NCBI GenBank assembly: GCA_046570105.1
Contig: JBKHVI010000021.1
Span: forward strand, 1 to 41,998
Length of the DNA stretch: 41,998 nucleotides
Direction of reading: 5' to 3'
Source: Bacteriovoracia bacterium
GTDB taxonomy: Bacteria; Bdellovibrionota; Bacteriovoracia; Bacteriovoracales; Bacteriovoracaceae
Part shown: positions 1 through 41,998 of the stretch, piece by piece
Numbering within the stretch: the first letter of the stretch is position 1
Layout: each line of letters begins with the position of its first letter
Notes under the pieces: model-generated
What the model saw: only the letters and a program-made list of their open reading frames with translations
Told to the model about the DNA's origin: nothing
Database searches by the model: none
Made by a program: the position numbers and the translations under genes

Positions 1-162
1 TATCAGTGGCGCATTTACGGCAAATGCACACGTCGTTTTCTGGCGTGGTGCCAAGAGCGCGAAGAATTAATTAAAAAAGAAATCATTCCTTTCTCTGATC
101 GCATTGGAATCAAGAAGTTTTTAGATGCTGGCTTTGTTTTAAAAGTAAGAGAGAAGCCATAG
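1..162 (+). CDS. 3' part of a hypothetical protein (partial, runs off window start)
   Basis: Frame 1 is open from base 1 (YQWRIYGKC...VREKP) to TAG at 160-162, which overlaps the GTG start of the next gene. Confidence 0.55.
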   Translation, partial: YQWRIYGKCTRRFLAWCQEREELIKKEIIPFSDRIGIKKFLDAGFVLKVREKP

Positions 163-671
163 TGAAACAGGTGTTTGAGGAAATACTCGACACCGCCAGA
201 GAGCCGCATCACTTGCGAGAAGCAATTAAGAAAGCTGGCAACCGTGCTTATTCCACTTCATTTTGTATCGACCTAAATCAAAAGGCCATTGAGCTTATTC
301 GAGCTAGTCAGTCCCTAGAGTTTATCGACGCAATTCATGAAATCATCGAAGATCATCGCGAAAACACGCTGAGTTTCAGAAAGGGCACCCTAGAGATGGG
401 TCAAGCGGCCAAAGACCTTGAGTATCGCAAGAACAAGCGCAAAGAGGCGCTAGCGCTAACTCGAAGGCATAGTGATCCGATCGATAGTGCCTTAAGCAAG
501 TACCTCCGCGAATTCGAAATCGACGGCGAAGAAAATCTCTTGGCGAAGATTCAAAGAGAGCTTTTTTATCGCGTCATTCAAAGCACGACCAATCGCACCG
601 AAGCCAGCAAGGTTCTAGGTGTAAGCATTAAGACGCTATACGAAAGAATGAAAAGGTATAAGCCGCTTTAG
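162..671 (+). CDS. Protein with C-terminal Fis-type (HTH_8) helix-turn-helix; probable regulator of the upstream element
   Basis: C-terminal NRTEASKVLGVSIKTLYERMKRY matches the Fis/NtrC HTH pattern; lies immediately before an att-like site. Confidence 0.7.
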   Translation: MKQVFEEILDTAREPHHLREAIKKAGNRAYSTSFCIDLNQKAIELIRASQSLEFIDAIHEIIEDHRENTLSFRKGTLEMGQAAKDLEYRKNKRKEALALTRRHSDPIDSALSKYLREFEIDGEENLLAKIQRELFYRVIQSTTNRTEASKVLGVSIKTLYERMKRYKPL

Positions 672-676
672 GTGAA

Positions 677-698
677 ATTCTGTGCGGATTCTGTGCGG
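677..698. repeat. Tandem 11-bp direct repeat ATTCTGTGCGG x2; putative integrase arm-type sites of the upstream element
   Basis: Exact tandem repeat about 50 bp before the tRNA 3' fragment. Confidence 0.55.
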
Positions 699-745
699 AT
701 GGGCAAATAACTCGGCGCACCCTCCAATGAAAGTTAACACGACCC

Positions 746-773
746 GGCGGTTCAAATCCGCCCGTCACCTCCA
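746..773 (+). repeat. 3' fragment of a tRNA (probably tRNA-Cys); att site copy 1
   Basis: GGCGG-TTCAAAT-CCGCC (T arm), CGTCACC (acceptor 3' strand), T73, CCA. No matching 5' half (GGTGACG) upstream, so not a full gene. Confidence 0.85.
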
Positions 774-783
774 AATAATTTCT

Positions 784-821
784 AGGGTTCTGAGTTTGTT
801 TTCACTCTCAGAACCCTTTTT
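784..821 (+). terminator. Rho-independent terminator after att copy 1
   Basis: AGGGTTCTGAG / CTCAGAACCCT stem followed by a T tract. Confidence 0.8.
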
Positions 822-908
822 ATTTTCAATCCACACACTTAGGTTTCAAGACGTTGTCACTCTACAGAGACACACGAGTTGTCTTGAGCTGTCGCAGACT
901 TTCTCCGG

Positions 909-969
909 TTGGCTATTTTTGGCTACACTTTTGGCTACACTGAAAAAGTGGCCCCAAAAGTGTAGCCAA
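909..969. repeat. TTGGCTA x3 direct (909, 919, 931) plus one inverted (963-969); putative integrase arm-type sites
   Basis: Read directly; same arrangement at 15024-15083. Confidence 0.65.
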
Positions 970-1035
970 CCTTCTTTTGAACATCGTTAACCCATCAATT
1001 TTCTTGAGCTTTATGACTTTACACCAGGAGGTAAT

Positions 1036-1392
1036 GTGAAAGTTTCTAGAGTAGAAAGAACAGATCAAGAAGTGATGCGTGAGCTGCGTTTGTTTCGAGA
1101 GTTTTCTTATCGTGATGTTGGAACTCTCATGAGTATCTCGCACTCGCGAGTGCAGCAGTTGGAACAAGATAAGAAACCACTGAGCGAAGAAATGAAATCC
1201 AAGTTCCTCGCCGCAATTAAATTATCACAAGATGATTGGAATCTTCTGAAGGTTAGCTCGGATAACGTAGCTGAGGTGAAGCTTGAATGCATCCAGAGGA
1301 TTTATAAATTAAGCCCACAGGAGCTAATTAAATGCGTTCTTCTGCTTAGGAATTTGAGTCTGTTCATTTTTTTAATTAGCGAGTCGGGCTGA
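1036..1392 (+). CDS. XRE/Cro-C1 family HTH regulator
   Basis: MRELRLFREFSYRDVGTLMSISHSRVQQLEQ HTH_3 pattern; AGGAGG RBS before GTG; homologous to 15156-15521. Confidence 0.8.
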   Translation: MKVSRVERTDQEVMRELRLFREFSYRDVGTLMSISHSRVQQLEQDKKPLSEEMKSKFLAAIKLSQDDWNLLKVSSDNVAEVKLECIQRIYKLSPQELIKCVLLLRNLSLFIFLISESG

Positions 1393-1610
1393 TTTTAACT
1401 GGGCCTATAGGGATGAATTACTTAAGAAGGAAATTAAAATGAAGTATTTAATGCAGGTTCTAATAGTCCTTGTAATCGATGAGATTTGATGAACAAGGAA
1501 TTACGGAAGACTTCGTGTGAACACTACATAAGAGCTCGTATTAAGATAATTTCCTCTCTGGCTCAGTCCTGACTTATAATAAAAAATATTACCGTTTGGA
1601 GGTCTTGGTT

Positions 1611-1955
1611 ATGAACACAATTCCTGAATATATGAGATTTGAAATTTCAAAGTTCAAAGAAGCGAAGAATAGGGGCGATCATCCTTCGTGTTTTCGTCAT
1701 CTCGGAAGAGCGCATGTTCTTTCCCAGTCATCGACGCTTAGTCATCTTTATGTGCACTTCCTAATGATAGGTTATGCAATTGAGCGTAAAGATACGAAAG
1801 AGATTCTAGGTCAAATCCTAAGAATTATTGTAACCGTTCCAGGTCATTTGTTAGGTCGAGTTCCTGTCGGAAATATTGGATGGTCAACAGTAGGATTAGT
1901 ACAGCGTATGCAAATTCCTGATGATCTAAGGAAAGTGATAAATAATGAGAGTTAG
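1611..1955 (+). CDS. DUF3703 family protein
   Basis: HLGRAHVLSQ...HLYVH...EILGQILR...GNIGWS; GGAGG RBS favours ATG 1611 over the track start at 1596. Confidence 0.75.
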   Translation: MNTIPEYMRFEISKFKEAKNRGDHPSCFRHLGRAHVLSQSSTLSHLYVHFLMIGYAIERKDTKEILGQILRIIVTVPGHLLGRVPVGNIGWSTVGLVQRMQIPDDLRKVINNES

Positions 1956-2403
1956 TAGATCCATCAAATTGTCTTGCGATTTTGAGACTGCCGTTAATGT
2001 AGTTAAAAAAAGTTCTCTACTTCATTTCGTAGCATACCCACTGATTGTTTTTGCACCAGTTAGTGGCTCGTTCCCAGAACTATGGACATCTGGAACTCAC
2101 TGGTCCAGACTAAAGCTTTTTGGAATCATACCATTCGGGAAACAGGCCATAGTCATTAGCTATGAAGACGCTCAATCTAAGTTTATTATGATTGATCGGG
2201 GATATAGTGCCCTGATCCGAAAATGGCATCACACTATTACCATAGAGCCTTTATCCAAAGGGGAGTGTAGGTATAAAGATGAAGTTGAAGTCGAAGCAGG
2301 ATTAATAACTCCCGTCATCTGGATATTTGCCCATATTTTTTATAGACATAGACAAAAGCGCTGGATCGATCTATGCGCAAAAAATTTCAGCACAATTTTT
2401 TAA
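1945..2403 (+). CDS. SRPBCC/START-like ligand-binding domain protein
   Basis: WHHTITIEP...YKDEVEVEAG...FYRHRQKRW pattern; overlaps the upstream stop. Confidence 0.6.
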   Translation: MRVSRSIKLSCDFETAVNVVKKSSLLHFVAYPLIVFAPVSGSFPELWTSGTHWSRLKLFGIIPFGKQAIVISYEDAQSKFIMIDRGYSALIRKWHHTITIEPLSKGECRYKDEVEVEAGLITPVIWIFAHIFYRHRQKRWIDLCAKNFSTIF

Positions 2404-3066
2404 GATTTAGATATCGTTTAAAACCAAAATTTATCTTGGATGGAAGATCTCAATGAATCCTGGCATTAAGAAAGCACTAATTTAATTTGCAGTAACGTTG
2501 ATATAAATAGGACAGATATTTTTGAAACGGTTTTAAATGCTATTGCCTTATTAGCAATGTGTCTTTCGCTCGCTTGGAAGACGCACGAAACTACGTTGCA
2601 GATGTAAAAAACAAAGAGATCAAATTCAATAAAGAAGAGTTTTTAATATTGGAACTCTTTTGTGCTGGCTTTAGCGTCAAAGAAGTAATCGCACTTTCTG
2701 GTGGTTCCGCTGCTAGCGCCGGAACAGGAACTGCGATTGGTGCAGCGGCAGTCACAGCTGCTGCACTGGGTGGTTAGCCCTTGGGTGAGAGCTTGATGAT
2801 GCTTTGATTCACAGACAGGGAACAATTTCAAAAGACCTTTTAATCGCTACATCATTAGCCCAATCGTGAATTGGTGGATAGAGGTGTCTTTTGCTCAAGA
2901 GAATATAAGAGGGCAAGCCGAATTGAGGGCGACCAGGTTTCTGGTAACTTACCAACAGAACAAATTTGGTAAACCCCCAAACTGCAAGTGAGGAGAGGCA
3001 ATTAAATAACGTAGTTGCCACTGTTTCGCATCATTGATTGACGGTTAGATGATTTGTAGCAAGGGC

Positions 3067-3095
3067 TTGAAATAATGCTCTAGCTCAAATAGATT
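3067..3095 (+). promoter_or_regulatory. Sigma70-like promoter of the czc operon
   Basis: TTGAAA-17 bp-TAGATT just upstream of ATG 3108. Confidence 0.5.
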
Positions 3096-3107
3096 ATTAG
3101 CACAGTT

Positions 3108-3467
3108 ATGAAATTGACTTTCGTTTTGACTTTTATTGCGATCTCGATGTTTTCAAGCCTCTCTGAGAGCTTCGCTTCCGTTGATGTCTGCGAAGAGATG
3201 AATGTAGAGAGTTCAAACCGAAGCGCAACTGTTTCTGCTATCGGTGGTGGTTCAAATCATCCTTTCACTGAGCATAAGTCTGATTGCCACGATTCAAATT
3301 GTTATGGCTCGGCTCATTTCGGACATGGATTTTATTATTCATCGATCCAAGAATCATTCGATAAATCTTCCATTCATTCTACTAAACTCGTTGATTCTTT
3401 TTATTTTTCATCCCCAATTTCTCTCGTATATCTAGACGGTCTATTCCGCCCTCCTCTGCACGCCTAG
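3108..3467 (+). CDS. Signal-peptide His/Cys-rich protein ending FRPPLHA (DUF2946/CzcI/CruR-like leader)
   Basis: N-terminal signal peptide, HKSDCHDSNCYGSAHFGH, C-terminal RPP; first gene of the czc operon. Confidence 0.65.
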   Translation: MKLTFVLTFIAISMFSSLSESFASVDVCEEMNVESSNRSATVSAIGGGSNHPFTEHKSDCHDSNCYGSAHFGHGFYYSSIQESFDKSSIHSTKLVDSFYFSSPISLVYLDGLFRPPLHA

Positions 3468-3508
3468 CCTTTTTCTTCTAATCTTCTAGTTATTTACATT
3501 GAGGTCAT

Positions 3509-4744
3509 ATGAAACAGCGCGATTATTATCGTGACTTAATACTTTGGGTCACCGTTTTATTTGTTTTTAAGCTTACCGACGTTCAGGCAAGTGCTCCAAT
3601 AAGCATTAATCAGCTCTTAGACCAAGCCGAAATGGCATCTGTTGATGTGCGAAAGGCCCTCACAGAGTTTGAAGTCACTAAAGAAGGGATCACCGAGGCA
3701 AACATGATCCCCAACCCTGAGTTGACTGTCGGTCAGTGGTCAGGAAGAGCAGGCGGTAAAAAATGGGGGCAAACTGATGTTACGTTGCTTCAGCCAATTG
3801 AATTGGCCGGAAAAAGAGGGAAGCGTATTGATAGGGCCAATGCTCAAGTCAAGGGAATGAAGGCGCAGATTGATCAAGTCGTCGCCGAAGTTCGCTTGCA
3901 AACGCTGAGCCTGCTCTACCGATTGAGGCAGGTGAACGATGAGTTAGAGTTTTTAGCAGAAGCTCAGACGACCTTTTCTCGTCTTGTGAGTAATTATCGC
4001 AAGCGTCCTCAATTATCACCAGAACAGTCAACTTCACTTTTTTTATTCGATTTAGCTGTTAAAGACTATGATTTGCAGAAGCAGGAATTTATTAGAGAAG
4101 TTAAATTGATTGGTGCAGAGCTAAAGCAGCGCACAGGGTTTGAGATAGCAGATGTTACCCACTTACTTCCTCCACGCAAAAAAATCTGGCCTAAGAATTT
4201 AAGTGGTAATCAGCTTGAGTCTCCATATTTGAGAGTACTTCGTGCGCAGACTGAAGCATCAGAGATGGAGCTAAAGCTTGCTCGCGCAGATGCCTGGCCA
4301 ACTCTCAACATTGGTCCTAGTTACTCAGCACAAGACCAGTTTGGGGAAAAAGCGAATGTCTGGGGAATTGTACTGAGCTTCCCGCTTCCTGTTTTAAATC
4401 AGAATGACGGTGCTAAAGCCCTAGCTAGTACAGGCTTGGCGGCAAGTAAGAGGCGTTTTGAGATTGAGAAGACGTCACAAGAGAACTATCGACAAGCCCA
4501 TCTTGATTCATATCTTAGCTCAATCGCTGTTCTTGAAGCACAAGCAAGTGATGGAAATATGCACAAGAAGCACGAAGAGATTGAAAGCTTTTTCCTAAGG
4601 GGACTTATCAGTAGTCCTTTAGTTATTGAGGCTCACCGCCAAATGTTCGAAAACAAAAAATTGTACCACGAGCGCGAATTAGAAACCCTAGAGGCGTACT
4701 ATCAAGTTGTGCTTCTTGATGGTGGAAAAGTTGAGGAGCTATAA
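3509..4744 (+). CDS. czcC: TolC-family outer membrane efflux protein (CzcC-like)
   Basis: PNPEL, QPIELAGKRGKR and SFPLPVLNQNDG OEP motifs; upstream of an HME-RND gene. Confidence 0.85.
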   Translation: MKQRDYYRDLILWVTVLFVFKLTDVQASAPISINQLLDQAEMASVDVRKALTEFEVTKEGITEANMIPNPELTVGQWSGRAGGKKWGQTDVTLLQPIELAGKRGKRIDRANAQVKGMKAQIDQVVAEVRLQTLSLLYRLRQVNDELEFLAEAQTTFSRLVSNYRKRPQLSPEQSTSLFLFDLAVKDYDLQKQEFIREVKLIGAELKQRTGFEIADVTHLLPPRKKIWPKNLSGNQLESPYLRVLRAQTEASEMELKLARADAWPTLNIGPSYSAQDQFGEKANVWGIVLSFPLPVLNQNDGAKALASTGLAASKRRFEIEKTSQENYRQAHLDSYLSSIAVLEAQASDGNMHKKHEEIESFFLRGLISSPLVIEAHRQMFENKKLYHERELETLEAYYQVVLLDGGKVEEL

Positions 4745-5302
4745 ATGAAAAAAATAAAGTGGATGACCTGCTTTTTTGTTGGGGTATTCCTGGTCGCTGC
4801 GCCGGCCTTTTCAAAGAATAAAGTAGTGGATAAGAAGCACAAGGATGATCACAAGGATGAGCACAAGGATGAGCACAAGGATGAGCACAAGGATGATCAT
4901 AAGGACGAACATAAGGACGAACATAAGGACGAACATAAAGAAGAACGCGAGTTGCCTGCAGGAATAACTTTCTACAATGATGAATCGGGAGAGTTTTCAT
5001 TATCTCCTGAAGCCACAAGAAATTTTACTCTTCAGTTGGCGCCAGTTGCTCTTGAAGGCGCGCTCGTACGGATTCCAACTAAGGCGATAGTTCGCTCCTT
5101 GAAAGAGACGACTATCTTTTTGAAATCGGGCGAGAAGTACTTTCAAGTAAGTGCAGAGATAGTAAGAGTGGTCTCAGGCACTGCTTTTGTGAAGCTCAAT
5201 AAAAATGTATCGAATGCGCAAGTCGTAATCCAGGGAGTTAACTTTCTCAAGACGGTACAACTCTCATTGGAAGAAGACCCATCTGAAGGCCATGGCCATT
5301 AA
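4745..5302 (+). CDS. Miniature CzcB-like periplasmic protein with His-rich repeat
   Basis: Signal peptide, (HKD/ED/E)x9, C-terminal IPTKAIV...VVIQGVNFLK...GHGH resembling the CzcB C-terminus; sits between czcC and czcA but is only 185 aa. Confidence 0.7.
   Translation: MKKIKWMTCFFVGVFLVAAPAFSKNKVVDKKHKDDHKDEHKDEHKDEHKDDHKDEHKDEHKDEHKEERELPAGITFYNDESGEFSLSPEATRNFTLQLAPVALEGALVRIPTKAIVRSLKETTIFLKSGEKYFQVSAEIVRVVSGTAFVKLNKNVSNAQVVIQGVNFLKTVQLSLEEDPSEGHGH
4838..4945 (+). repeat. 12-bp coding tandem repeat x9 (CAYAARGANGAN; HKDD/HKDE/HKEE)
   Basis: Nine consecutive units read directly. Confidence 0.95.
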
Positions 5303-5313
5303 AGTGAGAAAAC

Positions 5314-8300
5314 ATGATTAATAAAATTATTACTTTCTGTGTTCACCGAAGCGGTGTTGTATTATTTATTACCTTATTGATGATCATGGCAGGCATCTGG
5401 AGTTTTCATAACCTTCCCATTGATGCAGTCCCAGATATCACTAACAACCAAGTTCAAGTAAACACAACGGTTCCCGGTCTTGCGCCTGAAGAAATCGAAC
5501 GACTGATCACATTTCCGGTTGAAAATTCAATGCGTGGGATGGCGGGTGTTAAGCAAATTCGCTCTATCACTCGTTTTGGTCTGTCACAAGTAACAGTCGT
5601 TTTCGAGGATTCGGTTGACATCTATCGTGCTCGTCAAATGGTGGCAGAGCGTCTTAGCTCTGTGCTGAAAGAATTACCCTCGAATGCAGATTCGCGCCTT
5701 GGACCAATTTCTTCAGGGCTTGGCGAAATCTATCAATATGTTTTGGACTATAAATCTCCGGCGAAAGATCCACGCGAAAGAGATGTCCAACTCATGAATC
5801 TTAAGACGCTACAGGATTGGACAATCAAGCCTCGCCTTATGGGAGTTAAAGGAGTTACCGAGGTTAATACCTCCGGTGGTTTTGAGAAGCAATTTCATGT
5901 TCAGCCCGATTTGGCCAAGATGCGATCTCTTTCCATTCGTTTAGAAGAGATTCTGGATGCTTTGACGAAAGCTAACAAAAACGTTGGTGGTGGTTACATT
6001 CAGCAAACCTCTGAACAGTTCTTAGTACAAGGTGTCGGTATCTTTTTGTCTCCTAAGGACATTGAGCAGGTTCCCATTAAGGTGCTTGAAGATTTTCGAG
6101 TTCTTAGAGTGGGAGATGTTGCCAAGGTTAATATTGGAAAGGCATTGCGTACGGGCTCCGCTACTTTCAATGGCCGTGAGGCCGTAGTGGGCACAGTAAT
6201 GATGCTGTTGGGTGAAAATAGCCGAAACGTTTCAATCAGTGTCGATGACAAAATAAAAGAGGTTAGCAAGGGGCTGTCATCAGAGTTTGAGTTAAAAACA
6301 GTTTATAATCGTTCCGAGTTGGTTGGTGCGACCCTTGGTACTGTTGAGCATAACTTGGCGCTAGGCGCGGCACTGGTAATTCTAGTGCTATTTTTCCTCA
6401 TTGGTAATGCTCGAGCAGCGGTGATTACGGCGATTACGATCCCTCTCGCTTTATTGAGTACTTTCTTGATCATGAAGCCGTTAGGTCTCACCGGAAACTT
6501 GATGAGTCTGGGAGCTTTGGACTTCGGCATCATTGTGGACGGAACAGTAATTATTATTGATAACTGCATCCGATTTATTCAAAACCTCACTGTGAAATAT
6601 GGCAGAAAGCTTACACGAGCAGAAATTAAACAGGCGGTGATTGATGCCTGTATTGAGGTTCGGACAGCCGCAGGTTTTGGTGAGTTAATTGTCGTTATCG
6701 TGTTCATCCCTCTATTTGGTCTAGTTGGAGTGGAAGGAAAGATGTTTCGCCCTATGGCCATGACATTTTCTATCGCAGTTTTTGGGGCGTTGGTACTGTC
6801 CTTTACCGTAATTCCTGCTCTGGCGGGAATACTGTTGAGTGGAAATACAAAAGATAAAGAACCACTCTTGATGAAGTGGGCGCATAAGTTCTATCTGCCG
6901 TGTCTTAATTTCGCTCTGAGACAGAAAGCACTCATTATCAGTAGCGCTGTAGTCATGATGATCGGAGCAGGCGTGCTGTTTGGGCGACTAGGCTCAGAGT
7001 TCTTGCCTCAGCTGGCAGAAGGCTCATTTGCCTTTCACATGATTAGACCTGTTAATACGGGTCTCGATCAATCAATCGAGATGCAAAAAAGAGCGGAGCT
7101 TGTTCTCATGGACCTTCCCGAGGTCGAACACATCTTCTCACGTATCGGCATGAGTGAAGTCGCAACTGATCCAATGGGTGTAAACGTTTCTGATACGTAC
7201 ATCATTTTGAAGAATCGTGATCTTTGGCCTGAGCGTAATAAAAACAACAAACATAGTTTTGAGTCTTTGGCACAAGAGATGGTTTCTCGCTTAGAAAGGG
7301 AAATGCCAGGGCAAACCTATTTGGCTTCTCAGCCAATTCAGATGCGTTTCAATGAGTTGCTTGAAGGAACTCGAGCGGATGTATCCGTAAAGATCTTTGG
7401 ACCTGACCTCAAGGTTAATATGGAAGTGGCGAAAAAAATCCAAGCGATTGTCAGCAAAGTGCAAGGTGCCGGCGACGTAGAAGTTGATCTGGCAGGACTT
7501 TCCCCTGTTCTCCGTGTGAATCCTAAACCAGAAGCACTGCTACGCTACGGTGTTGCTAGCTCCGACGTTTTGGAAGCAGTTTCCATCGCTCTCGGTGGTG
7601 AAGAGGCGGGGATGTTCTATGAGCAAGAAAAACGCTTTCCAATCCTTGTACGCTTACCAGAGGAGCAGCGTTCTGATTTGGATCTCATCGGTTCTTTACC
7701 CGTAGGAACTGGTGTCACCCAGACTACGCCTTTGTCTTATCTTGCAGATATTAGTTTTACCGAGACATTTGGCTCAATCACTCGAGAGGATTCAAACAGG
7801 CGATCAGCTGTTTTGATTAACCTACGTGGGCGCGACACAGAAAGTTTCGTGCAAGAAGCCCAAAAAGTTGTCGCTGACCAAGTTGAAATACCTAAAGGGC
7901 ATTTCATTGAGTGGGGAGGCAATTTTAAAAATCTTCAAGAAGCAAAAGATCGACTCATGATTCTTGCGCCTATCGCCCTCGCGATTGTGCTCTTTATGGT
8001 CTACAGCGCTTTCGGAAGTTTCGGTGAGACATTACTAATCTTTTCTTGTGTTCCACTCGCTTTGGTAGGAGGGGTACTTGGCTTGATTGTTCAGGGACTT
8101 CCGTTCAGTATCTCAGCGGGGGTTGGGTTTATTGCGCTCTGTGGGATTGCCGTCTTAAACGGGGTCGTTTTAGTAAATTATTTCAACCAACTAAAAGCCG
8201 AAGGCGTGACGGGAGAAAAGATCGTACTTGATGGATGCCTCATTAGGCTTCGTCCCGTATTGATGACGGCCTTAGTAGCTGTATTTGGATTTTTGCCTAT

Positions 8301-8454
8301 GACAATGTCAGAGGGAGTGGGAGCTGAAGTTCAACGGCCTCTTGCCACAGTCGTCGTAGGAGGAATCATTTTCTCTACGGCCCTAACACTGCTTGTGCTA
8401 CCTGTTTTATTTAATATCTTTGAAAAAAAGCTGCATGGAAAAGTAGCCCATTAG
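5314..8454 (+). CDS. czcA: CusA/CzcA family heavy-metal RND efflux transporter
   Basis: 1046 aa; LPIDAVPDITNNQVQV, NLMSLGALDFGIIVDG, RLRPVLMTA, GAEVQRPLATVVVGG. Confidence 0.95.
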   Translation: MINKIITFCVHRSGVVLFITLLMIMAGIWSFHNLPIDAVPDITNNQVQVNTTVPGLAPEEIERLITFPVENSMRGMAGVKQIRSITRFGLSQVTVVFEDSVDIYRARQMVAERLSSVLKELPSNADSRLGPISSGLGEIYQYVLDYKSPAKDPRERDVQLMNLKTLQDWTIKPRLMGVKGVTEVNTSGGFEKQFHVQPDLAKMRSLSIRLEEILDALTKANKNVGGGYIQQTSEQFLVQGVGIFLSPKDIEQVPIKVLEDFRVLRVGDVAKVNIGKALRTGSATFNGREAVVGTVMMLLGENSRNVSISVDDKIKEVSKGLSSEFELKTVYNRSELVGATLGTVEHNLALGAALVILVLFFLIGNARAAVITAITIPLALLSTFLIMKPLGLTGNLMSLGALDFGIIVDGTVIIIDNCIRFIQNLTVKYGRKLTRAEIKQAVIDACIEVRTAAGFGELIVVIVFIPLFGLVGVEGKMFRPMAMTFSIAVFGALVLSFTVIPALAGILLSGNTKDKEPLLMKWAHKFYLPCLNFALRQKALIISSAVVMMIGAGVLFGRLGSEFLPQLAEGSFAFHMIRPVNTGLDQSIEMQKRAELVLMDLPEVEHIFSRIGMSEVATDPMGVNVSDTYIILKNRDLWPERNKNNKHSFESLAQEMVSRLEREMPGQTYLASQPIQMRFNELLEGTRADVSVKIFGPDLKVNMEVAKKIQAIVSKVQGAGDVEVDLAGLSPVLRVNPKPEALLRYGVASSDVLEAVSIALGGEEAGMFYEQEKRFPILVRLPEEQRSDLDLIGSLPVGTGVTQTTPLSYLADISFTETFGSITREDSNRRSAVLINLRGRDTESFVQEAQKVVADQVEIPKGHFIEWGGNFKNLQEAKDRLMILAPIALAIVLFMVYSAFGSFGETLLIFSCVPLALVGGVLGLIVQGLPFSISAGVGFIALCGIAVLNGVVLVNYFNQLKAEGVTGEKIVLDGCLIRLRPVLMTALVAVFGFLPMTMSEGVGAEVQRPLATVVVGGIIFSTALTLLVLPVLFNIFEKKLHGKVAH

Positions 8455-8458
8455 TCTT

Positions 8459-8490
8459 AAGGGGCGAAGATTTTTTTCTTCGCCCCTTTT
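8459..8490 (+). terminator. Rho-independent terminator after czcA
   Basis: AAGGGGCGAAGA / TCTTCGCCCCTT stem with T tail. Confidence 0.75.
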
Positions 8491-8503
8491 ATGAGGGGAT
8501 TCG

Positions 8504-8854
8504 ATGGATTCAAAAGTTTTAAAGCAAGCGATCCAGAATGAAATTGATTTGTATCTGGAAGCACGTAGAAGAAAAATACAATCACTTTGCGTACACCATC
8601 TTGGCAGGGCACATATACTCGCGCAGAAAAGTGTTGTTATACACTTGATTGTTCACGCTTTAATGCTTGTTCATGCCTGTTCTCGTAGAGATATTAAAGA
8701 AATCAAAGGTCAGCTTGTCCGTTTAATTGCGACTGTTCCTGGCCATGTATTCAATAAATTAACTAGAGGTAATATAGGCTGGTCCAGTGTAAGTATGTTT
8801 GAAAGAATGGATATCCCTTCAGATCTAGAACCTTATTTTTCACAAAAAGTTTAA
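8504..8854 (+). CDS. DUF3703 family protein (second copy)
   Basis: HLGRAHILAQ...VH...EIKGQLVRL...VPGH...GNIGWS; paralog of 1611-1955. Confidence 0.75.
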   Translation: MDSKVLKQAIQNEIDLYLEARRRKIQSLCVHHLGRAHILAQKSVVIHLIVHALMLVHACSRRDIKEIKGQLVRLIATVPGHVFNKLTRGNIGWSSVSMFERMDIPSDLEPYFSQKV

Positions 8855-8856
8855 CG

Positions 8857-10998
8857 ATGAAGAAAGAGTTTTCGTATTACATCAAGGCGATGGATTGCAT
8901 CAATGAAGAGAATGATATCCGCAGTCTCGTGAAAGACTTCGAAGGAATCTATGGTTTGGATTTCCAGTTGAGTAAGCGAAGACTTGTCATTCAGATGGAT
9001 GAAGCAAGAGAAGTAGAATTCAAACAACGAATCGCTTCTAAGGGCTACATAGCGCAGCCTGTGATTGAAAAAACAGGTCTTACTAGATTCGCAGAAGAAA
9101 TCAAGTTGGGCATCAGTTTGGTATTGGCTTTCGCTGCGGAACTTTTGAGTATTATGGCTGATTTTGGGCCAAGTCAGAAATATGTTGTTGGCGCGATTGC
9201 TTTGATAGCAATCTTTTTATCAGGTTTCGGAGTCTATAAGAAAGGCTTTCTTGCACTCTTCAAGTTGAAGCTTAATATCAATGCCTTAATGACGATCGCT
9301 GTCACCGGAGCATTTGTTATTGGAGAATGGCCTGAAGCAGCGATGGTTTCAGCGTTATTTTCGATAGCAGAGTGGATAGAAAGCAAAGCGGTTGACCGGG
9401 CAAGAGGATCAATACGCAAACTCCTTTCTATCTTGCCGGAAGAATCCGAAGTGAAAATTGCCGGCATTTGGAAAAAGATGAGAACGGCAGATGTAGAGGT
9501 CTCAAGTGAGATTCGTGTTCGTCCTGGTGAGCGTATTCCACTTGATGGCTTAATAACCGAAGGGGCATCTGAAATCGATCAATCTCCAGTAACTGGGGAA
9601 AGTCGGGCAGTTGAAAGAAAGGTCGGCGACAGCATTTTTGCGGGCTCTATAAATCTGAGTGGGATGTTGGTTTTTGAGAATTCCACTGTGGCTACTAACA
9701 ATACGGTTTCGCGAATAATTGAACTTGTTGAGAACACCCAGTCGAAAAAAGCCCCCATTGAAAGATTCGTAGATCAATTTTCTAAACGTTATACACCGAT
9801 TGTCTTCTTTGTTTCTCTTGCAATCGTTTTTGTAGGGCCCTATGTGATGGGCTGGACATTTGAAGCTTCAATCTATAAAGCGCTTGTCCTACTCGTGATC
9901 GCCTGCCCCTGTGCTCTCGTGATTTCAACTCCCATTACGATTGTTAGCGCTTTGACAACGTCTGCCAAGATAGGTGTGTTGATGAAAGGGGGGCATGCTA
10001 TTGAACGTCTTCATCGCTTAAAAGCGATTGCCTTAGATAAGACTGGAACCATCACTTATGGGGCACCTTCTTTAGCAGATAATATATTAGTGGCAAAAGG
10101 CAACGATCAAAAAACTTCCAACGATTTAGCATTGGGTTTGTCGAAGCTTTCAGATCATCCTGTATCGAAGGCGATTGCAAAAGGGCTAGAAAGTTCAAGT
10201 GCAGGCGAGATAAAAGATTTTACAGCGATTGCAGGGCAAGGGGTAAGTGGAAGCTTTGAAGGTAAAAAGATTTATCTCGGAAACAAAAAACTTGGCGAAA
10301 GCTTAGGAGTAATGACTGAAGAGATAGCTAGAGAAATCTCTGGTTTGGAAAGCCGGGGGCGCTCAGTTTCTCTATTGATAGAAGAAAAAAAAGTCATCGC
10401 AATTTTTGGTGTAACAGACAAAATCAAAGAAGGGTCAAGCGAAGCTATAAAAATGCTTAAAGATATGGGAATTCATGTTTCCATGTTGTCCGGAGACAAC
10501 GCTAAAACGGCCAATCTGATTGGTCTGCAAGCAGGCATATCTGATGTAAGAGGTGAACTTTTACCAAAAGATAAACTTGTTCTCATTCAAGAATTACAAC
10601 AAAAATTCGGTCCTACAGGGATGACCGGTGATGGCATCAATGATGCACCAGCACTGGCCCAAGCAGATCTTGGTTTTGCGATGGGTAAGATGGGAACAGA
10701 TTCAGCAAAGGAAACAGCTGATGTTGTTATTATTGGTGACGACTTAAGGAAGATTCCGGAAACGATTCTCCTCGCTCACCGAACCCATTCAATCTTATGG
10801 CAAAACATTGTTTTTGCTATTGGGGTCAAGGCAGTGTTCCTCATACTTACATTTCTCGGACTCGCCAGTATGTGGATGGCCGTCTTCGCAGATGTAGGTG
10901 CGACGCTAATTGTCGTGTTTAACGGAATGAGGCTGCTCAGGTCTGATCAGGTAGGGCCCCTAGAAATGAGTGATAATTGTACGAAAGAATGCTGCTAG
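8857..10998 (+). CDS. cadA: P1B-type heavy-metal ATPase (Cd/Zn/Pb; CadA/ZntA)
   Basis: N-terminal MDCINEE, TGES, CPC, DKTGT, HP, GDGINDAP, MAVFAD. Confidence 0.92.
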   Translation: MKKEFSYYIKAMDCINEENDIRSLVKDFEGIYGLDFQLSKRRLVIQMDEAREVEFKQRIASKGYIAQPVIEKTGLTRFAEEIKLGISLVLAFAAELLSIMADFGPSQKYVVGAIALIAIFLSGFGVYKKGFLALFKLKLNINALMTIAVTGAFVIGEWPEAAMVSALFSIAEWIESKAVDRARGSIRKLLSILPEESEVKIAGIWKKMRTADVEVSSEIRVRPGERIPLDGLITEGASEIDQSPVTGESRAVERKVGDSIFAGSINLSGMLVFENSTVATNNTVSRIIELVENTQSKKAPIERFVDQFSKRYTPIVFFVSLAIVFVGPYVMGWTFEASIYKALVLLVIACPCALVISTPITIVSALTTSAKIGVLMKGGHAIERLHRLKAIALDKTGTITYGAPSLADNILVAKGNDQKTSNDLALGLSKLSDHPVSKAIAKGLESSSAGEIKDFTAIAGQGVSGSFEGKKIYLGNKKLGESLGVMTEEIAREISGLESRGRSVSLLIEEKKVIAIFGVTDKIKEGSSEAIKMLKDMGIHVSMLSGDNAKTANLIGLQAGISDVRGELLPKDKLVLIQELQQKFGPTGMTGDGINDAPALAQADLGFAMGKMGTDSAKETADVVIIGDDLRKIPETILLAHRTHSILWQNIVFAIGVKAVFLILTFLGLASMWMAVFADVGATLIVVFNGMRLLRSDQVGPLEMSDNCTKECC

Positions 10999-11005
10999 AA
11001 ATGTT

Positions 11006-11028
11006 GGAGCGGTTTTTGTTACCGCTCC
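11006..11028. terminator. Hairpin after cadA
   Basis: GGAGCGGT / ACCGCTCC stem; no clear T tail on the + strand. Confidence 0.45.
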
Positions 11029-11322
11029 CCGGTTGTAACTAATTTCTAACGGTAATCCAAGTCTGAGAGATGCCAACAGAGCGCACCAATCTGTTGAAAA
11101 TCTTTCCATTGTCCGGATGCATGCGGATACAGCCGTGAGATGCTTTTAAACCTAACTTTGGCCAATTTCCGCGACTAGAGAAACTGTTTGTATGTATTAG
11201 ATATATCGCATGAAGTGTGGTTGGTCACGGGGATGTTTTTGCGCAGCGAAGCAAGACAGGATTTATAAGTTGCTCGTGTCTTAAGATGATGAGAGTTTGC
11301 GAGATCAAATAGGAGTGTTGCC

Positions 11323-12555
11323 ATGAAATTTTTCTTAAGCTTCGTGCTTGTTTTACTTCCTGCGTTTGTTATGGCGGCAGGAAGTGATGTTTCTGAAGAT
11401 GTGATCTACGAAGATTTTAAAAATCAAATTCTGAGCAGCACTCAGAAATTGTATTCACCAGGACTCACTTCGTCGGAACAAAAGCTTTACGTCGATGCTT
11501 TGTGGGATTTATGGGACGAGGGGAATCAGCAACAAGCGTTGCTGGTGGTGTCTAACCTAGACTCACCTCTACAGTTGTCAGTTGTTGAGCGACTTCGACT
11601 TGGGATCTTGAAGATCAAATCCGGAGCGGAGGTCAGTTTAGACTTAGCCCTAATCGCGGAAATTGAAAGTGCCCTACGTTTGCCTGAGGTTGATAAGCGA
11701 TTGGTTTATATAATTGCCTCTCATGAAGAACTGCTCATTCGTGCTCAAGCCCTAAGTGTCGTGGATCTTGCCAGTAGGCATGAGTCTTATGCAGATATTA
11801 GAGAATCAGGTGAAAGTGAAGGGGAGGTTCTTGCTGAAGTCGTGACGGACCTTTTTTTTAACACCCCAGACACAACCACTTACATGGGTGGCGAATACAT
11901 AAACAGTGTTAAGATTTTCATGTTCTGTCGTGTGAACAGGCTTTATCCGTGTCTCATGATTATGAGAGATTCCAATGGGGACGACGTAAGAAAAGCTGAC
12001 GGTAAACTTTGGTCACAACCCGCTTTAGCTTCAGCCCGTTCTGGTTTTCCTAGCTACCAACGAAATGGAAACACACCTGCAGGAATTTTCACAATTGATT
12101 CTGTGATGCCAACAGCTGACCAGCAGCTGTCCTATGGTAAGTTCAGAAGGATGATTCTTAATTTTATTCCGAAATCCACAGATGAAGTTTTGATTAAGTC
12201 TTTGTTACCTAAGAGCTCTCACGACAATGAGTGGTGGAAACCTACGGTGGTTGCTCGAGATGTAGGCCGTAACCTATTCCGAATTCATGGCTCCGGCAGA
12301 ACGAATACTGAGCCCAACGCTCCTTATTTTCCACTGAATCGTACAAATGGATGCATTGCCCAGAGGGAAAATACCTATGATGGAGTGACCTACCAAGATC
12401 AGCGCAATCTTTTGGATATGATAATGAAGAGCTTAGGCATGACTCCAGCCTTCGCGAATGAGCCAAAAATCAAGGGCATCCTTTATATCGTCGAGCTTGG
12501 CGACAAAAGTTCACCGGTACAGCTAGATGATCTTTTGCCTTACGGCATTAAGTAG
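11323..12555 (+). CDS. Secreted protein with C-terminal L,D-transpeptidase (YkuD)-like domain
   Basis: Signal peptide; GNTPAGIF...FRIHGSG...RTNGCI resembles the HG...(S/T)xGC catalytic motif. Confidence 0.65.
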   Translation: MKFFLSFVLVLLPAFVMAAGSDVSEDVIYEDFKNQILSSTQKLYSPGLTSSEQKLYVDALWDLWDEGNQQQALLVVSNLDSPLQLSVVERLRLGILKIKSGAEVSLDLALIAEIESALRLPEVDKRLVYIIASHEELLIRAQALSVVDLASRHESYADIRESGESEGEVLAEVVTDLFFNTPDTTTYMGGEYINSVKIFMFCRVNRLYPCLMIMRDSNGDDVRKADGKLWSQPALASARSGFPSYQRNGNTPAGIFTIDSVMPTADQQLSYGKFRRMILNFIPKSTDEVLIKSLLPKSSHDNEWWKPTVVARDVGRNLFRIHGSGRTNTEPNAPYFPLNRTNGCIAQRENTYDGVTYQDQRNLLDMIMKSLGMTPAFANEPKIKGILYIVELGDKSSPVQLDDLLPYGIK

Positions 12556-12650
12556 TCCTGGGCTGTAAAATTTTCAAGTGCCCAATTTCAAGATGATTAA
12601 GGGCACTTGTTCATTTAGAAAATACTCTAAATTTATAAGAGGATGTTTTG

Positions 12651-13385
12651 ATGAAGTTAGTAACTCTTGCTCTTTTCACGATCTTGTCTTCTTCGGCATT
12701 TGCACAAGATATCTATCTGGACGATTACAACTACACCGTACCTGACATTGCTCGTTTGGGCCTAACTAAAGAACGTATCTTCACAGGTATGGAGAGGAAG
12801 TTCATCAAGCTAGGGAGTTCCATCTGCTCTAACCGCGCGTTGATTTGGGCTCATAATATGAAGAGAGAACAGGGGGTAGATAGTGCCAAGATGTTCCTTT
12901 TTTACTCTGAAAAGACTGGCGAAGCCGGTGACAAAGTGTGGTGGTACCACGTAACCCCACTTGTAAACGAAAACGGAACTCTTTGGGCTTTAGACGCAGG
13001 CTTCCCTAGCTTCGTAAGAAAGCCTCTTCTTCCACAAGAGTGGCTTCAGAAATTTGCAGGAAGTACAAATTGCAAAGAACTAAAGAAGGGCGATGACGAC
13101 TTAATCGAAAAAATGTTTACGAAACGTCGCTTTCCAAGCACGACTCGTCATGGAACCTATGACTGTTATTATCGCATTACATCTGCACCTTACTGGACAC
13201 CGTCTACCGTTGCGCAAAACTTACTTGGGGTGAATCGTGATGGTCAGACAGGGAGCTATGATCGCTCCGAGATTAAAGATAGCGAGTTGATGCAATCGTG
13301 TACCGAGGCTTCGACTTCGACTGTTGGCGGGATTTTCTCTAATGCTAAGAAGAAGTGCAGTGAGTATCTTGGGATTAACTACTAG
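12651..13385 (+). CDS. Secreted protein-glutamine glutaminase family protein
   Basis: Signal peptide; CSNRA...WWYHVTPLV...LD Cys-His-Asp pattern. Confidence 0.65.
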   Translation: MKLVTLALFTILSSSAFAQDIYLDDYNYTVPDIARLGLTKERIFTGMERKFIKLGSSICSNRALIWAHNMKREQGVDSAKMFLFYSEKTGEAGDKVWWYHVTPLVNENGTLWALDAGFPSFVRKPLLPQEWLQKFAGSTNCKELKKGDDDLIEKMFTKRRFPSTTRHGTYDCYYRITSAPYWTPSTVAQNLLGVNRDGQTGSYDRSEIKDSELMQSCTEASTSTVGGIFSNAKKKCSEYLGINY

Positions 13386-13395
13386 TTCAATTTTT

Positions 13396-13423
13396 CCAGG
13401 GAAAGTGATTCTACTTTCCCTGG
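13396..13423. terminator. Hairpin/terminator between convergent genes
   Basis: CCAGGGAAAGT / ACTTTCCCTGG. Confidence 0.6.
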
Positions 13424-13430
13424 CCAGATT

Positions 13431-13512
13431 TTAACCGCAACCACCTTTACTAGAGCCTTTACCCAAGATGATAAACGTTCCAGACTGTCCGCTGGATAAT
13501 ATCGGGAACCTA
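13431..13512 (-). pseudogene. Internally deleted copy of the Gly-tailed ORF remnant at 32377-32637
   Basis: Encodes SGQSGTFIILGKGSSKGGCG* versus SGQSGTFIILGEGSGTGGGG*; about 180 bp missing at a junction near 13495. Confidence 0.7.
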
Positions 13513-13596
13513 ATTTCAATCATTTCTTATTTAAATCCAAACTGTCCCCTCTGACTTTTTAATCAAATCGACAATGTATAACGAAAATTCGTCAGC

Positions 13597-13765
13597 ATGT
13601 CTGATCAAGGGGATTATATGGCTTACAGAAAATTTGATATCTCTGTTAAATAGAAAATTGCTGAATCTAAGAATTTAAATTTACTTCCTGAATTTAAAAT
13701 ACCCCGGACTACTGCTCAAGATTGGATATCCGAGAGTAAAGAGATTGCAGCATCATCAAATCAGT
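13597..13765 (+). pseudogene. 5' remnant of the DDE transposase at 32719-33969
   Basis: Colinear nucleotide similarity to 32719-32887; in-frame TAG at 13651; similarity ends at 13765. Confidence 0.85.
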
Positions 13766-14192
13766 TTACGGGTTTTGATGTTAGTTTACGGTTCCCTGTG
13801 TATTTAACAAAGGAAAAGGTAATTGTTAAAACCTCATACACTGAATTTGTATTTAATCAAGATGTCGATGATAAAGTGGGCGATTCCCTCTGTTGTCGGA
13901 AAATCACAATCTGAATTGTTCTGAGTTAAGCTGTTGGTATAATCTCTTTCGACCTTGTAAATTCTGCAGAAGTCTTCATACCCAGACTCGAGTGCGGATT
14001 GTAGTTATTATAGCGGTCGTGCCAGTAGTTGATCTTGTTAAGTTAATTCATTCTGCCAGGGTAGTATCAGACGAGTACCTAGGGGCTATCGATAAGAAGA
14101 TAGTAGAAGTTTTGAAGAGAGGTTCTCAGAAAATACTAACTACGATGGCAGATATGAAAAAAAATTGCAGCAGAAAAAGACTAAGAAAATAG

Positions 14193-14582
14193 CGTAACAT
14201 TGAGCGATTTCCTGAGGATTTTGCCTTCCAGCTTACGGGTGATGAATGGGAATCTTTGAGGTCGCAAATTGCGACCTCAAACGAAGGCCGCGGTGGCAGA
14301 CGCTATTTCCCCTACGTTTTTACGGAAAATGGGGTGGCCATGCTTTCGAGCGTCCTCAAAAGCGACCAGGCCGTTCAGGTCAATATTGCCATCATGCGCA
14401 TTTTTACCAAGCTTCGAAGCTACCTGCTTTTGGAGCAAGAATTAAGGCGTGAAATGGTTGATCTGAAAAACGGACAAAACCAACTCTTTCGGGTGGTTTT
14501 TGAACGGCTGGACGGCATCGAAGAATCCCTTGAACCCCGCCTTCCTAAGAATCGCAAACGCATCGGTTTAAAGTCTCGCTAG
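14193..14582 (+). pseudogene. 5'-truncated ORF6N-domain DNA-binding protein
   Basis: RNIERFPEDFAFQLT..EWESLRSQIATS..GRGGRRY.PYVFTENGVAMLSSVL.S..AVQVNI.IMR.F...RKRIG; an in-frame TAG at 14190-14192 precedes it and the usual N-terminus is missing. Confidence 0.8.
14255..14281. repeat. Perfect 27-bp palindrome TTTGAGGTCGCAA-A-TTGCGACCTCAAA within ORF6N
   Basis: 13-1-13 inverted repeat; related copies at 33983, 34797 and 36580. Confidence 0.9.
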
Positions 14583-14666
14583 TTCTTTTTGATGAGCGAG
14601 GGTCTAACCCTCGCCATCCTTGATCTTGTCTCCCAATTGATTGACCAACTCAGAACCCACCGCATT

Positions 14667-14684
14667 TTGGCTATTTTTTGGCTA
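14667..14684. repeat. TTGGCTA x2; putative right-arm sites of island A
   Basis: Same heptamer as the left end, about 40 bp before GTAACCTCCA. Confidence 0.6.
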
Positions 14685-14732
14685 GAATATGGTGTAACCT
14701 ATGAATAAATCTGGAGGCGATAGTAACCTCCA

Positions 14733-14776
14733 AATAAAATAACAAAGCCACCTACGGGTGGCTTTGTTATTTTATT
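14733..14776. terminator. Perfect 20-bp stem, probably bidirectional terminator, with cUACGg tetraloop
   Basis: AATAAAATAACAAAGCCACC-TACG-GGTGGCTTTGTTATTTTATT directly after ACCTCCA. Confidence 0.85.
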
Positions 14777-14888
14777 CGATGTCATGAGTGGAAATGATTT
14801 CGCCGGAGGCGGTTATGAACAGGATGTTCGGTATGCAGGCGAAGGCCTGGATGGCCGTGAGTCTGCGCAAATCCGCCCGTCACCTCCA
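14777..14888 (+). repeat. tRNA-linked structured repeat ending in tRNA 3' copy (att copy 2, 14868-14888)
   Basis: Hairpins CGCC-GGA-GGCG, GAAC-AGGAT-GTTC and GGCC-TGGAT-GGCC, then CAAATCCGCCCGTCACCTCCA identical to 753-773. Confidence 0.65.
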
Positions 14889-14898
14889 AATAATCTTC

Positions 14899-14935
14899 AG
14901 GGTTCTGGGTAGTATTAACGACTCAGAACCCTTTT
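14899..14935 (+). terminator. Terminator after att copy 2 (variant of 784-821)
   Basis: AGGGTTCTGGGT / ACTCAGAACCCT plus T tract. Confidence 0.75.
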
Positions 14936-15023
14936 GATTTTTAAACCGCACACTTAGGTTTCCAGTAGATGAGAGATACCTCTCATCAGCAACCTGTCGT
15001 GAGTTGTCGCAGACTTTCTACCG

Positions 15024-15083
15024 TTGGCTATTTTTGGCTACACTTTTGGCTATCTGAAAAGTTGGTCGAGTGAGTGTAGCCAA
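15024..15083. repeat. TTGGCTA x3 direct (15024, 15034, 15046) plus one inverted (15077-15083)
   Basis: Same 10/12-bp spacing as 909-969. Confidence 0.65.
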
Positions 15084-15155
15084 AATCGGTTTTACAGTTG
15101 TTTAACCAATCAATTTTCTGGAGCTTTTCATGTTTTACAATTCCTGGGAGGAAGA

Positions 15156-15521
15156 ATGAAAAAACGAAGAGCGGATTACGTACTAGAGACATCAGAAACA
15201 AAGGCCCTGAGAGCAATGAGGGAATACAGAGGAATCTCTGTACGAGAATTAGGAGATCTTCTGAAGAAATCCCATACCTCAATCCACAGTCTTGAAAACG
15301 GTAAAGCCAATGTTGAAGCTAGTTACGTAGATGCTTTTTTGGCAGCTTTGAATTTTACAAGAAGAGACTGGGAAACCTTTAAGAAGGCAGGCGAGAAGAT
15401 TGATGAACTAAGGCATGACTGCCTAAGACTTCTTTATGAGGCTCATCCAGAACGGATAAGCGCTATCCATACGTTCATTAAATCAAACTATAAGCTTTTA
15501 ATTATTTGGCTTGTAGTGTGA
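15156..15521 (+). CDS. XRE/Cro-C1 family HTH regulator
   Basis: ALRAMREYRGISVRELGDLLKKSHTSIHSLENGK; GGAGG RBS supports ATG 15156 rather than the track start at 15024. Confidence 0.85.
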   Translation: MKKRRADYVLETSETKALRAMREYRGISVRELGDLLKKSHTSIHSLENGKANVEASYVDAFLAALNFTRRDWETFKKAGEKIDELRHDCLRLLYEAHPERISAIHTFIKSNYKLLIIWLVV

Positions 15522-15725
15522 ATGGGAGAAAGTCAACATCAACACAATCCTGCCGGACATTGCATGCTTCTTCACTCGTTGTTCTTTGAGAATAATCTCT
15601 CGACAAAGTTAGTTAAAAAACTTGCTGAAGAGCTAAGATTTTCTCACGTTCGTGTAGATTAAAAGCGCTCTATGAATACTTTTGGAATTTGAGGGGTTGA
15701 TTTGTAGCCTGTAATCTAGTGAAAA

Positions 15726-16403
15726 TCAACGCAACAAGTACTGCACAAACCAAAGGCTTGCAAAAATCACAGGCTGATGAATGAGGTAGATTTTGAGTGA
15801 ATGCAGTCCTAGCCATTTCAAGAAGGGAGAACTCCGAAACTCTCGCAATTCTCTTCGATCCGCAAGGTAGGGAGCGATGACAATTCCGAGTAGAATGACC
15901 CAGAACCACGGATAGATCGGAATGAAGTCCATGGAGTATTGCTTAGTAATGTTGGCAGAAACCCATTCAATATCGAAACCCAAGATGTACTGAGCAATCA
16001 TGATCAAGACCATTAAAGCGATGGCAATCTTTCGATGATAAACAAACCATAGGCCCAGGACTGACCCGACAAATATGCAGTGGAGGGTGCCAAAATAAAT
16101 CCATGCATTCGGAAAGGCAACGTAAGTCGCCGCACTAATAACCAGTGAAGCAATAAAGAGCTTAGCGGACCTGGTGAGGAAAGACTTTTTCTTAAACTGG
16201 GCGATGTGGCCGTAGTGAAGGGAAAGACCTACACAGAGGAGAAACGTAAATGCGATAACTCTCGGAAAGCCATACCAAAAGCCAGATCTGAAATCCCATG
16301 TGATGAAGCCGAAGTTCTTTAGATCGTAGCAGAAATGAAAAATGACCATCCAGATGACGGCCATTCCCCGTAGTGCATCTAAAAAACCCAGACGATTCTG
16401 CAC
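15726..16403 (-). CDS. DUF1624/HGSNAT-domain membrane protein (putative acyltransferase)
   Basis: LDALRGMAVIWMVIFHFCYDL...FGTLHCI...DFIPIYPW...GLHSLKIYLIHQP. Confidence 0.8.
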   Translation of the reverse strand: MQNRLGFLDALRGMAVIWMVIFHFCYDLKNFGFITWDFRSGFWYGFPRVIAFTFLLCVGLSLHYGHIAQFKKKSFLTRSAKLFIASLVISAATYVAFPNAWIYFGTLHCIFVGSVLGLWFVYHRKIAIALMVLIMIAQYILGFDIEWVSANITKQYSMDFIPIYPWFWVILLGIVIAPYLADRRELREFRSSPFLKWLGLHSLKIYLIHQPVIFASLWFVQYLLR

Positions 16404-16419
16404 AGTGTTGGTGATTGAT

Positions 16420-16770
16420 TTAGCGTGATAACTTAATCATGTAGCCTTCCTGGAAAGGCACGCCGAGTTTGGTTTCAAATTCCGCATAATGATCGTTCAT
16501 CATTCTGACGATTGTTGCTTCACCAGACTTAACCATTTTGCAATTGACTCCTGCGCTTTCCTTGGACTTTACTCCATCAGTGCACTTGGTTTCAAATAGA
16601 GTAAGACTGTCGCCGATTTTTGGGCTATCGCCAAACAGACAGGCGACACCCTTTGAGTCATTAATTTTCATTGCGACAGAACCGGCCATATTGGAGTGTG
16701 GGCTCGTCGAGCAACCTATTGCAAAGAACGTAAGTAACGCCAAAGCTAAAATTTTTCTTACAGGGAACAT
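16420..16770 (-). CDS. Small lipoprotein, hypothetical
   Basis: Lipobox FAIG-C; GAGG RBS. Confidence 0.7.
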   Translation of the reverse strand: MFPVRKILALALLTFFAIGCSTSPHSNMAGSVAMKINDSKGVACLFGDSPKIGDSLTLFETKCTDGVKSKESAGVNCKMVKSGEATIVRMMNDHYAEFETKLGVPFQEGYMIKLSR

Positions 16771-16817
16771 ATTAAACCTCGCGGGATGATCGGTTGAGTT
16801 ACACAGAAATGATTTTT

Positions 16818-17336
16818 TTACGTTTCCTTAGGCACCTCGCTCCCGCACTCAAGCATCTCTTGAGCGAAGACATTTTTTACGTCTCGGCTTTGAGTGATGT
16901 TCTGGACCCAATACTTTTTGACCATAGGGCAATAGAAGACAGCGTGAGTCTTCGAGACATTACTCTTCTTAACAACCTCTGCGAAATTTTTCATGAACTC
17001 GTGATAGAGCAGCAGGTTTTGATCTTTAGAAAGCTTGTTTTTGATTTTAGTTAAATTGCCTGCCGCGGCGAGGAGACCTTTCACGTCTTGAGACTTTGCC
17101 TTGGCAATGGCCTGATGGAGTTCGCTGGCACGTTTCTCGAGGGCCTGTGGTGAGGCTTGCAGAAACTCACTGAAAAGAGTGTCGTTCTTTTCGAGTACCA
17201 CATTGAGCTCGGGTGAACTTGCAGCACTTGCGGCTTGGCCGTGGCCTGCGTGATGGTGCGTGTGCTGTGAAAAGGCGTTTAGGGAAAGCAGAGAAAAGAT
17301 GGCGCTAATGATGAGATTTTTTTTCATGGGACTCAC
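16818..17336 (-). CDS. DUF3347-like periplasmic metal-binding protein
   Basis: Signal peptide, HTHHHAGH, FYCPMVKKYWVQ...KNVF..EMLECG. Confidence 0.65.
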   Translation of the reverse strand: MSPMKKNLIISAIFSLLSLNAFSQHTHHHAGHGQAASAASSPELNVVLEKNDTLFSEFLQASPQALEKRASELHQAIAKAKSQDVKGLLAAAGNLTKIKNKLSKDQNLLLYHEFMKNFAEVVKKSNVSKTHAVFYCPMVKKYWVQNITQSRDVKNVFAQEMLECGSEVPKET

Positions 17337-17806
17337 TCCTTGGCATCGAGCCGTTTGATGGATTCGGTAATCCAGTTTTGGATTATAACGTGTTCTTTTT
17401 TAGTGATCTTGGCATCTGTGTGCGCCAGTCGGAAGTACCATGGCGGCATTTCATTAATCTCAAGGACTCGTTTGATCTCCTGAAGATCTTTTTTGGGCGA
17501 GCCGTGTCCCTTGAATGGATATCCCTGAGACAGGTCTAGGTGTGTTTTGGATTCCTTCATGTGTCCGTTCATGATTGACCTCACTCCTGGTACCTCGTAG
17601 TACCAAGGCAGCTTGTTCGTCGTACCGTGGCAGTGAATGCAGCTGCGTGAAAAAATGGGCTTAACTTTTAGGTCGTAATCCATGGCAATCTTCTTTGTGA
17701 CGCCTAAAGGCACAGACTCTTCTTTCACCGCTGCCTTATGGTTCATGCCTTTGTGCGCATACGCCGGTGCCGTGAGAAGTAGGAATATGGCGTATAGTAA
17801 TGTCAT
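17333..17806 (-). CDS. Heme-binding domain (Haem_bd-like) monoheme cytochrome c
   Basis: Signal peptide, IFSRSCIHCH, PWY, EMPP..F..AH.DAK. Confidence 0.8.
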   Translation of the reverse strand: MTLLYAIFLLLTAPAYAHKGMNHKAAVKEESVPLGVTKKIAMDYDLKVKPIFSRSCIHCHGTTNKLPWYYEVPGVRSIMNGHMKESKTHLDLSQGYPFKGHGSPKKDLQEIKRVLEINEMPPWYFRLAHTDAKITKKEHVIIQNWITESIKRLDAKE

Positions 17807-17809
17807 CGT

Positions 17810-18199
17810 TCAGCTCAAAAGATATGGCAGCGCAAACGCATAGAATGAACCGACGATGTTGATACCGAGAGAAATCCAAAAAAGAGGCTTGGCCCAACCC
17901 TTCGTTGTTTGGCAGTCATCTTTCTTATCAATCGGGCACGTCTGGCTTTCGGAATACTTTTGAGCGGCGTACGAAATTCCGAGCATGATGAAGCTCAGTG
18001 CAAACACGTACCCTTTATTTTCTGATAACCAGATGAGCTGCGGGAAAGTGCCGAGGAATGAAGCGAAGGTCGCCCCGAAACCTAATAACACCAATGTCGA
18101 CGGGATCGCACAGCACAGGAGAGTACCAAAAGAAGTGAACAGTCCAAGCCAGGCGGAAAATCTCCGGAGTACGTTATTTTCTTTCAATGCTTGCAACAT
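17810..18199 (-). CDS. MerT/MerC-like metal transport membrane protein
   Basis: TLLCCAIP in the first TM helix, Cys pair in a loop (TCPIDKKDDC). Confidence 0.7.
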   Translation of the reverse strand: MLQALKENNVLRRFSAWLGLFTSFGTLLCCAIPSTLVLLGFGATFASFLGTFPQLIWLSENKGYVFALSFIMLGISYAAQKYSESQTCPIDKKDDCQTTKGWAKPLFWISLGINIVGSFYAFALPYLLS

Positions 18200-18452
18200 T
18201 GTAGCCTGCCTCTGTAATGATGGTTTTTATCTTGTCGTCAGCAAGATCGTTCGCATTCTGCGTTTTAATTGAGACGAGCTTGCTCGAGAGGTCGACCTTG
18301 ATTTCCTGCACGCTACTGATGGCCTTGAACTTCTTCTGAATACCCTGAGCGCACAACGAACAGACCATCCCGTTGACTTTTACCGTGATGTCTTCAGCGC
18401 GAACGCTGGCGATTGATAGTAGGGCAAAAAGAGAAAAGGTGAGAGCTTTCAT
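18174..18452 (-). CDS. Periplasmic HMA-domain metallochaperone (MerP/CopZ-like)
   Basis: Signal peptide from ATG 18452 (AGGAGG RBS), VNGMVCSLCA...I..AGY. Confidence 0.85.
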   Translation of the reverse strand: MKALTFSLFALLSIASVRAEDITVKVNGMVCSLCAQGIQKKFKAISSVQEIKVDLSSKLVSIKTQNANDLADDKIKTIITEAGYNVASIERK

Positions 18453-18460
18453 AGGACCTC

Positions 18461-19105
18461 CTAGAAATGTACCATCAGGTTTGCCATCCATTCCCCGCGG
18501 GTGCTGGAGCCGACTTCCCAAAGTACGTTGTGGTAAAAAAATCGCAAGAGTGGCGTAAGCATAACGGTTCGATCAGTTTCAGGCATGTACATGGCCTGAA
18601 GCATGAACCAGGTTTGCAGCTGATCGAATGGCGTCTCGCTCGGTGAAAAACCGACACGTGCCTGAGTCATGCCTAGGTCGAAGAGACTCGGTGACGTGAA
18701 CTGGTAGTGTTTCAACGCGACAAAAAGAGTACGCGATTCCCAGTCTGTTTCGAAGCCTCCCATGTAGGCTTCGCGGGTACCTTTGGTCTCTAACTCCGCA
18801 TCGAGGATACCCACGCCTGATAGGAGGTAGAAGTTAGCCTGAGAGTCTTCTCCGTTGTAGCGGTAAAGTAAGTGATTCAGGCGTGCGAGACCTAGTTCCG
18901 TGTTGCGGTCTTCTTTCGTGAATCTCCAGTGGTTGAGTCCTGAGGCCCATTTTGATGTCATGGAGTACATGAGTTGGTTGTCAGAGTAGCTAGGCATATT
19001 GAAGGAACTTACGACCTTGCCCCCACCGTAGATGACTGGGTGAGCGAGCACTAAGTTCGATGCTGTAATGAAAAAAATGAACAGATATACGCCAAAAGCT
19101 CTCAT
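18461..19105 (-). CDS. Exported protein, probable small outer-membrane beta-barrel
   Basis: Signal peptide, mature N-terminal His, amphipathic beta pattern, C-terminal Phe. Confidence 0.6.
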   Translation of the reverse strand: MRAFGVYLFIFFITASNLVLAHPVIYGGGKVVSSFNMPSYSDNQLMYSMTSKWASGLNHWRFTKEDRNTELGLARLNHLLYRYNGEDSQANFYLLSGVGILDAELETKGTREAYMGGFETDWESRTLFVALKHYQFTSPSLFDLGMTQARVGFSPSETPFDQLQTWFMLQAMYMPETDRTVMLTPLLRFFYHNVLWEVGSSTRGEWMANLMVHF

Positions 19106-19171
19106 CGGTAGGTTCTCCTTGCCACTTATAACTTAAAACGTTTCAAGTCGGGACTTTGTGACAAAGCACTT

Positions 19172-20698
19172 TTAATCAGCGTAAAGACCCGATCTGATGA
19201 GCCGTTGATATTGAGTCTGCAGAATCGACCACTCAAATCGTTTGGCCATTAGTTGCAGTTCCCAGTCGATGAGTTCTTGAGAGGACTGGGCTAGGTCTTC
19301 AACGGTGAAGTCTTCGTCTCCTTGAAGGAGGCCGCGGATCGTGCGCTCGTATTCGGAGGTGGCAGCTTTGAGCGCTTGAGTCGCCGTGAGGTAATCGGCT
19401 TGCGTTGTTCTCATGGCCGCGACCAATTGTGTGGACTGTTGTTTAATCTGGGCAAGTAAGCTCTTCTGCTTGTTTTCGAGCACGGCAGTTTCTGAGCGAG
19501 CGATTCTCAGTGAAGCCGCCCTGCCAAAACCAAGGCCCCCGCCATCAATATCTAAGAATGAGTAAGCGACACTTCCACGCATGGACCGGGAGGCCTCGAT
19601 CAATTTACTGCCTGCCTTAAGTTCAACCGATTTTTGCTCCGCCGTCGCAAAAATGTCCAAAGGAAGGGGAATACCTCCACGCAAAGGAACTTCATCCAAG
19701 TCAGGTGCTTTGAGTGCAAGTTCCGTAGCGTCGATAGGCAATGCTAGCGCAAATCTCAGTTGGGTCAGACCATTTTGAGTCATGAGTTCTAGCGCTCTTG
19801 CGTCTGTTTCGAGACCATAGGTTTTCAAATTAAAGGCGTCAGCGGTACCGGTGGGTAGAAGACGGAGATTTTCTTGCTGCTGAATAGCATCCCCAGTTTT
19901 TCTCAACCAATTTAAGCGAGAATTAAGCTTCTTAAACAGGGCCTCGTCGCGGAAATAAGAATAGTAAATACCATCCACCGCGTTCATCTGATTCGCCTTG
20001 AGGGCGTTGAAGGAAAAGACCTGGGCTTCTGCCAGCGATTTTTGTGCTTCGAAGCGGTACCAGTTACTAGGGAAGAGGAAAGGCAAGAAATCTCCGGCAA
20101 CATCGACGACGTCACCAGTGAATACTCCGATCAGTGAGCTGAGGCGCAAGCGCGGAAGAAGATTTCCGCGGGCCTCTTTGACAGCTTGGCGCGCCTGGAA
20201 AGTTCGCTCGGCTTCTTCTTGCACATCGTAGGAGGCGAGTTTCGCTCGACCGAGAAGTTGATCGCGGTCAAGCTCTTCACCCAGATAGGGGAGGTCATCA
20301 CCCGCTGTCATCTTTTGCAGTTTAAGATCAAAAGTTCTGCCGTCCGCACCCATGAGGCTTACTTCAAGTGAGTCATCTTCCCAACAGAGCTTCTCGAATA
20401 CTCCGTTCACAGCACATTTGTCATTTCTGCTGTTCCGTTTGAATTCTTTTAGCTCGCTAGTAGCAAAAGTAATTTTAACTAAGCGCTGTGAATTCGAGAT
20501 TGTGAATTTTTCGTTACTTTGACTTGCCAGAAGAGGGCCGAACCCAACGCTCCAGACGCCTGCCTTAATCCACAAGACGTTGGCGAGCACAGAGCGTTCA
20601 CCGTTCCCTCTATTAAGGGTTCCAGCATACCTACCTGCCTGGAAAGCTTGGGCTGATAAAGACAAGAGGAGCGTCGCGGCAAAAAGGGTGGCTTTCAT
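19172..20698 (-). CDS. TolC-like outer membrane protein with extra N-terminal domain
   Basis: QARQAVKEARGNLLPRLRLS OEP motif followed by long helical repeats. Confidence 0.65.
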   Translation of the reverse strand: MKATLFAATLLLSLSAQAFQAGRYAGTLNRGNGERSVLANVLWIKAGVWSVGFGPLLASQSNEKFTISNSQRLVKITFATSELKEFKRNSRNDKCAVNGVFEKLCWEDDSLEVSLMGADGRTFDLKLQKMTAGDDLPYLGEELDRDQLLGRAKLASYDVQEEAERTFQARQAVKEARGNLLPRLRLSSLIGVFTGDVVDVAGDFLPFLFPSNWYRFEAQKSLAEAQVFSFNALKANQMNAVDGIYYSYFRDEALFKKLNSRLNWLRKTGDAIQQQENLRLLPTGTADAFNLKTYGLETDARALELMTQNGLTQLRFALALPIDATELALKAPDLDEVPLRGGIPLPLDIFATAEQKSVELKAGSKLIEASRSMRGSVAYSFLDIDGGGLGFGRAASLRIARSETAVLENKQKSLLAQIKQQSTQLVAAMRTTQADYLTATQALKAATSEYERTIRGLLQGDEDFTVEDLAQSSQELIDWELQLMAKRFEWSILQTQYQRLIRSGLYAD

Positions 20699-20727
20699 GT
20701 AAAATTCTCCGTTGATATTGACGTTTT

Positions 20728-20744
20728 ATACCCGGGTGGGGTAT
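20728..20744. promoter_or_regulatory. CsoR-type operator within divergent promoter
   Basis: ATACCC-GGGTG-GGGTAT lying between TTGACG (+) and TTGACT (-) -35-like boxes. Confidence 0.75.
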
Positions 20745-20754
20745 TAGTCAATGC

Positions 20755-21120
20755 ATGTGTAACAAGAACAAAACTGAAGATCTACCCAACCCGGCTCCGA
20801 AAGCTAGCCTACTGGCTCCTCAAGGTCATGCCTGTCATCTCCCCACGCTCAAGCGTCTCAAACGGGCGCGTGGACAAGTAGAGGGCATAGAGAAAATGGT
20901 GAGTGAGGGACGTTACTGTGTCGACATCCTCTACCAAATTCAGGCGGCCGTGAAAGCGTTGCAAGTCGTTCAGGGGATCGTGCTCGAGGGACACTTTAAG
21001 CAATGCTTAAAGAATGCGGCGCTTAATGGGCAGGAAGAGGTGATCGATGAAAAGATCAGCGAACTGTTGTCATTGAGTTTGAAAATGGACTTCCAAAACG
21101 TCAATGAGGTCTCTCTATGA
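20755..21120 (+). CDS. csoR: CsoR/RcnR family metal-sensing repressor
   Basis: RLKRARGQVEGIEKMV..GRYCVDIL.Q...LEGHFKQC (Cys-His-Cys Cu(I) ligands). Confidence 0.9.
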   Translation: MCNKNKTEDLPNPAPKASLLAPQGHACHLPTLKRLKRARGQVEGIEKMVSEGRYCVDILYQIQAAVKALQVVQGIVLEGHFKQCLKNAALNGQEEVIDEKISELLSLSLKMDFQNVNEVSL

Positions 21121-21698
21121 GAAAGTATCTATTAAGCATCGTGATCGGAATTGTTGCAACAAACGTTTCGGCGCAAGAACTAAAGGATTACCGCGAATTC
21201 ACTCTCGCAGTAAGGGACACACTCACTCTTGGAATCCCTTCAACAATTGGAGGAACGGTGACGGTGGAAGCCAAGCTTATTTTAGGTGAGCCCGCAATAC
21301 CTACACCTGCCGTCTTTGATTTTCCCTTGGCCGATGAGAGCAAGTTCATCCGAAATTTTGTAGATCGCATTTATTTGAACGATGGATCATATTTAAAGAT
21401 TCAGGGTGAAGAAATACCTTTGACTTGTATTTTCCTTCACGGTCAGGACAATCGTTATTCTGGTAAAGACGATCCCCTCGCTCCTGATTTTGTTTTGCGA
21501 GTCACAATTCCTGCCAATGACTACTCTTGCGTGGGCCCCATCAATCCAGGGTGGCCCCGCACCTCTGAGCGTCGTGAGCTTTGGGATACGTCTTTGAGTT
21601 ATGTCGTACGCGATCCGACTATCATGCTTCCTGGTGACATCACAGTTCAGTATCGCAGGAATATATTTGCTGCCTATCTTATGGATTTAGGAAATTAA
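21117..21698 (+). CDS. Secreted hypothetical protein
   Basis: Signal peptide; ATGA overlap with csoR stop. Confidence 0.75.
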   Translation: MRKYLLSIVIGIVATNVSAQELKDYREFTLAVRDTLTLGIPSTIGGTVTVEAKLILGEPAIPTPAVFDFPLADESKFIRNFVDRIYLNDGSYLKIQGEEIPLTCIFLHGQDNRYSGKDDPLAPDFVLRVTIPANDYSCVGPINPGWPRTSERRELWDTSLSYVVRDPTIMLPGDITVQYRRNIFAAYLMDLGN

Positions 21699-21699
21699 A

Positions 21700-22656
21700 A
21701 TGAAGCATCTTAAATTAGTTTTGTTACTAGGTATTATGATTGTTTCATCAATTGCGAAAGCTTCAGTGTGGTATCCGTTACCCGTAGAAGCCTATGGCTT
21801 TGGAAAAAAATATCCAAAAGCCCAGAGTTTACTTTTTGCTTTTGATTATGGGCATGCACTTGTCTATGAGCGTCTGCTTCTACATCGTGGCAGAATTTCT
21901 AATCCCGCGGATTTCGAGAGAAAAATTCTAGCTGACGTCATGAAAATTCTCCAAAATCCCCCCACCGTTAAAGTAGAAGAAGATGACATTGCCCCAAGCT
22001 ATGTTGATCGCTTTCCTCTGCTGCTAAATCTCTTCGATTGGTCGCATCTGTTGCATCAATTTGTTTTGGATGTGCTGGCGACTTCACAAGACCGCGGTCC
22101 AGGGATGATCCTTCGTGTGAATGCCTTAACTGATCAATATCAAGCCGCCAAACCGGTCGCCATCACGGACACATGCAAGACGATGGACTTCATGGATGGG
22201 CATTATTTTTCTAAAGCATTTAGAGAAAACTACCCCTCGTTTAATCAATTGATCTGGGCGTACCACTGGTTCCAGATACGCCTCTACGAAGATCTACTGC
22301 TGCCGACAGAAATTGAGCGAGATGCTGCGGTTGCGGCTACGACGGAAGAGTTCTTCGAGTTATTGTCAGACTTGCCTGACTCGGCAGGTTTCGAAATGAT
22401 GCCGGAGACCGCTGTGGAAGCGCCAACATTCGCAAAAAACTTTCCGAAGCTTCCACCTGCGTTTGACAACAACCACATGCTCCATGACATCGTATCTGAT
22501 CTGCTCGTCTCTTCCGTTGTTCCATTCGAGGCTCTACGTCGGGAGGGAATTCGCATGGGAAGAATGGCTCTAGACCCTGACGCCTTCCGTGCTACCACTT
22601 GCGGGCATGGTGGTGGGCATGGAGGAACTCACGGCGGTGGGGCCGGCGGACAGTAA
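21700..22656 (+). CDS. Secreted His-rich helical hypothetical protein
   Basis: FDYGH, FDWSHLLH, WAYHWFQ, FDNNHMLHD; Gly/His tail. Confidence 0.75.
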   Translation: MKHLKLVLLLGIMIVSSIAKASVWYPLPVEAYGFGKKYPKAQSLLFAFDYGHALVYERLLLHRGRISNPADFERKILADVMKILQNPPTVKVEEDDIAPSYVDRFPLLLNLFDWSHLLHQFVLDVLATSQDRGPGMILRVNALTDQYQAAKPVAITDTCKTMDFMDGHYFSKAFRENYPSFNQLIWAYHWFQIRLYEDLLLPTEIERDAAVAATTEEFFELLSDLPDSAGFEMMPETAVEAPTFAKNFPKLPPAFDNNHMLHDIVSDLLVSSVVPFEALRREGIRMGRMALDPDAFRATTCGHGGGHGGTHGGGAGGQ

Positions 22657-22680
22657 ATCTATTAATAAACAGGAGACCCA

Positions 22681-23265
22681 ATGAAAAATTTCTCAGCTTC
22701 GATCTTAGTCACGGCGACACTTCTCATACCTTTTTCAACAAAGGCAGCGGTGAGCATGGCGAAAGCCGCCGAACTAGCTCTTCACCGTGTCGAGCGTCTC
22801 GTGACCCTCAAAAAAATTGATGAGTCATTTATCACACGTTTCGAGTCTCTAACCCTCAAGGCTATCGACCCAGTTCAACATGCTGGCGCAAGCTTTGCGA
22901 CAGTCGTTGGACAGCAAGGAGACGTAGGGACCGATGCTTTGCGTGTTGAAATCAAGCAAGACGGTAATGGCCGCGCCCTAAACTTTGCTCTTCTCCCTGG
23001 AACTGCTGCGAGGAGCCCTGTGAACTGGGCAGCGAAAGACCCTTTGTCTCTAACTGAAACTGTTCTACACCACCTGACCGAGTCAGGTCATGGCGAAATC
23101 GATTTATCGGCATTCGATAAAGGGATGACGAGTCTTGTGATCGTGCCCGTAGTAACTGCGACGGGAACCATCGCTCAGGCAACTATCCTTTCGTCTGAGA
23201 CGGAAAGAAAACTTATGATGTCGCTTGAGATGGATGGAACGTTCATATCCGCGGTCATCGAGTGA
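22681..23265 (+). CDS. Secreted hypothetical protein
   Basis: Signal peptide, AGGAG RBS, operonic position. Confidence 0.75.
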   Translation: MKNFSASILVTATLLIPFSTKAAVSMAKAAELALHRVERLVTLKKIDESFITRFESLTLKAIDPVQHAGASFATVVGQQGDVGTDALRVEIKQDGNGRALNFALLPGTAARSPVNWAAKDPLSLTETVLHHLTESGHGEIDLSAFDKGMTSLVIVPVVTATGTIAQATILSSETERKLMMSLEMDGTFISAVIE

Positions 23266-23266
23266 G

Positions 23267-23944
23267 ATGAAAGCACTCTGTCTGACGCTTCTTCTTTTCG
23301 CCCTAGTAGGCTGCAACTACCAATACGATAAAGGGGAGGGGGTCACAGTTTCTTCGGCTCCGCTCTCCTTGCGACAGAGCGTCTCGTTCGAGCAGGTTTA
23401 CAGCGAGGTCTTCGCGTCAAAATGCATTGGCTGCCATGGTCAATCTGGCAACGTGGAACTCGAAACCTACCGTCAAGCGATAGGTCATCTTGTGCAAATT
23501 AAAGACTCCGTTTTCAAAGAGCAAACAATGCCGAAATCGCCACTTTCAGGCCTCTCGAAACGTCAGCAGATGGTTCTGATGGCGTGGATCGAAGAAGGGG
23601 GTCCCGAATTCGCTCGTGATGGTTCAACGGGCGGAACACCACGACTTCCGCTAGAGCCTACATTCACATCCATAAAAAAAAATATTCTTGAGTCGAAATG
23701 CCTGTCGTGTCATTCAGCAGGGCAAGCCGTCGAGCGCATCCCACTGGTCACAATAAGTGACTTGGTTGATTCGCCACTTGAGATCGTTCTTCCAGGTAAT
23801 CCCGAAGAGAGCGGGTTGATGTTAGTTACTGACCCCAGTGCTCGCAAGCCCATGCCGCCTATTGATTCAGGCTTCGCCCTCCTAACTGAAAATGAACGTG
23901 AAATAATTCGACAGTGGATTCTTCAAGGAGCACCGAGCCTATGA
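23267..23944 (+). CDS. Diheme cytochrome c lipoprotein
   Basis: Lipobox LVG-C; CIGCH and CLSCH, each followed by MP(K/P)...WI..G; PGNPEES motif. Confidence 0.85.
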   Translation: MKALCLTLLLFALVGCNYQYDKGEGVTVSSAPLSLRQSVSFEQVYSEVFASKCIGCHGQSGNVELETYRQAIGHLVQIKDSVFKEQTMPKSPLSGLSKRQQMVLMAWIEEGGPEFARDGSTGGTPRLPLEPTFTSIKKNILESKCLSCHSAGQAVERIPLVTISDLVDSPLEIVLPGNPEESGLMLVTDPSARKPMPPIDSGFALLTENEREIIRQWILQGAPSL

Positions 23945-24507
23945 AAATAGTGTGCTTCATTCTCCTTGTCTCCTTCAGTGTGCAAGGCTTTGGCCGGAGT
24001 TTAAGGATCGATAAGAAAAAATGTACGGTCTCATTTTTGGCGCAGGGACGTCCTAGCGCAATAAAGATAGAAGGCGAGGGTGCTCACTGTGAAGGTGAAT
24101 TCTTCGTCGATGCGGATCAAGAAAGCCTAGGACGCATTACCATCGACCTTTCTGATTTCACCACAGGCATGGGTCTCAGGGACCGTCACATGCATGAAAA
24201 GTATCTTGAGACCAAAAAGGAAGCTTTCAAAAAAGCCACCCTGACATTCTCGGACATAAAAAAATTTCGCCAAGAGATGGAGGATGGAACGTTCAAGGGC
24301 ACACTCAACGCACAACTGAGCCTGCACGGCGTGACGAGAGAGGTTCCGGTAAACCTTGATTTTGCTGCTCAAGAATCTAAGAGCAAAGGCCACTTCAAAT
24401 TCCAGCTTAAAATCAGTGACTATGGAATAGAGATCCCTTCATTTATGGAAATTACCATGGCCGATGTCGTGGATGTTTCCGGAGAAGTTGAAGCGGCGAT
24501 TCATTGA
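23941..24507 (+). CDS. YceI family lipid/polyisoprenoid-binding protein
   Basis: TGMGLRDRHM..KYLE...LSLHGVTREV...F.LKISDYGI. Confidence 0.9.
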   Translation: MKIVCFILLVSFSVQGFGRSLRIDKKKCTVSFLAQGRPSAIKIEGEGAHCEGEFFVDADQESLGRITIDLSDFTTGMGLRDRHMHEKYLETKKEAFKKATLTFSDIKKFRQEMEDGTFKGTLNAQLSLHGVTREVPVNLDFAAQESKSKGHFKFQLKISDYGIEIPSFMEITMADVVDVSGEVEAAIH

Positions 24508-25601
24508 AGTCAGCACTGTTCTTATTTTTTCTTAGCTTATCCTCAACTTGTTATGCGTATGTGGAACTTGCGCGACACGGGTATGCGAACTGCACTTCTT
24601 GCCATATTTCTCCATCCGGCGGCGGCGTGCTCACGAACTACGGGCGAGAACTCTCTAAGGAAGTTCTAAGTACCTGGGGGCGAGACGGGGAGCAAAAATT
24701 CGCCTATGGCTTGGTAGATACCCCGAAAGATGTATTGCTGGGGGCGTTCGTTCGGGCATTGCAAGTTCACCGCGAGGACAAGCAAAGAGTTCAAGGCATG
24801 GGCATCCTCATGCAGGCGGATGCGGAAATCGCCTATAACAATCAGCGATTTGCCACCGTATTTTCTTTCGGTAGGCAGGAGATCAGAAAAGGACTCGAAA
24901 GTGAAAGTCGAGCTTTCAGTCGGCGGCACTACGTTCTGTGGAGATTCAGCGAGACATGGGCCATCAGGGCCGGGCGATTCATGAAGAGCTATGGTTTGAA
25001 TGATCCGAATCATAACCTCTTCGTCAGACGCGATCTCAATTTCAGTTTTGACTCTGAAACATACAACCTCGAACTTTCGCAGGCAGGGCCAACGTCTTCG
25101 TTTTTTCTCACCTACTCGGATGGGCTCATACTCAATAAGGACTGGACCACACTCAAAGAGAGAGGGGTTACATCGTACTACAGTTGGTTCTTGTTTAATA
25201 AAGCGAAGCTCGGGTTCAACGCCTATCACGGTGAGAGCGAGACGAGCCGTCGCGATGTGGCGGGAGTTTGGGGCCTCGTGCCGTACAAAAATTTTTTCTG
25301 GCTAACTCAGTCTGATTGGCAGAAAACAAGAACTGACGGAGTGAGTACGAAGAAAGAAGGCTACGTAACGAGCAACCGTATTAGCTATGAGATCAAACAA
25401 GGGGTACTGCCCTTCCTACTCGTCGAAAGAAAGAAGCTCAACCGAGCACAAGATCTATCGGAACAAGAGTCTCTAGGCCTTGGACTTCAGTGGTTTCCTA
25501 GGCCACACTGGGAAATTCTCGCTGCGGCCCAACGAGGTCGAGTGGTTACGTCTGGCGATCAATCCGACCTGCTTTGGCTCATGGTCCATTTTTATTTGTA
25601 A
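24504..25601 (+). CDS. Cyc2-like fused monoheme cytochrome c / beta-barrel outer membrane protein
   Basis: Signal peptide, then ELARHGYANCTSCHISPSGGGVLTNYGR, followed by an amphipathic beta region ending LMVHFYL. Confidence 0.7.
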   Translation: MKSALFLFFLSLSSTCYAYVELARHGYANCTSCHISPSGGGVLTNYGRELSKEVLSTWGRDGEQKFAYGLVDTPKDVLLGAFVRALQVHREDKQRVQGMGILMQADAEIAYNNQRFATVFSFGRQEIRKGLESESRAFSRRHYVLWRFSETWAIRAGRFMKSYGLNDPNHNLFVRRDLNFSFDSETYNLELSQAGPTSSFFLTYSDGLILNKDWTTLKERGVTSYYSWFLFNKAKLGFNAYHGESETSRRDVAGVWGLVPYKNFFWLTQSDWQKTRTDGVSTKKEGYVTSNRISYEIKQGVLPFLLVERKKLNRAQDLSEQESLGLGLQWFPRPHWEILAAAQRGRVVTSGDQSDLLWLMVHFYL

Positions 25602-25613
25602 GGATGAATTTGT

Positions 25614-27731
25614 ATGAAGTTACTCCCGCTCATGATGCTTTTTTTTGTGACCGCAGTGCAGGCCAGAGTGGTGCATTACGAATTGACCGCCACCAAGGGA
25701 AAGATCAATCTAAGCGGCAAAATGGAAGTTGATTTTGCGCTCATGCTCAATGGAGGAATCCCGTCTCCGACCCTCGAGTTCACCGAAGGCGACGAAGCCG
25801 AGATCGTTGTAACGAATAACATTCCTGACGACGAACTCTCGATTCATTGGCACGGGATTCTCCTCGATCCGGCCATGGACGGAGTGCCCTACGTGAACAC
25901 CCCACCGATTCCGTCCGGCGAAAAGTTCACCTTCAAGTTTAAACTCCGACAGCACGGGACGTACTGGTATCACTCGCACACGAACGTCCAGGAACAGAAA
26001 GGTGTTTACGGCGCGATCGTCATTCATCCACGAGAGAAGAAAATTAAAGCGGACCAAGATCTCGTCGTGGTGCTGAGTGATTGGTCGGATGAAGATGCCA
26101 CGCAAATTCTTAACAATCTTCGTAAGGACGGCGATTACTACCTCTTCAAGAAACAGACCATGCGGTCATGGTGGGGAGCGCTGCAAGCAGGCGCATTAGG
26201 CCAGTTTCTTAGTAATGAATGGACTCGCATGGGAGGGATGGACTACTCCGACGTGGGATACGATGCTTTCCTCATCAACGGCAAAAAAGACGGCCAAGGG
26301 TTGATGGCGCATCCGGGAGAGAAGATCCGCGTTCGCATCATCAACGCAGCCGCCTCGTCGTACTTCTACGTTTCCTTAGGGCAGGCACCGATGAAGATCA
26401 TCGCTCTCGATGGTGTTGACATTGAGCCTACCTATGCCAATGAGTTCCTCATCGGCATGGCCGAAACCTACGACATTCTTTTCGTCGTCCCTGATCATAA
26501 GAACTACGAACTCAAAGCAACCGCACAAGATGGCACCGGCTCGGCTTCGACATGGATCGGCATGGGCGATAAGGTCTTTGCACCTAAGAAACCCTTTCCG
26601 GACATGTATGCGTCGATGATGGACCACGGGGCGATGGATCACTCAAAAATGAGCGAGGCTCCTATGGATCACTCAAAAATGAGTGAAGCCCCTATGGATC
26701 ACTCCCAGATGGGACACGGGTCAATGGACCATGGATCGATGGACCATGGATCGATGGACCATGTTCCAGCCAAAGAAACTGAAGTGATTAAATCCTTCAG
26801 CGTAGAAGACGCCATGGCTTCAGAAGAAACAGAGTTCGCGCCGAGCATTCCTCGCCACGACGTGAAACTGGTGCTCGACGGCGACATGGAAAGATACGTG
26901 TGGCACATCAATGGCAAAGCGATCCACGAAGACCGCACTATCATGATCCGTGAGCGCGAGGTTGTGAGGTTCACTTTTGTGAATCAAACCATGATGCATC
27001 ATCCGATGCACCTACACGGACACTTCTTCCGCGTCTTGAACAAGCACGGCAAGCGATCACCAATGAAACACACGGTGGACGTGGCCCCGCACACCACGAA
27101 GGTCATCGAGTTCTACACCGACGAGCCGGGGGAGTGGATGCTCCACTGTCATAATCTTTACCATCTGAAGACGGGCATGGCTCGAGTCGTGAAGTACTCG
27201 AGCTACACACCTTCAAAAGAGATTCAGAAACTTCAGAAGCAAGACCCGCATCTCCACGACCATACTTATCACCGTGGTTTGATCGAAGCGGCAACGAACC
27301 ATGCCCAGGCCGAGTTGTTTTTTATGCGCACCTGGGACGAGCTTGAGTTGAGAACGGAGCTGCGCAAAGACTTCGGCTGGCAGGGCGAGGGCGATCTTTT
27401 CTATAAACGCTGGCTAAATAAGTGGGCGCATTTGATTGCGGGTGGAGCGATGGTCGAGGGTGAGGGCGCTGGAGTGGTTGGGGTTGGTTACATTCTCCCT
27501 TTTTTGATCGAGTCCCATGCCATCATCGATCACCAAGGCCGCGGCCGACTTAACCTCGAGAAACGGTTCCAATGGACCGACGTGATTTACACCGATACGG
27601 AATTTACCTTTCGTCAGAAGCAGCCTTCGGAATTTGAGGTTTCGCTCATGTACCAGCGGCAGTGGGCCTGGGCGGGAGGTCTGATGTTTACGGAAAACAG
27701 TGCTGGGGTTGGTTTGCAATATCAGTTCTAG
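25614..27731 (+). CDS. Multicopper oxidase (CopA/PcoA-like) with Met/His linker and C-terminal barrel-like domain
   Basis: HWHG, WYHSH, HPMHLHGH, HCHNLYHLKTGM; MDH repeats; beta-rich C-terminus ending YQF. Confidence 0.92.
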   Translation: MKLLPLMMLFFVTAVQARVVHYELTATKGKINLSGKMEVDFALMLNGGIPSPTLEFTEGDEAEIVVTNNIPDDELSIHWHGILLDPAMDGVPYVNTPPIPSGEKFTFKFKLRQHGTYWYHSHTNVQEQKGVYGAIVIHPREKKIKADQDLVVVLSDWSDEDATQILNNLRKDGDYYLFKKQTMRSWWGALQAGALGQFLSNEWTRMGGMDYSDVGYDAFLINGKKDGQGLMAHPGEKIRVRIINAAASSYFYVSLGQAPMKIIALDGVDIEPTYANEFLIGMAETYDILFVVPDHKNYELKATAQDGTGSASTWIGMGDKVFAPKKPFPDMYASMMDHGAMDHSKMSEAPMDHSKMSEAPMDHSQMGHGSMDHGSMDHGSMDHVPAKETEVIKSFSVEDAMASEETEFAPSIPRHDVKLVLDGDMERYVWHINGKAIHEDRTIMIREREVVRFTFVNQTMMHHPMHLHGHFFRVLNKHGKRSPMKHTVDVAPHTTKVIEFYTDEPGEWMLHCHNLYHLKTGMARVVKYSSYTPSKEIQKLQKQDPHLHDHTYHRGLIEAATNHAQAELFFMRTWDELELRTELRKDFGWQGEGDLFYKRWLNKWAHLIAGGAMVEGEGAGVVGVGYILPFLIESHAIIDHQGRGRLNLEKRFQWTDVIYTDTEFTFRQKQPSEFEVSLMYQRQWAWAGGLMFTENSAGVGLQYQF
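26619..26762 (+). repeat. Coding Met/His repeats (MDHSKMSEAP x2, MDHGS-type units)
   Basis: 30-bp and 15-bp tandem duplications read directly. Confidence 0.85.
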
Positions 27732-27744
27732 GAAGGAGTGTCGG

Positions 27745-27819
27745 ATGAAATTTTTTCGCTTTGTGGCTACGGCCGCAAAGAAAGTGGCTCGCTTCTTCAA
27801 ATCAAACTGCTGTGAGTAA
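27745..27819 (+). CDS. Putative 24-aa small protein MKFFRFVATAAKKVARFFKSNCCE
   Basis: AAGGAG RBS 6 nt upstream; directly follows the oxidase stop; below the ORF-track size cutoff. Confidence 0.5.
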   Translation: MKFFRFVATAAKKVARFFKSNCCE

Positions 27820-27966
27820 TCAATTAATTAGGCTTCAGTTTCGTTAGCACTAAAGCGTGTAGCAGTCTCTGTTCAATTGTTGGGCACTTCCTCTAACCAA
27901 ATTCTTGACTCAGTTAGTCTGTGCTTGACTAATTTTTTTGGGATAGGCGGTTGTTGCTTAACGACT

Positions 27967-28716
27967 CTATAGCTTTAACCTATTTACCATGTTCAGAAGT
28001 TTTAGTTTTTTTCCAAAAACGTAGGAAGGATTAACGCCAAAAATTTCTTTGAAGCATTTTGTGAAATGGGGCTGATCTGAAAACCCTGCTTCAAGAGCAG
28101 CGTCCGTTAGGGAGCAGCTTGTGTTGAGAAAATAGTAGACTGCATTTTTTAGTCGCTTCCAGATGAGATACCGTCTAAAAGGAATTCCGACCTCTTTGGA
28201 AAATAAGTGACTGAGGGTGCTTTCGGGAATCTGAAGGTCGATGCATATTCTTTCCATTGTCAATGACTCAAAGTAATGAGCATCAATATATTCGAGACAT
28301 TTTAGGACGCGACCATCAATTGATCCACTTTTTGATCGTGAAAATCCAACTTGCTTGAGAACTTCGTCATAGATGCTTTCTGCGCTTTGTACTTCCGCAG
28401 GTGAGTAATAGATTTCTAGTAGTTTTTCCTTAATGTCGTTGGAAATACTCGTGTTTCGAGGACCTTTTGAATCGAAGCGGACATCTTCTGAGTCTGCATA
28501 CATCATCGCAACCATGCCGAGTAAGACTGTCTGGTGTCTTACGTTGGGAGGAATGATAAAAAAATTTCCTACTTTCCATTCACCATCTATTAGTATTTTT
28601 ACATTACCCCTTAAGCCGACGACGATCTGAATAGCATTGTGTGAATGTTCACCTGTTTCGAAACTAGGACCGAGATACATTGCTTTAGAGTTCCAAAGAT
28701 AGAGAAGGGGTAACAT
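27967..28716 (-). CDS. AraC family transcriptional regulator
   Basis: HSHNAIQ cupin-like N-terminus; SLTDAALEAGFSDQPHFTKCFKEIFG. Confidence 0.92.
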   Translation of the reverse strand: MLPLLYLWNSKAMYLGPSFETGEHSHNAIQIVVGLRGNVKILIDGEWKVGNFFIIPPNVRHQTVLLGMVAMMYADSEDVRFDSKGPRNTSISNDIKEKLLEIYYSPAEVQSAESIYDEVLKQVGFSRSKSGSIDGRVLKCLEYIDAHYFESLTMERICIDLQIPESTLSHLFSKEVGIPFRRYLIWKRLKNAVYYFLNTSCSLTDAALEAGFSDQPHFTKCFKEIFGVNPSYVFGKKLKLLNMVNRLKL

Positions 28717-28786
28717 AGCAAAATCCTAAGTAAGTGCATGCCGGATCTTACAATTATTTCGTCTGCTCCGGTCGTAATATTATCCT

Positions 28787-29611
28787 ATGCTGAAATACAC
28801 TTTATATCCTGTTTTTATTATCATCTCCCTCTTCGGAATTCATCTGAGCAAGGGGGGCTATACTTTGAGCAGCTTTTTACTCCTTGTAGGCGCTATTGCG
28901 CTGATGTTTCTTTTTGAAGTGTTAAAGACATATGAAGTAACCTGGGAAGGGAATTGGAAAACCCTCAAAAGGGACCTTGCTCACTTTTTCACGAATCACG
29001 CTCTACTCATTTTAAGCTTGTTTGTGATCTCATCTTTAAAGCTGAATCAGATGTCCATTGGGTGGTGGCCAGAATCAATAAACTTTTATCTTCAGGTTTT
29101 TATAGCAATTTTTATCCTCGATTTCGGGATTACGATTACCCACTATTTAAGCCATCGATGGGATTTTCTGTGGAAGTTTCATGAGACGCATCATAGCCTC
29201 CCAGGTCTATATGGGTTAAATGGACTCATGAAGCATCCTTTCCATCAGGGGCTGGAGTCAATGATGGGTGTATTACCATTGCTGCTGCTTGGAGTTTCTG
29301 GAAGTGTCCTTCAGGCGGTCACTTTCTGCGTCTCCATTCAGCTTCTTCTCCAGCATTCTAATGTCGATTATACCGTTGGACCGCTAAGGTTATTCCTGGC
29401 CGTGGCCGAAAATCACAGATTTCACCATGTGAAAGGTGCCGAAGGAAACGTCAATTTTGGGCTATTCTTTACGATCTGGGACCACTTCCTTGGAACCGCT
29501 TATTATAAGAAAGATGTGAAGGTCCGGGATGTTGGTCTAGTTAATGAGTATCCACAATCGTATTTCAAACAAATGACTGAACCCTTTAAAAGCAGAACGA
29601 GAGGAATGTAG
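28787..29611 (+). CDS. Sterol desaturase / fatty acid hydroxylase family protein
   Basis: His boxes HYLSH, FHETHH, QHSN, HRFHH; NFG..FTIWD..LGT; divergent from AraC. Confidence 0.9.
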   Translation: MLKYTLYPVFIIISLFGIHLSKGGYTLSSFLLLVGAIALMFLFEVLKTYEVTWEGNWKTLKRDLAHFFTNHALLILSLFVISSLKLNQMSIGWWPESINFYLQVFIAIFILDFGITITHYLSHRWDFLWKFHETHHSLPGLYGLNGLMKHPFHQGLESMMGVLPLLLLGVSGSVLQAVTFCVSIQLLLQHSNVDYTVGPLRLFLAVAENHRFHHVKGAEGNVNFGLFFTIWDHFLGTAYYKKDVKVRDVGLVNEYPQSYFKQMTEPFKSRTRGM

Positions 29612-29636
29612 GGATGTTCAATCCAGCTCTATCAAA

Positions 29637-30899
29637 CTATGCGTCTGGGATGACAAAAACCGGAGCGAAACCTCCGCCGTTGGTTCTGAAGTTCGTCGTC
29701 TGCCCCGAATAGAGTCGAGCTGCTAATAGTTGTATCTTCCCGTTATAAACATAGGCACGGATATCTACTTTCAGATCAGTTTGTTCTCCATCCTTTTGAA
29801 TTTTTCTTTTACTCGGAGGAATGAGGGCCTGTGCAACGTAGTGGCCTTTCAGAATCTCTTCCCACACTTTGCGGGTCAATTTTTCACCTCGATACGCGGC
29901 TTTACTGCCATAACCTAAAAGAGGTTTGAAAAATAATCCGCGTCTTCTATCCCAAAGATCATCCGCATGCTGGATAGAGACTTCTTCCGTCTTTGGAATT
30001 CCTGCAAGAAGCGTTTCTTTTATTTTTTCTGGAATAGAAAGTTCGCTTAATGTGGATTCACTGCTCAAAGTAACTAGATTCAACTTGTTCGCATAAATTG
30101 CATGATGATGTGGAGTCGGAGTCAGCACAATAGAATTTTTTTGATGGGCGGAACGGATCGATGCATGAACATCATCTTCCAGATAGAAATCAGTAAGGCG
30201 GTTGTAGACCATAGCTACTTTTTCTTTATCATGCCAAAGATGGCCGTCTCGAAAATGTAAATCTTTAGGATCCGCGATGATAGCTTTCGTTCCGAATCTT
30301 GCAAAGAGCCGTTGGAATAATTGAAACTCTGGATACAAGTATTGTGCTTCGGGATCATCATCCACGATTGCGATGAGTCCTATTTTTGCGTTACCACGCT
30401 GCAGTTCCCATTCACGGAGAAACATCTCGTAGAATAGTTTATCCATGTTCAACAGCTCATCGCGATGTTTGAAGAAAACATTGGCTTCTTGGCAGCACTC
30501 TTGCTGAGCCTTGGCTAATTCCAAATTAAGAAGTGCACCGCCTGCATTCGTGTTAACTTCGATAAGCTTGGGACCATCATCACTCAGGTGAAAGTCATAG
30601 CCCATGAAAACACCCTTCGTGCCCCATTCGACGTGGGAAATGGAAGGAGAAAGACTGAGAACGAGGTTTCTGTAATTTGGACTACGAGTTACTTCTTCGA
30701 TGGCACTTATTATTGAAGTGATCGCTTCTAATTGATCTGGTGATATGAAGACAGTTGTTGCCGAGAAAAGATTTGGCCGGCTCTCAATAATTTGTCCATA
30801 TAAACCTTTAAGAAGTTCATCGGACTCAAGTTTGGCTTTGAGAAGATCTGGGTCAAAAGTCTGGCAAACGCAATTAGCATTTAAGAATTTGGCAGTCAT
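29637..30899 (-). CDS. ATP-grasp-like (glutathione synthetase-related) conserved protein
   Basis: GYDFHL..DGPKLIEVNTNAGG, FFKP..GYGSK, DIRAY, ARLYSGQTTNF..GGGFAPV. Confidence 0.7.
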   Translation of the reverse strand: MTAKFLNANCVCQTFDPDLLKAKLESDELLKGLYGQIIESRPNLFSATTVFISPDQLEAITSIISAIEEVTRSPNYRNLVLSLSPSISHVEWGTKGVFMGYDFHLSDDGPKLIEVNTNAGGALLNLELAKAQQECCQEANVFFKHRDELLNMDKLFYEMFLREWELQRGNAKIGLIAIVDDDPEAQYLYPEFQLFQRLFARFGTKAIIADPKDLHFRDGHLWHDKEKVAMVYNRLTDFYLEDDVHASIRSAHQKNSIVLTPTPHHHAIYANKLNLVTLSSESTLSELSIPEKIKETLLAGIPKTEEVSIQHADDLWDRRRGLFFKPLLGYGSKAAYRGEKLTRKVWEEILKGHYVAQALIPPSKRKIQKDGEQTDLKVDIRAYVYNGKIQLLAARLYSGQTTNFRTNGGGFAPVFVIPDA

Positions 30900-30971
30900 A
30901 GTTTATCTTAAACCGTTTTCATGCACATGTAACGATTTTGCCTGAGATACATAAAATCTCAGGCAAAGGTT

Positions 30972-31337
30972 CTAGTGACTCATCGAACGACAAGACTCGG
31001 CACATTTCTTACAGGCCTTCACGCAATCTGCCATCACCGCATCGCCGTGTGCATGGGCGGCACAAGACTCAGCACAGAGGTCGCAGACCTTCGCGCAGAG
31101 CTGGCAGTGCTCGTAAGCGAACTGCGAGTTAGCGAGCATCAGCCCCATACTCATCTTGCACATGTCTGCGCATTCGATCATGAGTTGGATGTGAGCCTTT
31201 TCTGCGTGTTTGCCACCTTTCTCTAAGCAGTGACTGAGGCATTTCGTTGACGCAGAAAAGCTTGCGAAGCAATCAGCGATACATTGCTCCATGTTTTTCT
31301 CTGATTTAACCGACATATCGTTTGGGGAAACTTGCAT
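30972..31337 (-). CDS. Four-helix-bundle copper storage protein (Csp3/DUF326-like)
   Basis: Repeated CxxxC/CxxC; CADMC, HCQLCAKVCDLCAESC, CVKACKKCAESC; no Tat signal. Confidence 0.9.
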   Translation of the reverse strand: MQVSPNDMSVKSEKNMEQCIADCFASFSASTKCLSHCLEKGGKHAEKAHIQLMIECADMCKMSMGLMLANSQFAYEHCQLCAKVCDLCAESCAAHAHGDAVMADCVKACKKCAESCRSMSH

Positions 31338-31535
31338 AAAACTCCTAGGTGGGGGTGTGACTTTCGGTTGGATACTGACCCGTCGGTCTTAGATGCACCA
31401 ATGGATTTATGTGGATTGATCTACACATGCTCTGATTCCTAGTTGTTGAGTCTGACTGCGCTGCTCGGATTTGAGCAGTAGCTGCCTCATTGAGTGAGCC
31501 GCAGCCTCGAATTAAAATATTCTTATGAGGTTTAT

Positions 31536-32354
31536 ATGAAATTGATGTTGTCTGTTTTTACCTTGGCCATGCTTTTGATAAATTTTGCTCACGCAGAAGT
31601 CGTCACTATTGGCTGTGCAACCAAGTGCGATGTTTTCTTTAAGATCGCACTTAAGCGAGTGGGGAAAATCAAGGGCGTAAAGGTTAACCTCATCGACGTA
31701 TCGAGGGCCGGACCCGAAATTGATTGGGTAAAATACGATGCCATCATTCTTCCAGGTGGCGCAGACATCGATCCGAAGTACTACCTCAGCAAGGTTGAAC
31801 CCGAGTTGCGTGATTACACACAGTCCTTAGATCACCTCGTGAACTACTCAGCGGAAGGGCGTCGCCGAGACCCCATAGAGTTCGGTCTCTTGGAAAAGTA
31901 TTTCGCAAATTCTGAACTCGAAACCTTACCTGTACTCGGCGTTTGCCGAGGGATGCAGATGCTAGCCGTTTCTCAGGGAATTCCACTCTACGTCGATATC
32001 AAGACAGAACTAGAGATCAGAAATCGGAGATACCTTTATGATCGCATCGTGATGGAGCCCGGTACAACCCTTATGAATGAGCTTTTCACGAAGACGTTCA
32101 GAGGATTTAAAAGACATCATCAAGGCATTCGCGTTTCCTATTTTCTGGAAAACGCAGCTCGCTGGCCTCAGCTGAATGTGACTTCTTACTCAAATAATGG
32201 TCAGGTCGCAGAAAGCCTTGAGTTTAAGGATAGACCCGTACTCGGTGTACAATTTCATCCAGAAAACGACTTTGGTTTTGAGAGGAATCGAGTCTTCGGG
32301 TGGCTGCTAGAAAAGGCGATAGAGCATAAGAGTCAGAAAATAAAAAACTTTTAG
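31536..32354 (+). CDS. Exported peptidase C26 / gamma-glutamyl hydrolase family protein
   Basis: LPGGADIDP, VLGVCRGMQ, HHQG, GVQFHPE; signal peptide from ATG 31536. Confidence 0.85.
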   Translation: MKLMLSVFTLAMLLINFAHAEVVTIGCATKCDVFFKIALKRVGKIKGVKVNLIDVSRAGPEIDWVKYDAIILPGGADIDPKYYLSKVEPELRDYTQSLDHLVNYSAEGRRRDPIEFGLLEKYFANSELETLPVLGVCRGMQMLAVSQGIPLYVDIKTELEIRNRRYLYDRIVMEPGTTLMNELFTKTFRGFKRHHQGIRVSYFLENAARWPQLNVTSYSNNGQVAESLEFKDRPVLGVQFHPENDFGFERNRVFGWLLEKAIEHKSQKIKNF

Positions 32355-32376
32355 TGTATCGTACAAAGACAGAGGG

Positions 32377-32637
32377 CTAGCCTCCGCCACCTGTACCAGA
32401 GCCTTCACCTAAAATGATAAAAGTTCCTGATTGGCCGCTGATGTTACCAATGTCTTGGACATTATCTTTTTTGATGAACTGAGTGGCATCACGCTTAATG
32501 TTCAAAACGGTGCCGTCTTTAAGAGTGATACTTTCTTCATTGAGAATGAGCCTAGCAGTGTCAGCGTCAATCGTGAGTGTCTCTGGCTTTGAGCCTGGGA
32601 CAACGATCTCTCTGTAGATAATATCGGGAACCTCAAT
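32377..32637 (-). pseudogene. Start-less 86-codon ORF remnant ending GEGSGTGGGG
   Basis: Open frame IEVPDIIYRE...GEGSGTGGGG* preceded by TGA; homologous copy at 13431-13512. Confidence 0.55.
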
Positions 32638-32718
32638 TCAGTCAATTCTTATTAAAATCGAAACTGTCTCCTCTAACTTTTTAATCAAATCGACAATATA
32701 TAACGAAAATTCGTCAGC

Positions 32719-33969
32719 ATGTCTGACCAAAGGGATTATATGGCCTACAGAAAATTTGATATCTCTGTTAAGCGTAAAATCGCAGAAACTAAGAACTTAA
32801 ATCTTTTTCCTGAATTAAAAATACCCCGGACTACTGCTCAATATTGGATATCTCAGAGTAAAGAAATTGCAGAAGCATCAAATCAGTCTGATAAAAAAAA
32901 CGATTTCATGCAAGAAGAAGCGAAGCTTTCTCTAAAACTTGAGGTAGAGGTTTATAAAACACTGCTGGTGAAAATTATGGGGACATATGACTTTAGCAGC
33001 TTAAAGGGAGCTCAGAATAAAAAATTTATTGTTGAGTTAGTTTCGAGATTGAAAGGGTCTATGCCAAAGAGTGCTTTGATAAGAATGTTGGGGATGTCTT
33101 CTTCCAAGTTTTATCGCTGGGAGACTGAGGTTCTAGGTTGCCGGTTCCAGAGGGAGAATTGTCAGCCAAGTCTTCCTCATCAAGTCTCGCTAGTGGAGCA
33201 GAATAAGATGCTAGAGCTTGCGCGAAATAACAAGTTAGCGCATCTGAGTGTTAAAAGCCTTATGTATTATGCTCAGAGAGAAGGTGGGATTTATCGTGGT
33301 TATGACACCTGGTTAAAGTATTTAAAACTTAACGGTGTCATGAGAGTGCGAAATCATAAAAGGAAAAAGAAATATGCAGAAGGTATACGAGCACGAAGAG
33401 CTAATCAGATTTGGCATATCGACATAACAATCGTTCGTATAAAAACAAGGGAGAGATATTATATTCAAATGGCGGTTGATAACTTCAGTAGACTTATTGT
33501 TGGGTGGAAAATAAGTGATCGAAAGAGCTTGGATATCACATTGAAAACGCTGAAAGAGGTAAACTTCCATAATCCCAAATTTCTACTTTGTGATGCTGGT
33601 ACGGAAAACAGAGCTTCCGAAGTTTCAAGATTTCTTTTGGGCAGGGGAATTATTCAATTAATTGCGAATATAGATGTTCGATATTCAAATTCAATTGTGG
33701 AGGCGGTCTTTCGGCAGTTGAAATACGCGATCGATTTTCAAAAGATCAGAAGCTTAAAGAATCTAAAAAATAAAATCGCTTGGTTTGTGGAACAACATAA
33801 TCACAATGTGCCACATTCCAGTTTGTATGGCGCAACTCCCTTTGAGGTATATTTTGATATTTTTAATAAGGAAGTTTTCAAGGAAGAAATTAATGAAAAA
33901 AGAAAGATGTTATTGGAAAGTAGAAAAAATAGTTATCTTCAATGCAAGAGTTGTATTCCATACATTTAG
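32719..33969 (+). CDS. DDE (rve integrase-core) transposase, IS3/IS481-like
   Basis: NQIWHIDIT, VDNFSRLIVGW, CDAGTEN, NSIVEAVF..LK, PHSSL.G.TP; start may be ATG 32740; no terminal IRs recognised. Confidence 0.9.
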   Translation: MSDQRDYMAYRKFDISVKRKIAETKNLNLFPELKIPRTTAQYWISQSKEIAEASNQSDKKNDFMQEEAKLSLKLEVEVYKTLLVKIMGTYDFSSLKGAQNKKFIVELVSRLKGSMPKSALIRMLGMSSSKFYRWETEVLGCRFQRENCQPSLPHQVSLVEQNKMLELARNNKLAHLSVKSLMYYAQREGGIYRGYDTWLKYLKLNGVMRVRNHKRKKKYAEGIRARRANQIWHIDITIVRIKTRERYYIQMAVDNFSRLIVGWKISDRKSLDITLKTLKEVNFHNPKFLLCDAGTENRASEVSRFLLGRGIIQLIANIDVRYSNSIVEAVFRQLKYAIDFQKIRSLKNLKNKIAWFVEQHNHNVPHSSLYGATPFEVYFDIFNKEVFKEEINEKRKMLLESRKNSYLQCKSCIPYI

Positions 33970-33982
33970 ATCAAGCAAAATG

Positions 33983-34009
33983 TTTGAGGTGCAATTTTTG
34001 CACCTCAAA
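33983..34009. repeat. 27-bp palindrome TTTGAGGTGCAA-TTT-TTGCACCTCAAA
   Basis: Perfect 12-bp arms; related to 14255-14281. Confidence 0.9.
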
Positions 34010-34014
34010 GCGGT

Positions 34015-34353
34015 TTAAGCAATTTCTTGGACGATCTCGGGATTGACTTCAATGATTTGTAGCAGGCGCCTCACACTTGGAGATGGTTTTCGAAGTCCCT
34101 GTTCCCAGTGTTTTACAGCGGCTGACTTCACACCGAGTAACTGGGCCAGTAGATCCTGAGTGAGATGATATTTGTGGCGTATGTTTTTGATCGCGGTAGA
34201 ACTGTAATTAGGTGGAGTCGCAGCGATGCGAGCGACTGTTTCTCTCAGATCAAGCTCTCCGCGAGTATGCTGAAGGCCCTCCTCAACAGAGGCCAAGAGC
34301 ATGCTACCAAAGTTACTTGAGGTTATTTTTTGCTTTTTTGTTTTGGTTGCCAT
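34015..34353 (-). CDS. XRE-HTH antitoxin (HigA-like)
   Basis: IKNIRHKYHLTQDLLAQLLGV...VKHWEQGLRKPS...LLQII..NP; downstream of a RelE-type toxin. Confidence 0.85.
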   Translation of the reverse strand: MATKTKKQKITSSNFGSMLLASVEEGLQHTRGELDLRETVARIAATPPNYSSTAIKNIRHKYHLTQDLLAQLLGVKSAAVKHWEQGLRKPSPSVRRLLQIIEVNPEIVQEIA

Positions 34354-34691
34354 GCTTTTAACTCCTGTGATGCTGTTTTCAATGCGCTGACTTCGGCTTT
34401 CGTTAAAGTGTCTTTCACCGACTTCGGGTATATGAGAAACAAAAAAGTTCTCTCATAGGCTTCAAGATCAAAATAAATCACTCGATAGCCGCCACTTTTC
34501 CCTCTTCCACCTTTCTGTTCAGCGACGCGCACTTTGGTAAACCCGCCAGTGCCCTTAATGAGATCTCTCTTTGAGGCCGGTAGCTCGAGATCAGTTAGTA
34601 CTGCTTGCTGAATTCGGCCTAATAGTTCTTTGTCGTTTTCAGCTTCGATCAAGGAAGTAAAAATTAAGCTCTCAATGAATAAACGCTGCAC
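34323..34691 (-). CDS. RelE/HigB-like type II toxin
   Basis: LIKGTGGFTKVRV...GRGKSGGYRVIYF...LFLIYPK..KDTLT. Confidence 0.88.
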   Translation of the reverse strand: MQRLFIESLIFTSLIEAENDKELLGRIQQAVLTDLELPASKRDLIKGTGGFTKVRVAEQKGGRGKSGGYRVIYFDLEAYERTFLFLIYPKSVKDTLTKAEVSALKTASQELKAWQPKQKSKK

Positions 34692-34796
34692 GACACCTCT
34701 TCTTGTCGGTAGTACTACTATGTAGCATAAGCGAAGAACGCAAATAGGGCAATAAGTTATCTAAGGCTTTGGTTTTACTTGGGTAGATTGCCACGG

Positions 34797-34823
34797 TTTG
34801 AGGTCGCATTTTGCGACTTCAAA
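34797..34823. repeat. 27-bp near-palindrome TTTGAGGTCGCA-TTT-TGCGACTTCAAA
   Basis: One mismatch between arms; related to 14255 and 33983. Confidence 0.9.
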
Positions 34824-34870
34824 GCTTTTAGTCTGGATTGTAAAACTGTAAAATATTGGAATCACATAGA

Positions 34871-34946
34871 CCCGTCACCTCCAAATAATTTCTAGGGTTC
34901 TGAGTTTGTTTTCACTCTCAGAACCCTTTTTATTTTCAATCCACAC
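34871..34946 (+). repeat. att copy 3 plus terminator, identical to 761-836
   Basis: 76-bp exact match beginning CCCGTCACCTCCA; terminator at 34894-34931. Confidence 0.9.
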
Positions 34947-35026
34947 TTTGGTTTTTAAGACGTCGCCAAGGGAGAGACGAGCTAACTCGGTTTGATAATA
35001 ATAGTTCTAGCTGCTAAAATTTTAGT

Positions 35027-35521
35027 ATGCGTTACACAGAATCAATTCTTTCTTTAAAGCTTAAAGACACGACTTTTGAACTTCATAATATCGGTGAAGT
35101 AAGAATGGCAACAGATGCCTGGGATTTAAGGATTAAAACTTCTGTTGAAAATTTTGATTTATCACTCAGAGCAAGCCGCTTAGAACCATTCCTTTTAGAC
35201 ACAGGTGCTCCATTTCAAATCGATCAGATTGTTACTCTCTCTAGAGATGAGAAGTTTGCAATTATAAAGGGCACCTTCTACACATTGATATTCAATTTTA
35301 ACGAGAGATCACTCTCATTGTTTAAATTTTTAATCAGAGATAGAGGGATTTGGTGTTCAGAGACTCCTGTTTGGGGAGAAATTCAAACGCACGTTTCTGG
35401 AAATGATCAGCACTATTATGTGCAATTTCCTTTTTTTTCTTTTGAAAATTTTGTCCCATACGTAAAAAAGTATCATGAACTCCGACTACAGCAGATCATG
35501 GCTTTGAAGAAGTTGAGCTAG
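35027..35521 (+). CDS. Hypothetical protein
   Basis: 164-aa ORF, no recognised motif. Confidence 0.55.
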   Translation: MRYTESILSLKLKDTTFELHNIGEVRMATDAWDLRIKTSVENFDLSLRASRLEPFLLDTGAPFQIDQIVTLSRDEKFAIIKGTFYTLIFNFNERSLSLFKFLIRDRGIWCSETPVWGEIQTHVSGNDQHYYVQFPFFSFENFVPYVKKYHELRLQQIMALKKLS

Positions 35522-35590
35522 GGACTATTTCAGCTCACTCCTCATTTAAACGCTTGATTCCTCAAAGTCTTGATTAATTTTTTAATTTGT

Positions 35591-35622
35591 TTGACTCCGT
35601 ACCATGGTACGGAGGTTAATAT
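35591..35622 (+). promoter_or_regulatory. MerR-type promoter/operator
   Basis: TTGACT, perfect 20-bp palindrome CTCCGTACCATGGTACGGAG (35595-35614), long 19-20-bp spacer to (T)TAATAT; closely resembles the mer operator. Confidence 0.9.
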
Positions 35623-35628
35623 GGGTCT

Positions 35629-36045
35629 ATGGAAAAGATCACGATTGGAAAATTGGCAGAGATGGCGGGAGTAGGGGTTGAGACGGTTCGTTTCTATCAA
35701 AGAAAAGAGCTGCTGCGAGAACCTGAAGCGCGTGGTGCAGTGAGAACTTATCACGAAGAAGACGCGCAAAGAATTATCTTTATCAAGAAAGCGCAAGAGC
35801 TGGGCTTCTCACTTGCTGAAGTCAAAGAACTCTTAGAACTCAACACCAAGCCGCGCATCACTTGCGGGGGCGTGAAGAAAAAAACGCTCAATAAAATTTC
35901 AGAAATCGAAACAAAAATAGCTGATCTACAACGCATGAAGGCCGGGCTCGAGAAGCTCGCCTGTGCCTGTGATTCACAACAAGACGATTATAAACAATAC
36001 AAAGTCCAAGAGTGTTTTCAACTTGGGCTGGGCTGCGATTGCTAA
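35629..36045 (+). CDS. MerR-family metal-responsive regulator
   Basis: TIGKLAEMAGVGVETVRFYQRK...FIKKAQELGFSLAEVKELL; Cys in RITC, CAC, EC...CDC. Confidence 0.92.
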   Translation: MEKITIGKLAEMAGVGVETVRFYQRKELLREPEARGAVRTYHEEDAQRIIFIKKAQELGFSLAEVKELLELNTKPRITCGGVKKKTLNKISEIETKIADLQRMKAGLEKLACACDSQQDDYKQYKVQECFQLGLGCDC

Positions 36046-36055
36046 AGGAGAATTT

Positions 36056-36463
36056 ATGAAACGCTTTCATATTCACGTCGGAGTCAAAGATCTTACTCAC
36101 TCAATTCAGTTTTACTCGACTCTCTTTGGTCAAGGGCCCACAAAAGTTAAAGAAGACTACGCCAAATGGATGCTAGAAGATCCACGTATTAACTTTGCCA
36201 TCTCAACTCGCGTAGTCGAGGGTGTCGATCATCTGGGAATGCAAGTAGATGAAGCAGACGAATTGAATGTTCTCGCTCAGCGACTGAAAAATGCTGATTT
36301 GGGCGTGTACGGGGAAGGCAGCACGACTTGCTGTTACGCTGAATCGAGCAAGGCATGGGTGAAAGATCCATCCGGTATTGCTTGGGAAACTTATCACACC
36401 ATGAATGATGCCGAGACGTTTAACGGTAAACAAGAGGCAAAAGCTAAAAAGAGTTGCTGTTAA
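36056..36463 (+). CDS. ArsI/CadI family VOC metalloenzyme
   Basis: [51 protein letters not shown]. Confidence 0.88.
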
Positions 36464-36464
36464 T

Positions 36465-36545
36465 ATGACGAAGAAAAATATTATGTTTCTCTGCACGGGC
36501 AACTCTTGTCGCACACAAATGGCTGAAGGGTTTGCCCGTAAATAA
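36465..36545 (+). pseudogene. arsC: Truncated arsC (first 26 codons)
   Basis: [26 protein letters not shown]; diverged copy of the 5' end of the gene at 38342. Confidence 0.85.
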
Positions 36546-36579
36546 GGATCTTCTAGGTTGACAGTGGGTAGTGCTCAGA

Positions 36580-36606
36580 TGTGAGTTCAAAATTTGCGAC
36601 CTAAGC
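36580..36606. repeat. Degenerate copy of the 27-bp palindrome
   Basis: TGTGAGTTCAAAATTTGCGACCTAAGC; 19/27 match to 14255-14281 by manual alignment. Confidence 0.45.
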
Positions 36607-36673
36607 TTAATTTTGTGTGGAGAGAGTTTGCTAAGCTATTGAAAACACATTTGTAGGTGTGGTTTATATCCAA

Positions 36674-36749
36674 TAACTACGATATATTAATAGTTAATGT
36701 CTGGATTTTTTAAAAAAATCTGCCGATAAATATGATATATTCATAGTTA
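36674..36749. promoter_or_regulatory. Two 23-bp imperfect inverted repeats (putative AbiEi operators)
   Basis: TAACTACGATATATTAATAGTTA (36674-36696) and TAAATATGATATATTCATAGTTA (36727-36749). Confidence 0.6.
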
Positions 36750-36761
36750 ATAGAGAGAAAA

Positions 36762-37409
36762 ATGAGCTCAGAGTTTTTAAATAGAATTGAAGAGGATTTA
36801 AAAATTCCATTGTTTACGGACGATGATTTGCGGCTGGTTTTTCGAGATAAGGAGCCATCAGCGATCTATAACTCTCTGACCTATCATCTGAAGAATCATC
36901 ATTTAGAAAGATACAGAAGAGGGTTGTATTCACTTTCAATTAAAGGAAAGGGAAAGCATAAATTTTCAAAATTCAAGTTGGCCAATAAACTAGTGCTTCA
37001 TAGTTTTGTTTCATTTGAGTCAGCTTTATCTCATCACAATCTCATTCCCGAAGCGGTGTACGAAGTAACATCAGCGACCTTAAGTAAAAATGTAGTATTT
37101 GAGAATTCACTTGGAAGGTTTAGCTTTTCATATTCTCCAGTGGAGCCATTTTATTTGGGGGTTGAGATGGATGAAGTTACTGGAGCAAAAATTGCCAATC
37201 CAGTAAGGGCCTTATTTGACCTCATTAATTCCAGAAGAAAGCTTTATGACAAGGCAGAAGACTTAGAAAGTGATTTCAGGATTGATTTGCATGAACTTAA
37301 AACTCATTTAAGTTTTTTCAAGCCAGGGGATATCCTCGAGCTAGGTGAACTTTATAAAAAGAAGACCACTCGAAATTTATCAACGATTTTAGTGAGAGAT
37401 TTAATGTGA
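36762..37409 (+). CDS. abiEi: Type IV TA antitoxin AbiEi family
   Basis: RYRRGLY, SFVSFESALSHHNLIPEAVYEVTS, IANPVRALFD. Confidence 0.85.
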   Translation: MSSEFLNRIEEDLKIPLFTDDDLRLVFRDKEPSAIYNSLTYHLKNHHLERYRRGLYSLSIKGKGKHKFSKFKLANKLVLHSFVSFESALSHHNLIPEAVYEVTSATLSKNVVFENSLGRFSFSYSPVEPFYLGVEMDEVTGAKIANPVRALFDLINSRRKLYDKAEDLESDFRIDLHELKTHLSFFKPGDILELGELYKKKTTRNLSTILVRDLM

Positions 37410-38251
37410 AAGATATTATTCAAAATCGATTAGATAATTATTATGAGACCCTGACAGCGGAAAATGAATTGAATGCTCTTAAGGAAATTACTCAAGAAGT
37501 CGCCTTGTATGCTCTCTATAAAGTGGGATTCTTTGAAAAAGCCTGTTTTATAGGCGGTACATGCTTAAGAATCGTTCATGGAATGGATAGATTTTCGGAA
37601 GACTTAGATTTTTCTACCAGAACGATCGATTCTAAATTTGATTTAGATACCTACCTAGAAAAAGCAATGGCAGTTATGAAACCTTATGGGTACGGGCTTA
37701 CCATTGATGATAAAGATCTTAAGGATAAAAGCGTCCAATCGCGATTTCTTAAAGATGACTCCATAAAGAAAATTCTGACTTTTAAGCACAAGCAAGATGA
37801 AAGGCAAAAAATTAAAATCAAAGTCGAGATCGATACGGAACCTCCCATTGGAGCAATTGAGAAGACAGAGTTTATCGACTTTCCCGATGATTTTCAGATT
37901 TTGTCTTATGATATCGCGAGTCTCATGTCAGGAAAGATTCACGCATTATTATGTAGACCCTATATCAAGGGGCGAGATTGGTATGATTTTTCTTGGTATA
38001 TTAAAAACAATCATTCACCGAACTTAAAGCTACTAGAAAATGCCCTCAAGCAATTAGGTCCGTGGAAAGGACAAAGTGTTCAGGTGGATGAAAAATTTTT
38101 AAAAGATGCTTTGATTAAGAAGGTGGTCTCACTTGATTGGGATGATGTTAAACAAGATGTTAGGAAGTTCCTTAATCTCGAAAAAGCAAAATCTTTGGAA
38201 CTTTGGAGTGCTGATTTTTTTGAAAGTAAGATCCATAAACTTAAAATTTAG
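37406..38251 (+). CDS. abiEii: Type IV TA nucleotidyltransferase toxin AbiEii family
   Basis: FIGGTCLRIVHG.DRFSEDLDFS, KIKVEID, KIHALLCR..KGRDWYD. Confidence 0.92.
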   Translation: MKDIIQNRLDNYYETLTAENELNALKEITQEVALYALYKVGFFEKACFIGGTCLRIVHGMDRFSEDLDFSTRTIDSKFDLDTYLEKAMAVMKPYGYGLTIDDKDLKDKSVQSRFLKDDSIKKILTFKHKQDERQKIKIKVEIDTEPPIGAIEKTEFIDFPDDFQILSYDIASLMSGKIHALLCRPYIKGRDWYDFSWYIKNNHSPNLKLLENALKQLGPWKGQSVQVDEKFLKDALIKKVVSLDWDDVKQDVRKFLNLEKAKSLELWSADFFESKIHKLKI

Positions 38252-38265
38252 TTTGGAGTAAAATC

Positions 38266-38318
38266 TCACAACAAGACGATTATAAACAATACAAAGTCCA
38301 AGAGTGGTTTCAGCTTGG
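38266..38318 (+). repeat. Duplicate of the 3' end of the MerR-family gene
   Basis: 38266-38306 is identical to 35974-36014 (41 bp); similarity continues for about 12 bp. Confidence 0.9.
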
Positions 38319-38341
38319 ATTGGTTTTTTTTAGGAAAACAC

Positions 38342-38773
38342 ATGATTAAAAAAAATATTATGTTCCTATGTACCGGCAACTCCTGTCGCTCACAGATGGC
38401 GGAAGGGTTTGCTCGTAAATACTGGGGCCACGATTTTGAGGTGTATTCTGCGGGCACTAAAAAGCACGGCATGAATGAGCGCGCTATGAAAGTGATGCTT
38501 GAGGCGGGCGTGGATATCTCTTCGCACTTCTCTAAAACGACTGATGAGTTACCAAAGGTTAGTTTTAATTTTGTAGTGACCGTCTGCGATGCGGCCAAAG
38601 AGAGTTGTCCCTATTTTCCTGGTGGCAAGATCGTGCATGTTGGATTTCAAGACCCTCCCGCACTGACCAAAGAGATGACGAATGAAGAAGAAATCCTGAC
38701 GGTTTATCGAAGAGTGAGAGATGAGATTGAAGCCGCGATCAAAGTACTCCCTGAACTTTTAGGAAAGGTATAA
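38342..38773 (+). CDS. arsC: Arsenate reductase, thioredoxin-coupled LMW-PTP type
   Basis: [37 protein letters not shown]. Confidence 0.93.
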   Translation: MIKKNIMFLCTGNSCRSQMAEGFARKYWGHDFEVYSAGTKKHGMNERAMKVMLEAGVDISSHFSKTTDELPKVSFNFVVTVCDAAKESCPYFPGGKIVHVGFQDPPALTKEMTNEEEILTVYRRVRDEIEAAIKVLPELLGKV

Positions 38774-39411
38774 TGAAAGCTAAATTTTGGTCAGAGCTTC
38801 TGGGCACAGCTTTTCTGATGATGATCGTGGCGGGATCTGGGATTATGGCGCAAAATCTCTTCCCAGGTCAGAATGGATTGGCCTTACTCGCTAACTCAAT
38901 TGCAACGGGTGCTGGTCTCTTTGTACTCATACAATGTTTGGAACCGATATCAGGTTGCCACATTAATCCAGTCGTGAGCTTGGTTGAGTTTCTTAAGGGA
39001 CGTTTGTCCAAAAAGGATTTCGGCGTTTATGTATGCGCCCAGGTGATGGGAGCTTATATAGGAGTGATTCTGACTCATCTTATGTTTAATCAGGAAGTCT
39101 TTCAGCAAGCCTCAGTCGATAGGTCTGGATTGAATATTTTTATCTCAGAAATTATTGCGACTTTTGGTTTGATATCAGTCATCGCCCTGGCGGGTAAGAA
39201 GCATGTTGAGTTCGCACCGATAAGTATTGCCGCTTATATCACCTCGGCTTACTGGTTCACTTCATCCACTTCTTTTGCCAATCCAGCAGTCACTTTCGGA
39301 CGGATGTTTACGGATACCTTTGCTGGCTTAAATCCTGAATTCTTTCCTATGTTCTTATGTGCTCAGTTGATAGGAGCATTGGCGGCATTCTTATTATTGC
39401 GAAGGTACTAA
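38773..39411 (+). CDS. MIP/aquaporin family arsenite channel (AqpS-like)
   Basis: ISGCHINPVV and YWFTSSTSFANPAVT; coupled to arsC. Confidence 0.88.
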   Translation: MKAKFWSELLGTAFLMMIVAGSGIMAQNLFPGQNGLALLANSIATGAGLFVLIQCLEPISGCHINPVVSLVEFLKGRLSKKDFGVYVCAQVMGAYIGVILTHLMFNQEVFQQASVDRSGLNIFISEIIATFGLISVIALAGKKHVEFAPISIAAYITSAYWFTSSTSFANPAVTFGRMFTDTFAGLNPEFFPMFLCAQLIGALAAFLLLRRY

Positions 39412-39947
39412 CTGCCGTGAATCTTATCACGATTCACTTCTCGTACGAGCACTTTACCGTTCTCGACATCAAAGAGGACGCGCACATCGCCGTTCAAGCG
39501 CACAGAGTGAGCGTTCTTACCAAACTGAGGAAGGCGCTCCATGTGCCAGCTGCCAGGGTTTTTATAAAAGGCCTGAAGGCCGTCTGGCCCTTGAATGGTT
39601 TCTAAGAAGACATCATAGCGACGCTTCAGGGCAGGTTGGAGTTTTTGAATATCGGCATGAGCGCGTTTGTGGTGATTAAGTTCGATGCGACTGGTGCGAA
39701 CGGGTGCTGTGATCGCCGCTCGTTTGCCACCAAAACTTGGATTGTGTTTGCGCGCTAAAGCTAAAATGGCTTCTTGTGAAGGAGTACCACGTGAAGCGAG
39801 TTTGCTGTATTCATCCCAGAATTTGGCGTTACTCGCGAGAGCTTTATCGCTCATAGCATCGGCCAGCCAGCATTTGCCAGCGTGGACACTCAGACTCAAG
39901 CTGAGAAGCAGAGCAATTAAATTAAAGCGAGCATTGCAAAAGTTCAC
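39408..39947 (-). CDS. Signal-peptide protein with C-terminal RelE/HigB-like domain
   Basis: LIALLLSLSLSVHA signal; KRAHADIQKL...WHMERL...HSVRLNGDVRVLF. Confidence 0.55.
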   Translation of the reverse strand: MNFCNARFNLIALLLSLSLSVHAGKCWLADAMSDKALASNAKFWDEYSKLASRGTPSQEAILALARKHNPSFGGKRAAITAPVRTSRIELNHHKRAHADIQKLQPALKRRYDVFLETIQGPDGLQAFYKNPGSWHMERLPQFGKNAHSVRLNGDVRVLFDVENGKVLVREVNRDKIHGS

Positions 39948-40896
39948 GGGCCAATCCTTCAGCTTGGTGCGGGGGAAGTTGTCGTGTCATTCGAGTCAGT
40001 TCACTGAGCTTTTCCACCAGTGATTTAAATTTTAAGGTGAGGCCCGGCACTGCACGAGCAAAACTAGCAGGTCCCAAGATGAGCGCCTGCGCAGCACTTC
40101 CCAGTGTCACTCCTGCCATAGCACAAATCAGTTCAGCCTTAAGACTTGGCGAAAAACCACTCATGCGCGCGAGCATATGAGTCACTTCTGATTTGAGATT
40201 AAGAATAATCTCTCCAAAGGCAGACATACCTTGTTTGAACTCACGCCACACTGCCATGGGTTCGGTGGCCAGTCGTTTGTAGAAGTCGAGAGATTGCTTG
40301 AGGCCTTCGGTGAGTGCTTGTGCACCAGTCGCCAGACAGTTGGCAATTTGCGCAGTCATCTCGCGAGCTGAGAGGGATTGCGAGAGTTCAACTAGGGGAG
40401 CAGCGACTTGATGAATGGAGTGACAATCATTGGCGTACGCTTTAGGAAAAAGCACATCCCAGAGTTTCACGCTTGAGCGCTGATTGATCCAAGGCGAGAG
40501 AAGGTGAGTGAGTTCCTGAGAAGTCATGCCTTGAGCAACCGCCAAGGCCCAGACTCCATGAATGCGAAAATGCACTACCGTAAGATTTTCTGATTTCACT
40601 TCAATCAACTCACCCTCTTTGAAACCCACGGGAGTGAGGCCAAATTTCAGTGACACCATCTGTTTCAAATTCGTTGAGTGATAGATCTGATCAAAGGGCA
40701 GTCCCAGTTTTCTAAAATTAGTCCCTGGGTAACTGGCAAAATCTTGTGCTCTCATATGCTCACTGACTTGAAGAGCCTCATAACTTGAGAAGGCGAGCAG
40801 CTCTTCTGGCTCAAACTCATAGCGAGGCGAAGACTGAGCGAATGAGTCTGTGAAATTGAGGCAGATGATGAAGAAGGCAAGAAGCCAGGCGCGCAT
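39922..40896 (-). CDS. Secreted hypothetical protein
   Basis: Signal peptide from ATG 40896 (track start 40926); overlaps the downstream gene. Confidence 0.7.
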   Translation of the reverse strand: MRAWLLAFFIICLNFTDSFAQSSPRYEFEPEELLAFSSYEALQVSEHMRAQDFASYPGTNFRKLGLPFDQIYHSTNLKQMVSLKFGLTPVGFKEGELIEVKSENLTVVHFRIHGVWALAVAQGMTSQELTHLLSPWINQRSSVKLWDVLFPKAYANDCHSIHQVAAPLVELSQSLSAREMTAQIANCLATGAQALTEGLKQSLDFYKRLATEPMAVWREFKQGMSAFGEIILNLKSEVTHMLARMSGFSPSLKAELICAMAGVTLGSAAQALILGPASFARAVPGLTLKFKSLVEKLSELTRMTRQLPPHQAEGLARELLQCSL

Positions 40897-40951
40897 AGAG
40901 ATACAATCGGTTAAGCTCAGGCCCATCTTAAGGTAAAACGAAGGTCTAAAG

Positions 40952-41992
40952 CTATTTAACCGAGTATTTCCGTGCTCGCGTCAGGCCAGTTACGCGTATT
41001 TTTTTGCTTTTCACTAACTCTGAGAGATCGCGCTCGATTGTTCGTTTAGGAACGTCGGCAAATGCTTGGTAGATTTGAGCCGAGCTGATTTCTGGTTTGG
41101 CCTTGATAAACTTGATGATTTTATCATGGCGGGCCGCCGGTGTTTTTCCTGCCACTTCTTTCATAATATGCTTCGCCTCTTTGACGACTTCAAGCGAGGA
41201 GTCCATAAAGCACTCTGCCATAAATTCAATAAAGGGACTGAGTCGTTCAAGTTCGCGAGATTGGCGGATTGTGAGGTAGTAGCGTTCACGTTGGGCCATA
41301 ATACTTGTTTCACTGGGAACGAATTGCGCGATGTTTTCGCCGCGTTTAAGTAAAAGGTAATGCTGCAAGAGTCTGACTGTTCGTCCATTGCCATCGGCAA
41401 AGGGATGGATCGCGACGGTGATGAAATGACAAGCAAAGGCGACTGCAAAAGCATTACGGCCTTGATTCTCTTGAATCCATTGCAGCAACTCTGTCATCAA
41501 GTGAGGCAGATCGTAGTGGGGGGGGCACTCTTCAATAATCTCTTTCGTGATGGAGTTAATGATGCTGGCAGGCCCTGTACGTAGTGCTCCACAGAGATGA
41601 GGGGGGAGCTGTCCTTTGACTACTAGTTTTTGGATGTCGCAGATATCACGCAGACCCAAAGGGCGAGAGTCTTGTGCCAGTGTCTGCACATAATTAATCG
41701 CTTCGTGGTAGTTTTGTACTTCTGCCACATCCACACTATCACCTTTCACTTTTTTCCCGGCAATGAGTGCGGTGACATGCTCTTCTGCTAAGTGATTACC
41801 TTCAATTTGATTGGAGTACGTGATCGCTCTGATTTTCGCCTTACGAAGTAGTTGAACTTCGAGTGGAGTTCCAATTGATTTTTCCAGGAATGGTTTTTGT
41901 TCAGCGATGCTCATCAAGAGCCCCACCAATTTATCGGTGAGTTCAATTTGCGCTGGTATTTTATACTTGGCCAAATAGGGGTAGGTGCTCAT
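40952..41992 (-). CDS. Fic family protein with C-terminal winged HTH
   Basis: SNQIEGN, IHPFADGNGRTVR, VPKRTIERDLSELV. Confidence 0.93.
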   Translation of the reverse strand: MSTYPYLAKYKIPAQIELTDKLVGLLMSIAEQKPFLEKSIGTPLEVQLLRKAKIRAITYSNQIEGNHLAEEHVTALIAGKKVKGDSVDVAEVQNYHEAINYVQTLAQDSRPLGLRDICDIQKLVVKGQLPPHLCGALRTGPASIINSITKEIIEECPPHYDLPHLMTELLQWIQENQGRNAFAVAFACHFITVAIHPFADGNGRTVRLLQHYLLLKRGENIAQFVPSETSIMAQRERYYLTIRQSRELERLSPFIEFMAECFMDSSLEVVKEAKHIMKEVAGKTPAARHDKIIKFIKAKPEISSAQIYQAFADVPKRTIERDLSELVKSKKIRVTGLTRARKYSVK

Positions 41993-41998
41993 AGGGTT

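Follow-up and report, generated by a model that had tools for sequence, protein, structure and literature searches.

Tandem metal-resistance islands at a Bacteriovoracaceae tRNA-Cys gene: probable accretion and decay of an ICE family

How did three sets of metal-resistance genes come to be stacked behind copies of a tRNA-Cys 3' end, in DNA that carries no integrase? The window, by which we mean the whole stretch of 41,998 nt analysed here, holds exact copies of CCCGTCACCTCCAAATAAT at 761, 14876 and 34871, where chance would supply 0.01 matches. In this genome the 19-mer belongs to the 3' end of tRNA-Cys(GCA), the intact gene for which lies on another contig (C107:3169-3246). Positions 761-836 and 34871-34946 are identical (76/76 nt), and the copy at 14876 matches 761-836 at 59/76 positions ungapped. 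These repeats are as an earlier note had described them, and its labels for the modules (Zn/Cd/Co, Cu and As) are upheld by Pfam and TIGR profiles. That note had further proposed a family of non-autonomous cassettes mobilised in trans. The evidence points elsewhere: the window is very probably the distal part of a Bacteriovoracaceae tRNA-Cys hotspot at which islands of an ICE family accreted in tandem and decayed. The features on which the argument draws are as follows.

162..671, + strand: last ORF of element 0, with a Fis-type HTH at its C-terminus (Pfam HTH_8)
681..700, + strand: TGTGCGGAT tandem repeats, putative arm sites of element 0
744..773, + strand: perfect 30-nt copy of the tRNA-Cys 3' end; element 0 attR fused to module 1 attL
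784..824, + strand: terminator-like hairpin, element-supplied (from sequence; repeated at 34894, variant near 14899)
909..969, + strand: putative left arm-type sites, TTGGCTA three times plus an inverted copy
1036..1392, + strand: XRE/HTH regulator, first family-backbone gene (Pfam; relatives)
3108..10998, + strand: CzcCBA-type RND efflux genes and a Cd/Zn P-type ATPase (over cut-off for TIGR00914 and TIGR01512; Pfam)
13495..13765, + strand: 5' fragment of an IS3-like element, 89% identical to 32617-32887
14202..14582, + strand: ORF6N gene, 5'-truncated (comparison with relatives)
14667..14732, + strand: module 1 right end (attR), TTGGCTA twice, then a 7-nt ACCTCCA core
14733..14888, + strand: terminator-like hairpin, GGATG REP-like repeat (unit of ~140 nt) and 21-nt tRNA 3' copy
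15024..15535, + strand: module 2 left arms and XRE gene (15156-15521)
15536..31337, no single strand: copper-related and other cargo (CopZ-like, CsoR/RicR, multicopper oxidase, Csp1-like)
32617..33969, + strand: IS3-like DDE transposase element, right end not defined (rve; NF033516 below cut-off)
34015..34691, - strand: RelE-type toxin and HTH antitoxin pair (Pfam)
34835..34946, + strand: degenerate tRNA-Cys 3' half and terminator, boundary of modules 2 and 3
35629..39411, + strand: arsenic block (MerR, ArsI/CadI, ArsC, MIP)

A profile search of this contig gave zero matches to PF00589 and PF00239, and Pfam found zero site-specific recombinases among 48 window ORFs. The earlier statement that no tyrosine or serine recombinase ORF is present is correct; a recombinase of a different type, an IS3-like DDE transposase, lies at 32719-33969. 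The window modules lack the integrase of their own by which an ICE or IME is recognised, and its loss from these units is supported; because element 0, the tRNA-proximal unit, spans an assembly gap, absence can be claimed for the window units only and not for the whole array. Nor does the window show any trace of the mobilisation blocks of eight relatives. Contig C30 of the same genome (G000, 88% complete) bears a related ICE transfer block with VirB9/VirB10-like proteins, a coupling protein and a relaxase-like protein.

Element 0 bridges the gap between C107 and this contig: its TGTGCGGAT repeats recur on C107, ~80 nt past the intact tRNA-Cys. Its last ORF has zero DNA matches in 236 other family genomes and, among viral contigs, 5 weak matches of 34%, none of them near a tRNA or an integrase. 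A candidate integrase remnant in the C107 tail was dropped after a six-frame reading gave zero integrase signal. In run X7 the intact tRNA-Cys precedes the sequence from 744 onward, and in L226, too, the left end of module 1 adjoins an intact tRNA-Cys.

Complete relatives reveal what such an island looks like. A tRNA-Cys-specific integrase clade is present across Bacteriovoracaceae genera, with a right end that runs integrase, full ORF6N, arm sites and core. ORF6N is found in 10 of the 25 top-ranking integrase loci (identity 52% or higher) and arms plus core within 1.5 kb in 17, and in several relatives a toxin-antitoxin pair separates the integrase from attR. G043 carries a complete 48.7-kb ICE with TraG, CagX, TrbI, a coupling protein, a Replic_Relax-like gene and an integrase (PF00589, PF19044, PF03524, PF03743 and PF12696 over cut-off, the relaxase PF13814 below), and G209 carries a complete 17.4-kb island with an integrase only. 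Comparable tandems are present in G108, G252, G251 and L108.

Against this layout the first module can be read closely. Its left arm arrangement recurs after tRNA-Cys, tRNA-Ala and tRNA-His in relatives, and 767-1370 is 96% identical in G044, whose cargo is unrelated. The three repeats by which the earlier note divided the window are real, but a fourth, short att at 14717-14732, behind TTGGCTA arms, had been missed, and it is here that module 1 really ends on the right. The span from its first arm to the end of the core is 66 nt, as in the integrase-bearing L108. An arms-plus-core regular expression is weak (it matches in 8% of shuffles), and the fourth att rests on homology: L108, which has integrase, full ORF6N and right end, matches 14193-14697 at 73% identity across 506 nt, and G241 is 84% identical over 14202-14566 and ends in the window's own ACCTCCAAATAATTTCTAGGGTTCT. 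Compared with relatives, the integrase and the first ~45 codons of ORF6N are gone, with a deletion junction near 14193-14202; the X7 contig departs from the window sequence after 14201. Module 1 has thus lost its integrase and transfer genes, with a scar inside ORF6N, and at sequence level has kept both attL and attR; G043, G209, G241 and L108 supply the related ICEs and IMEs from which it could derive. It fits the description of a CIME, putatively formed by deletion of the integrase and transfer block between two retained ends.

Since the 66-nt arm-to-core spacing of an intact relative is retained, module 1 may still be a substrate for an integrase. It is even conceivable, though unlikely, that it is a live non-autonomous element, excised by itself or together with its neighbour by the integrase that a newly arriving tRNA-Cys ICE brings, and that metal-resistance blocks are traded across genera in this way; Bacteriovoracaceae predators would then draw left ends, cargoes and helper ICEs from one shared, modular stock. 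No joint between the two module 1 ends was seen in the assembled contigs of the 4 sequencing runs, out of 22, that were compared (over positions 1-20000), contigs being liable to drop rare variants and circles.

Modules 2 and 3 are more eroded than module 1. The unit at 14733..14888 also follows tRNA-Cys in G002 (82%), and the copper cluster from CsoR/RicR to the multicopper oxidase (20755-27731) has an eight-gene homologue (33–64% amino acid identity) inside the complete ICE of G043. The tRNA half at the boundary of modules 2 and 3 matches at 34/49 nt, the final 13 perfectly, and has no arm sites. Beyond it the arsenic block is split by an AbiEi/AbiEii pair (36762-38251) that has duplicated fragments on either side; genes 88% and 83% identical to those of the block stand, without AbiE, just past tRNA-Cys in G007. 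Module 3 has zero arms, zero XRE genes and zero right att within a contig that may end first. As the last + strand CCTCCA of the window lies at 34878, position 39411, which had been taken for the outer boundary, is none. Neither module keeps the two att ends of a CIME, and no arms precede 34871. The roles of the cargo in metal efflux and detoxification, suggested by family matches, probably favour retention of such remnants.

There is reason to think that one process would account for all of this. Tyrosine-integrase biology is well established, and on that basis members of the family would integrate at the tRNA 3' end and restore the tRNA. The family layout, as seen in relatives, comprises tRNA, terminator, TTGGCTA-like arms, XRE gene, cargo (with T4SS, coupling protein and relaxase in some), tyrosine integrase, ORF6N or a toxin-antitoxin pair, arms and CCTCCA core. 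Each newcomer would push older residents outward, so that element 0 is probably the youngest resident and module 3 the oldest. Module 1 has lost its transfer and integrase block through the deletion ending inside ORF6N; module 2 has kept its left end, while on its right there remain an IS, a toxin-antitoxin pair and half of a tRNA in decay; and module 3 has kept only att and terminator. The four junctions contain 30, 7, 21 and 13 perfect tRNA-Cys nucleotides, in the order listed above, and such unequal copies count against a cassette family and in favour of accretion followed by decay.

Relatives also show ends and cargoes in other combinations. X2 and X5, from two other metagenome studies, join 13494 to 15536 across 105 letters, leaving Zn and Cu cargo contiguous with no att in between; L112 attaches the left end of module 2, to which its similarity ends at 15535, to the cargo of module 1; and G044 and L226 attach the left end of module 1 to other cargo. 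The left ends of relatives coincide with att repeats and the Zn/Cu boundary does not, so that synteny breaks away from the repeats at which the earlier note had expected modules to part. These comparisons show that recombination ignoring att sites reshuffles cargo blocks and left ends among islands.

Such joins raise the possibility that the units were never integrated successively, and that a composite Zn-Cu ICE of the X2/X5 form was split by an attR-attL junction block (13495-15535) introduced through recombination between two arrays, the modules being partly an after-effect. The sharp 15535/15536 boundary, visible from the other side in L112, agrees with this, as do 13432-13494 and 32378-32440, copies of one backbone gene that is intact in G009. 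We regard this history as possible but doubtful: a later fusion by deletion accounts equally well for the X2/X5 form, X7 has the IS fragment and 13539-14201 in common with the window, and the units would remain decayed parts of ICEs even so.

Far less probable is the proposal of dedicated integrase-less cargo islands that a helper excises, transfers and re-integrates in trans, stacking them like cassettes. The intact end geometry of module 1, near-identical left ends in another genus and in other samples, the transfer block co-resident on C30 and three other integrase-less right ends in the family would all suit it. Yet a Cys-clade integrase was not found in the 88%-complete G000, where element 0 runs across a gap (best matches 44–45%, in other clades), modules 2 and 3 lack right-end arms, the module 1 joint went unseen in the contigs of four runs, and cargo joins ignore att. 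Most right-end cores in the family lie behind an integrase: among 25, an intact or contig-cut integrase is upstream in 16, a broken one in 3 and none in 3, with 2 uninformative and 1 in a hybrid pseudo-tRNA. The three integrase-less ends share no structure, their upstream sequence differing in each and two of them sitting behind other IS types, and module 1 itself bears a deletion scar. A conserved integrase-less architecture across many members is thus not what these 3/25 ends present, although such ends are undercounted, the pattern having been built from integrase-adjacent sites and missing the window's own attR. A triple-arm pattern gave 16 matches, from which G135 and G173 were set aside because tRNA and XRE are absent nearby, and a relaxed right-end pattern gave 3, the one in G151 without integrase. 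What survives of the earlier proposal is tandem accretion at a regenerating tRNA-Cys site; a trans-mobilised cassette family gives way before the integrase-bearing relatives, the scar and the att-ignoring joins.

It is most improbable that the tandem order merely reflects strains living together and joined falsely in assembly: contig C113 does link 14785 to 34193 by a different route of 2.9 kb and the probable source run has mixed alleles, but an independent assembly of that run gives the pieces 11160-14894 and 14865-15941 with zero differences, depth is flat at about 12–15 across both, and like tandems are present in the four relatives named above. The source sample does contain strain variants, as the C113 branch and the mixed alleles indicate.

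Accretion and decay at a tRNA is an established process, and ICESt1 was reportedly the subject of such work by Pavlovic and colleagues in 2004. Integron arrays, too, stack cargo units at one site and look superficially like the window, whereas the units here are 14–20 kb long with unequal-length tRNA-derived att sites and no IntI. CIMEs, and tandems of ICEs or IMEs with CIMEs produced by site-specific accretion, are defined in PMC5704250; in comparison, the window comes from a predatory, Gram-negative lineage and has tRNA-Cys as its target, and both ends are kept by module 1 only. The tandem ssrA islands of Dehalococcoides (PMC3146451) resemble the window in the short, directly repeated target 3' ends between islands and in cargo that differs from one island to the next, 15 being without integration modules; those islands involve serine recombinases, ssrA and dehalogenases, and ours a tyrosine integrase, a T4SS-bearing ICE family and metal cargo. 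Prochlorococcus tycheposon islands (10.1101/2020.12.28.424599) likewise show serial integrations, partial tRNA copies, outward pushing and degenerate remnants, but are described there as without conjugation genes and often with replication modules, whereas here those relatives that are autonomous resemble ICEs or IMEs. iOriT islands (10.64898/2026.01.13.699239) are also chromosomal cargo islands without relaxase or mating genes; they are defined by an oriT, and none was identified in the window, which has zero similarity to the eight mobilisation blocks.

What is new here is the family of elements. Bacteriovoracaceae genera share an integrase clade that is specific for tRNA-Cys and whose arm and core sites can be defined; the family takes in complete ICEs that carry heavy-metal cargo, and it grades from intact members to ones without an integrase. 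In the literature searched, no description of a tRNA-Cys ICE family was found. It bears on how predatory bacteria gain resistance traits in polluted water and soil, and might serve as a site-specific integration tool in a lineage poor in genetic tools.

Searches beyond the family added little. Viral contigs gave 0 matches to the att-terminator pattern, 0 confirmed relatives of the deamidase-like protein and 0 matches to a 27-mer near the deletion, and the best 8 of 40 plasmid matches were all below 30% identity. Five of 10 metagenome pattern matches, having zero similarity to this genome, were set aside as chance; the pattern search of genomes returned 4 matches, 1 of them in an unrelated phylum.

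The repeats on which the earlier note built its case are real. The 19-mer occurs in three exact copies in the window against 0.01 expected by chance, 34871-34946 is identical to 761-836, and the Zn/Cd/Co, Cu and As labels given to modules 1, 2 and 3 agree with annotation. The genome (G000; 3.0 Mb in 131 contigs, 88% complete), of which the window is the entire contig C21, has a single tRNA-Cys detected by ARAGORN, on contig C107, and the repeat is the 3' end of that gene; ARAGORN finds no tRNA gene within the window. The junctions that copy this tRNA number four, not three, and each is of different extent.

Junctions in the window that copy tRNA-Cys
744-773: 30 perfect nt of tRNA-Cys
14726-14732: 7 nt of tRNA-Cys
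14868-14888: 21 nt of tRNA-Cys
34835-34883: degenerate 49-nt half-tRNA (34/49 match), including 13 perfect nt

Integrases differ in their sub-site preferences, and copies of such unequal length hint at the work of different integrases, or at damage after integration, more than at a single cassette machine. TGTGCGG tandem repeats occur both after the tRNA-Cys on C107 and ahead of 744, and an additional, tRNA-proximal element (element 0) therefore probably spans the C107-C21 assembly gap. Read depth over 1-670 is ~77 against ~13 elsewhere in the probable source run, and a loose end with different tandem repeats is present there; element 0 shares its end with another element of higher abundance, which may be a phage.

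Modules 1 and 2 open in the same way: a terminator, triple TTGGCTA repeats (arms), then an XRE gene. A right end in which TTGGCTA repeats precede a short core exists in module 1 alone, and module 3 has no arms, no XRE gene and no right att up to the contig end. A terminator and GGATG repeat separate modules 1 and 2, an arrangement also seen after tRNA-Cys in G002 and scattered in other family genomes. The GGATG-containing REP-like repeat (14785-14875) follows terminators and tRNAs across the family (L016, L035, L036, L043, L046, L053, L054), and in G002 the tRNA 3' copy behind it bears that genome's own tRNA variant. Two features of the cargo were also observed: an AbiEi/AbiEii insertion flanked by duplicated merR-end and arsC-start fragments (35974-36544, 38266-38421), and, in the gene of the CzcB-like protein, tandem copies of a 12-nt unit that specifies HKD[DE] (4812-4955), their number varying in L112 and metagenome runs.

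The absence of a tyrosine or serine recombinase from the window is borne out, with none of the 11 PF00589 matches and the one PF00239 match of the genome on C21; what the window does carry is the gene for an IS3-like DDE transposase, along with a fragment of that gene. Two loci preserve an intact form of the module 1 right end. L108 runs from an integrase C-terminus through full ORF6N, arms and ACCTCCA to the left end of the next element; it is 73% identical to 14193-14697, with an arm-to-core span of 66 nt in both. In G241 the order is an SSB-like gene, an excisionase-like gene, a 382-aa integrase and a 172-aa ORF6N, after which comes ACCTCCAAATAATTTCTAGGGTTCT; this ORF6N matches 14202-14566 at 84%, and the window ORF6N begins at about codon 44-48 of it. 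A contig from metagenome run X7 matches the window as far as 14201 and diverges beyond. The right-end matches and this divergence together place a deletion junction near 14201/14202, and with this deletion the integrase was lost. A 27-nt palindrome within the ORF6N coding sequence (14255-14281) has three intergenic variants (33983-34009, 34797-34823, 36580-36606) near the IS, the toxin-antitoxin pair and AbiE, and is a candidate operator of ORF6N proteins.

Relatives show what an undamaged element looks like. The triple-arm pattern is present in 14 of 237 family genomes; among the 13 genomes besides G000, ten have their match close to tRNA-Ala, -His or -Cys, one has it where a contig starts with att, and two were set aside. 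G100 carries MobC-like, relaxase, integrase, arm and a short tRNA-His core, and G112 has czc cargo, transfer-like genes and integrase; both showed the integrase at the tRNA-distal end. With the G241 integrase as query (E <= 1e-80), matches were found in 75/237 genomes. Among the best 30 loci, 25 have at least 52% identity to it, and these carry ORF6N in 10 cases and arms with a CCTCCA core within 1.5 kb in 17. Complete elements from tRNA-Cys to attR measure 48.7 kb in G043 (arms, XRE, metal cargo, conjugation block, integrase, ORF6N), where the cargo includes homologues of the module 2 eight-gene CsoR-to-oxidase cluster (33-64% aa), and 17.4 kb in G209, with integrase only. In three cases (G108, G252, L108) the attR of an integrase-bearing element borders immediately on another left end. 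Arm-plus-XRE mini-units of ~0.9 kb lie between degenerate tRNA-Ala/tRNA-Cys halves in G106 (L087 1-3250) and the G112 tRNA-Ala island, the same block standing behind tRNA-Cys in one genome and tRNA-Ala in another. In G153 (L179) a pair of complete tRNA-Cys genes, separated by 6.9 kb, precedes a 5'-truncated integrase and attR.

A right-end core pattern, searched in the 237 genomes, gave 25 sites in 22 genomes, with 2 control matches; sites were classed by position against integrase loci and by fetched upstream DNA. An intact or contig-cut integrase lies upstream at 16, a truncated or frameshifted one at three (G153, G188, first G251 unit), and at three it is absent from the available DNA (second G251 unit, G052, G016). 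The G052 and G016 ends each sit behind a different transposase type. Two more sites are at contig ends and one is a hybrid pseudo-tRNA (G247). Losses are undercounted, because the pattern was built from integrase-adjacent sites and misses the window's own attR. The right ends are a decay series with different lesions and do not form a conserved family without integrase.

The left ends of the modules mark real integrations: in X7 the sequence from 744 sits directly on intact tRNA-Cys, and a module-1-type end in L226 and a module-2-type end in L112 also stand on tRNA-Cys. The cargo is not tied to them. Unrelated genes stand behind the module-1 left end in G044 and L226, and in L112 the czc cargo of module 1 is attached to the module-2 left end, which extends to 15535. 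In metagenome runs X2 and X5, which come from two studies, only 105 letters separate 13494 from 15536 and these contain no att; the X2 czc block has a different upstream neighbour as well. G009 continues from 11940-13494 into a copy of 32378-32617 and then the toxin-antitoxin pair; G007 has the arsenic genes right behind tRNA-Cys, without AbiE. Within the same assembly, contig C113 is a short alternative path linking 14785 to 34193. In the probable source run, the junctions from 11160 to 15941 are backed by two overlapping pieces. No joint between the module 1 ends occurs in the contigs of that run, which cannot show rare circles. The earlier observation was mostly right and its interpretation overstated.

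The comparisons show att homology, the family layout, the deletion scar and reshuffled cargo. As to mechanism, elements would have integrated one after another by site-specific recombination at a tRNA 3' end that was restored each time, displacing older residents outward, with deletion and inter-island recombination afterwards. Modules 1 and 2 each hold an IS copy towards their right side, and these copies may have aided the later steps. In two genomes (G000 C30:31128-32031; G136, L065 17129-18658) the same IS3-like family stands directly ahead of an integrase fragment, in both cases a C-terminal one. The G000 integrases nearest to the tRNA-Cys clade, one on C42 and one on C13 next to a tRNA-Arg island, have 44-45% identity and fall outside it (FastTree, unrooted). 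A related transfer block is on C30; one query found no TraG-like ATPase in G000, and the mobilisation blocks of eight relatives left no trace in the window. Other same-superfamily islands and pieces in G000 (C86, C13, C48, C30) include one at tRNA-Ala with arms and a double-HTH XRE, one at tRNA-Arg with coupling protein, relaxase-like gene and integrase, a tRNA-His-type right end and the C30 block.

In the literature located on Bacteriovoracaceae, no description of the tRNA-Cys ICE family was found, although supplements could list such islands; the portions consulted of PMC12642874 and PMC5760749 mention islands and degraded integrases, not this family. Accretion and decay are already known, and the window is a further instance. 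PMC5704250 defines the CIME and gives the same three-step route, PMC3146451 reports tandem islands, 15 without integration modules, and in the tycheposon preprint (10.1101/2020.12.28.424599) islands likewise grow outward and leave partial copies of the tRNA. By sequence criteria module 1 is a CIME, whereas modules 2 and 3 are not.
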